Part shown: one piece after another, positions 1-28,266 of the stretch | Numbering within the stretch: position 1 is the stretch's first letter | How the letters are laid out: the number at the start of each line of letters is the position of its first letter | Assembly: GCA_964452145.1 (NCBI GenBank) | Contig: CAYVLA010000037.1 | Coordinates: 1 to 28,266 of the forward strand | Direction: 5' to 3' | DNA: 28,266 nucleotides | Source: Candidatus Hadarchaeota archaeon | GTDB lineage: Archaea > CAYQAE01 > CAYVLA01 | Translations under genes and position numbers: made by a program | The notes under the pieces: model-generated | Seen by the model: the letters and a program-made list of their open reading frames with translations, nothing else | What the model was told of the DNA's origin: nothing | Databases searched by the model: none

Positions 1-1
1 C

Positions 2-817
2 GAGATCTACATGTCCAGTCAGGCCTGGCAGGGCAGGCCCCCAACAAACGTCTTCTACGAGAACCTTGGCCGGGGCTTCGCCAGGATAACCCGGGGGACC
101 GGGCTCGACGGCGAGACCCACTCCAGCTTCTTCGGGGACTTCGACGGGGACGGTGACTACGACTTCTTCGGAGTCGACGCCAACTCAGATGGCAATAAGG
201 CCTACTACAGAAACCTGGGAAACCGGTTCAAGGAGGTGTCCGGCCAGGTGGGGGCCTTCGGGCCGAAGGAGCTCGTCCATGGAATGGACTGCGCTGACTT
301 CGATCTGGATGGTGACCTTGATGTCCTGCTCACCGGCAAGGGGCGGACAATTCTGCTGGCAAACCGGGGCGATGGAACATTTGAGGATGTCACCGACAAG
401 GTCGGCCTGGACATTGACTTCGGAGATCCGAAAGCTGTCTGCTTCTTCGACTACGACAACGACGGTGATCTTGACATCTACATCGTCGTGGCGAGCGGGG
501 CAAACGTTTTGCTGGAATCGCGTGGGAACCAAAACAACTGGATCAAGATAAGCCTAGAAGGAACCCAGAGCAACAGAGACGGGATCGGCGCAAGGCTTGA
601 AGTCATCTCGGGCGACAGAACTCAATACAGGGAGGTCCCATCCGGTCGCGGCCACATTCACGATCCGATCGAACAGGTTTTCGGCCTAGCCAGCCAACCC
701 AAAGTCGATCTGGTCAGAGTCGTGTGGCCCGATGGACACGTTCAGGAAGTAAGGGATCTCCCCATCAATGCCAGAGTACTCATCAAGCAGGGCGCGGGTT
801 GGATGCAACTAGGTTAG
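2..817 (+). CDS. ASPIC/UnbV (CRTAC1-like) protein with FG-GAP-type calcium-binding repeats; C-terminal portion, 5' end lies outside the window
   Basis: The frame is open from the first base of the window. There are repeated DxDxDGxxD motifs (FDGDGDYDFFG, FDLDGDLDVLL, FDYDNDGDLDIYIV). A C-terminal UnbV_ASPIC-like segment follows (NWIKISLEGTQSNRDGIGARLEV...VVWPDGHVQEV). Stop at 815-817. Confidence 0.7.
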   Translation, partial: EIYMSSQAWQGRPPTNVFYENLGRGFARITRGTGLDGETHSSFFGDFDGDGDYDFFGVDANSDGNKAYYRNLGNRFKEVSGQVGAFGPKELVHGMDCADFDLDGDLDVLLTGKGRTILLANRGDGTFEDVTDKVGLDIDFGDPKAVCFFDYDNDGDLDIYIVVASGANVLLESRGNQNNWIKISLEGTQSNRDGIGARLEVISGDRTQYREVPSGRGHIHDPIEQVFGLASQPKVDLVRVVWPDGHVQEVRDLPINARVLIKQGAGWMQLG

Positions 818-1251
818 GTTAGGCCGGGCCGCCATCCGTCGGATCGGTCCGTGACGTGAGATCCTCCACATTCCTAACCAACGGAGCGTTCGTGCTATCT
901 GGCGGGATTGATGGGCAGCCTCCGGTTGCCTACCGGCAGTGTCGGGAGACGGATCCATACAAGGATTGCCAGGTCCCGCGGTCCCGCGGGGTCTACACGC
1001 TCGAGGCCGATGGCAGATTTCACGGGAACACAGGGAGGGGGGATTGTGTTTGGGGGGATTGAGAAAGAATTAGCGCTCCCTGCATGCCCTTCGTGTCTGC
1101 TTGGTCTCAGGCCCCGCCCATAGAAGAAGTCCCTTGCTTAAAATACTTACCTACAACGGTACCTCTCAGTCAGCGGAAGTCAAGCAAATCCGCAGGGTCT
1201 CATTGCCACATTGGCACGCCCAATCCAACCGGAACTACTCAGCAAGTGCCT

Positions 1252-1767
1252 CTACTTGCCACGGAAGCGTTCGAGCGCTGGACATCCGATATATGCCTGT
1301 TTGCAGTGCTTGCAGGCCAAGCATCCTCTGACGAACCAGTTACCACCGGTTGAGAGGACCAATAGCAGAACGAGCAAGACGGTAATGCCCCAGTCGAATG
1401 ACCCGGCTAGGAGGAGCATGCCCGCGCCGAGGGGAATCAGGAACACCAGGAAGTCGGGCATGATCTCAATCCACGTCACCTCTTTGAACTTGAAGCGGTC
1501 CGGCTTACCTCTTCTGAGGAAAACGGCGCACAAGCGGCCCTTCCCAAAGGCACACCTTCTGCCATAGTAGTAACAGTCGGCGCAGTGCTTGAGGAGTTGT
1601 AGCTCGAGCAGAGCGATGTAGATGATATAGAGCGCAAGCCAGAGCGATCCGAACTGGTAGATCAGAGAAGCTCCAATGGCGTAGATCATCAATGCAACGA
1701 GACTGGATGTCAGCACGATTCGAATGGGGTAGTCTTCATAGGGGGCTGCCCCAGGGCCGGCCGTCAT
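1252..1767 (-). CDS. Cys-rich integral membrane protein of unknown function (about 4 TM segments)
   Basis: ATG at 1767. Hydrophobic segments: LVALMIYAIGASLIYQFGSLWLALYIIYIALL, FLVFLIPLGAGMLLLAG and ITVLLVLLLVLS. Two Cys clusters: CADCYYYGRRCAFGKGRLC and CLACKHCKQAYIGC. No family assignment possible from sequence alone. Confidence 0.45.
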   Translation of the reverse strand: MTAGPGAAPYEDYPIRIVLTSSLVALMIYAIGASLIYQFGSLWLALYIIYIALLELQLLKHCADCYYYGRRCAFGKGRLCAVFLRRGKPDRFKFKEVTWIEIMPDFLVFLIPLGAGMLLLAGSFDWGITVLLVLLLVLSTGGNWFVRGCLACKHCKQAYIGCPALERFRGK

Positions 1768-1947
1768 ACGAATCAGTTATCCGAGGAGGGGGGACATGCC
1801 TGATAAGTCATACTGAAGAACATGGGATCCTACGTCCCAACCCGGTTTCCGGTTTTCCGGGTTTCCGCTCGCTGCCGGTTGGCAAGTGATGGGTGTTAGA
1901 TGACCGAGAACAGAAGATATCCCCGAGTAGGCTGCGCGGGAATGATG

Positions 1948-2056
1948 TGGTGCTCCGACCGGGATTTGAACCCGGGTCTCGGGCTCGAATGGCCTCCGGA
2001 GAAGGAAAAGGCCCGAATGAAAGGCCTGAAGCATTTGACCCCTACACTATCGGAGC
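1948..2056 (-). tRNA. tRNA gene with encoded CCA. It is about 30 nt longer than a standard tRNA, so it probably contains intron(s); anticodon not resolved, CAU is one candidate.
   Basis: Reverse complement reads GCTCCGA...CCGGGTTCAAATCCCGG-TCGGAGC-A-CCA. This gives a perfect 7-bp acceptor stem (GCTCCGA/TCGGAGC), a canonical T-arm (CCGGG-TTCAAAT-CCCGG), discriminator A and a 3' CCA. U8, A9, G10, A14 and the GG of the D-loop are in place. Total length is 109 nt, which implies extra sequence in the D/anticodon region, and I could not fold a single clean cloverleaf. One fold has a GGCCU/GGGCC stem closing a UUCAUUC loop (anticodon CAU, but a pyrimidine at position 37). An alternative has a strong 7-bp helix (TTCGGGC/GCCCGAG) enclosing a 26-nt loop, consistent with an intron. 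Confidence 0.65.
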
Positions 2057-2077
2057 TTCCTGTTGTCCCGGGCAAAT

Positions 2078-2092
2078 GCTTAAATAAATCTT
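2078..2092 (-). promoter_or_regulatory. Archaeal-type TATA/BRE-like box upstream of the tRNA
   Basis: The minus strand reads AAAGATTTATTTAAGC. It ends about 23-25 nt upstream of tRNA position +1 (2056), which is the classic archaeal box A spacing. Confidence 0.5.
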
Positions 2093-2125
2093 TTCGGCTC
2101 TTCAGATCAGCTCCCGCCGAAGTAG

Positions 2126-4645
2126 CTATCTGATTCGAGCTCTTCTCAGAAGATTTGCATTCGTGACCACGGTAACCGACGAGCTGGCCATGGCCGCCTC
2201 GGCTATCACAGGATGAAGCAGACCCAGAAAGGCGAGGGGGATCGCGACCGTGTTGTAGGCGAAGGCCCAGAAGAGGTTCTGGCGAATCTTCTTGAAGATC
2301 TCCCTGGAGAGCTTCACCGCTGTCACAACGGACGAGAGGTCCCCGCGAACGAGCGTTACGTCGGATGATTCAATGGCTATGTCCGTGCCCGTGCCTATCG
2401 CGATCCCAACATCGGCCCTTGCCAGTGCCGGCGCATCGTTGATGCCATCTCCAACCATGGCAACCGGGCCCCTTCTGCGCGCCAAGCCTTCCACCTCTAA
2501 CGCCTTCTGCTGAGGCAGTACGTCCGCTATCACCTGGGAGATGCCGACCGATCGGGCTATGGCCTGAGCCGTCCTCTCGTTGTCCCCCGTTATCATCACA
2601 CACTCGATGCCCATGGACTGCAACTCCCGGATCACCTCCCTCGAATCCTCCTTCAATGCATCAGCGACGCCCAGAATGCCAGCTATCCTTCCATCCACCT
2701 CAACGACCATGGAGGTGGCAGCGTTCGACTCGATATCCTCCAATGGCTTCTGGGTGGATGGGGGAAGCGCGTCAAACATCTTCCTGCTGCCGATCACGAC
2801 GCTACGTGACCCGATCCTCGCCCGGATGCCTCGACCCGGCAGTGACTCGAATTCATCAGGAGTAGGGATCTCCAGGGCACGTCTCGTAGCGCCTTCGATC
2901 ACTGCCCGGCTGATGGGATGCTCCGAGCCCTTCTCTGCTGCCGCAGCCAATACGACCAACTCATCCTCAGGCATGTCCGAAACGCTACGGACATGGACCA
3001 GTTCGGGTTTGCCCTTGGTGATCGTACCAGTCTTGTCAAAGACGATGGTTCTGACCTGCTTCAAAACCTGGATCGCAGCGCCCTCCCGTATGAGAACCCC
3101 CTGTTCAGCCCCCATGCCACTCCCGACCATCAGCGCGGTCGGCGTTGCCAACCCGAGGGCACAGGGACAGGCGATTACCAGCACCGCTACCGTGGCAAAG
3201 ATGGCAAGGGTCAGCCTCGAGAGGCCCGGGTTAACCCAGGGAACGAAAGCCGCGCTCCACTCCAGAATCCCTGCCAGCCAGCCACCTGCCAGAATCCACG
3301 TGAGGAAGGTCGCCAAGGCCAGGACCAGAATCATCGGGACGAAGAAGGCAGTGATCCTATCTGCAAAAGCCTGAATGGGCACCTTCGTGCCCTGCGCATG
3401 CTCCACCAACTCCACGACCTGGGCCAGAAAGGTGTCCCTCCCAACCTTGGTTGCCCTGACCCTGACGAGCCCCGTCTGGTTTATCGTGGCTCCGATCACC
3501 CGATCCCCAGGGACCTTGCCCACCGGCATGGATTCGCCGGTCGCCATGGACTCATCAACCGTTGTCTCACCTTGGACGACGGTTCCATCGGTCGGGATCT
3601 TCTCGCCAGGCCTGACTATCATTTCGTCTCCGACGGAGAGATCCTCCACCGGGATCTCCAGTTCCTCTCCGGCCCGAACTACATGGGCCGTCTTAGCCCC
3701 GAGTTGCAGGAGTTTCCTGATGGCTTCGGAGGCTTTCCCTCTGGCCCTGGCCTCATAGTACCTTCCCGTCAGATGGAAGGACATGATCATCCCGGCGATT
3801 CCGGCGAAGCTCGCTATCGGCAACGCCAATGCCAGGGGTCCTGTGGCCAAGGATGCGAGCGTGCCCATAGTGATCAGGACATCCATGTTGGCCGAACGAT
3901 GGCGTACCATCCTCGCTGCCGAAAGCAGGGTCCGCCTGCCCGGAAGGGCCAGGACCAGAGCGCTGAGAGTCGTCAAGCCCAGCGTGAAGATCGTCATGTT
4001 TGGCAAGGCTAGGCCGAGCAGCATCTCGGGCATCATCCACCCGATGATCGGAATTGTCAGACCCCACGCAAGCAGCATGGATCGCCTGGCCTTGAGCAGC
4101 TTCTCCGATTCCTCCCTTATCGCCTTCTCTGCCCTCTCCTCGTCCGGACTCAGGGTACCGATGAGCTCGTAGCCGGCATCCTCGATGGACCTTCGCAGGT
4201 CCGGCAGGGTGACACGGGTCCCGTCATAGATCACAGTCGCCCTCTCCGTGGCCATGTTGACATTGGCCTCCGAAACGCCCGGAGTGGCTCTCAATGCTTT
4301 CTCAATGGTGCGGGCGCAGGAAGCGCAGGTCATCCCTCCCACCTTCAAGGTCACCGTCGGCTTCTCCTCGGGCACATCGTACCCAACACCCCTTATGACT
4401 TCAATCAGCATCCCTCTGTCCATCCTAGTAGGGTCGAACGAGACCACGGCCCTCTCGGTGGCCAGATTCACGTCGGCCTCAAGGACTCCCTCCCGGCCTT
4501 TCAGTGCTCTCTCTATGGTCTGGGCACACGAAGCACAGGTCATCCCTGATATGGATAGGACCACGGATACTTGGGAGCCCTTCTTTGGGCCTGCACTGGC
4601 ACCCTCGCCGACGTCCTGGTTGCCGGCGTCCTGGCTCATCAGCAT
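2126..4645 (-). CDS. copA: Copper-translocating P1B-type ATPase with two N-terminal HMA domains
   Basis: Two GMTCASCA metal-binding motifs. TGES actuator motif, CPC in [11 protein letters not shown], phosphorylation site [12 protein letters not shown] motif and [10 protein letters not shown] hinge. 839 aa. ATG at 4645, stop TAG at 2126-2128. Confidence 0.95.
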
Positions 4646-4814
4646 TCAGAAGATGCCAAGGCTGAAATACTATGTGGAAGGGGCATTGAGGTGACCTGAC
4701 TCGACAACGTGGCCGGGCAGCTCGGCCCGCAAGCGGAGCCCGAATCCGGGAAACAGTCAGGCTGAACATCCCACCCCATTGGTCGGGGGATCGTGGGCAA
4801 CTGGAAGAATGCTT

Positions 4815-5657
4815 TCAGGGAAGCTCGTGTGACGGGATGAGACCCTTTCCGGCCTTGATGCAGTTGACGCATTTGGCGTAGGCGATGAAGTTCTCAGATC
4901 CACATTGCATGCATCGCCTACGCGCGCCAACTGACAGGTGATATGTCATCACGCCGAACCCATCTGTGTCGATGATCTCGAAGCTGCCGGTCACGCCATA
5001 GGCTCCCGAGCGCGTCATCCTCTCAAGGTGACAGACATTGACGAACAGCGTGCCGCCTATCTCCTTGTGTCTGCAGCCGTCAGAGTGGCAGTGCGCATAG
5101 ATGTGGATTCTCGGCCTGAATTCGTCAACGAAGGCACGAAGGCCCAAGCTTCCGGCATGAAGCATGCCGTGGGCATCCCGGTAGGAGTGGAGCGGATATG
5201 CGGATCCGGCATCGAACACGCCAAGCGGGGCGTGGTGGGTAACTAGGATGGTCGAATCCCTCGTTCTGCCCCTTGTCCTCTCCTTCAAACGATAGTATCT
5301 TTGGGGATCCCATTCATCGTCGGTGAAATCGGTCCAAGCATCCTGCCCGATGAACGTCCATGCGCCAAGCATCACATCCTCACTTTCCAGGGCGAACGTT
5401 CCCGGGAGGGCGTTCACCCTTGCCTTGGATGCTCCGACCATGCCAGATGGGTAGTGCAGGCAATGGTTGCCGAGGACGTAGAGGATTGGCTTTCCGTAGT
5501 GAACCAGCGACTCAAAGATATCCACCATGCACCTGGGGCCCAGATCTCCGGCGGAGACGAAGACGTCCGGGACACAGTCAAGGTGGGCTAGCCTGTCCGC
5601 GAAGGCTCGGACAACCTGGGTGTTCTCGTGAGAGCCGGATAACGCAAGGATCTTCAT
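4815..5657 (-). CDS. Metallophosphoesterase (calcineurin-like) with a C-terminal CxxC...CxxC zinc-ribbon
   Basis: Motifs SAGDLG, VLGNHC, VTHHAP and YAHCHS. C-terminal CMQCGSENFIAYAKCVNC. Its ATG overlaps the stop of the upstream gene in an ATGA junction at 5654-5657. Confidence 0.8.
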   Translation of the reverse strand: MKILALSGSHENTQVVRAFADRLAHLDCVPDVFVSAGDLGPRCMVDIFESLVHYGKPILYVLGNHCLHYPSGMVGASKARVNALPGTFALESEDVMLGAWTFIGQDAWTDFTDDEWDPQRYYRLKERTRGRTRDSTILVTHHAPLGVFDAGSAYPLHSYRDAHGMLHAGSLGLRAFVDEFRPRIHIYAHCHSDGCRHKEIGGTLFVNVCHLERMTRSGAYGVTGSFEIIDTDGFGVMTYHLSVGARRRCMQCGSENFIAYAKCVNCIKAGKGLIPSHELP

Positions 5658-6439
5658 GTCTCTTTGACCAAGTACTGCAGAAGGTGCCTACGAGCCAACA
5701 GAATCCCATCGTACCTGTTTTCTGCCAGCCACACGCCCGAATGTGGCTCGATGTTGATGTCGCCTCGGTACTGGTGATGATAGAGAATCGCCATGATCGG
5801 GCCCCAGTCGATCTGATCAAGGCCCGCGGGTGGGTCCTCGAATCTCTTCCCGCCGATCATCACGCCCCCCTTGGCGTGAACGTGGCAGATCCGGGGACCC
5901 CAGTCTAGCATCTCCTTAAGGTAATCCCGGCCATCATAGAAGGCGTGGGACGGATCGTACTTGAGTCCCAGCTCTGGCAACTGAGGGAGCAAGTCGGTCC
6001 ACGCATCCGGTCCGAAGGCGAAATTGCCCCAGTGACAGTTGTATAGGGCGATTCTAACCCCCCGTTCCTTCCCGTAGTCTATGAGCTCGGCGAGGAATTC
6101 CAGGGCTCGCCAGCAGTTCTCCTCGAGGGGCCGGTTCTCTGCATGCCCGGCTCCGGTCACGAAACAGGGCGCACCTATGTCCTGGCAGAGGTCCACGATC
6201 ATCTTGGCGTCCGCAAGGTGGCGCCTGGCTTCGTTCTTGTCAGAGGATATGTAGTTGCGCCCGAACATGCCCAGCGTGGAGAACTCGATCTCGTATCTTG
6301 CCATGTGCTGCTTGACGACATCGAATCTCCGGACGGAATCGATGTTGTCTGAGAAGTTGTACTCCACGCAGGGAATCCCATTGTCGGCTGCGAACCTGAA
6401 GTCCGCCTCCGATAGATCCGTGATGAACCCGATGCGCAT
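5654..6439 (-). CDS. Sugar phosphate isomerase/epimerase (xylose-isomerase-like TIM barrel)
   Basis: 261 aa, typical length and composition for this TIM-barrel family; a GGAGG Shine-Dalgarno sits 7 nt upstream of the ATG at 6439. It is translationally coupled to the downstream phosphoesterase. Confidence 0.75.
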   Translation of the reverse strand: MRIGFITDLSEADFRFAADNGIPCVEYNFSDNIDSVRRFDVVKQHMARYEIEFSTLGMFGRNYISSDKNEARRHLADAKMIVDLCQDIGAPCFVTGAGHAENRPLEENCWRALEFLAELIDYGKERGVRIALYNCHWGNFAFGPDAWTDLLPQLPELGLKYDPSHAFYDGRDYLKEMLDWGPRICHVHAKGGVMIGGKRFEDPPAGLDQIDWGPIMAILYHHQYRGDINIEPHSGVWLAENRYDGILLARRHLLQYLVKET

Positions 6440-6573
6440 CCCATCGCCTCCGGTTTGCCCCGCCCGTGACTAACACAGCTGATAAACGTTGCGTGCGTTG
6501 ACCGACTACGAAGTGAGGCGTGGTCGGCTTATTGTTGACCGCATTGCCACGAACGGAGGACATCGCGAAGTCT

Positions 6574-8469
6574 CTAGTCCCTCTTGGATGCAAGGGCGGC
6601 AGCCCTGGTCACCAGATTCTTGATGGCCTTCAAGCTGGGGGGCCTGGAATGCCAGCCGTGCCACATTTCCCAGATCTCCTCAAGGACACTATTGTCGGGG
6701 TCGGGGTAGAGCTCCAGATACTCGTCGAGAGAGCTATCCATGTGGTTGGCGTATCTTCCCGCTGTGTTCAGGCACGCCCTCACGTATGCCCAGGCAGAGT
6801 AGAACAGGGCGTAGCCCAGGGCGTCGGCCAAGTTGGGAGTGTCGTAGGGAAGATACCCCTCGTTGGACGTTCTCCAACGGTCCATTTCGGCCTGGACCGA
6901 GGAGGGCTCGTGTGATGCCAAGTTGTGCCAGTTGCCTAGGTTGATGGCCTCGAGCATTCGGTCATCCGGCATGCGCGCTACATCTGCAAGCCTGAGGAGG
7001 AGGCTCTTTGCCGCCGGCTTATTCCTGCTCCCGGGTTGGGTCAGATCCACTTGCGCAAGGGCAGCCTTCGAGGGATACAGTTCGTTGTCCACGAGGCCTT
7101 GACGTGCGGCCTCCCTGAGGGTCATCATGAAGGTATCCATGTTCAGGATCTCGACCTCACTGGGCAAGGACTTGAGGTTCTCGACCAGATGATCCAGCAC
7201 CCCACGCGCAATCTGGACAAACGCGAAGATGAACAGGGGCCTCTCCCTGAGCGAAGTGGCCATGTTGGCGACTCTTCGGGCGCAGTCCTCTCCAACGTTA
7301 AGGACCAGAGATGAATGGACTTTCGGGGTCCCTTTGGGGTAACTTGTCGCGTAGACCGATCCCCCCAGCCCGCAGACCAGGCCGACCGGCTTGAGGATGC
7401 GTTTCTCGCGGTACACTGCCTGCGGGTTCTCAACCTCCCGCCACCAGAAATTTGTGTCCCAGTTGACCATATTGGCCACGATCTGACCGCTCAGATCCAT
7501 GTAGTGCTTTGAGTAGTGAAGATACCAGTCGTCATGGAGGAAGCTGTATGTATATCCAGCGCCCGAGGACGGGCAGACGAAGTAGTCCCGCTCCGTGGCG
7601 GTTTCGTAGTAGTACTCCAGCATACCGGGGGCGATGTCGTAGAGCAGAGGCAGTAGGCCCCAGTTGAAGGGGAGGCTTCCGCGCCCGCTGCTGAGCCAGT
7701 TGTTGCTCTGCAGGTTGTTCATGGCCCATATGGCGTCGCCGTCTGTCATGTAGAGGGTGAGGTAGATCTTCTTCTCGATTCCGTCAACCGGCTTAGGGGG
7801 CCTCTGCACGTATTTGGCTCTTACTGGTGGGATGCCCCCGTGGACGGTCAGATTTGGGGCATGGGCACTGCACAGAACGAAGAAGCCCTTCTTGGCCGCC
7901 CGGGCGACGTATTCTTTCTCTTGATCCCTGGCGCAGTGCCAGCCCATGAGAACCCCGGGGGATTCCAGATCCTCCAAGATCTGGTCGAAGAGCAGGTTCT
8001 CCTCCCTGTCGCGCCGTGCTGCGGAGAGATGGATGACCAAGGATCTGTTCGCGACCAGGTAGTCAATGATTCCTGTGCTGTTCTGAATCCAGTTCTTCCT
8101 CTTCCCCACACAAAGAGACCCTAGGATCCGCTTGTTGCACTTTGGCAGCAGTTCTTCCCTTGCCCATGAGTACGCCGAGATCCTGTCATCGAACTTGCCT
8201 TCAAGGTCCCTCCTCTGCTTCAGGCCGCAGGACTCAAGTTCTGAGGCAAGGTCGCCCGCAGCGGGTATCAGGTCTTCCAGGCCGGCTATGGTTACGGCGA
8301 GGTTTGCGGTGTCGGGGACCGACGTATCGAAGATGACGGTGCCCCGGGCAGCGTGTCCGTGGAGCCTGAGAAGATCCATCGGATCGCTGATGCGCTCGTT
8401 CGGAACTCCGAACTTCGCCCTGTAATACTCGAGCCAATGCTCGTCCCAGGGGCCCGTAATCTGGTACAT
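6574..8469 (-). CDS. GxGYxYP-family-like putative glycoside hydrolase
   Basis: Carries a GAGYTYSF motif (GxGYxY[S]) within CPSSGAGYTYSFLHDDWY. It is a large soluble protein with no signal peptide. The listed ORF extends to 8745, but those 92 N-terminal codons are R/P-rich, non-protein-like and overlap the next gene. The start was therefore placed at the internal ATG (MYQITGPWDEHW). Confidence 0.45.
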   Translation of the reverse strand: MYQITGPWDEHWLEYYRAKFGVPNERISDPMDLLRLHGHAARGTVIFDTSVPDTANLAVTIAGLEDLIPAAGDLASELESCGLKQRRDLEGKFDDRISAYSWAREELLPKCNKRILGSLCVGKRKNWIQNSTGIIDYLVANRSLVIHLSAARRDREENLLFDQILEDLESPGVLMGWHCARDQEKEYVARAAKKGFFVLCSAHAPNLTVHGGIPPVRAKYVQRPPKPVDGIEKKIYLTLYMTDGDAIWAMNNLQSNNWLSSGRGSLPFNWGLLPLLYDIAPGMLEYYYETATERDYFVCPSSGAGYTYSFLHDDWYLHYSKHYMDLSGQIVANMVNWDTNFWWREVENPQAVYREKRILKPVGLVCGLGGSVYATSYPKGTPKVHSSLVLNVGEDCARRVANMATSLRERPLFIFAFVQIARGVLDHLVENLKSLPSEVEILNMDTFMMTLREAARQGLVDNELYPSKAALAQVDLTQPGSRNKPAAKSLLLRLADVARMPDDRMLEAINLGNWHNLASHEPSSVQAEMDRWRTSNEGYLPYDTPNLADALGYALFYSAWAYVRACLNTAGRYANHMDSSLDEYLELYPDPDNSVLEEIWEMWHGWHSRPPSLKAIKNLVTRAAALASKRD

Positions 8470-8644
8470 CCGGGGCTCGGTCCGGTTGGTGAGTCCCTGG
8501 AGCGCGCCCAGAGCAAGCCTCTTCTCCCAGCTGAGGCCAGCCGGGCAGAAGACCTTCAGGTTCCTGGGTCTCGGGAAGGCGGGGAATATCCTTGGAAACG
8601 GCACGGAGATCCGGGCAACGCCGCCGGGGAGGTTGTTAACTGTT

Positions 8645-9166
8645 TCATGGCGTCGGAGGCCTCTGCCGGAGATCCTTGACGGCCTGCTCGAGGTCGTGCA
8701 CTCTGGAGGCCAGTTCCTCGGCATGTGCCGCAAGGTTCTCGGCAATCCTCGTCGCGCTCAGCGAGCTCTCCCCGATCGCCAGCAGCTTCTCGTTCAGTTC
8801 GCGCAGCTGCTTGGTATCCAGCTTGGGGTGGGGATTCCCCTCAAGCCTATGGGTCTCATTCAAGACAGAGGCTATCCCCGCAAAAGCCTTCGAGAGATCC
8901 GCGCCCAAGTGGCTAGAGTCGGCCTTCAGGCCCTTCAGCGTGTCCTTCATATCGCTGACGGAGCGGGATATCAAGCCCCGCCGCCCCTCAAGGGTCGCAA
9001 AGTCGAGCAGATCCCCCAGCCTGCTGGTCTCGGTCTTCGCGGCGGAAACCCTTCTCAAGACGAGGATGGACACCGCGACTGCAAGACCAGCCAAGACCGA
9101 TGATATCAACGCAACTGCGAAAACTGCGCCCTCGTTCATCTCGCGCGGTGGAGCGTGAAGCAGCAT
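8645..9166 (-). CDS. Membrane-anchored coiled-coil protein (hypothetical)
   Basis: N-terminal TM helix AVFAVALISSVLAGLAVAVSILVL, followed by heptad-like Leu/Glu/Lys-rich sequence. 6-nt gap to the upstream surface-protein gene. Confidence 0.5.
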   Translation of the reverse strand: MLLHAPPREMNEGAVFAVALISSVLAGLAVAVSILVLRRVSAAKTETSRLGDLLDFATLEGRRGLISRSVSDMKDTLKGLKADSSHLGADLSKAFAGIASVLNETHRLEGNPHPKLDTKQLRELNEKLLAIGESSLSATRIAENLAAHAEELASRVHDLEQAVKDLRQRPPTP

Positions 9167-9172
9167 TAAAAT

Positions 9173-11758
9173 CTATCTGACCGATCCTCGTCGCGACACC
9201 GCCAGTTGTGCTGCAAGGAAGATCAGCATCGCGGGGCCCGGGATCGCCTCCTCGGGAATCGCAAGGGCGATGTCATCTAGGTACACCGTGCCGGAACCGA
9301 GGAGGGAGATCCTCAGGGATTCTAGGCGCGAACCGAAGGTCCACCCCAGATCTGCCAGAGGAATGCGCAGACTGGTCCACACACCGGGAGCGAGACCCCC
9401 TAGTGCCTTCACCGAGACGGACCTGGTGGCTCCGGGACCGGTCTTCGTGATCACCATATCCGTCACGGTCGCGTTCCCCGGGTTCACAGATACGAGAAGA
9501 TCGTCGAAGCCCCAGAGGGTGAATGCCCATGGATCGGGAGCCTTTAGCTGGACGATGCAGTATCTCTCGAAGGATATCCTCTGGCACCTGCCTTGGTTGA
9601 CCATATCCGTCGAATACGGATCCACTGTGGCCTGCAGACTCTCCACAGTCCAGCCTTCCTCGAGCTGGTCTCGATAGATGACCAAGTCATGGCGGGGTGG
9701 ATCAAGGTCCGGCACCCCTTCGAGAACGTACAGATCCGTTCCCCTGGAGAAGTAGATCCTGCCGTCCAGGCCCAAGGTCATGTCCGACCCCCCCGCAGAC
9801 AGCTCCTCGAAGCCGACGCTTTCCCCAGGGTAGCAGAGGATCTTCATCCTGAAGACGGCTCTGGAGCTTATGCCGTAGATGAAGCCGTCCGGCGCGGCCC
9901 TCATCCGGATTATGCTGCCAACTGGTGAGGCCTGCTTGTGAATGATGGTGCCCTCCATCGGATCGTAGACGAAGAGCGTCGTCCCGGCGCAGCCGTAGAT
10001 TCTGCCGTCAGGCGCCGTGACCAGGCTCTGTATCCGGTCAACCCTTGGGGCGGGTATCATGTCCATGACGACCTTCCCCTGCCTGATGTCCCATGCGAAG
10101 AAGTGGGCCTCGGTCTCCACGGCCGGAATTCCGCCCCCGGCTTCGGTGCTTGAGCCTCCGTAGATGACCCCTCCGTCCAAGCTCAGCGTCAGGGAGACAA
10201 CGCTCTGGTTTGGAATGATGTGTCTGTGAACCTGAAAACCATCCGTTGTGGGGTCGTATATCGACAGGGCCCCTCCCAGCTTGCCGTAGGTCGGGATGCT
10301 CCCTATGTAGATCCTTCCATCGGCCCCAGCGACCAGCCCTGGTGGTCTGTACTGCTCGTCCCCGACGGGTCCGATCTTGCGCGGATTGGAGTCGGCGGTA
10401 GTCCCGGGGTTCCATGCCTTGGATGGGTCATAGACGCTCAGAACGGAGTGGGTATACGAGGCCATGTACAGCTTGTCGCCATGGGACGCGAAGCTGTAGA
10501 ACTCACCGCTTGCACCCGGAATGGGAACGCCGAGGTCGGTCAACTCCTCCTTTGAGGGATCGTATCTGAATAGATGAAGGAGGTTGTATACTCCGCCATA
10601 GACACAGCCATCCGGGCCAGTGCCCAAGCTGAAGATGTTCATTCCATCCCCGTCCCGGCCGATGTCGACCTGGCCGAGGTAGGCGGATTCTCCGACGTTG
10701 TACGCCCAGCAGGACCGGGAGTCTATTCCGTAAGCAATGCCCGTCTCCTCGTCATACCGGCCGTATGCGGGCACGTCGTAGGGCTCCAGGCGCCGGGCTG
10801 TCTTGTTGTACTTCATTAGGCCCCCTGGCAACCCCGAGATCAGGACAGGACCGCCCTGAGCCTGTCGCAGGATGTATGCCCCGCCGCCGCTGGGGTTACT
10901 CACCTCCATGAGGAGTTCGTACGTATCGGCATCGAAGATCAGCACGATCGTGTCGAAAAGGAGGTAGGCGTAGACGACGTTGTCCTCCGACTCAACCGTG
11001 TAGGCGAATGAGTTGTCCTTGTACCGATCCGGTAGGATGCTTTTGTTCGTCTCGGTCTCGGGGTCATAAACCACCAGGTCTGCTCTGGACCCTATGCCGC
11101 AGAAGATCTTCCCGTTGTCCGCAACTGCCAGATCCCTGCAGTACTGCTCAGTCGGATGCATCCGGCCGAGGTCCTGTATCCTGTCCGTTGAAGGATCGAA
11201 CACGACGACCTTTGCGTTGGGATAGGTGGCACCATAGATACGTCCATCAGGACCTGTTTGCAGCGTCCAAACAAAGGATTCCCCCGCTGCCGATCCGTGG
11301 TCCACCACCTCGCCCACGACTGGGTCGAAGCTGAAGATTCTGCCCTCCATTATCGTGCCTATGTAGATCCTCCCGTCATGGCCCTGACACAGACCATATG
11401 CTCCCTGCGATCGTGCTAGGGCGAAGTACTCGGCACCTCCTCTGGCATAGTCGTAGCGGATCAGCCTGGCCCACCCGGCATCGGTGTAGGTTCCCGCATA
11501 GAGCACCGGCCTGCCGGTCTGGCCGTCCCTAACGAGCAGACTGTCCCAGATCGTCATGGACCTGACCGGTGTCCCCAGCTTCTTAGCAGTTGGCTGCGCC
11601 GTGACCAGTGAGACGCAGCCCAGAAGTAGAATCCCGATGACCAGCCCCACGGATGCACCGTGCTCCGATGGACATACGATGATCAGATCCGTCACCAAGG
11701 CCGGTTTCAATCGAGAAAGCCGTGATATCTCCCCATCCAGTAGGGCAGGAGGAAGCAT
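9173..11758 (-). CDS. Large secreted/cell-surface protein with multiple YVTN-type beta-propeller repeats and a PGF-CTERM-like C-terminal anchor
   Basis: At least 8 repeats of the pattern DGRIY[IG]G...(V/L)xVYDP. An N-terminal hydrophobic h-region (VGLVIGILLLGCVSLVTA) and a C-terminal tail (IPGPAMLIFLAAQLAVSRRGSVR) resemble an archaeosortase sorting signal. Start is uncertain. ATG 11758 overlaps the upstream gene by 51 nt. TTG/GTG at 11698/11695 or ATG 11557 are alternatives. Confidence 0.6.
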   Translation of the reverse strand: MLPPALLDGEISRLSRLKPALVTDLIIVCPSEHGASVGLVIGILLLGCVSLVTAQPTAKKLGTPVRSMTIWDSLLVRDGQTGRPVLYAGTYTDAGWARLIRYDYARGGAEYFALARSQGAYGLCQGHDGRIYIGTIMEGRIFSFDPVVGEVVDHGSAAGESFVWTLQTGPDGRIYGATYPNAKVVVFDPSTDRIQDLGRMHPTEQYCRDLAVADNGKIFCGIGSRADLVVYDPETETNKSILPDRYKDNSFAYTVESEDNVVYAYLLFDTIVLIFDADTYELLMEVSNPSGGGAYILRQAQGGPVLISGLPGGLMKYNKTARRLEPYDVPAYGRYDEETGIAYGIDSRSCWAYNVGESAYLGQVDIGRDGDGMNIFSLGTGPDGCVYGGVYNLLHLFRYDPSKEELTDLGVPIPGASGEFYSFASHGDKLYMASYTHSVLSVYDPSKAWNPGTTADSNPRKIGPVGDEQYRPPGLVAGADGRIYIGSIPTYGKLGGALSIYDPTTDGFQVHRHIIPNQSVVSLTLSLDGGVIYGGSSTEAGGGIPAVETEAHFFAWDIRQGKVVMDMIPAPRVDRIQSLVTAPDGRIYGCAGTTLFVYDPMEGTIIHKQASPVGSIIRMRAAPDGFIYGISSRAVFRMKILCYPGESVGFEELSAGGSDMTLGLDGRIYFSRGTDLYVLEGVPDLDPPRHDLVIYRDQLEEGWTVESLQATVDPYSTDMVNQGRCQRISFERYCIVQLKAPDPWAFTLWGFDDLLVSVNPGNATVTDMVITKTGPGATRSVSVKALGGLAPGVWTSLRIPLADLGWTFGSRLESLRISLLGSGTVYLDDIALAIPEEAIPGPAMLIFLAAQLAVSRRGSVR

Positions 11759-13800
11759 GTGCCTTCTAGGGCCGATCGGCCCTCGGATCCGCCGTCCAGG
11801 ATGTGGAGATTGCCTGCCCACTCGCCCACCGGCCTCTCGTCGGCCGGAAGGGGCTCCGTTGCCGAGTTGGGTCGCTGGGCGTCCAGGGTCACATCCGATC
11901 TGTGGCTGTTCCTGACCGTCCAGCTGATCAGATCGAGCGGGTAATCCCCCAACGTGTCTGCCGCAGCCTCGATATCGTGAGGGGTTCCCATCACGGCTGA
12001 TGTGATGATGTTCCATAGCGAGTTCCGCTGCCCCCTGATCTGGTGCCAGGTTCTCTCAAGGCTCAGCAGGTAGATCTGGCGAAGGGCCGGATCGTCCTCG
12101 TATCGAAGGAGCGGGTAGTAAGCCAGATAGGCAAGCCTGTCGTCGTGCCAGACTTGGTGTCCCAGAACGGTCTGTCTCTGCTTGATGGTGTTGATGGCAT
12201 AGTGGTGCTTGGTGGCTAGCTGACGGTATCTGTCCAGATAGGTCTCATCACCGGTCAGGTGATTGGCCGACCTCAGATAAGACAGAATCTCCAGGGAGTT
12301 GAGGCCCCTCTGCATGCGCCATCGGTCGTCGTGGTTCAGTCTCTTTGGGGACCAGACGCCCCAGGTGGTTGGCTCTCCATCCAGGTCTACCAGGAAATAA
12401 TCGTGGGTGATGATGTGGTCGGTGAGCCTCTTGGCATATTCTTCCAGCAGCTGTCTCTCCCGCTTCCCGGCCACCAGATCATAGTAGATCGTCATGGCGA
12501 AGTAGTGCCCATCGATCTCGTCCGAACTTGTATCGCCCTTCCATTCCCACTCACCGTCCGGAGTCGGATGCCATTCGGGATGACCATCTCCGAACCCGGC
12601 TTCTCCCCTCCCTCTGATGGCTCTGGCCGGGAAGCCCGGTATCCCCGTGACCTGCTCAAGTCTCATTAGGGCATCCAGGGACTCGCGAGCGAAGGCCTTG
12701 GCTTCCGCATCCTGTGTCACGGAGTATCTGAAGGCTTCTGCCGCGATGTACAGGCTCGTCCAGAGGCCGTCGTTGTCGGAGATTCTAACCTGGCCTGACG
12801 AGATCTCACCCGGGGCGCTGAGCACGCGCCCCGTCACAAAACCGATTCGGGTGTGATACTTCCTGACGGTTGCCTCATACTGGGAGGCCTTCTCCTCCAA
12901 GGTCATCTGCACGGATTTCAAGTGCGATATGCCCCCGCGAGTGGCTACGAAGGCCTCCCCGTCACCTAGGGGGAGAATATCCGTGACTTGGTCGCTCGGA
13001 AGCCATCTCCTCGAGGCAAAGTACTTCCACCGGCCCTCCTTAAGCAAAATAACTCCCGAGTTGGTCCCGAACCAGTGGTCGCCCCACGGGGTGACCTTGG
13101 TTAGGCGCACATCCTCCTGGGGAAGACCGTCCTCGCCCCTCAGAGAGCACCAACCATCCCCGCCTGCGTAGATGGATATGCCCCTGTCTGTTCCAACCCA
13201 GATATGCCCTGCCTCGTCGGGCACCGCGCAACGGGTATCGTTGCTCAGCATGCCCTCCTCCCTGGCTCTGACCACGAACCAGTATGGCCGTTTGCCCTGA
13301 AGGAAGAACAGCCCACGGCTGGTGGCCGCGACGGCCCGGGACCCTTCCTCTCCCAGACATCTGAAGTCCCGATACTCCATTCCTCGGGCCTCGGTTCTTC
13401 TGGCATGCGTCCAAGACGAGCCATCGAACCTCCAGAGTCCGTCCGGCGCACATACCCACAGTGCCCCCGAGGAGTCAATATCAGCTTTGAGGCCGGCTTC
13501 GGGTCCCTCGGATACCGACCATGATGTCCCATCGTAACAGAGAAGCGCTCCGTCCGACGCGGCAAAGACGCGGTTTCCATATTGGATGATCAGATCAACC
13601 GATCCCTGGGGCCATCCGTCAGAGCTGGCATGCTTCCACCCGCCTTCTTGCTTGATGGAGATGCCGCGCTCGGTGCCCGCCCAGATGGCATCCCCTACCC
13701 GGGATAGCACGTTGACGCAATTCGATGGAAGACCGGATGACGAATCATGGAACTTCCTCGTCCACTGCCGATACCACCTTCGGCCGTCTGTCTGCGGCAT
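11707..13800 (-). CDS. Reg_prop (two-component-regulator-type) beta-propeller repeat protein with a C-terminal (alpha/alpha)-toroid-like putative carbohydrate-active domain
   Basis: N-terminal repeats WAGTERGISIKQEGGW, WVGTDRGISIYAGGDGW and WFGTNSGVILLKEGRW. C-terminal half is rich in Trp/Tyr/acidic motifs typical of glycan-binding toroid folds (DNDGLWTSLYIAAEAF, WEWKGDTSSDEIDGHYF). ATG at 13800 with a TTAATAG box about 25 nt upstream. Confidence 0.5.
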   Translation of the reverse strand: MPQTDGRRWYRQWTRKFHDSSSGLPSNCVNVLSRVGDAIWAGTERGISIKQEGGWKHASSDGWPQGSVDLIIQYGNRVFAASDGALLCYDGTSWSVSEGPEAGLKADIDSSGALWVCAPDGLWRFDGSSWTHARRTEARGMEYRDFRCLGEEGSRAVAATSRGLFFLQGKRPYWFVVRAREEGMLSNDTRCAVPDEAGHIWVGTDRGISIYAGGDGWCSLRGEDGLPQEDVRLTKVTPWGDHWFGTNSGVILLKEGRWKYFASRRWLPSDQVTDILPLGDGEAFVATRGGISHLKSVQMTLEEKASQYEATVRKYHTRIGFVTGRVLSAPGEISSGQVRISDNDGLWTSLYIAAEAFRYSVTQDAEAKAFARESLDALMRLEQVTGIPGFPARAIRGRGEAGFGDGHPEWHPTPDGEWEWKGDTSSDEIDGHYFAMTIYYDLVAGKRERQLLEEYAKRLTDHIITHDYFLVDLDGEPTTWGVWSPKRLNHDDRWRMQRGLNSLEILSYLRSANHLTGDETYLDRYRQLATKHHYAINTIKQRQTVLGHQVWHDDRLAYLAYYPLLRYEDDPALRQIYLLSLERTWHQIRGQRNSLWNIITSAVMGTPHDIEAAADTLGDYPLDLISWTVRNSHRSDVTLDAQRPNSATEPLPADERPVGEWAGNLHILDGGSEGRSALEGTCFLLPYWMGRYHGFLD

Positions 13801-14280
13801 ACTTCATCCCAGCATGACCGAACTATTAACTATTGGGCTCTTACCAGTTGAGCCCGATCCTCAATTCAGGCGAAGAGGAAACGATCTGGCCCCTCAGTTC
13901 TCACGGTCCTCGCGAGCAGGGAGGCAACCATGGAATCTAGATCGGGCTGGAGGCGTGGGAGGTGAGAGCAGGTGACCCGGACTTCGCACTGCCCGCACGC
14001 TGCTCTGCGCTCCTCGGGGCAACTCGAACAGGTCAACAGATGCCTGCTCCCTACCCTTCGATGCCGGCCGCAAAAGGTGGACGGAGAATGGTTGTATCGA
14101 TATCGCTCAAGCCCACCTGATGAATCAGGCCCGAAGTGAGAGCGGGATGGTGCATGCAACCATGGATGGCAGACCAGCAACGAAAGGTTTCCATGGCATT
14201 TGACACAGGGTCCGAGCAAGCCCAGATTGAGGTTTCAATATCCTAATAAGCCATGCGTGCCGTCCAATCATGAGGATAAC

Positions 14281-14811
14281 ATGTCAGAGAACACCATCAT
14301 GAACAATTCCCCTGCTAAGGCACCTAACGGCTTCTGGAAAGGGTTCAGGAGGACCAAGCCCACAGCGGAGCCCGGCAAGAGCAACCAGCCCGTGCAGGCA
14401 GAACAGGACCTGGAGTCCATTCTTCTCTCCGCGAAGTTCCCCATTCGAAATCGAGCGACTCTGATCGCCGCTCTGGGTGGGAAGCACAGCATGGTGCAAC
14501 TCAAGGGCAATGGGCCCAAGCGGGCCGATGAGCTTGCCGATCTCTGCTTCGCCGAGCGGCAGTCTTTCGGATCCCCAAAGGAGGTTGTTGCAGCCGCCCA
14601 ATCGTCCTCCTGGACCAGAGCGGTCATCAAGGGTATGAACCTCTCCCCGCTTCCCATAACCAAACGAGAAACCGTGTCGAGACTGGTTGGCCGGATAAGG
14701 ATCAGGGACGTGACCGTCGAGGAACTCACCCATCACCTCAGCTATCCGATTAGCACGACTGCACAACTCGTGGAACAGCTCGCCAAGGCCAGAGAACTCC
14801 ACGGGCCCTAA
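14281..14811 (+). CDS. Hypothetical soluble protein
   Basis: ATG at 14281 preceded by GAGGA (spacer 6). The longer listed frame from 14200 lacks a Shine-Dalgarno. No recognisable motifs. Confidence 0.45.
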   Translation: MSENTIMNNSPAKAPNGFWKGFRRTKPTAEPGKSNQPVQAEQDLESILLSAKFPIRNRATLIAALGGKHSMVQLKGNGPKRADELADLCFAERQSFGSPKEVVAAAQSSSWTRAVIKGMNLSPLPITKRETVSRLVGRIRIRDVTVEELTHHLSYPISTTAQLVEQLAKARELHGP

Positions 14812-15152
14812 CCATTCATCCCCAGCGCATGAGAGCGGCCGACCCAGCGATGAAGATGTCCACGGCCGCGCTGACGGAGAGAGCCGAGAACAACCCGATG
14901 ACGGGCGTGGCAGCGGGCACGAATGCAAGGGTGGCAACGAACAAGAGCCAGACCACCAGCTAGATAATTCACCCGGCCGATGCGTGAGATTCCGGAGGTC
15001 GGCTAGTCGATGGCGAGACCCTCCAATGCTTCGTTGTTCGTCGCAGAGCACTGGGGCCATGGGGAATATGAGTTTGCCCGGCAAGCATCGCCAGACCCGG
15101 CAGTGAGAGTCCGGTCCTCCGATCGTGTGCAGTACGCGGTTACACACGGTGG

Positions 15153-15512
15153 ATGGTGAGCAGCAAGTTAGATATCGCCTTCAGGCAAGGAGAGATCGGG
15201 GGAACCACGAAAGGAGATATATTCCCTCAGGCAAACAATCTAGGGGATGGAATCTTGGACCGTCGACACTTGGCTAGCCGGGTTCTAAGGGCGGCCTGCG
15301 CTACATGGTTGGTCGTTGTCTTCCTGGGCCTGATTCTCGGTGTGCCCTACCTGATTGGAAGACCGGTTCTTACCTCCCCGCTGGACGACCCTGTGGTCCA
15401 GATACTCTTTCTTCTCGCGGCCACGGCGGTGCCCGCTGCGTTTGGCCTCGCATATGCCGCTCATCGGCAGCGCTCAGAAGAAACAGAGGCATGGCTCGAA
15501 GGGCTGAGGTAG
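15153..15512 (+). CDS. Small membrane protein (2 TM), hypothetical
   Basis: Hydrophobic segments WLVVVFLGLILGVPYLI and VVQILFLLAATAVPAAFGLAYA. An internal TTG start is also possible. Confidence 0.4.
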   Translation: MVSSKLDIAFRQGEIGGTTKGDIFPQANNLGDGILDRRHLASRVLRAACATWLVVVFLGLILGVPYLIGRPVLTSPLDDPVVQILFLLAATAVPAAFGLAYAAHRQRSEETEAWLEGLR

Positions 15513-15653
15513 CCGATCAACCTTTCCCCAGCGTCAGCGTTGCAGTGCTCCCGCGCCTTGGGGTCGTTGACCGCATCGGTGATCCTTAGTCCTTGGTCCT
15601 TAGCATATATTTTTCAGCGGAATCCAAGGCGCTTCCCAAGGAGGTCAGGGAGC

Positions 15654-16646
15654 TTGGACAGAATCAGAATCGGAATCATTGGGCTCGGACGCGGCCAGAG
15701 CCATGCTCGCCGGGTTGCCGCATCACAGAGATGCGAACTGGTGAGCATCGCTGATATAGTGGAGGATGCCGCGAAGTCCGCGGCTCAGGAGCTTGGAGCG
15801 TCAAGCCACTACAAGGACTATCACGACATGCTCGAGAAGGAGCACCTGGATGCGGTCATCATCTCCACCCCCAACCACCTCCACGCCCCGATGTGTTTGG
15901 CGAGCATGAAGGCCGGCCTTCACGTGATGGTCGAGAAGCCCATGTGCAACACGATGAAGGAGGCCGACGAGATGCTCAAGGTCGCAATGAAGACCGACCG
16001 CAAGCTCTACGTCGGCTACAACTACAGATGGAACCCCGCCTACCAAAAAACCAAGGAGATGCTCTCCTCCGAACAGATAGGAAAGCTGCTGTATGCCAAC
16101 TGCACCATCAAGACCTGGAGGGCCAAGAGCTACTACGATGCCGCGGGTTGGAGGACCCGTTGGGAAACCCAAGGCGGAGGAGTTCTGATGAACCAGGCAA
16201 CCCACCATCTGGATTCGCTCCTGTGGTGGATGGGCGAGGTTGACATGGTCGTGGGTTTCTGCGAGAACCTCTACCACGACATCGAGGTGGAGGATACCGG
16301 GAGCGCCATCATCAAGTTCACATCCGGGGCCACCCTCAACTTCATGGCCAGTACGGCCGTACAAGGGTCGCTCGCACCTCCGTTTGAGTTCAATGGCACG
16401 GAAGCCACGCTGTCTTTCGGGATGGGAGGCCTTGTAGTGCGGAAGAAGGACTGCAAGGAGTGGGAGAAGGTCGAGCTCGTGTCCAGCGATGACAACACGA
16501 CCCTGCAACTGAACGCCTTCATCGACTCAATAGTCAACAACACCCAGCCCGCCGTGTCTGGGGAAGATGGCCGCAGGGCTCTGGAGCTTTCCTTGGCCAT
16601 CTACAAATCATCCAAGACGGGACGCCCTGTCAAGCTACCTCTCTAG
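15654..16646 (+). CDS. Gfo/Idh/MocA-family NAD(P)-dependent oxidoreductase (sugar/inositol dehydrogenase-like)
   Basis: Rossmann start IRIGIIGLGRGQSHA. Family motifs EKPMCNTMKEADEM and GGGVLMNQATHHLDSLLWWMGEV. Start reassigned to TTG 15654, which is in frame and 8 nt downstream of a strong AAGGAGGT. The listed start at 15540 has no Shine-Dalgarno. A possible ATATATTTTT box lies at 15605-15615. Confidence 0.8.
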   Translation: MDRIRIGIIGLGRGQSHARRVAASQRCELVSIADIVEDAAKSAAQELGASSHYKDYHDMLEKEHLDAVIISTPNHLHAPMCLASMKAGLHVMVEKPMCNTMKEADEMLKVAMKTDRKLYVGYNYRWNPAYQKTKEMLSSEQIGKLLYANCTIKTWRAKSYYDAAGWRTRWETQGGGVLMNQATHHLDSLLWWMGEVDMVVGFCENLYHDIEVEDTGSAIIKFTSGATLNFMASTAVQGSLAPPFEFNGTEATLSFGMGGLVVRKKDCKEWEKVELVSSDDNTTLQLNAFIDSIVNNTQPAVSGEDGRRALELSLAIYKSSKTGRPVKLPL

Positions 16647-16844
16647 TCTCGCTTTGGGTTCCTTCTGCGCCTGTTGAGACCCATCCGCGATCGTCCGCTC
16701 GCTATTGGGCCCCCGGGTCCATACCGCGTTGAGCCTCCCCCGGGAATGCCGGAGAGTCGGGGCCTGTAGTTATGAGGACTCTCGGAGCCTTCTGCTCCAG
16801 CTTCGGGCTCGGGTGTTACCCCTTTGCGCGCTGTGCCTGCGCCC

Positions 16845-16860
16845 GATACTTTTAATAGAA
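16845..16860 (+). promoter_or_regulatory. TATA-like box (CTTTTAATAGAAAG) for the encapsulin operon
   Basis: AT-rich box about 35-40 nt upstream of ATG 16892. A GAGG element lies 8-11 nt upstream of the ATG. Confidence 0.4.
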
Positions 16861-16891
16861 AGATCACCACGATCTGGACGAGGCAGGTACT

Positions 16892-17254
16892 ATGCCTGAA
16901 TTTCTCAACCCTTTCAGCGGATTGATCCCCGATCGGAAACTGACTCTGAGGGAACTCACGAGAGCCCTCAGGCTGTCTTTGGCAGCTGAGGAGGAGGCCG
17001 TACATCTTTACGAGGCCCTTGCAGACGCTGCGGACAACGAATTGGCAAGGACCGTTCTTCAAGACATTGCGGATGAGGAGAAGGTGCACGCGGGAGAGTT
17101 CCAACGCCTCTTAAGCAATCTGCTTGGGAACGAGGATGCCCTGCTCTCCAAGGGAGCCGAAGAGGTGAACGAGATCGCCGAGCGAGTGGGAGCAGGACCG
17201 CTGAAGGAAGAACCTGATGGGGCGATACCTACCGTGGGCAACATGAAGGAGTAG
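16892..17254 (+). CDS. Encapsulated ferritin-like protein (EncFtn/Flp-type cargo) with a C-terminal encapsulin-targeting peptide
   Basis: Two ExxH di-iron-site motifs (EEEAVHLYEALADAAD and DEEKVHAGEFQRLL) match the EncFtn pattern. The C-terminus (…PTVGNMKE) resembles known cargo-loading peptides (TVGSL[KR]-like). It lies immediately upstream of the encapsulin gene. Confidence 0.75.
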   Translation: MPEFLNPFSGLIPDRKLTLRELTRALRLSLAAEEEAVHLYEALADAADNELARTVLQDIADEEKVHAGEFQRLLSNLLGNEDALLSKGAEEVNEIAERVGAGPLKEEPDGAIPTVGNMKE

Positions 17255-17268
17255 CGAGGTGATATGAC

Positions 17269-18069
17269 GTGTCGAAATACTTGAACAGGGGCGATGCACC
17301 TTTCGATTCCAAAGTCTGGCGGCGAATCGACGAGGCCGTTGTGACTGCCGCGAAGGGCCAGCTGTCGGGAAGGAAGCTGCTGGAGGTCGAAGGACCCTAC
17401 GGGCTTGGTGTGAAGTTCCTAACCGGTCCCGATGTGGTCAGTGAGGAGGCTTCCCCAACGATCTCGACAAGCCACGTCCTGCCACTAGTCTCGATTCGAC
17501 AGAGCTTCACCTTGGCTTCCAGGGACATCGCAGCTTTTGAACAATATGGATCCGAACTCGATTTGGGCTCTGCCGCAAAGGCGGCAGTGGATTGTGCGCG
17601 AAAGGAGGACGAGCTGATCTTTTCGGGTTCGAAGGCAATTGGAGCAGACGGCATACTGACATCAAAGGGAACCCAGTCGGTCAAGCTCCAACCCTGGACA
17701 AAGATAGGGGCTGCGGCTGACGATGTCATACAGGCAGCAACGGTCCTTGACGATGCGGGGTTTCATGGACCGTATAGACTAGGGCTATCGTCCAAATGCT
17801 ACAACATGCTCTTCCGTCGCTATCCCCAAGGGAATTCTACGGAGATGGATCACATCAAGTCGGTTGTGCCCGGTGGAGTGATCAAGGTGCCAGCCATGGA
17901 CTCCGGCGGCGTGCTCGCGGCGACCGGGCGTCAGTATGCCTCCATAGTTATAGGACAAGACCTAATGACGGGCTTCGTCGGCCCAACGGGAAGCGGTTAC
18001 GAGTTCACGGTTACCGAAAGCCTCGCACTGAGGCTGATCGAGCCAGCAGCCATCTGCGTGCTGAGATAG
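17269..18069 (+). CDS. Family-1 encapsulin nanocompartment shell protein (Linocin M18-like, HK97 fold)
   Basis: 266 aa. N-terminus (SKYLNRGDAPFDSKVWRRIDEAV...GRKLLEVEGPYG) is co-linear with the Thermotoga maritima encapsulin N-terminus ([23 protein letters not shown]...GRKFVDVEGPYG). GTG start at 17269 with GAGGTGA 6 nt upstream. Confidence 0.85.
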   Translation: MSKYLNRGDAPFDSKVWRRIDEAVVTAAKGQLSGRKLLEVEGPYGLGVKFLTGPDVVSEEASPTISTSHVLPLVSIRQSFTLASRDIAAFEQYGSELDLGSAAKAAVDCARKEDELIFSGSKAIGADGILTSKGTQSVKLQPWTKIGAAADDVIQAATVLDDAGFHGPYRLGLSSKCYNMLFRRYPQGNSTEMDHIKSVVPGGVIKVPAMDSGGVLAATGRQYASIVIGQDLMTGFVGPTGSGYEFTVTESLALRLIEPAAICVLR

Positions 18070-18084
18070 GGTTAACCCTTTCTT
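18069..18084 (+). terminator. Terminator-like element: 10-bp perfect palindrome GGGTTAACCC followed by TTTCTT
   Basis: Immediately follows the encapsulin TAG stop. A second hairpin GGCAG-GGCCA-CTGCC lies about 35 nt further downstream. Confidence 0.35.
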
Positions 18085-18432
18085 GGAATCGCTCGGCAAA
18101 CGAGGTGGCAGGGCCACTGCCAAGCAGGTCGTCCGCCAGCTAAGGGATATGTGCTAAACCCGGCAGACTCCCCCCATATCCCGTCGAATGAGGCCTGCCT
18201 CTAGGACCCTGCGTTAAAGCAGGAATGGATCCGAACCGTGAGGTGACCGCGGCCGGATGATAGGGATTCCGAGAATCGGATACATCGTGCTTCATTGCGC
18301 CTGCGACAAGGTTACCATTTCAACGGGCGAAGCACGAATTCCGTGGCTAAAGACCTGAACCTTGGCCCAGCCCCGGCCCCGGCCCGGGAACAATTATTAG
18401 GTCACGAGTCCTCTGTCGACACAGGTGATGGC

Positions 18433-19494
18433 GTGGTCACTCTGTATGGTCAGAACTTCACCCGCAACCAGCTCCTGCGACACGTAGGCGACGTTTCCCA
18501 AGTTGGAGGGATAGAGTTGCTGGAACTCGGAGATGGCAGCGAACGGGGGAGCCGAGCGGCGGTGTTCAGAACCGGATCGGGTTTCGAGTTCACGGTCCTA
18601 CCGGACAGGGGGCTCGACATCGCCCACGCCTCCTTCAGAGGGATTCCCATGGGATGGATCTCCCCGACCGGAAGGACCGCGCCGGCCTTCTATGACAGCG
18701 GCGGTTTGGAGTGGTTGAGAGGATTCTACGGGGGACTGCTTGTGACATGCGGGCTGACCTACGCAGGTGCTCCTTGTGTGGACGAAGGGGCGGAATTGGG
18801 TCTCCACGGCAGAGCGTCCAACATACCCGCCAAGAGGCTCTGTTTGGAGGAGCACTGGTCGGGGGATGAATATGACATGGTTCTGTCAGGAGAGGTCTCT
18901 GAGGCAAAGGTCTTCCAGCCCACGATCACCATGAGAAGGGAGATAGCTTCACGGCTTGGCGAATCGAGACTATGGATCAAGGACACCGTTGAGAACGTTG
19001 GCTTTGCCCGTTCCCCCCACATGATCGTCTACCACATAAACATCGGCTTCCCCATCGTCGAGGATGGCTCTAGGTTGATCTGCCACTCTAAGTCTGTGAA
19101 GCCCCGTGATGAGGATGCGAGGGTGGGCCTCTCCGACTGGGCCGTGTTCTCGGGGCCCGTCAAGGATTACCGGGAACAGGTCTTCTACCACGATATGGCC
19201 CCAGATGCCTCGGGGATGGTGAATGTGGGGATCGTTAACGATGCGAGGAAGATCGGTGTCAAGGTCAGCTACAGGAAGGATCAGCTGCCCCGCTTCATTG
19301 AGTGGAAAATGATGGGGGAGGGCACCTATGTCGTCGGATTGGAACCGGCGAACTGCTGGGTGGAGGGCCGTGAGAAGGAGAGGAAGCGGGGAACTCTCCA
19401 GTTCTTGGAACCCGAGGAGAATAGGTCGTACGAGCTGGAGATTGCCTTCCTTGAGGGCAAAGACGCAGCGGAATTCGCTTTCCCCGCGGCCTAG
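18433..19494 (+). CDS. DUF4432/aldose-1-epimerase-like (galactose-mutarotase-fold) protein
   Basis: About 354 aa, beta-rich. Motifs GFEFTVLPDRGLDIAHASF and YHINIGFPI. Start placed at GTG 18433 behind AGGTGA. The listed frame extends to TTG 18295 with no Shine-Dalgarno, so that start remains possible. Confidence 0.45.
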   Translation: MVTLYGQNFTRNQLLRHVGDVSQVGGIELLELGDGSERGSRAAVFRTGSGFEFTVLPDRGLDIAHASFRGIPMGWISPTGRTAPAFYDSGGLEWLRGFYGGLLVTCGLTYAGAPCVDEGAELGLHGRASNIPAKRLCLEEHWSGDEYDMVLSGEVSEAKVFQPTITMRREIASRLGESRLWIKDTVENVGFARSPHMIVYHINIGFPIVEDGSRLICHSKSVKPRDEDARVGLSDWAVFSGPVKDYREQVFYHDMAPDASGMVNVGIVNDARKIGVKVSYRKDQLPRFIEWKMMGEGTYVVGLEPANCWVEGREKERKRGTLQFLEPEENRSYELEIAFLEGKDAAEFAFPAA

Positions 19495-20183
19495 CCGCTG
19501 CGAGAGGAGGCCATATTGAAGAAGTTCTGCAGAATGGTCCTTCCATCCGGATGCCCATCGTCGAAGCATTCGGGGTGAAACTGCACCCCATAGAGAGCCT
19601 TCTCTCGGTGCCCTACGGCTTGGACTCTGCAGTTCTCCGAAGACGCCAGTAGATTAAGGGCCCTAGGAAGGCGCTTAACCTCGCAGTAGTGGGACTCGTG
19701 GACGGTGATCTCACCTCGCATCGCGAGGAACAGGGGGCTCTTTCGAAGGATTCTGACCCGGGTATATCCTCGCTCCTTGTAGTAGCCAGGCATGTAGGAG
19801 GGATGGGGATCCGTCTCTCCTTCCCCGAGCTTCCTAATGGGTCCGACCGCGCCACCGAAGGCCTTGCATATGAGCTGAAGGCCCCCGCAAATGCCCAAGA
19901 TGGGAATCCGGCAGGCCCTGATGGCCCGCAGCGGCTCCTCGAGCTGGGACGAGGCATAGCAGCTCCAGTCGGTCCTGTTGCCGCTTATGATCATGGCTAG
20001 AAGTGGCAGATCCTCGATGTGGCTGTCGAACCAGATGAAGCTTTGGCACAGGCACGCCGCTCCCGACAGCTCCCGGAACTTGCGGCAGTCTCTCCTCACG
20101 CTTCGTAGGTGCCTTGCTCTCTTGGCGCGGCTTAGCAGGGCACGGGGATGCTCCATGTCGAGGTACAGTACGAATCTATCCAT
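19491..20183 (-). CDS. Class-I glutamine amidotransferase-like protein
   Basis: Nucleophile-elbow motif GICGGLQL and GVQFHPE motif. AGGTG Shine-Dalgarno 6 nt upstream. Starts 3 nt after the cupin TAA stop. Confidence 0.7.
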   Translation of the reverse strand: MDRFVLYLDMEHPRALLSRAKRARHLRSVRRDCRKFRELSGAACLCQSFIWFDSHIEDLPLLAMIISGNRTDWSCYASSQLEEPLRAIRACRIPILGICGGLQLICKAFGGAVGPIRKLGEGETDPHPSYMPGYYKERGYTRVRILRKSPLFLAMRGEITVHESHYCEVKRLPRALNLLASSENCRVQAVGHREKALYGVQFHPECFDDGHPDGRTILQNFFNMASSRSG

Positions 20184-20186
20184 CGA

Positions 20187-20570
20187 TTACACCTGGTCCG
20201 AGCAGTCTGTCGGCTCAGGGCTCGGGCCGGGGTTCTTGAGGAAGAAGACGGCAACAACTAGCTTGTCGCCCGAGTCCGGCACGCCGAAATGCTCCACTCC
20301 TCTGGGAACGCGTACGGTATCCCACTTCCTGACAGCTATCCATTTGCCCCCCAGAACGATGTTCCCAGTGCCCTCAAGTACCAGGAATACCTCCTCCATA
20401 TCTTCATGGTGGTGAGGACGGGAATCATTGAAACTCACGACGTGCAGGACTCCCGGCTGCCACTCGTCTCTGAAACCACAGATGCCCGTATCGGGGAACC
20501 CGCTGAATCTAGACACCTGAGCCGTCGCAGGCCGATCATTGACATCCATGACCCTAATGGCTTCGGGCAT
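20187..20570 (-). CDS. Cupin-domain protein
   Basis: 127 aa with cupin beta-barrel motifs (HHHEDMEEVFLVLEGTG...VPRGVEHF). Co-transcribed with the GATase1 gene. Confidence 0.6.
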   Translation of the reverse strand: MPEAIRVMDVNDRPATAQVSRFSGFPDTGICGFRDEWQPGVLHVVSFNDSRPHHHEDMEEVFLVLEGTGNIVLGGKWIAVRKWDTVRVPRGVEHFGVPDSGDKLVVAVFFLKNPGPSPEPTDCSDQV

Positions 20571-20684
20571 GGGCAGATCTCTCTGCCCGGGTTAATAGCG
20601 TTTTCCGACTCGACTTGGATCTGTGATTGGGTACGATTCTGGGATAACACAGACCCGACTTAGATCCGTCGTCCACGCTCACAA

Positions 20685-21947
20685 TCAACCGTCTTCCGAG
20701 TCAACCATCGAATCCAGCAATAGGTTCTTCATCTCGGAACAGACTTCCGGGCGATCGTTCGCGAGGTTGGTCGCTTCCGACGGATCGGCCGCAAGATCGA
20801 ATAGCATCTCGCGGCCGAGCCCCGCCGTCGCGAACACCTCCCCCGGTGAGTAATCACCCGACCACGGGGTGTTTCCAATGGACCTATGATAGATGTACTT
20901 CCATCTGCATGTGCGGACCGCCTTGATCGCCGTGCCTCTGTATTCGCAGAACTCCATGAATACAGCATCATGAATCTTTGACTTGGAGCCTCGCAGAATG
21001 TCTGCTAGGGTGGCTCCATGGCAGGAACGAGGAACCGGCAGGTTGAGAAGATCGAGAAGGGTGGGCATCACATCACAGATCTGCGCCAGACAGTAGAGCT
21101 TGATGTTACCCTTTAGAACGCCGGGCCATGAGAACATCACCGCGGTGCGCATCAGGGGGTCGAATAGGAAAGGAGGCTTCTTACAGAAGAAGTGTTCCCC
21201 GAGGAACACGCCGTGGTCGCCGACCAAGATGGTGATCGTGTTATCCGAAAGGCCCAGCTTGGCTAGAGCATCGCTCAGCCTTCCGATGTTCAGGTCCACG
21301 AAAGCGACCTCACCGTCGTAGAGCGCCATGAGATGGCGCCTTTCCCGCTCCGTCATCTCTGGCTCATACATTCTGGGACAACTAACGTCCCTCCCCGAAT
21401 AGCCCGGGTCAAAGACGGTGTCGAAGGGCTTGGGAGGACGCCAGGGCTCATGGGTGGACTCATAGTCAACCCACAAGAACCATGGGTCCTGGCCGCGCTC
21501 GGCCATCCATTCGATCGCGGCGTCCGTGATACGGGAGGTGATGTGCTCGGCCTGGCCGCCGGGTAGGTGGTTGCTCAATCCTGGACCTGGGCTGGCAGGC
21601 CATACCTGATGGAACCCCCTCTCCAAGCCCCTATCCATTTTGGGCGTGGCTCCGGCCACAAAGCCGGCCTGCGACAGTGACTCGGCCAAGGTGTGTTCGT
21701 CTGGATTCAGAGGCGCATCATTCACCCTCAGACCGTGTGAATGGGGGAAGCGCCCCGTCATTATGCTGGCACGCGAGGGCGCGCTCGATGGCATGGGGCA
21801 GAAGGCCCTCTCCAACATGACCCCGGATTGCGCGATGCGGTCAATGTTCGGGGTCTGGGCTTCCGGGTTGCCCCCGCAGCCCAATCGATCTGGGCGCAAG
21901 GAGTCGACCATTATCATCAGCACGTTTGGGATGTTCAACTCTGTCAT
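20685..21947 (-). CDS. Sulfatase (arylsulfatase family), Ser-type active site
   Basis: N-terminal PNVLMIMVDSLRPDRLG. Active-site signature SAPSRASIMTGR, i.e. S-x-P-x-R-xxxx-TG with Ser, not Cys, at the formylglycine position. Start placed at the ATG giving MTELNIPNVL, as in cytoplasmic sulfatases. The listed frame runs to 22235. Confidence 0.8.
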   Translation of the reverse strand: MTELNIPNVLMIMVDSLRPDRLGCGGNPEAQTPNIDRIAQSGVMLERAFCPMPSSAPSRASIMTGRFPHSHGLRVNDAPLNPDEHTLAESLSQAGFVAGATPKMDRGLERGFHQVWPASPGPGLSNHLPGGQAEHITSRITDAAIEWMAERGQDPWFLWVDYESTHEPWRPPKPFDTVFDPGYSGRDVSCPRMYEPEMTERERRHLMALYDGEVAFVDLNIGRLSDALAKLGLSDNTITILVGDHGVFLGEHFFCKKPPFLFDPLMRTAVMFSWPGVLKGNIKLYCLAQICDVMPTLLDLLNLPVPRSCHGATLADILRGSKSKIHDAVFMEFCEYRGTAIKAVRTCRWKYIYHRSIGNTPWSGDYSPGEVFATAGLGREMLFDLAADPSEATNLANDRPEVCSEMKNLLLDSMVDSEDG

Positions 21948-22262
21948 CCAACCACTTCCCCACGTAACGGCCAATGAATAGATTTCGTGCTCATCGCCAT
22001 TGGTCCGAGACTCCGCTATGACGGGTCTCATTCCCGTCCTTTGGGTAGCCCGGATGGGAGAAGATTCCAGCTGTGATCCGATGCACAAGACCGGGGTTGC
22101 CAGATCTGGAAAGCCACCCGATGACATGGTGCGAGCGCGTTCCTGAAACAAGAGGAGGCATATCATCTCGACGGATATACTGGCAGGCAAGAGAACCGGC
22201 CTTGAGAAACATTTTCGAGGCCGAAACCAGGGCATCTCTCCACAGTGAATCTGAACATCTGC

Positions 22263-23852
22263 ATGGGCTCGCTGTTGGGCTTTCTTCTTTGCGCGGCGCT
22301 GGGAGGCATGGCATCTGGAGTTGAAGTGGGCATATCTGTGAATTCCAGACAGGACTACGGAGACCTAATCTTCCCGCCAGGAGAGCATGTCATCGACTTT
22401 TTGATATCCGGGCAAGGTCAGGAGACGCCATCTTCGATTCTCGAGGTCTCATTGACTCGTCTGCATCATGCCCCTGAGCATCGATTCCAGCACCCCCTTC
22501 CCGAGCTAGACCCCGGTCGGTCCTTCCATGTGTCCATTCCTCTGCGTTTGTTGGATCCCGGGCTCTACTCGGTGGAGTGGAAGATGACCGGATCGAATCT
22601 GGCGGTCGGCGGAAGGGGACCGGACCTCAGAGTGAGCCCCACCACGAATGCCTGGCAGAAATGGCGTCTGGGCGAATGGCCTGGCAATCGAAGCCGCCTG
22701 TTGCTAGCGTTCTACTACCCCTGGTACGGCACCCCGTCGGGTCCAAGCGGGGGCTGGGTCCACTGGAATCCCGCGAGTGGGTACGATTCGACCCATGTAC
22801 CGATCATAGGATTCTACGATTCAAGGTCTGACGATGTGATACGCTACCATGTGCGAGTGGCTAAAAGCGTGGGATTGACCGGCTTCATCTCATCATGGTG
22901 GGGTCCGGGCAACTACATAGATGACGGTTTCTCCAAGCTGCTTGAGATCGGATCGCACGCGGGGTTCAACTGCACTGTCTACCTTGAGAACGCGAACACA
23001 GCGGATGATCTCTACCACCAGCTTCGCTACATCCTGACCCGCTACGGTGCTCAGCCGGGCTTCTTGAGATGGAATGGCAAGCCCGTCGTATTCATATACA
23101 GCAGGGTGATCAATTCGCTCGACCTGCAGATCTTCGCGGAGGTCTTCTCAAGGCTCGAGGCGGAGGGCCTCCCGGCATTCTATCTGGCGGATAGGCTCGA
23201 CGAGAGCTACCTCACGGTCTTCGATGGGATACACAGCTACAGCCCGCTTTCCGTGTTGGGCAAGTACCCCTACCTAGCCCGCAGGTGCAGGGAATTGGGG
23301 AAGGTCTTTGCCGGCACAATAGCACCCGGCTACGACGACACGATCATCAGGCATCCAGGGCTGGTCATCGATAGGGGGAACGGCTCCTACTACCAGGATG
23401 GGTGGGAGATGTTGATGGTCTCACAGCCCGACTGGGTCCTCATCACCTCTTGGAATGAGTGGCATGAGGGAAGCGAGATCGAGCCGAGCTTGGAATTGGG
23501 CGACTTCTACCTCAACCTGACGAGCACGTACTACCGGCTCTTCGAGGCCGGCCAGCTGACGGACAGGCTGGCAGGCCGAATTGACGAGGTCTCCACGCTT
23601 TTCCAGACGTCAAGGGATCTGATCCACGCGGCCGAGTCAAAGGGCATGGATGTTAGATTGATGAGGCGTGACTACTCGATAGCCGAAAATGCGTGGGAAC
23701 GATACGACTATGACCTAGCAAAGATGTACCTGCAGAGAATCGTTAACCGAGGGGAGGAGATCGGGGAGGTTGCAGAACACTTTCTACTCATTCTCTGCCC
23801 GTCGGCGCTGTGTCTGTGGCGATTGCGATCAGATCACGCCGATCCTGCGTAG
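22263..23852 (+). CDS. Secreted glycoside hydrolase family 99-like protein with an N-terminal Ig-like region
   Basis: Signal peptide MGSLLGFLLCAALGGMASG. Motifs FYYPWYG...WVHWN and ITSWNEWHEGSEIEP match GH99 hallmarks as recalled from memory. GTG 22245 is an alternative start. Confidence 0.5.
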   Translation: MGSLLGFLLCAALGGMASGVEVGISVNSRQDYGDLIFPPGEHVIDFLISGQGQETPSSILEVSLTRLHHAPEHRFQHPLPELDPGRSFHVSIPLRLLDPGLYSVEWKMTGSNLAVGGRGPDLRVSPTTNAWQKWRLGEWPGNRSRLLLAFYYPWYGTPSGPSGGWVHWNPASGYDSTHVPIIGFYDSRSDDVIRYHVRVAKSVGLTGFISSWWGPGNYIDDGFSKLLEIGSHAGFNCTVYLENANTADDLYHQLRYILTRYGAQPGFLRWNGKPVVFIYSRVINSLDLQIFAEVFSRLEAEGLPAFYLADRLDESYLTVFDGIHSYSPLSVLGKYPYLARRCRELGKVFAGTIAPGYDDTIIRHPGLVIDRGNGSYYQDGWEMLMVSQPDWVLITSWNEWHEGSEIEPSLELGDFYLNLTSTYYRLFEAGQLTDRLAGRIDEVSTLFQTSRDLIHAAESKGMDVRLMRRDYSIAENAWERYDYDLAKMYLQRIVNRGEEIGEVAEHFLLILCPSALCLWRLRSDHADPA

Positions 23853-24590
23853 ATACTCCATGGAGTCGACGATTCGCTGGTGGGTCTGTTCGAGGGTGAG
23901 GTCCTCCCCCTGTATGCCCTCCATCTCCAAGGTGAACGGGCCGTTGAATCCCAATTTGTTGAGGATGCGGAACACGCCGGGATAGTCCACGATGCCTTGG
24001 CCGAGGGTGGGGAAGTACCAGGTTCTGGGCTTGCCGTTGGTGTCCTTGAGATGAACGCTCGCGACGTATCGTGCCACCTTCTTCAACTCGGTGATGGCGT
24101 CGACGCCTTCGTTGTAGTAGTAGATGTTTGCGGTGTCAAAGTTGACGCGGACGTTAGGGTGATCCGTGGCCTTCACGGTTTTCAGCATCTGGGCGGCGTT
24201 CTGGCACAGATCGGGATGGGTCTCCATCGAGATGACCGTGCCAGTCCTGCCCGCCTCATCCCCCAAACGGGCAAGAATCCCGTAGGGCTGATTCCCTGGC
24301 AGCCCACCCGATTTGGTGCTGCAGAAGATCACCTTGACATCCATCTTCCTAGCAGTCTCCATCGTTTGGATCAGTTCCTTGATCTCCTCCTCTTTTGCGA
24401 GGTCGCATCCCGTCGCTAGCGACGTCGCCCTCAACTCGTGCTGCTCCAGGTCAGCCTGAACGTCCCTGATCTTCTGAGGATCCGGGGGTGAGATCTCCAC
24501 GTTGTGGATCCCTGCCTTGGGCAGGTAGTTGTAAGCGAGATCGGCATACTTCCTGTACGATCCCGGTCTGCAGGCGATTACGTTCTTCAT
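23829..24590 (-). CDS. Sugar phosphate isomerase/epimerase (xylose-isomerase-like TIM barrel), second copy
   Basis: Start at the ATG giving MKNVIACRPGSYRKY. Motifs SVHLKD and FTLEMEG. The listed upstream extension (MRSCTEQDLRVASSRRLRV) is not protein-like. Confidence 0.75.
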   Translation of the reverse strand: MKNVIACRPGSYRKYADLAYNYLPKAGIHNVEISPPDPQKIRDVQADLEQHELRATSLATGCDLAKEEEIKELIQTMETARKMDVKVIFCSTKSGGLPGNQPYGILARLGDEAGRTGTVISMETHPDLCQNAAQMLKTVKATDHPNVRVNFDTANIYYYNEGVDAITELKKVARYVASVHLKDTNGKPRTWYFPTLGQGIVDYPGVFRILNKLGFNGPFTLEMEGIQGEDLTLEQTHQRIVDSMEYLRRIGVI

Positions 24591-25331
24591 ATTACGACGC
24601 CCGAACTGGATTTCGTCCGAATAAGCAAAAAACCAAACGCGGAGCCTTCTCGAGGATGCCACTCTTAAGTCTTGCTCAGTGCAACTGCGCAACTCATCAG
24701 CTATGGATGCGACGCGAGCCGGCCGGGGAAGTATGCGGGCACCGGGCAGTCAGGTCGTTACCCGTCCGTCATGCGATCTGGCCGATCGGCCCCGGCGAAG
24801 TCGGGACCACTTGTCGCGGCGGTTGACCCGAAGGCGATCCGGGTACCTCAACATATCGACGTCCCAGAAGCTGGTGTTCAGGCTAGAATGTCTCACGATT
24901 GCGGAACAGGCCCGATCATTGCAGGGCATCATGTCGGCGCTGCTGATCGTCCTGCTTGTATTGCGCATGCGAAGCATCCACAGATCTCCCAGGTTCGCCA
25001 GGCGGACTCGGCTGGAATCTGACATGCGTTGCTGCTCAGCCAACTCGTGTTGCCGTTCCATGTTCTTGGACCCGGGATGCTGGCCTTTGCCCCGAGGCCG
25101 GTTCCGGCTAGGTCAGCCTGTATTCTCCTCACATGAGGCTCGGCGATTCCCTGAGACCAGCCATTTCAAGTGGTTGATGTCTGTTTCTGGGATTCGTCTG
25201 CCTTCGGCCAGCCCCGACCGGTCGAGCAGATCGAGCATCGAGCGCGAACCAATCAACCATGTCTCAAAGTCCATCGGGCGGGAACACTATTAAGCGGGCT
25301 TTAGACCCTTGATTTTCAGAGAGGATCATAA

Positions 25332-26381
25332 GTGGCCGAGGAGAAGATCGGATTCGGAATCGTCGGCTGCGGCGTCATAGGTCCCTGGCACAGGGAGGCC
25401 ATACAGAGGTCGGGTGGTGCCAAGCTGGTGGCCTGCTGCGACGTAGATGAAGCGAGGGGCAGGAAGTTCGCAGAGGAGAGCGGATCCATTGCCTTCTACA
25501 GAGACTACCACGACTTGGTGAGGGATCCCCGCGTAGAGGCCGTGTCGGTGTGCACCCCGTCAGGCTTACACGGAGCGGTCACGGTAGCCGCCGCGGAGGC
25601 CGGCAGACATGTGCTGTGCGAGAAGCCAATCGAGATCACGAAGAAGAAGATCGATCAGATGATCCGCGCCTGCCACAGGAATGATGTCAAACTTGGATGC
25701 GTCTTTCAGAGGAGGACACAGATGGCGTCCGGGAGGGCCAAGGAGGCCATCGACGGTGGGCTTCTGGGCAGGATGGTTCTAGGGGACATATACCTGAAGT
25801 ACTACCGATCGCAGGCCTACTATCGAAGCGCGGGCTGGAGGGGCACCTGGGAGCTGGACGGCGGGGGCGCACTGATGAATCAGGGCGTGCATGGGATAGA
25901 CCTGGGTCTGTGGATAATGGGCGACGTAAGGTCGGTGTATGGGCGGGCCGACCACCTAGCAAGGGACATCGAAGTCGAGGACACCGCGGTGGCGCTTCTG
26001 GAATACAGGAATGGCGCTTGGGGAGTGTTGGAGGCGACGACGTCCGTGAATCCGGGCGAGTCCACGAAGCTGTCCTTACACGGACAGAGAGGCAGCATAG
26101 TGATAGAGGAGGAAAGAATCGCCAAGTGGGCCATTGCCGAGGGTGAAGATGAGCTGGCAAAACCTCAGAACGTCGTCCTTGAGGGAGAGAAAGACGGAGC
26201 GGCCTCCGATCCAACAGCGGTGGGCGTAGCGGGCCACGTCTTTCTCGTAAATGACTTGGTATCGGCCATAAGGGAAGACAGAGAACCCTTCATAACAGGA
26301 GAAAGCGCAAGGAAATCCGTTGAACTCGTCCTAGCCATCTATGAATCCTCTAGGACTGGCAGACGCGTGTCGATTCGCTAG
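25332..26381 (+). CDS. Gfo/Idh/MocA-family oxidoreductase, second copy
   Basis: Rossmann start IGFGIVGCGVIGPWH. Motifs EKPIEITKKKIDQM and GGGALMNQGVHGIDLGLWIMGDV. GTG start with GAGGA 6 nt upstream. Paralogue of 15654-16646. Confidence 0.85.
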   Translation: MAEEKIGFGIVGCGVIGPWHREAIQRSGGAKLVACCDVDEARGRKFAEESGSIAFYRDYHDLVRDPRVEAVSVCTPSGLHGAVTVAAAEAGRHVLCEKPIEITKKKIDQMIRACHRNDVKLGCVFQRRTQMASGRAKEAIDGGLLGRMVLGDIYLKYYRSQAYYRSAGWRGTWELDGGGALMNQGVHGIDLGLWIMGDVRSVYGRADHLARDIEVEDTAVALLEYRNGAWGVLEATTSVNPGESTKLSLHGQRGSIVIEEERIAKWAIAEGEDELAKPQNVVLEGEKDGAASDPTAVGVAGHVFLVNDLVSAIREDREPFITGESARKSVELVLAIYESSRTGRRVSIR

Positions 26382-26418
26382 GGACGAATCTCGACAGCTT
26401 GCCCCACGGGACATGCCA

Positions 26419-26796
26419 TCAGATCTCCTCGGGGTTCATGCCGATGCTTAGGATGCTGCACGCGAGCACCGGGTTCAGGCCAATGCTCTTCGCTTCCCTG
26501 ACCAGCAACTCCGATTCCGCGCCGGGGTTCACGAAGAGGAGCTTGACGCCCTTCTTTGCTATGTCTCGCAGGAGCGTGGTGCCCACCTCGGGATTCACGT
26601 ACAGGGAGGCAGCATCGAGCTTGCCCGGGACCTCGGCGATCGATCTGTAGGCTCTTAGGCCCTCGATCTCCGTGTCCCGAAGGCTAACCGGGAATACCTT
26701 GTAGCCCTTGGCCTTGTAGGCCCTCACAGCCTTGTTGCTGTATCTGTTCCTGTCGCTTGAGGCCCCGACTATCGCTATGGAACGGAAGCGCTCCAA
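26419..26796 (-). CDS. CoA-binding domain protein
   Basis: Motif SIAIVGASSDRNRYSNKAVRAYKAKGYKVFPV. Start at the TTG giving LERF, behind GAGGTGG. The listed TTG at 26865 is an alternative. Confidence 0.6.
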   Translation of the reverse strand: MERFRSIAIVGASSDRNRYSNKAVRAYKAKGYKVFPVSLRDTEIEGLRAYRSIAEVPGKLDAASLYVNPEVGTTLLRDIAKKGVKLLFVNPGAESELLVREAKSIGLNPVLACSILSIGMNPEEI

Positions 26797-26915
26797 GAAA
26801 CCACCTCGTTGCGGGCAAGCCGCCCCTGGTGCGGCGTAGCCGATCAACCCGTTCTCAGAGGGCAAAGCAAATAAGTGTTGCCCGCTCGAAGAAAGCGCAG
26901 TGGAGTGAGTCAGGT

Positions 26916-27770
26916 TTGGTCAGAGTCAGAACGGCTTCCGGCAGTCTTCAAAGCTTCAACCCGAGGAAGATACACCGCACCTGTGTGAGGGCCGGGGCAA
27001 GTCCCGAACTGGCTCGGGCCGCTGTGGAAGAGGTCAGGACCCATCTGTATGAAGGGATGTCGACCGAGAAGATCCTGCAGATAGTTCTCGACTACTTGGA
27101 AGAGCACCAAGCTGCGGACGTGGCTAGCAAGTATGACCTGAAAAGTGCAATAATGAGGATGGGCCCGGCTGGCTTCGCCTTCGAGACGTTCCTTTCCCAG
27201 GTGCTTGGGGAGTACGGCTATCAGACACAGCTAAGGCAGAAGGTCAGGGGGCGATGCGTTGAGCACGAGATCGACATCATCCTCCTTGCTCACGGCGTGA
27301 GATCGATGGTGGAGGTGAAATACCATAACGCTTCCGGGATCTACACGGGACTCAAGGAGGCAATGTACACCTACGCGCGCTTCCTGGATCTCAGGGAAGG
27401 ACACCAGGACGGGACCTGCGAGAGGTTCGACGAGGCCTGGCTTGCCAGCAATACGCGGAGCTCTCGAGAGGCAAGGGCATATGCCGCGTGCAAGGGGATA
27501 AGGCTGCTTGGCTGGAGATACCCCCCGGCCAGGGGGCTGGAACGAATGATTGAGGACAAGTACCTGTATCCCGTCACTGTCCTGCGCTCCATGGACTCCG
27601 ATGCATTAAAGGCGCTCAGCCGTGCAAACATGATGTTGACAAAGGACCTCATATCCAAGGAACCGAAGGAGATCGCGAAGGATACCGGTCTGCCTCAGGA
27701 CAGGGTCGATACCCTCGTTGAACAGGCTAGACATCTTGCCGCACACTCTCCGCAAGCGTACAGAAGCTGA
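26916..27770 (+). CDS. ATP-cone domain fused to an Mrr-like restriction-endonuclease-fold domain
   Basis: ATP-cone-like N-terminus (VRVRTASGSLQSFNPRKIHRTCVRAGAS...). PD-(D/E)xK-like region (EHEIDIILLAHGVRSMVEVKY). TTG start 7 nt downstream of GGAGTGA. Confidence 0.55.
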   Translation: MVRVRTASGSLQSFNPRKIHRTCVRAGASPELARAAVEEVRTHLYEGMSTEKILQIVLDYLEEHQAADVASKYDLKSAIMRMGPAGFAFETFLSQVLGEYGYQTQLRQKVRGRCVEHEIDIILLAHGVRSMVEVKYHNASGIYTGLKEAMYTYARFLDLREGHQDGTCERFDEAWLASNTRSSREARAYAACKGIRLLGWRYPPARGLERMIEDKYLYPVTVLRSMDSDALKALSRANMMLTKDLISKEPKEIAKDTGLPQDRVDTLVEQARHLAAHSPQAYRS

Positions 27771-28266
27771 GGGCCATGTCAGCGCAGGCCGTCAGATCGG
27801 ATGGGGAGAGAAGCGAGATGCCGTTATGTATGTATCTGCACGGGATCGAGAGTACCCCCGAGGGAACACCACCTCGGGCAATCGCAAGCTTTGCAGCATC
27901 TGTTCCACCGTAGAGGGGCTTCTTGATCTGATATCGAATTCCGGCGGCCGCAGCCGCCTCCTTGAGCTTCGACACAACGGCGGGATGAGCGATGTGGGAT
28001 CGATCCGCCACGGTTATGGCCGGTCCTTTCTCGATGCTCGTTGCACATCTCTCCGCGGGAACCCCAGGAATGTCCCCGGCCGCCGTGGTCTCAACAGCCA
28101 GACCGATGTCTGCATCCACCGCGTAACCGGCCGTTATTGCTCCGCGGCCGCCGACCTCCTCGCAGACCGAGAACACAAACACGATGGTGGCGTTGTGATC
28201 GATGTCTCGGAGGCGCCGGAGGACGTCGATCAAGAGTGCACAACCAGCACGATCATCGAAGGCCTT
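27727..28266 (-). CDS. M42-family aminopeptidase/endoglucanase (FrvX/TET-like); C-terminal part, N-terminus lies beyond the window
   Basis: The frame stays open to the window edge. Motifs AFDDRAGCALLIDVLRRL, EEVGGRGA and PCRYIHN. Confidence 0.75.
   Translation of the reverse strand, partial: KAFDDRAGCALLIDVLRRLRDIDHNATIVFVFSVCEEVGGRGAITAGYAVDADIGLAVETTAAGDIPGVPAERCATSIEKGPAITVADRSHIAHPAVVSKLKEAAAAAGIRYQIKKPLYGGTDAAKLAIARGGVPSGVLSIPCRYIHNGISLLSPSDLTACADMALSFCTLAESVRQDV

Follow-up and report, generated by a model that had tools for sequence, protein, structure and literature searches.

The window, by which we mean the whole analysed stretch of 28,266 nucleotides, carries on its minus strand a real and conserved archaeal tRNA-Glu(UUC) gene with two short introns. 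The Rfam tRNA model RF00005, whose gathering score is 29, matches this gene over its full length (model positions 1-71 of 71) at window positions 2056-1951 (-), with 43.5 bits and E=2.7e-06; the homologues of the gene score 41.6-43.4 bits. The gene is 106 nt long, or 109 nt with its CCA. Gene positions p given below correspond to window coordinates 2057-p, and the features of the locus, all on the minus strand, are listed here in the direction of the gene, each with the evidence on which it was delimited.

2080..2096, minus strand: putative promoter, composed of a BRE-like purine-rich element CGAAAAGA (2096-2089) and a TATA box TTTATTTAA (2088-2080); sequence reading and conservation.
1951..2056, minus strand: pre-tRNA-Glu(UUC), 106 nt, with three exons and two introns; full-length RF00005 match, ARAGORN intron mode and tRNA-Glu HMM.
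2035..2056 (gene 1-22), minus strand: exon 1, with the acceptor 5' strand, U8 A9, the D-stem strand GUGU and the D-loop AGGGGUCAA up to A21; HMM alignment.
2034-2021 (gene 23-36), minus strand: intron 1, AUGCUUCAGGCCUU, 14 nt, in the D-loop at 21/22 (A21/U22); HMM insert with a BHB in register.
2008..2020 (gene 37-49), minus strand: exon 2, UCAUUCGGGCCUU, 13 nt, with the D-stem 3' strand UCAU, U26, the anticodon-stem 5' strand CGGGC and C32 U33 U34; HMM and invariance.
2007-1989 (gene 50-68), minus strand: intron 2, UUCCUUCUCCGGAGGCCAU, 19 nt, inside the anticodon at 34/35 (U34/U35); strict hBHBh' motif.
1951..1988 (gene 69-106), minus strand: exon 3, with U35 C36 G37 A38, GCCCG, AGAC, the T-arm, the acceptor 3' strand and A73; RF00005, ARAGORN and HMM.
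1950-1948, minus strand: encoded 3' CCA, read from the sequence directly after the discriminator.

The acceptor stem of the gene (GCUCCGA/UCGGAGC, 7 bp, followed by a discriminator A) and its T-arm (CCGGG-UUCAAAU-CCCGG) are regular. The RF00005 alignment also pairs a D-stem GUGU/UCAU and an anticodon stem CGGGC/GCCCG, and it places the surplus of the gene in two insertions, one of 19 nt in the D-loop and one of 22 nt in the anticodon loop. The variable region, at 4 nt (AGAC), falls short of the at least 10 nt that mark the long variable arm of class II. At default settings, ARAGORN detected no tRNA anywhere in the whole window; the gene is therefore not foldable as a contiguous tRNA of either class I or class II. 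The original prediction had described an over-length tRNA with a textbook acceptor stem, T-arm and CCA that cannot be folded as a standard class I or class II molecule, and it was correct on both counts. It had also rightly placed an intron-bearing tRNA at this locus, but the strand has to be corrected, as the gene runs from 2056 to 1948 on the minus strand.

The identity and the exon structure of the gene were read from a profile HMM of 50 unique sequences, taken from 95 intronless archaeal tRNA-Glu genes of 73-76 nt. The unspliced gene aligns to this profile along its entire length, with two inserts only, one of 14 nt following GGUCAA and the other of 19 nt in the anticodon loop. Exon 2, which lies between the two inserts, agrees with the consensus of the intronless tRNA-Glu genes, and most of the intronless archaeal tRNA-Glu genes that we collected have a D-arm GUGU...UCAU or GCAU. 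Splicing at the insert borders would result in a 73-nt product, GCUCCGA UA GUGU AGGGGUCAA UCAU U CGGGC CUUUCGA GCCCG AGAC CCGGG UUCAAAU CCCGG UCGGAGC A, with the predicted mature junctions ...GGUCAA^UCAUUCGGGCCUU^UCGAGCCC... (here and below, ^ marks a cut or the junction formed from it). This product folds as a class I cloverleaf with a 7-nt anticodon loop CUUUCGA (U33, purine 37), its D-stem carrying a U13·U22 mismatch. It is called tRNA-Glu(UUC) by ARAGORN without the intron option and scores 69.8 bits against the tRNA-Glu profile over 75/75 positions. The same 73-nt tRNA-Glu(UUC) is obtained in six of six homologues when the segments corresponding to gene 23-36 and 50-68 are removed, position 9 aside.

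The 3' end of the gene points to the same amino acid. When its last 23 nt were searched in one genome per species, at least 119 identical loci were found; the loci listed are in archaeal-labelled records except for one (L087), and every gene among them that could be delimited is a tRNA-Glu (UUC or CUC). In the spliced product U34 derives from exon 2, and U35 and C36 derive from exon 3. Since intron 2 splits positions 34/35, the UUC anticodon would exist only after splicing. The anticodon is resolved as UUC (Glu) in the predicted product.

Both inserts are bounded by motifs of the type recognised in archaeal tRNA splicing. We defined a BHB as two 3-nt bulges with a 4-bp helix between them, the cut falling after the second nucleotide of each bulge, and used the register convention by which the 4-bp central helix includes the pairing of the intron with the first two bases of the anticodon (PMC4090602). 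A scanner following this definition recovered the expected mature tRNA-Glu in 8 of 9 intron-containing genes of other archaea, and in the window gene it found a BHB in exact register at both inserts. At intron 2, an outer helix h of 4 bp (U40-G43/C70-G73) is followed by the central helix H (G44G45C46C47/G63G64C65C66), the bulges UU^U and AU^U, and an inner helix h' of 3 bp (U51C52C53/G60G61A62). With at least 2 bp asked of both flanks, this is a strict hBHBh' motif (h=4, h'=3), while intron 1 has h=1 and h'=2. The central helix of intron 1 is G17-C20/G31-C34, with bulges AA^A and UU^U and h' formed by U24G25/C29A30; its outer helix is weak, with a single base pair G16:C38, then a G·A mismatch and then A14:U40. 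The motif of intron 1 is thus a relaxed one, and its cleavage by a strict alpha4 or alpha'2 endonuclease might be inefficient. Formation of the BHB of intron 2, for its part, takes the 5' strand of the anticodon stem away from its mature partner.

When the intron bases were shuffled, an in-register BHB appeared at intron 1 in 0.23% of trials (0.0023); at intron 2 the frequency was 0.14% under loose criteria and 0.01% (~1e-4) at the observed strength. The minimum free energy structure of the intron 2 segment alone (34 nt) has the same helices and bulges, with 3/4 of the h pairs. The folding energies of the BHB segments, calculated on isolated segments, were not better than those of shuffles (z = -0.8 and -0.4), and the minimum free energy structure of the whole precursor is a different fold and not one of the BHB conformers. 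Folding energies do not, then, single out the BHB, and the case rests on register and conservation.

A fold with two introns had been favoured from the start, around a strong TTCGGGC/GCCCGAG helix. The Rfam alignment, the HMM and the BHB motifs all support it, the stem CGGGC/GCCCG being the core of that helix, and the BHB-motif search suggested at the time found motifs in register at both introns. The original prediction had put one of the two introns at a non-canonical site; such a site does exist, but the count was too low, with both introns being non-canonical (21/22 and 34/35). Its remark that canonical placement at 37/38 leaves a pyrimidine at position 37 holds for the CGGGC/GCCCG stem, for which C52 would be position 37.

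The two-intron architecture is shared by five homologous loci, found in MAGs labelled Thermococci and Hadarchaeota and in metagenomes. Among the at least 119 listed genome loci only two have it: L055, from a MAG labelled Candidatus Hadarchaeota, and L119, from a MAG labelled uncultured Thermococci. A scan of metagenomes with a junction-spanning 17-mer gave 74 matches, 70 of which were chance matches and not tRNA genes, and added L128, L135, L136 and L190. Four of the loci (L190, L119, L135 and L136) are syntenic with window positions 1950-10100, sharing the order tRNA, copper-type P-type ATPase, metallophosphoesterase, xylose-isomerase-like protein and GxGYxYP hydrolase, with a nucleotide identity of only ~70% in these flanking genes. 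Synteny breaks at the 3' end of the tRNA, where L135 has ~3 kb more DNA than the window. Because of this break and of the extra DNA in L135, an integrated element was sought beside the tRNA; no integrase was found, only a sulfatase and an AGOG glycosylase.

Across the six distinct sequences, the exons vary at 1 of 73 positions (position 9, A/G) and the introns at 14 of 33, and both length differences are intronic (Fisher p = 9e-8 for exon versus intron variation). Exon 2 is 100% invariant in six of six homologues. That the exons are identical although the flanks are only ~70% identical argues for purifying selection on a spliced, functional tRNA. Intron 1 measures 14-15 nt among the homologues, with H and h' kept, and intron 2 measures 19-25 nt. 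The central helices of both BHBs are invariant, and the variation falls in loops, in the third or second bulge bases and in lengths. In intron 2 there is a compensatory change of the inner helix, from UCC/GGA to UCGG/CCGA, although with six sequences the covariation support is thin. The MAFFT alignment of the six homologues misaligns this inner helix in L055 and L128, and for this reason the helix pairs were tabulated sequence by sequence. The ends of intron 2 vary as well: it begins with U, C or A (A in L055 and L128) and ends with U, C or G (C in L119 and L135). As these end bases vary and the exons are fixed, only the BHB-defined cut at 34/35 gives UUC in every homologue.

Other ways of splicing the gene have to be weighed against the two-intron model. 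With introns allowed, ARAGORN reports tRNA-Glu(UUC) with one 32-nt intron at the canonical position 37/38 (gene 40-71), so that the ARAGORN check proposed earlier, blank in default mode, returned the glutamate identity in intron mode, but with one intron only. ARAGORN accepts the single-intron product, which reaches 61.8 bits against the tRNA-Glu profile and has a purine at position 37. It is built, however, with a D-stem GUGU/AUGC, two bases at position 26 and a pairing CAGGC/GCCCG that includes an A·C mismatch; it requires an extra inserted base and scores 8 bits less than the two-intron product. No BHB is found at its junctions even when all helix requirements are dropped. The model also discards as intron the D-stem strand UCAU/GCAU of most collected intronless tRNA-Glu genes, and what it keeps as 'exon' would hold four variable positions (27-30) and an indel in the relatives; in L055 and L128 there is one base more and one pair fewer in the region of the D-stem and position 26. 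Consistently, the split between exon and intron variation is weaker under this model (p = 0.002 vs 9e-8). A single canonical intron was thus rejected for want of a BHB, for its lower profile score and for its lack of conservation in relatives, and we regard it as very improbable. Another model keeps two introns and exchanges the middle exon, with segment 23-36 (AUGCUUCAGGCCUU) retained in place of 37-49 to give a 74-nt tRNA-Glu(UUC), or with both isoforms being made. The basis for this model lies in the four half-sites of the gene, GGUC-AA^A (17-23), GGCC-UU^U (31-37), GGCC-UU^U (44-50) and GGCC-AU^U (63-69), which have a GGNC core in common. Being mutually complementary, they allow a BHB between 31-34 and 44-47 as well, but with flanking helices of 1 bp only. 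Segments 23-36 and 37-49 share 10/13 bases in the window, and ARAGORN recognises the alternative product as a tRNA-Glu in every homologue. Against this, segment 37-49 never varies, whereas 23-36 differs among the homologues at four positions and in length, and the product has an irregular region of D-stem and position 26, an A·C mismatch in 4/6 sequences and no UCAU/GCAU D-stem strand of the kind found in most collected intronless tRNA-Glu genes. The invariance of 37-49, together with the variability of 23-36 and the irregular D-arm that it produces, is the reason why 23-36 was treated as an intron, and exchange of the middle exon appears extremely improbable.

One may also ask whether the gene is processed at all, and whether it is a glutamate tRNA. 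It could be a decaying or disrupted pseudogene that is no longer processed, for instance after a 13-nt tandem duplication and an insertion, a scenario to which the near-repeat of 13 nt within the gene (27-39 versus 40-52, 10/13 identical) and the failure of standard tRNA finders would lend some colour. Decay is difficult to reconcile with exons that are identical across relatives whose flanking protein genes are ~70% identical at the nucleotide level, a pattern of purifying selection, or with conserved BHB helices, a conserved promoter motif and inserts that are exactly bounded by splice motifs; we give it an exceedingly small chance. As to identity, CAU (Met or Ile2) had been named earlier as one candidate anticodon, and CAU triplets do occur at gene 66-68 and 38-40. 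Both lie outside the anticodon position in the two-intron model, and enumeration of one or two BHB-bounded removals in all six homologues gave zero tRNAs with a CAU anticodon, so that this candidate has to be dropped. Archaeal tRNA-Glu is moreover recognisable in the acceptor, the D-arm (GUGU...UCAU), the variable loop of 4 nt and the T-arm, and the last 23 nt are identical to those of tRNA-Glu genes at the at least 119 loci mentioned above. A tRNA of another identity is thus next to impossible.

Upstream of the gene, TTTATTTAA lies at -32 to -24 from the first gene base, and CGAAAAGA and TTTATTTAA together span -40 to -24. The core AAAAGATTTAT is found 26-27 nt upstream of all five homologous genes, with the same spacing, in surroundings that have diverged. 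The element is consistent with an archaeal BRE/TATA promoter, in which an A/T-rich TATA box about 25-30 nt ahead of the start follows a purine-rich BRE; transcription would probably start from it with a short leader, and the box-A promoter proposed earlier is in agreement with both the position of the TATA sequence and the conservation of AAAAGATTTAT. The encoded CCA is less informative. It is present, as had been noted, and is encoded also in the more distant homologues L055 and L128, but it is absent from the closest syntenic relatives L136, L190, L119 and L135, where ACTAACC or ATTAAAC follows the discriminator instead. Being missing from the four closest relatives, it is not a stable lineage marker, and the taxonomic value that had been attached to it is weak here.

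Taken as a whole, the locus most probably represents a functional archaeal tRNA-Glu(UUC) gene with its own BRE/TATA promoter and a precursor containing two short introns, a reading to which we assign a probability of about 0.88. The analysis shows the tRNA homology, where the inserts lie, the in-register BHB motifs and how exons and introns are conserved; from the sequence we infer, for this reading, actual cleavage and ligation, use of the promoter and the type of EndA. According to this model, transcription from the BRE/TATA promoter would yield a precursor of ~110 nt carrying both introns. At intron 1, the D-loop bases G18 G19 U20 C20a would pair with the intronic GGCC; at intron 2, G29 G30 C31 C32 of the anticodon arm would pair with the second intronic GGCC, between the 4-bp outer helix and the 3-bp inner helix. 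EndA would then cut after the second nucleotide of each bulge, that is, at gene 22^23, 36^37, 49^50 and 68^69, after which the three exons of 22, 13 and 38 nt would be sealed by an RtcB-type ligase into a 73-nt class I tRNA, with its CCA already encoded. In Hadesarchaea, an alpha4 EndA with an L3 loop has been described (PMC5829648). The scanned ORFs of the window include no gene for EndA or RtcB.

Introns of this kind are well known in archaea. According to reviews, archaeal tRNA introns measure 11-129 nt, occur at many non-canonical sites and can number as many as three in one gene (PMC4090602, PMC4033280), and many disrupted tRNA genes were reported in Hadesarchaea (PMC5829648). The closest described case is the tRNA-Glu(UUC) of Methanopyrus kandleri (Kaneta et al. 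2018, PMC5829648). Its precursor carries two introns, one in the D-loop at 20b/21 with a relaxed HBh' motif and the other at the canonical position 37/38, and its mature form has been seen by RNA-seq. The two genes encode the same isoacceptor, combine a short non-canonical D-loop intron next to A21 with an intron in the anticodon loop, rely on EndA recognition of BHB-type motifs with a relaxed motif in the D-loop, and belong to hosts on the euryarchaeal side and not to Crenarchaeota. They differ in the site of the D-loop intron (21/22 in the window gene vs 20b/21, as compared by position and motif) and in that of the second intron, which lies at 34/35 with a strict hBHBh' motif in the window gene and at the canonical 37/38 in M. 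kandleri. Splicing is experimental for M. kandleri, whereas the window gene is known from its sequence. The window gene also resembles the described multi-intron archaeal tRNAs in general: their short introns (11-25 nt) lie away from 37/38 between transplantable motifs of the BHB or relaxed BHB type, a gene has no more than three of them, and default finders miss or mis-annotate such genes. Unlike them, it comes from an uncultured host lineage, placed by the labels Thermococci and Hadarchaeota of its nearest database relatives at ~70% nucleotide identity, and all four of its half-sites share the GGNC core and are mutually complementary. As tRNAs with multiple and non-canonical introns are well documented, among them that of M. 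kandleri, and disrupted tRNA genes were already reported from Hadesarchaea, the feature is less unusual than the original prediction had implied. The gene is an ordinary instance of an architecture already known from archaea; its particular points are the 34/35 site and the four complementary half-sites, and it opens no new question.

The practical consequence concerns annotation. Default finders of the bacterial style miss the gene, and ARAGORN in intron mode misplaces the intron; non-canonical introns are, however, searched by default in the archaeal mode of tRNAscan-SE 2.0 (PMC8450103). Without a correct call, the host genome would seem to lack a tRNA-Glu(UUC) or to carry an aberrant one. 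The gene further adds a conserved, syntenic two-intron tRNA outside the classic cases of Crenarchaeota and DPANN, and it agrees with the elevated level of tRNA gene disruption reported earlier for Hadesarchaea.

Insertions in the D-loop recur in other tRNA-Glu genes, in MAGs of Thermoproteota (L026, L096), Micrarchaeota (L088) and Hodarchaeota/Heimdallarchaeota (L050, L097, L098, L104). These genes have the same tRNA-Glu backbone, with the 3' 23 nt identical to those of the window gene, but their D-loop introns differ from that of the window in sequence and length, and most of the genes have a single intron. The BHB scanner resolved the introns of L026 and L096 at 20b/21; it did not resolve the 136-nt genes of Hodarchaeota/Heimdallarchaeota. 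The recurrence of D-loop introns in tRNA-Glu across archaeal phyla, together with the 34/35 junction, offers modest material on intron gain and on endonuclease specificity.

Finally, one may speculate on the origin of intron 1, although the following idea is an unlikely one. The four cleavage sites could be interchangeable half-BHB modules, any two of which can pair, and every such pairing would direct EndA to the same four phosphodiesters. Intron 1 could have arisen as a tandem copy of the 13-nt middle exon (37-49) that has since decayed, possibly with some residual use as an alternative exon. In L055, CGGGCCUU is identical between intron 1 and the middle exon; the 10/13 identity of segments 27-39 and 40-52 in the window may partly reflect shared BHB constraints. 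A limited literature search found no description of mutually complementary GGNC half-sites. If true, this scenario would mean that an intron was gained when part of an exon was duplicated along with its splice half-site.

All four splice half-sites of the tRNA-Glu(UUC) gene are built alike. In each of them three bulge nucleotides come directly after a GGNC core (GGUC-AAA, GGCC-UUU, GGCC-UUU and GGCC-AUU):

gene positions 17-23, 31-37, 44-50 and 63-69 (window 2008-2040 and 1988-1994): four splice half-sites, GGNC core plus 3-nt bulge

Because GGCC is palindromic, any two of these half-sites are able to form a bulge-helix-bulge (BHB), the splice motif of archaeal tRNA introns, and on the sequence every such pairing can be predicted to direct cleavage at the same four bonds. 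The half-sites are kept in all six homologues. Within the gene, positions 27-39 and 40-52 form a near-repeat, with 10 of 13 positions identical.

In four Hodarchaeota/Heimdallarchaeota MAGs (L050, L097, L098 and L104) the tRNA-Glu gene measures 136 nt; its D-loop holds a large insert, and a second insert lies past the anticodon loop. The introns of L050, the one of these four genes tested, were not resolved by our strict in-house BHB scanner, and genes of this group may therefore have relaxed motifs or a different intron structure. Another locus, L087, lies on contig JAFCBY010000025.1, whose label, Candidatus Falkowbacteria, is that of a bacterial candidate phylum. The 23-nt 3' end of the archaeal tRNA-Glu is present there without any change, and no recognisable tRNA 5' half was found within 260 nt of it. 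This locus could represent a mis-binned contig, or a long-intron or split tRNA gene.

The 3' end of the tRNA marks the limit of synteny with relatives (window 1-1950 compared with positions 1-5000 of L135, a syntenic metagenome-derived locus). The next shared sequence lies ~3.9 kb from the tRNA in L135 versus ~0.85 kb in the window, and genes for a sulfatase and an AGOG-type N-glycosylase lie in the extra L135 DNA. A search for an integrase at this break was negative.

Other genes of the window include the following:

9173-12016 and 11707-13800, minus strand: two long ORFs, both with weak Reg_prop propeller matches
17269-18069, plus strand: encapsulin shell protein (Linocin_M18, E=4.9e-70)
18295-19494, plus strand: DUF4432 protein (E=2.4e-109), following the encapsulin gene

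The two ORFs overlap by ~300 nt, and may be a single gene split by a frameshift or two adjoining paralogues. Functions in polysaccharide and sulfated-glycan degradation (FG-GAP/ASPIC, GxGYxYP hydrolase, sulfatase, GH99) are abundant at 11-817, 6574-8745, 20685-22235 and 22245-23852. Such gene content is unusual beside a clearly archaeal tRNA; it is also present on the syntenic archaeal MAG contigs.

Follow-up and report, generated by a model that had tools for sequence, protein, structure and literature searches.

The gene neighbourhood described here is carried by a contig (CAYVLA010000037.1 of assembly GCA_964452145.1) from an uncultured heat-loving Hadarchaeota archaeon, of which a stretch of 28,266 nucleotides, hereafter the window, was analyzed. 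Domains were called by profile searches, and the named domains score above the Pfam curated cut-offs. The contig is archaeal: it carries a tRNA-Glu gene with a 32-nt intron, the genome nearest to it in synteny bears the title Candidatus Hadarchaeota archaeon, the closest syntenic relatives are Hadarchaeota MAGs, and TFIIB is encoded on one homologous contig, which bears out the archaeal hallmarks noted in a sequence-only reading of this DNA. From 4.8 to 26.4 kb the direction of transcription changes five times, and the genes fall into two modules, A (from about 4.8 to about 19.5 kb) and B (about 19.5–26.4 kb).

The minus-strand genes of module A are tightly packed or overlap and run in the order propeller-(alpha/alpha)6 protein, giant propeller, small membrane protein, GxGYxYP protein, TIM1 and metallophosphoesterase. 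The first gene of this operon (11707..13800) encodes a cytoplasmic protein that combines a 7-bladed Reg_prop propeller with an (alpha/alpha)6 barrel in an AF2 model with a pLDDT of 91.6. It is followed by the gene for a large exported beta-propeller protein (9173..11698), which starts at TTG 11698 or GTG 11695, just past the upstream gene's stop, and has a signal peptide (...VTAQP), weak Kelch/Reg_prop Pfam matches and a beta-rich C-terminal region, without a match in Pfam, that leads into 'IPEE', a membrane anchor and an RR tail; orthologues in two related contigs, L086 and L087, are 59–65% identical and have identical ends. Next come a small protein (8645..9166) with a membrane helix at its N-terminus and no match in the Pfam search, whose orthologues (41–60% identity) are encoded directly upstream of GxGYxYP in L086, L087, and L089, and a putative cytoplasmic glycoside hydrolase of the GxGYxYP family (6574..8604 in an ORF reaching to 8745; 676 aa in the NCBI call) with all four Pfam domains. 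The latter matches PDB entry 3sgg (BT2193) with an E-value of 7e-17, its Glu and D-G-D motif aligning with the putative triad Glu272/Asp331/Asp333, and its homologues are 50–68% identical in the Hadarchaeota clade and about 39% identical in bacteria. TIM1 (5654..6439; PF01261, 100 bits) is the second xylose-isomerase-like TIM barrel of the locus and a distant paralogue of TIM2 in module B (hhalign 96.8%, 16% identity), with orthologues downstream of GxGYxYP in L087 and L089 and no match in a PDB sequence search. The metallophosphoesterase gene (4815..5657; PF12850/PF00149) probably ends the operon, since it shares a 4-nt overlap with the stop of TIM1.

Divergent from this operon, the plus strand of module A carries two small genes without an assigned family, Gfo1 and a DUF4432 gene. 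The first of the divergent genes (14200..14811) encodes a conserved protein with a weak MTH865-like match and has orthologues of 32–48% identity at the equivalent position in L002, L086, L087, and L089. Gfo1 (15540..16646) is identified by Pfam as a Gfo/Idh/MocA dehydrogenase, with a Rossmann fold from ORF residue 42, PDB matches to 3q2i/3q2k, 8tdi and DgpA1 9m3d, and orthologues of 66–72% identity in L002, L087, and L089. The DUF4432 protein (18295..19494; PF14486, 365 bits), whose true start is probably about 45–50 codons into the ORF, has a mutarotase (aldose-1-epimerase) fold, matches the 'hypothetical aldose 1-epimerase' of PDB entry 3ty1 with an E-value of 2e-39 and has orthologues of 68–75% identity. 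Between Gfo1 and DUF4432, on the same strand, lie genes for an EncFtn-type ferritin-like cargo (16892–17254; Rubrerythrin/EncFtn-like matches, C-terminal end ...PTVGNMKE) and a family-1 encapsulin shell (17269–18069; PF04454, 236 bits), together spanning 16892..18069. This iron-storage operon is an unrelated insertion within the neighbourhood, in this genome only; at the equivalent position it is absent from L002 and L089, which have an opposite-strand gene of 408–416 aa there.

Module B begins on the minus strand with a class-I glutamine amidotransferase/peptidase C26-like gene (GATase; 19491..20183; PF00117, 75.5 bits), convergent with DUF4432 in this contig, L002 and L089, and a Cupin_2 gene (20187..20570; PF07883, E 2e-9), whose orthologue (66% identity) adjoins the GATase gene in L089. 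The sulfatase that follows on the same strand (20685..21947, ORF open to 22235; PF00884, 128 bits, plus SGSH_C) is assigned to the Ser-type S1 (formylglycine) sulfatases because its S-A-P-S-R aligns with S-G-P-S-R, the FGly motif in the solved structure of GlcNAc-6-sulfatase 5g2v. Its start is most likely MTELNIP (21947), and it has no signal peptide and is predicted to be cytoplasmic; the L002 orthologue (55% identity; motif S-V-P-S-R) begins right at the domain. Several of the listed ORFs, including those of the sulfatase and GxGYxYP, exceed the true gene length. Divergent from the sulfatase gene, a GH99 gene of the endo-alpha-1,2-mannanase type (22245..23852, plus strand; PF16317, 110.7 bits) matches PDB entries 4acz/4acy (E 5e-28), with the NEWHEG motif and both catalytic Glu residues kept in the alignment to 4acz. 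From a signal peptide, apparent as a signal-like hydrophobic segment, the protein continues through a ~140-aa N-terminal domain, the catalytic domain and a helical C-terminal region to an 'EIGE' motif and a membrane anchor, an architecture common to 12 homologues of 49–57% identity in which W218-W219 and E405/E408 are invariant. GH99 is predicted to be exported and held at the cell surface via its C-terminal anchor.

TIM2 (23829..24590, minus strand, ORF to 24692; PF01261, 105.6 bits), a cytoplasmic xylose-isomerase-like TIM barrel with the probable start MKNVIAC, belongs to a narrow subfamily (1406 representatives in 1.84 billion) with E123/D152/H180 invariant and E222 nearly so; its profile matches generic sugar epimerases, dehydratases and hydratases in the PDB, and its orthologues adjoining GH99 are 55–75% identical. 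Two such TIM barrels had been read within 6574–26381; both exist, but only that at 23829–24692 lies in this interval and that at 5654–6439 falls just outside. Gfo2 (25332..26381, plus strand), a Gfo/Idh/MocA NAD-dependent sugar dehydrogenase with three Pfam domains, has orthologues of 72–78% identity in all related loci, and its best PDB matches are 3q2k/3q2i, then glucuronide-3-dehydrogenase 8tdi and DgpA 7xr9. Glucuronide-3-dehydrogenase and DgpA are the best characterized PDB relatives named for both Gfo proteins. Overall, the profile searches confirm the Ser-type sulfatase, secreted GH99, GxGYxYP, Reg_prop/(alpha/alpha), two Gfo/Idh/MocA and DUF4432 proteins recognized earlier, so that the CAZyme and sulfatase assignments hold, while the giant propeller surface protein stands by its signal peptide, C-terminal anchor and 60–65% identical orthologues, with weak Pfam support.

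A synteny comparison with related archaeal MAGs, as had been proposed, found the same genes as neighbours in four other Hadarchaeota-clade contigs, a grouping beyond chance. The core of GH99, TIM barrel and Gfo (plus sulfatase) is present in all four related genomes, and GH99, TIM2, and Gfo2 lie within about 10 kb of each other in every one, with varying genes between: the order is Reg_prop...Gfo1...DUF4432-GATase-sulfatase-GH99-TIM2-Gfo2 in L002 and GH99-TIM2-sulfatase-Gfo2 in L005, and the distance is kept in L004 notwithstanding insertions. From module A, the membrane protein-GxGYxYP pair is common to L086, L087, and L089, and the Reg_prop and exported-propeller genes are retained in L086 and L087. 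Modules A and B adjoin each other in this contig and in one relative; 30 kb separates them in ERZ27256770, and GCA_964621445.1 carries them on different contigs.

It is unlikely, though worth weighing, that these genes are neighbours merely through the collinearity of closely related genomes, with a separate purpose for each enzyme and no functional system. The conservation is in part plain collinearity among relatives, since the unrelated flanking housekeeping genes (CoA-binding, ATP-cone (AF1548) and M42) are equally syntenic; the strand reversals, the encapsulin operon in mid-region and the separation of the modules in relatives point the same way, and the comparison rests on five related contigs. 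Against this stand the tight packing of the minus-strand genes, the proximity of GH99, TIM2, and Gfo2 across differing intervening genes, and the sulfatase of L005, a Cys-type paralogue of 23% identity that is not orthologous to the one described here. Of 42 unrelated metagenome loci carrying a member of the TIM2 family, 12 also have a Gfo gene, which is directly adjacent and co-directional in 5, but only 5 have a sulfatase gene; one has the order sulfatase - x - TIM2 - Gfo2 (52% identity), followed about 3.4 kb further downstream by a radical-SAM/SPASM gene, and a second reads sulfatase-TIM2. The replaced sulfatase in L005 and the recurrence of TIM2-Gfo in unrelated loci therefore argue for functional coupling beyond mere collinearity.

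We give about an even chance to the interpretation that this is a native, lineage-conserved Hadarchaeota neighbourhood for carbohydrate processing, built of two separable modules and neither a single operon nor a classical polysaccharide-utilisation locus (PUL). The PUL-like cluster of the sequence-only reading survives in its carbohydrate gene content, but not in its architecture, as the window has no SusC/D pair, sugar importer or other transporter, regulator or kinase, and is broken up by reversals, the encapsulin operon and the division into modules; among the relatives, the sole transporter genes at this locus are an exporter-like pair of the ABC-2/DrrA type in L002. Transfer of a bacterial PUL is not supported: GC (0.56–0.61) and GC3 (0.64–0.79) are uniform across the window, giving no sign of recent import, and the GH99-TIM-Gfo association occurs in the Hadarchaeota clade only and in 0 of 79 other GH99 loci.

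A carbohydrate role is plausible because in bacteria, homologues of both the GxGYxYP protein and the propeller-(alpha/alpha)6 protein occur in clearly catabolic sugar clusters, the former beside GH106, GH38, esterase and sulfatase genes and the latter, in Paenibacillus, beside genes for ABC sugar-binding proteins, Gfo, GH42 and a TIM barrel; metallophosphoesterase genes also flank bacterial propeller-(alpha/alpha)6 homologues. Hadarchaeota are described as carbohydrate fermenters (PMC10811742; PMC10681998). On our best reading, the locus probably serves to scavenge mannose-containing, possibly sulfated, glycans. In this scheme, for which we infer the substrate and its sulfation, the catabolic direction and the oxidative route, extracellular GH99 would cut mannose-containing glycans of necromass or exopolymers, possibly aided by the anchored giant propeller as a binding protein, and the fragments would be imported by a transporter encoded elsewhere. 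In the cytoplasm, they would be desulfated, and GxGYxYP together with the (alpha/alpha)6 protein would cleave them further. The released sugars would undergo NAD-dependent oxidation, most like that of C3 sugar dehydrogenases, and further conversion by TIM-barrel isomerase/eliminase/hydratase chemistry, with TIM2 as a putative metal-dependent enzyme, and by the mutarotase-like protein. In support, Bacteroides has a documented operon of Gfo and IolE-like TIM genes that degrades glycosides via 3-keto intermediates (PMC8121099). Weighing against the scheme are the lack of a sugar importer, regulator and kinase in the window, the scores of all Gfo and TIM proteins below every NCBIfam equivalog cut-off, the top PDB matches of both Gfo proteins to probable biosynthetic UDP-sugar 3-dehydrogenases, and the small share of TIM2-family loci that have a sulfatase.

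Building or remodelling of the cell's own envelope glycans (S-layer or N-glycan trimming, sugar-nucleotide modification), instead of external feeding, appears quite improbable. The top PDB match of both Gfo proteins, 3q2i/3q2k, which we take to be biosynthetic WlbA UDP-GlcNAcA 3-dehydrogenases, would fit such a role, as would the anchoring of GH99 and the giant propeller to the cell's own surface, the additional match of GH99 to the WbsX model, and an exporter-type pair in L002 next to the lack of an importer in the window. However, Gfo1 scores 139 bits with the NCBIfam archaeal UDP-GlcNAc 3-dehydrogenase model, far under its cut-off of 450, no glycosyltransferase, flippase, oligosaccharyltransferase, aminotransferase or acetyltransferase is encoded in the window, the sulfatase, GxGYxYP and (alpha/alpha)6 domains are degradative types, and the bacterial homologues sit in catabolic clusters. 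Catabolism of inositol or another cyclitol (phosphate) by the Gfo/TIM pairs and the phosphoesterase is very unlikely: IolG is the top NCBIfam model for both Gfo proteins (157 and 149 bits), IolE is TIM1's only NCBIfam match, the TIM2 profile also finds IolE and IolI structures, a metallophosphoesterase lies at the operon end and GxGYxYP-phytase fusions are reported (PMC4071793), but none of Gfo1, Gfo2, TIM1, and TIM2 reaches any NCBIfam equivalog cut-off (IolG 157 vs 355, IolE 35 vs 290), which leaves the IolG/IolE/IolI resemblance remarked on earlier at the superfamily level and inositol-pathway membership rejected, no IolB, IolC, IolD or IolA-like genes lie in the window or related loci, and GH99, the sulfatase and GxGYxYP would go unexplained.

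The 6574–26381 interval also holds the EncFtn and encapsulin operon, the cupin gene and the class-I GATase gene, which the sequence-only reading had passed over.

The window is an entire contig of 28,266 bp from an NCBI genome, and part of it also occurs in the sequencing run SRR8652710. Pfam scans of the long open-reading frames were used to establish the gene order of the window. It opens with an FG-GAP/ASPIC-UnbV protein (11-817, + strand), at 268 aa short for a family whose typical members are much longer, a tRNA-Glu gene (1948-2056, -) and a CopA-type P1B ATPase whose N-terminus carries two HMA domains (2126-4645, -); the FG-GAP/ASPIC-UnbV protein and the ATPase appear unrelated to the glycan genes. 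On the minus strand then come a metallophosphoesterase (4815-5657), the xylose-isomerase-like TIM barrel TIM1 (5654-6439), a GxGYxYP protein (6574-8604), a small membrane protein (8645-9166), an exported large propeller (9173-11698) and a Reg_prop protein (11707-13800), followed on the plus strand by two small genes without assigned function (14200-14811 and 15153-15512), the Gfo/Idh/MocA dehydrogenase Gfo1 (15540-16646), an EncFtn-like cargo (16892-17254), an encapsulin (17269-18069) and a DUF4432 protein (18295-19494). A GATase (19491-20183, -), a 127-aa Cupin_2 protein (20187-20570, -), a sulfatase (20685-21947, -), a GH99 enzyme (22245-23852, +), the second TIM barrel TIM2 (23829-24590, -) and the second dehydrogenase Gfo2 (25332-26381, +) precede CoA-binding, ATP-cone/AF1548-like and M42 peptidase genes, which run from 26419 to the contig end. 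Profile searches of these frames recovered every gene type listed by a sequence-only reading of positions 6574-26381 as a PUL-like cluster for sulfated or complex glycans, with profile support for its CAZyme and sulfatase assignments. Both TIM barrels that it placed in this range are present, one of them just outside it, and the encapsulin operon, cupin and GATase, which it did not list, lie inside. The true genes are shorter than several of the open-reading frames used in that reading, and all eight window proteins looked up were singletons at 90% identity.

Rfam located a 106-nt tRNA at 1948-2056 on the minus strand, which ARAGORN with introns allowed resolved as tRNA-Glu(UUC); its 32-nt intron occupies the canonical site, and the CCA end is encoded. 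Default ARAGORN, without introns, gave no tRNA in the window. About 20 nt upstream of this gene is the TATA-like TTTATTTAA. The nearest genome in a species-representative collection bears the title Candidatus Hadarchaeota archaeon, Hadarchaeota being a phylum of Archaea, and the shared genes are 51-72% identical to those of the window; TFIIB is encoded on another homologous contig. The tRNA intron, the Hadarchaeota relatives and TFIIB bear out the archaeal-type genome that had been proposed and speak against a bacterial bin. GC is even along the window (0.56-0.61 per kb), and GC3 is 0.64-0.79 across all window genes, so that there is no sign of recent import. Acquisition of the whole cluster as a bacterial PUL by horizontal transfer was ruled out by the uniform composition and by conservation within Hadarchaeota, as well as by the lack of the partner genes around bacterial GH99 genes. 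The neighbourhood is native, not a transferred bacterial PUL, and its genome architecture is ordinary. A sigma-70 promoter/terminator scan of the divergent region, which is not applicable to archaea, gave nothing above shuffled sequences.

The GH99 enzyme matched its family profile, PF16317, at 110.7 bits against a cut-off of 33, and GH99 chains in the PDB matched it at E 5e-28 to 6e-17. The EWHE motif named for GH99 (PMC11025385) is present, with 'SWNEWHEGSEIEP' aligned to 'SFNEWHEGTQIEP' of 4acz; this alignment shows both catalytic glutamates in NEWHEG, and E405 and E408 are invariant in 13 members of the clade. In MANEA, Trp at position 189 denotes a mannanase and Tyr a glucose-specific mannosidase (PMC11025385). 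An invariant SWWG of the window's GH99 clade aligned with TWWG of BtGH99. On this Trp-Trp alignment with the bacterial enzymes, in which a Trp would correspond to MANEA position 189, the window's GH99 is probably of the mannanase type. The N-terminus is signal-like, and 12 homologues with 49-57% identity have the same arrangement of a signal peptide followed by an N-domain, the catalytic domain (about residues 146-430 in the window protein) and an anchor at the C-terminus. A search of NCBIfam gave no match for GH99, DUF4432 or GxGYxYP. Archaeal GH99 genes have been documented before (PMC11025385), and in a crude NJ tree the Hadarchaeota clade stood apart from other archaeal GH99 and adjoined bacterial ones, a placement that may reflect an old inter-domain transfer of the GH99 gene alone. 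The C-termini of GH99 (23760-23852) and of the large propeller (9173-9260), like those of their orthologues, have an '[I/V]PE' or EIGE/VPEP motif followed by a hydrophobic stretch of about 18-20 residues and then a basic tail, reminiscent of the PEP-/PGF-CTERM sorting signals of exo-/archaeosortases; no NCBIfam sorting-domain model matched these tails.

The sulfatase is a member of the S1 family (PF00884, 128 bits), and its S-A-P-S-R aligned to the S-G-P-S-R formylglycine motif of the solved GlcNAc-6-sulfatase 5g2v, confirming the Ser-type assigned earlier; the orthologue on the related GCA_964549615.1 contig (L002) has S-V-P-S-R. It resembles this structure, the GlcNAc-6-O-sulfatase BT4656, in its Sulfatase and SGSH_C domains, its S-x-P-S-R and an aligned DHG metal/active-site motif, but differs from it in having no signal peptide, and its L002 orthologue, 55% identical, begins directly at the domain. 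In NCBIfam it scored below all equivalog cut-offs. Pfam scans found no radical-SAM sulfatase maturase (anSME) in the 28-kb window. On the Hadarchaeota MAG contig CAZUNO010000026.1 (L005), a Cys-type sulfatase (C-T-P-S-R; 12528-14072, +), also without signal peptide, lies between TIM2 and Gfo2; sharing only 23% identity with the Ser-type sulfatase of the window, this enzyme is a non-orthologous replacement and looks like an independent recruitment of the same activity. No paper linking Hadarchaeota and sulfatases was found in the searchable literature. The Cupin_2 gene lies between the sulfatase and GATase genes, and a 66% identical orthologue adjoins the GATase on another related contig, L089.

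The called GxGYxYP protein (676 aa, no signal peptide) has four Pfam domains above cut-offs, in keeping with the N-terminal triple repeat and C-terminal barrel of its family, and, if the chain is offset by 21, its Glu and D-G-D aligned to the Glu/Asp/Asp of BT2193 that form a putative triad. The family is known from bacterial PULs and its activity has never been demonstrated (PMC4071793). One bacterial homologue has GH106, GH38, an esterase and an SGSH_C-type sulfatase as neighbours. The Reg_prop protein was modelled with a pLDDT of 91.6; residues 1-295 fold into a propeller of seven blades, a homologue of the domains with which Bacteroides hybrid two-component systems sense glycans, and the C-terminal half is predicted to be an (alpha/alpha)6 barrel and has no kinase, receiver or HTH domain. 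This barrel was not assignable to GH76 (alpha-1,6-mannanase): its identity is 10%, and Foldseek places epimerases first. More than 1800 homologues of about 700 aa, 40-45% identical over the full length and mostly without signal peptide, are spread over Armatimonadota, Paenibacillus, Poribacteria, Verrucomicrobia, Hadarchaeota and others, with invariant acidic pairs at D342/D344, D427/E428 and D553/D554. Metallophosphoesterase genes recur beside these genes at two bacterial loci (L090, L091), and the neighbours of the Paenibacillus oceani homologue include ABC sugar-binding proteins, a Gfo dehydrogenase, GH42, several phosphatases and one TIM barrel. These bacterial contexts of both families are catabolic; those of a KSB1 GxGYxYP homologue and an Armatimonadota Reg_prop homologue, one locus each, were uninformative.

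That the locus serves the scavenging of mannose-containing, possibly sulfated, glycans is the likeliest reading, to which we give about an even chance. The anchored GH99 would carry out extracellular endo-cleavage, with the anchored propeller as a possible binding partner; uptake would proceed via a transporter encoded elsewhere, and desulfation, cleavage and then sugar conversion would follow in the cytoplasm.

The alternative that survives best, although unlikely, is plain collinearity of genes that share no function, and gene order in relatives bears on it from both sides. Related contigs were fetched via the nearest homologues of GH99 and GxGYxYP. L002 keeps near-whole order (Reg_prop, Gfo1, DUF4432, GATase, sulfatase, GH99, TIM2, Gfo2, M42 peptidase) without the encapsulin operon and with an ABC-2-type pair inserted, L005 has GH99-TIM2-sulfatase-Gfo2, and L004 has GH99, TIM2 and Gfo2 inside about 10 kb with other genes intervening. 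The order Reg_prop - propeller - membrane protein - GxGYxYP is kept in L086 and L087, the latter with TIM1 a few genes downstream and Gfo1 divergent beyond the Reg_prop gene, and L089 has the membrane protein-GxGYxYP pair, TIM1 and Gfo1, and no Reg_prop or propeller orthologue. From gene order across these contigs we therefore distinguish two modules, A at 4.8-19.5 kb and B at 19.5-26.4 kb (GATase to Gfo2). They are adjacent in the window and L002, lie 30 kb from each other on an ERZ27256770 contig and are split between contigs in GCA_964621445.1. The modules are conserved within the Hadarchaeota clade and are separable. Flanking housekeeping genes are as syntenic as the glycan genes, which favours plain collinearity, and part of the conservation is because of this attributed to phylogenetic inertia.

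Among 85 loci around GH99-related genes, however, TIM2 homologues accompany GH99 only in Hadarchaeota-clade loci, so that the set is not a mobile cassette and has been held together in the lineage despite rearrangements; of the other 79 loci, only a few had weak Gfo matches (21-30% identity), and none had TIM2. Searching metagenomes with the TIM2 subfamily yielded 42 loci, each of at least 6 kb, with a Gfo gene in 12 (directly adjacent and co-directional in 5) and a sulfatase in 5. At one of these unrelated loci, L113 (Ga0315289_10000239, 4714-14993), an SGSH_C-type sulfatase, a 452-aa protein, TIM2 (45% identity) and Gfo2 (52% identity) are followed, all in one direction, by two ORFs of little or no annotation, a methyltransferase and, about 3.4 kb on and about 7 kb downstream of the sulfatase, a radical-SAM/SPASM gene. 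Enzymes of this type mature anaerobic sulfatases, and L113 is an independent sulfatase-TIM-Gfo triad with a candidate maturase. Another, L127, has the order BNR-repeat protein - protein without assignment - sulfatase - TIM2 (60% identity). The clade-limited TIM2, the replacement sulfatase of L005 and the metagenome TIM2-Gfo pairs argue for a real coupling of the core. That these genes, in place of scavenging, serve to remodel or synthesise envelope glycans of the cell itself is rather improbable.

The best PDB matches of both Gfo1 and Gfo2 were 3q2i/3q2k, the WlbA UDP-GlcNAcA 3-dehydrogenases, followed by the glucuronide-3-dehydrogenase 8tdi and the C-glycoside 3-oxidase DgpA. In NCBIfam, both matched IolG, archaeal UDP-GlcNAc 3-dehydrogenase, levoglucosan dehydrogenase and BT_2158/BT_2159 models, all far under the cut-offs, with 116 and 109 against 650 for levoglucosan dehydrogenase LgdA (NF052479), 65 and 34 against 750 for the BT_2158 family (NF058561) and 45 and 33 against 650 for NF058563. 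Their likeness to 3-keto-glycoside dehydrogenases stays at the subfamily level. An inositol-type pathway, suggested by the resemblance of the Gfo-TIM pairs to IolG/IolE/IolI modules, is very unlikely, as the scores stay below equivalog level, at 157 and 149 bits against a cut-off of 355 for IolG (TIGR04380) and 35 and 31 against 290 for IolE (TIGR04379), and IolB, C, D and A are absent from the window and related loci. A Tat signal on Gfo1 was rejected, since its RR has no following hydrophobic segment and the orthologues are shorter. DUF4432 matched an aldose-1-epimerase-like structure.

In TIM2, a Glu, Asp and His are invariant and a second Glu nearly so, and these are read as the metal ligands of the superfamily. 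Its profile relatives are generic (UlaE, AsbF, ketose 3-epimerases, IolE/IolI, 8ro4, 6wn6), its nearest solved relative is 3tva, a structure without assigned function, and its subfamily is narrow, numbering only 1406 representatives in a set of 1.84 billion proteins. TIM1, for which a PDB sequence search gave no match, is distantly paralogous to TIM2. In Bacteroides, the BT2156-BT2160 operon, with Gfo and IolE-like TIM proteins, degrades disaccharides via 3-keto intermediates (PMC8121099). The window resembles such pathways in its Gfo/Idh/MocA and xylose-isomerase-like TIM pairs, in the strong Gfo matches to 8tdi and DgpA, and in the TIM2 profile, which finds the 2-hydroxy-3-keto-glucal hydratase 8ro4 and the 3-keto-glucoside 4-epimerase 6wn6, but it has no DUF1080 hydrolase. 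Other oxidative glycoside pathways are those for levoglucosan (LgdA/B1/B2/C) and C-glycosides (DgpA/B/C), names also used in PDB and NCBIfam, and the window departs from the latter in a marginal TIM2 match to DgpC (E 0.0075). A mode of working similar to these 3-keto systems may reasonably be inferred by analogy, although scores fall short of membership.

A PUL-like architecture was not recovered by the window scans, as no ORF has SusC (TonB-dependent transporter) or SusD domains, the host being archaeal, and no dedicated PUL regulator (HTCS, SusR, ECF/anti-sigma) was found, Reg_prop having an HTCS-like sensor propeller only. Taken as a CAZyme gene cluster in the broad sense, the region has GH99 and GxGYxYP and no transporter or regulator between 4.8 and 26.4 kb, the ABC-2-type pair being the only transporter at the L002 locus. 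Bacteroides alpha-mannan utilisation loci, for which PMC11025385 cites Cuskin 2015, combine a GH99 endo-alpha-1,2-mannanase with GH76, GH92, GH38 and GH125. The window shares with them a secreted GH99 with its EWHE motif and a Trp-Trp aligned to the BtGH99 TWWG, and a propeller akin to the domain by which hybrid two-component regulators sense glycans, but it lacks SusC/SusD, an outer membrane, GH92, GH38 and GH125, its propeller protein has no kinase or DNA-binding output, and its (alpha/alpha)6 protein is cytoplasmic. The partners of GH99 here are Gfo, TIM and sulfatase, a set absent around the 79 other GH99 genes. As in Gram-positive and other archaeal SusC/D-independent clusters, a surface-anchored endo-acting enzyme lies near cytoplasmic downstream enzymes; unlike those clusters, there is no nearby ABC importer or transcription factor, the modules are two and separable, and the sulfatase is cytoplasmic and Ser-type.

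A more far-reaching form of the scavenging reading, which we consider quite doubtful, is a lineage-specific Hadarchaeota system that handles sulfated or mannose-rich glycans in a manner unlike PULs, with a surface-fixed GH99 and propeller and an oxidative cytoplasmic route. The GH99 endo-mannanase and the giant propeller would be fixed to the surface by their shared signal of '[I/V]PE', membrane helix and basic tail; the Ser-type sulfatase and the GxGYxYP enzyme, together with propeller-(alpha/alpha)6 proteins as a new family of glycosidases, would act first in the cytoplasm, and Gfo oxidation and TIM-barrel lyases/hydratases would then replace or supplement classical hydrolysis.

Hot and deep sediments of the subsurface are rich in Hadarchaeota, which have been described only in general terms, as carbohydrate fermenters with a few glycosidases (PMC10681998). 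Since archaeal GH99, GxGYxYP and this carbohydrate fermentation are already documented, the locus is a CAZyme-rich gene neighbourhood of an uncultured archaeon, a kind already known, with a lineage-specific composition. It holds little surprise for a specialist, and its value lies in concrete enzyme targets: the conserved surface endo-mannanase-type enzyme, the cytoplasmic sulfatase and the Gfo/TIM enzymes are clonable candidates for the Hadarchaeota diet. Two enzyme families without demonstrated activity are also highlighted, GxGYxYP and the widespread propeller-(alpha/alpha)6 proteins, which are good targets for enzyme discovery because of their recurrent partners (Gfo, TIM barrel, phosphoesterases and sugar ABC transporters).

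The CoA_binding - ATP-cone/AF1548-like - M42 block downstream of Gfo2 (26419-28233) is also present in L002 and L005, where a third xylose-isomerase-like TIM barrel follows it; the window lacks a spermine-synthase-like gene of about 510 aa that relatives carry between Gfo2 and CoA_binding. The encapsulin is of family 1, with the shell protein matching PF04454 at 236 bits and a ferritin-like cargo gene 15 nt upstream. The cargo is a 120-aa EncFtn/rubrerythrin-like protein ending ...PTVGNMKE, a C-terminus that we take to resemble the known encapsulin loading peptide, and positions 16892-18069 (+) are predicted to encode a complete family-1 encapsulin system. The operon lies between Gfo1 and DUF4432 in the window genome only, relatives having a 408-416-aa gene on the opposite strand there, and no other reliably framed gene of the window has a GC3 as low as its 0.64.

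Follow-up and report, generated by a model that had tools for sequence, protein, structure and literature searches.

A family-1 encapsulin gene pair with a separately encoded, tagged EncFtn cargo on a probably archaeal contig

Two linked genes in a 28,266-nt stretch of DNA (the whole stretch is referred to below as the window) raise the question of whether they encode a complete encapsulin nanocompartment, i.e., a ferritin-like cargo and its shell, and whether this system belongs to an archaeon. Our answer to the first part is that the two genes constitute a classical family-1 encapsulin system of the "FLP with targeting peptide" type, and we put the probability of this reading at approximately 0.9. 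The evidence seen directly consists of family membership, the folds, conservation of the catalytic residues and of the tag, and the conserved pairing of the genes. Both genes are on the plus strand. The cargo gene (16892-17254) starts with ATG, encodes a 120-aa, 13-kDa encapsulated ferritin-like protein (EncFtn, FLP-TP class) and terminates in a TAG stop at 17252-17254; it is followed by a 14-nt spacer (17255-17268) that carries its own Shine-Dalgarno-like sequence, and by the shell gene (17269-18069), which starts with GTG and encodes a 266-aa HK97-fold encapsulin. A preliminary description of this locus had proposed two tightly linked genes, 14 nt apart, forming an unfused family-1 EncFtn system, and positions, spacing and lack of fusion were all borne out: the open reading frames are separate, and the cargo has its own linker and tag. 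The EncFtn domain is not in one polypeptide with the shell N-terminus, and the pair is not of the Flp-fusion (P. furiosus) type. Four additional open reading frames that are antisense to or overlap the pair (16643-17104 and 17397-17729 on the minus strand, 17796-18143 and 16705-16899 on the plus strand) were treated as spurious because they have no Pfam match.

The family assignments are far above chance. The shell protein matched the family-1 equivalog model encap_f1 (NF041155) at 241.9 bits (cutoff 100), with residues 5-265 aligned to model positions 1-261, and Linocin_M18 (PF04454) at E=4.9e-70 (236.1 bits versus 24.3); the cargo matched EncB_fam (NF058679) at 103.9 bits (cutoff 90). The other two of the three EncFtn-specific profiles remained below their curated cutoffs for the cargo (TIGR04535, 75.4 versus 125; PF22277 EncFtn-like, 20.4 versus 27), and the best Pfam match was Rubrerythrin, at 37.8 bits. 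Among PDB sequences, the cargo matched M. xanthus EncC (1.3e-15) and P. furiosus EncFtn (5.8e-14). Its AF2 model (pLDDT 81.6; helices at residues 19-46, 50-78 and 81-98) has the half-ferritin fold, with two long antiparallel helices and a short C-terminal helix, and the top Foldseek matches were all EncFtn structures (5n5e, TMt 0.81; 7s8t, 0.82; 7s5c/7s5k, 5da5 and 5n5f). The ferritin-like character that had been claimed for the upstream 120-aa frame is thus supported by the profile above cutoff, the structure matches and the conserved ferroxidase residues.

These residues were located by alignment to EncC and P. furiosus EncFtn. Helix 1 contains the metal residues E33, E35, H38 and Y40 (16988-17011), and helix 2 contains the motif D58-x3-E62-E63-x-V65-H66 (17063-17089). 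In R. rubrum, the ferroxidase centre is composed of E32, E62 and H65, plus Y39 (PMC11202242). In our cargo, E33, Y40, E63 and H66 align with the ferroxidase residues of EncC and P. furiosus EncFtn, and E33, E35, H38, Y40, E63 and H66 are invariant in a 36-sequence alignment of the clade. Accordingly placed by alignment, E33 would be the ferroxidase-centre glutamate, and E63 (the bridging glutamate) and H66 are predicted ferroxidase-centre ligands, whereas E35 and H38 occupy the place that corresponds to the secondary "C/entry" site and are not the canonical di-iron ligand pair. By analogy with known EncFtn proteins, each monomer would provide one Glu (E33) and one ExxH (E63/H66), with two monomers per di-iron site. 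The cargo had earlier been credited with two ExxH di-iron motifs; both strings, E35-A-V-H38 and E63-K-V-H66, are indeed present, but only the second is predicted to belong to the di-iron centre. The helix-2 motif has been described as HXXXEE62XEH65 in bacterial EncFtns and as DXXXEE62XA(T)H65 in the archaeal fusion type (PMC11202242).

Beyond the helices, residues 99-120 have low pLDDT. Residues 99-110 (17186-17221) represent a flexible linker (pLDDT about 50, falling below 50 at residues 105-111) that is gapped in alignments and varies among homologs in length and sequence. It leads to the C-terminal targeting (cargo-loading) peptide IPTVGNMK (17225-17248), and the protein ends in ...AIPTVGNMKE. 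The corresponding motif, [IV]P[TS][VI]G[DNS][ML][KR], is kept in 13 of 13 loci and in 36 database homologs, with G116 invariant. The targeting peptides of M. xanthus are RLTVGS(N)L(M) for EncC and PLTV(I)GS(T)L for EncB (PMC11202242, Table 2); I-P-T-V-G-N-M-K fits the T-V-G-N-M of the EncC peptide, so that the likeness of the PTVGNMKE tail to cargo-loading peptides, suggested previously, extends to a conserved motif. Compared to tags of the L/F-x-V/I-x-x-L/I type, the first hydrophobic position is occupied by Pro, with Ile before it, and this variant is clade-wide. The cargo is the only frame in the window with the motif, and no other tag-bearing cargo was found there.

The shell protein has an HK97-type fold, which is defined by a P-domain, an A-domain and an E-loop, and no extra domain, scaffold/delta domain or family-2-type N-terminal extension. 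It matches 37 encapsulin sequences in the PDB, and its AF2 model (pLDDT 88.8, pTM 0.83) superposes on more than 40 solved encapsulin chains at TM 0.82-0.89. The two checks proposed for this gene in the preliminary description, a Pfam assignment and an HK97 fold in the predicted structure, therefore came out as expected, the former with PF04454 and the family-1 equivalog matching over the full length. The GTG start is supported because the N-terminus MSKYLNRGDAPF agrees with the homolog consensus.

A reasonable guess from length and E-loop size is that the cage is a 60-mer (T=1, about 24 nm). The E-loop region (about residues 45-80; 17401-17508; pLDDT 70-75) is short and, in alignments to solved shells, T=1-like in length; the ~10+2-residue insertion found in this region of the D. 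quercicolus, M. xanthus and Q. thermotolerans shells is absent. The T=1 guess comes from length and E-loop size only, because the sequence of the shell is closer to those of T=3/T=4 shells: identity is 30-33% to these versus 24-28% to T=1 shells, and the best solved matches are D. quercicolus (5.6e-44), M. xanthus EncA (2.7e-40) and Q. thermotolerans (1.1e-36), ahead of T. maritima (3.4e-23). Co-linearity with the T. maritima encapsulin, which had been claimed for its N-terminus, is evident in the near-gapless alignment to 3dkt (query 3-265 versus chain 2-263), but the nearest solved relatives are shells and cargos of the M. xanthus type. A considerable share of the probability thus stays with a larger cage of the M. 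xanthus EncA or Q. thermotolerans kind, which would be T=3 or T=4, comprise 180 or 240 subunits and measure 32-42 nm. In addition to the sequence matches, this alternative is favored by the cargo and its tag, which are closest to EncC/EncB, the cargos of a T=3 shell, and by the EncA chains at the top of the Foldseek list. Conversely, the length of 266 aa is that of solved T=1 shells (264-266 aa), the missing insertion is a property of shells of 278-287 aa, TM values to T=1 shells are about as high (H. ochraceum, 0.86; T. maritima, 0.84), and T=1 particles are known for M. xanthus EncA as well (7s21, 8v4n). The Foldseek search was non-discriminating as a source of the T-number, T=1 and T=3/4 shells matching equally well, and the T-number is hard to read from sequence (PMC8802124).

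Taken as a classical family-1 system, the pair would work as follows. By analogy with characterized EncFtn proteins, two-helix cargo monomers would dimerize, both partners contributing E33, E63 and H66 to a di-iron ferroxidase centre that lies at their interface and is flanked by Y40; five such dimers would form a ring-shaped decamer. The IPTVGNMK peptide at the end of the linker may dock into a hydrophobic cleft on the inner face of the shell protein while the latter self-assembles into an icosahedral cage, most likely the T=1 60-mer. Fe(II) would enter through the shell pores and be oxidized by the cargo, and the ferric mineral would be stored inside the shell, which may buffer iron and limit Fenton chemistry in a probably anaerobic archaeon. 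This mechanism, the architecture and the likely role (iron sequestration and protection from oxidative stress) are textbook, and NCBI curated models already name both proteins.

Expression signals are consistent with a unit that is probably transcribed on its own. The TATA-like box and Shine-Dalgarno sites mentioned in the preliminary description can be read directly on the plus strand: TTTTAATA at 16850-16857, a putative archaeal promoter element located 35-42 nt upstream of the cargo ATG; the Shine-Dalgarno-like GAGG at 16880-16883, 8 nt before that ATG; and GAGGTGA at 17256-17262, inside the spacer and 6 nt before the shell GTG. A TATA comparison upstream of all genes was uninformative because mechanically called starts of open reading frames are unreliable, and a census of A/T runs was used instead. 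A/T-only runs of at least 7 nt occur nine times in the 28-kb window (five of them intergenic), TTTTAATA being one of the nine, and these rare boxes are found at promoter distance from both the operon and a tRNA gene. Similarly placed A/T-rich boxes precede the cargo gene in two related loci, L015 from a Bathyarchaeota MAG (GATAAAATTATAAG) and L017 from a contig that encodes Alba (AATAAAATTATTATATG), and GAGGG also occurs in the cargo-shell spacers of both. No sigma-70-type promoter was found upstream of the operon.

The end of the unit is less clearly marked. The palindrome and T-tract described earlier are present right after the shell stop (GGTTAACC followed by CTTTCTT, 18070-18084, plus strand), but the terminator role ascribed to them is without support: GGTTAACC forms only a 2-bp stem and is therefore not terminator-like, there is no real hairpin, the consensus scan reported neither this element nor any other plus-strand terminator downstream of 18069, and L015 and L017 do not share it. 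At most, it is a weak oligo-T termination signal. With no terminator detected, read-through from or into same-strand neighbors is possible, and the case for an autonomous operon is limited to three features: a gap of 245 nt on its upstream side, one of at least 225 nt on its downstream side, and the TATA-like box.

The sugar-catabolic neighborhood reported for the pair was recovered by Pfam scans, with GFO/IDH/MocA oxidoreductases, DUF4432, xylose-isomerase-like TIM barrels, a sulfatase, GH99 and GxGYxYP among the neighbors in the window; these scans found no iron or oxidative-stress gene adjoining the pair. The same gene pair was present in 13 of 13 related loci examined, most of them bacterial and two with archaeal context. 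In the bacterial sister loci, it sits in islands of Fur, rubrerythrin, desulfoferrodoxin, AhpC, ferritin and SOD genes, and the archaeal-context relatives adjoin ferritin and rubrerythrin, or desulfoferrodoxin. A short cargo-shell spacer was considered as an archaeal signature and rejected, the spacer of the bacterial locus L022 being also 13 nt.

The archaeal-type context that had been noted for this locus is plausible, and the contig is probably archaeal. The tRNA gene at 1951-2056, which ARAGORN did not call, has two short inserts (19 and 22 nt versus 3 and 3 in the model). Inserts of this kind are a hallmark of archaeal, especially TACK, tRNA genes. When possible splice positions were enumerated and ARAGORN was re-run, the anticodon depended on these positions (Lys-UUU, Glu-UUC and others), and inspection by eye revealed no clear bulge-helix-bulge motif in this gene. 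Named homologs of a neighboring ATP-cone/AF1548-like protein are almost all archaeal, and the three closest copies of the operon include those on the Alba-encoding contig and in Bathyarchaeota MAGs. Archaeal signals are thus spread over the contig, at 2 kb, 17 kb and 27 kb. This origin is probable and not proven, because the surrounding glycan-degradation genes look Planctomycetota-like and the clade of the pair is mostly bacterial. If the contig were bacterial, e.g., from a member of Planctomycetota or a relative, the system would be an ordinary bacterial EncFtn encapsulin without taxonomic interest. This is consistent with most shell relatives (50-61% identity), whose sources are either bacterial MAGs or contigs carrying sigma-70/ECF, OmpA or Mur-ligase genes, and with the sulfatase, GH99, GxGYxYP, FG-GAP/ASPIC and GFO/IDH/MocA genes of the window, which are typical of Planctomycetota-like glycan degraders. 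The inserts in the tRNA gene, the archaeal homologs of the ATP-cone protein, the closest operon copies, and a TATA-like box in place of a sigma-70-type promoter all argue against a bacterial contig, and we consider it unlikely.

We consider it very unlikely that the 120-aa protein is a free cytosolic rubrerythrin- or ferritin-like protein that handles peroxide or iron and whose tail is no loading signal. The Rubrerythrin match and the two below-cutoff EncFtn profiles fit this possibility, as do tail-less homologs of about 100 aa in the database. However, the cargo is only half of a four-helix bundle, without a rubredoxin domain; its structural neighbors are exclusively encapsulated ferritins; its conserved tail motif matches experimentally defined targeting peptides; and in every related locus that has upstream DNA, the cargo homolog is located directly upstream of the shell gene. 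That the 266-aa protein is instead a major capsid protein left by a decayed prophage or virus next to an unrelated ferritin-like gene can be practically dismissed, since the HK97 fold common to encapsulins and capsids and the weak matches to a PHROG major head protein (phrog_264, 28 bits) and to Pfam Major_capside (21.5 bits, below cutoff) are set against an encapsulin equivalog score about ten times higher (242 bits), a cargo-shell pairing and targeting peptide kept across at least 13 loci, a GC content the same as that of the flanks, and Pfam and PHROG scans in which all neighbors identified were metabolic genes and no terminase, portal, protease, scaffold or tail genes were found in the window.

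Returning to the classical family-1 system, an archaeal lineage (TACK/Bathyarchaeia-like) probably obtained the pair as a whole operon from a bacterial source; the uniform GC content gives no compositional sign of recent transfer. A broader joint reading is tentative, and we hold it to be doubtful as a whole: the complete operon, unfused and of bacterial type, with its EncFtn and family-1 shell genes, may have crossed between domains into such a lineage and come under the control of an archaeal TATA promoter, and the clade may constitute an EncFtn subclass of its own. This subclass would have the invariant E35-x-x-H38 where an ExxE "entry/C" site is usual (A32 standing for the first Glu), and DxxxEExVH where the outer motif is normally HxxxEExEH. 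If the subclass is real, its metal gating would differ from that of the characterized R. rubrum and M. xanthus enzymes.

Among known systems, the M. xanthus EncA/EncB/EncC encapsulin (7s20, 7s2t, 7s8t, 7s5c) is similar in its family-1 HK97-fold shell (31-32% identity, TM about 0.87), in the separate cargo and shell genes, in the tag and in the cargo itself, EncC being the closest by sequence, with about 43% identity in the structural alignment and the same FOC residues. It differs in that EncA, with 287 aa and an extended E-loop region, assembles mainly into T=3 cages; the host is a bacterium; the system includes several cargos (EncB, EncC, EncD), not all of them encoded at the same locus; and EncC has HxxxEExEH where our cargo has DxxxEExVH, and N in place of the clade-invariant H38. 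The Flp-fusion systems of P. furiosus and Crenarchaeota (2e0z, 5n5e) have an archaeal host, as is probable here, and their EncFtn domain is the best structural match (41% identity); the helix-2 motif D-x3-E-E-x-(A/T/V)-H is common to both. In those systems, however, EncFtn is fused to the shell N-terminus, there is no targeting peptide and the cage is T=3, whereas here two open reading frames, a linker and a targeting peptide are found, and the match to the shell portion of 2e0z is confined to residues 107-265 (E=1.2e-13).

The T. maritima encapsulin with its Flp cargo (3dkt, 7kq5) and the EncFtn systems of H. ochraceum and R. rubrum (7odw, 5n5f, 5da5) have the same cargo-then-shell two-gene operon, shells of about 264-266 aa with the same E-loop length and a near-gapless alignment, decameric EncFtn logic and a C-terminal loading peptide, and their T=1 cage is the likely analogue (PMC11202242). 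Shell identity is only 24-28%, though, and the EncFtn proteins of R. rubrum and H. ochraceum, below the sequence-search threshold, match by fold only. The tags are also different (GGDLGIRK-like in T. maritima, SLGIGSLK in R. rubrum and H. ochraceum), and the entry site of R. rubrum is ExxE (E31/E34), compared to A32/E35 here, with H38 one turn later. In the R. rubrum enzyme, the substitutions E31A and E34A increase activity.

The uncharacterized Bathyarchaeota MAG operons (NIP66986.1 etc.; L015/L016) and those of the Alba contig (L017/L018) are most similar, with an unfused cargo of 120-121 aa, a shell of 267-268 aa, spacers of 13-15 nt and the upstream A/T-rich box; shell identity is 56-62% and cargo identity 64-71%, and they group with the window in an NJ tree (without support values). 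They differ in genomic GC (44-47% versus 59% for the window) and in their surroundings: their neighbors are ferritin, rubrerythrin, Usp or desulfoferrodoxin genes, whereas the pair in the window is embedded in sugar-metabolism genes. A literature search for encapsulin together with Bathyarchae* found no papers, and among the entries listed in the Andreas & Giessen supplement the archaeal ones are only Flp-fusion. Two-gene encapsulin systems are standard and thoroughly familiar from bacteria; what sets this copy apart is only the archaeal look of its contig. Characterized archaeal encapsulins are of the fused type, and reviews call targeting-peptide FLPs predominantly bacterial; an unfused archaeal copy therefore gives modest support to operon transfer from bacteria to archaea, which a 2021 census reportedly already suggested for whole encapsulin operons. 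Because at least two other archaeal-context loci carry the pair and the clade is mainly bacterial, the pair is a further example of an existing type rather than a new one. To the classical two-gene EncFtn encapsulins it adds a case that is probably archaeal, and its clade-invariant E35xxH38 offers a small testable variation for studies of EncFtn metal gating.

The two linked ORFs of the preliminary description were recovered both from mechanical ORF calling and from the raw sequence: on the forward strand, a cargo ORF (16892-17254, ATG start, 120 aa) is followed, after a gap of 14 nt, by a shell ORF (17269-18069, GTG start, 266 aa). ORFs overlapping this pair on the opposite strand or in other frames are without family matches and were taken as spurious. 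The shell matched Pfam Linocin_M18 (PF04454), as had been anticipated, with E=4.9e-70, and scored 241.9 bits (cutoff 100) against the NCBI curated family-1 encapsulin equivalog model over essentially its full length; 37 distinct solved encapsulin sequences were also matched. An AlphaFold2 model with 40 homologs as input was confident (pLDDT 88.8, pTM 0.83) and superposed on solved encapsulin shells with TM values of 0.82-0.89. Since profiles, model and superpositions are all of the encapsulin kind, the HK97-type encapsulin fold, on which the preliminary description depended, holds for the shell. A phage capsid was ruled out because the PHROG major-head match reaches only 28 bits, the window contains no virion genes, and the GC content of the locus is the same as that of its flanks.

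We lean toward a T=1 cage, because the 266-aa shell aligns almost without gaps to the T. maritima encapsulin (query 3-265 versus chain 2-263) and lacks the ~10+2-residue insertion that the shells of D. quercicolus, M. xanthus and Q. thermotolerans carry. Conversely, it is to these larger shells that its sequence is most similar (30-33% identity, versus 24-28% to T=1 shells), and the cargo is EncC-like; a T-number is difficult to derive from primary sequence (PMC8802124).

The cargo passes the NCBIfam EncB_fam model of encapsulin ferritin-like cargos (103.9 bits, cutoff 90); it scores under the cutoffs of TIGR04535 and Pfam EncFtn-like, and its best Pfam match is Rubrerythrin. Among solved structures, those closest in sequence are M. 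xanthus EncC (1.3e-15) and, from the P. furiosus fusion encapsulin, its EncFtn domain (5.8e-14). The cargo model (pLDDT 81.6) has helices at residues 19-46, 50-78 and 81-98, followed by a low-confidence tail, and all of its structural neighbours are EncFtn structures (5n5e, 7s8t, 7s5c/7s5k, 5da5, 5n5f), in agreement with the ferritin-like assignment made earlier. Many homologs of ~100 aa (e.g., P0272, P0293, P0298 and P0345) are 75-80% identical to the cargo core and span only ~81-85% of the cargo, the linker and targeting peptide being absent; these represent truncated gene calls or, alternatively, tag-less "s-FLP"-like paralogs.

The preliminary description had noted two ExxH di-iron motifs. 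Both strings are present (E35AVH38 and E63KVH66), but only the second is canonical. The R. rubrum ferroxidase centre consists of E32, E62 and H65, with Y39 nearby (PMC11202242); the cargo equivalents, E33, E63, H66 and Y40, are all invariant in an alignment of 36 close homologs. By analogy, the di-iron site is predicted to be E63xxH66 plus E33, completed by the same three residues of a second monomer. Cargo E35 occupies the place of Glu34, a conserved residue of the secondary "C/entry" site, and the R. rubrum E31 position is Ala, a replacement there being described as common (PMC11202242). H38 (E35/H38: window 16994-17005), also invariant among the 36 homologs, gives helix 1 an additional ExxH, at this EncFtn "C/entry" position, whereas M. 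xanthus EncC and P. furiosus EncFtn have Asn; thus, a modified, His-containing gateway site may be present, and the change could be a clade-specific metal-gating variant. The helix-2 motif, D58xxxE62E63xV65H66, is like the DxxxEExA(T)H variant attributed to archaeal fusion FLPs and unlike the bacterial HxxxEExEH (PMC11202242); this type of motif is common to bacterial members of the clade, too.

In cargo alignments, a conserved core is followed by a linker variable in length and composition, and then by a conserved C-terminal [IV]P[TS][VI]G[DNS][ML][KR]. The cargo terminus, AIPTVGNMKE, agrees with the experimentally defined M. xanthus targeting peptides of EncC, RLTVGS(N)L(M), and EncB, PLTV(I)GS(T)L (Table 2, PMC11202242), which upholds the suggestion of a loading peptide; no other ORF with the targeting motif was found in the window. 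Directly upstream of the shell gene, a cargo homolog (119-135 aa, 55-71% identity) is present in every related locus with DNA on that side; the count is 13 loci drawn from genome and metagenome collections, and 4 more with contexts read later.

The pair begins 245 nt after a GFO/IDH/MocA oxidoreductase gene, and a DUF4432 gene lies at least 225 nt downstream. The sugar-metabolism setting is as first described; we read no functional meaning into it. The small elements reported earlier are all literally there in the raw forward strand: an A/T box TTTTAATA (16850-16857, 35-42 nt 5' of the cargo ATG), GAGG (16880-16883), GAGGTGA (17256-17262), and GGTTAACC with CTTTCTT (18070-18084). However, the scan did not support the interpretation of the last element, a palindrome with a T-tract, as a terminator, and none was supported for the pair. 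The window has few A/T-only runs of at least 7 nt (9 in total); one is the box 5' of the cargo, and similar boxes precede the cargo gene in a Bathyarchaeota MAG (L015) and in an Alba-encoding metagenome contig (L017). Independent transcription of the pair is plausible. Two other runs (15605-15614 and 18392-18399) lie just inside the 5' ends of the called GFO/IDH/MocA (15540) and DUF4432 (18295) ORFs, the Pfam domains of which start at residues 42 and 84. Translation of these two genes probably begins ~35-50 nt downstream of the runs, in which case the runs would be further TATA-like promoter candidates.

The window is one complete NCBI contig of 28,266 bp. An archaeal host is indicated by three independent signals located in different parts of it. 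The first is a tRNA (1951-2056, reverse strand; Rfam, 43.5 bits), missed by ARAGORN, that has perfect acceptor, anticodon and T stems and stretches of 19 and 22 nt versus 3 and 3 in the model, so that the D-loop region is longer by ~16 nt and the anticodon loop by ~19. Inserts of this kind suggest an archaeal tRNA with two introns (Glu-UUC or Lys-UUU). Multiple short tRNA introns are an archaeal trait, mostly of TACK, and the sequence resembles archaeal tRNA-Glu as well. Another of the nine A/T-only runs, TTAAATAAAT (2080-2089), lies 24-33 nt upstream of the 5' end of this tRNA gene, at TATA-box distance. Second, named homologs of an ATP-cone/AF1548-like protein (26757-27770) are almost all archaeal. 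Third, the three closest operon copies include the Alba-encoding contig and Bathyarchaeota MAGs. A bacterial origin of the contig is unlikely. FG-GAP/ASPIC, GxGYxYP glycoside-hydrolase-like, sulfatase and GH99 genes (11-817, 6574-8745, 20685-22235 and 22245-23852, respectively) form a toolkit typical of Planctomycetota-like degraders of sulfated glycans; on an otherwise archaeal-looking contig, it may reflect bulk acquisition of bacterial genes or be a sign of a bacterial host. Two reverse-strand ORFs (9173-12016 and 11707-13800; 947 and 697 aa) overlap by ~310 nt; Pfam and PHROG searches gave no family, only a weak Reg_prop repeat match in the second, and a mis-called start, a frameshift or a novel large secreted/repeat protein could be involved.

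Most members of the clade are bacterial (Planctomycetota, Lentisphaerae, Armatimonadota, Chitinispirillales and Chloroflexi); contigs carrying an ECF/sigma-70, OmpA or Mur ligase gene also belong to it. In a neighbor-joining tree (no support values), the window copy clusters with the two archaeal-context loci inside this bacterial radiation, a placement that fits the bacteria-to-archaea encapsulin transfer proposed in general terms by Andreas & Giessen (PMC8346489).

In bacterial sister loci, the pair lies inside islands with Fur, rubrerythrins, desulfoferrodoxin, AhpC, ferritin, Fe-SOD, Zip and Nramp, and in archaeal-context relatives it adjoins either desulfoferrodoxin or the trio ferritin, rubrerythrin and Usp. 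These neighbours, together with established EncFtn biochemistry (PMC11202242), support a putative role in iron oxidation and sequestration and in protection from oxidative stress. In two sister loci (L020, 3391-16332; L021, 8047-20813), the conserved island exceeds 10 kb, also contains thioredoxin, a multihaem cytochrome and pyruvate:ferredoxin oxidoreductase, has several rubrerythrins and desulfoferrodoxins beside Fur, AhpC, ferritin, Fe-SOD and the Zip transporter, and resembles a regulon for oxidative stress and iron in anaerobes. Elsewhere in the window, metal homeostasis is represented only by a gene ~12 kb from the operon that encodes a copper-type P1B heavy-metal ATPase with two N-terminal HMA domains (2126-4645, reverse strand).

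Targeting-peptide FLPs are mainly bacterial, fusion FLPs being the usual archaeal form (PMC11202242); archaeal entries in the available part of the Andreas & Giessen supplement (PMC8346489) are fusions only, and a literature search combining encapsulins with Bathyarchae* found no paper. An unfused archaeal EncFtn system is thus under-described. It is not new in kind, since both proteins already have names in curated NCBI models and GenBank already holds homologous pairs in Bathyarchaeota MAGs.
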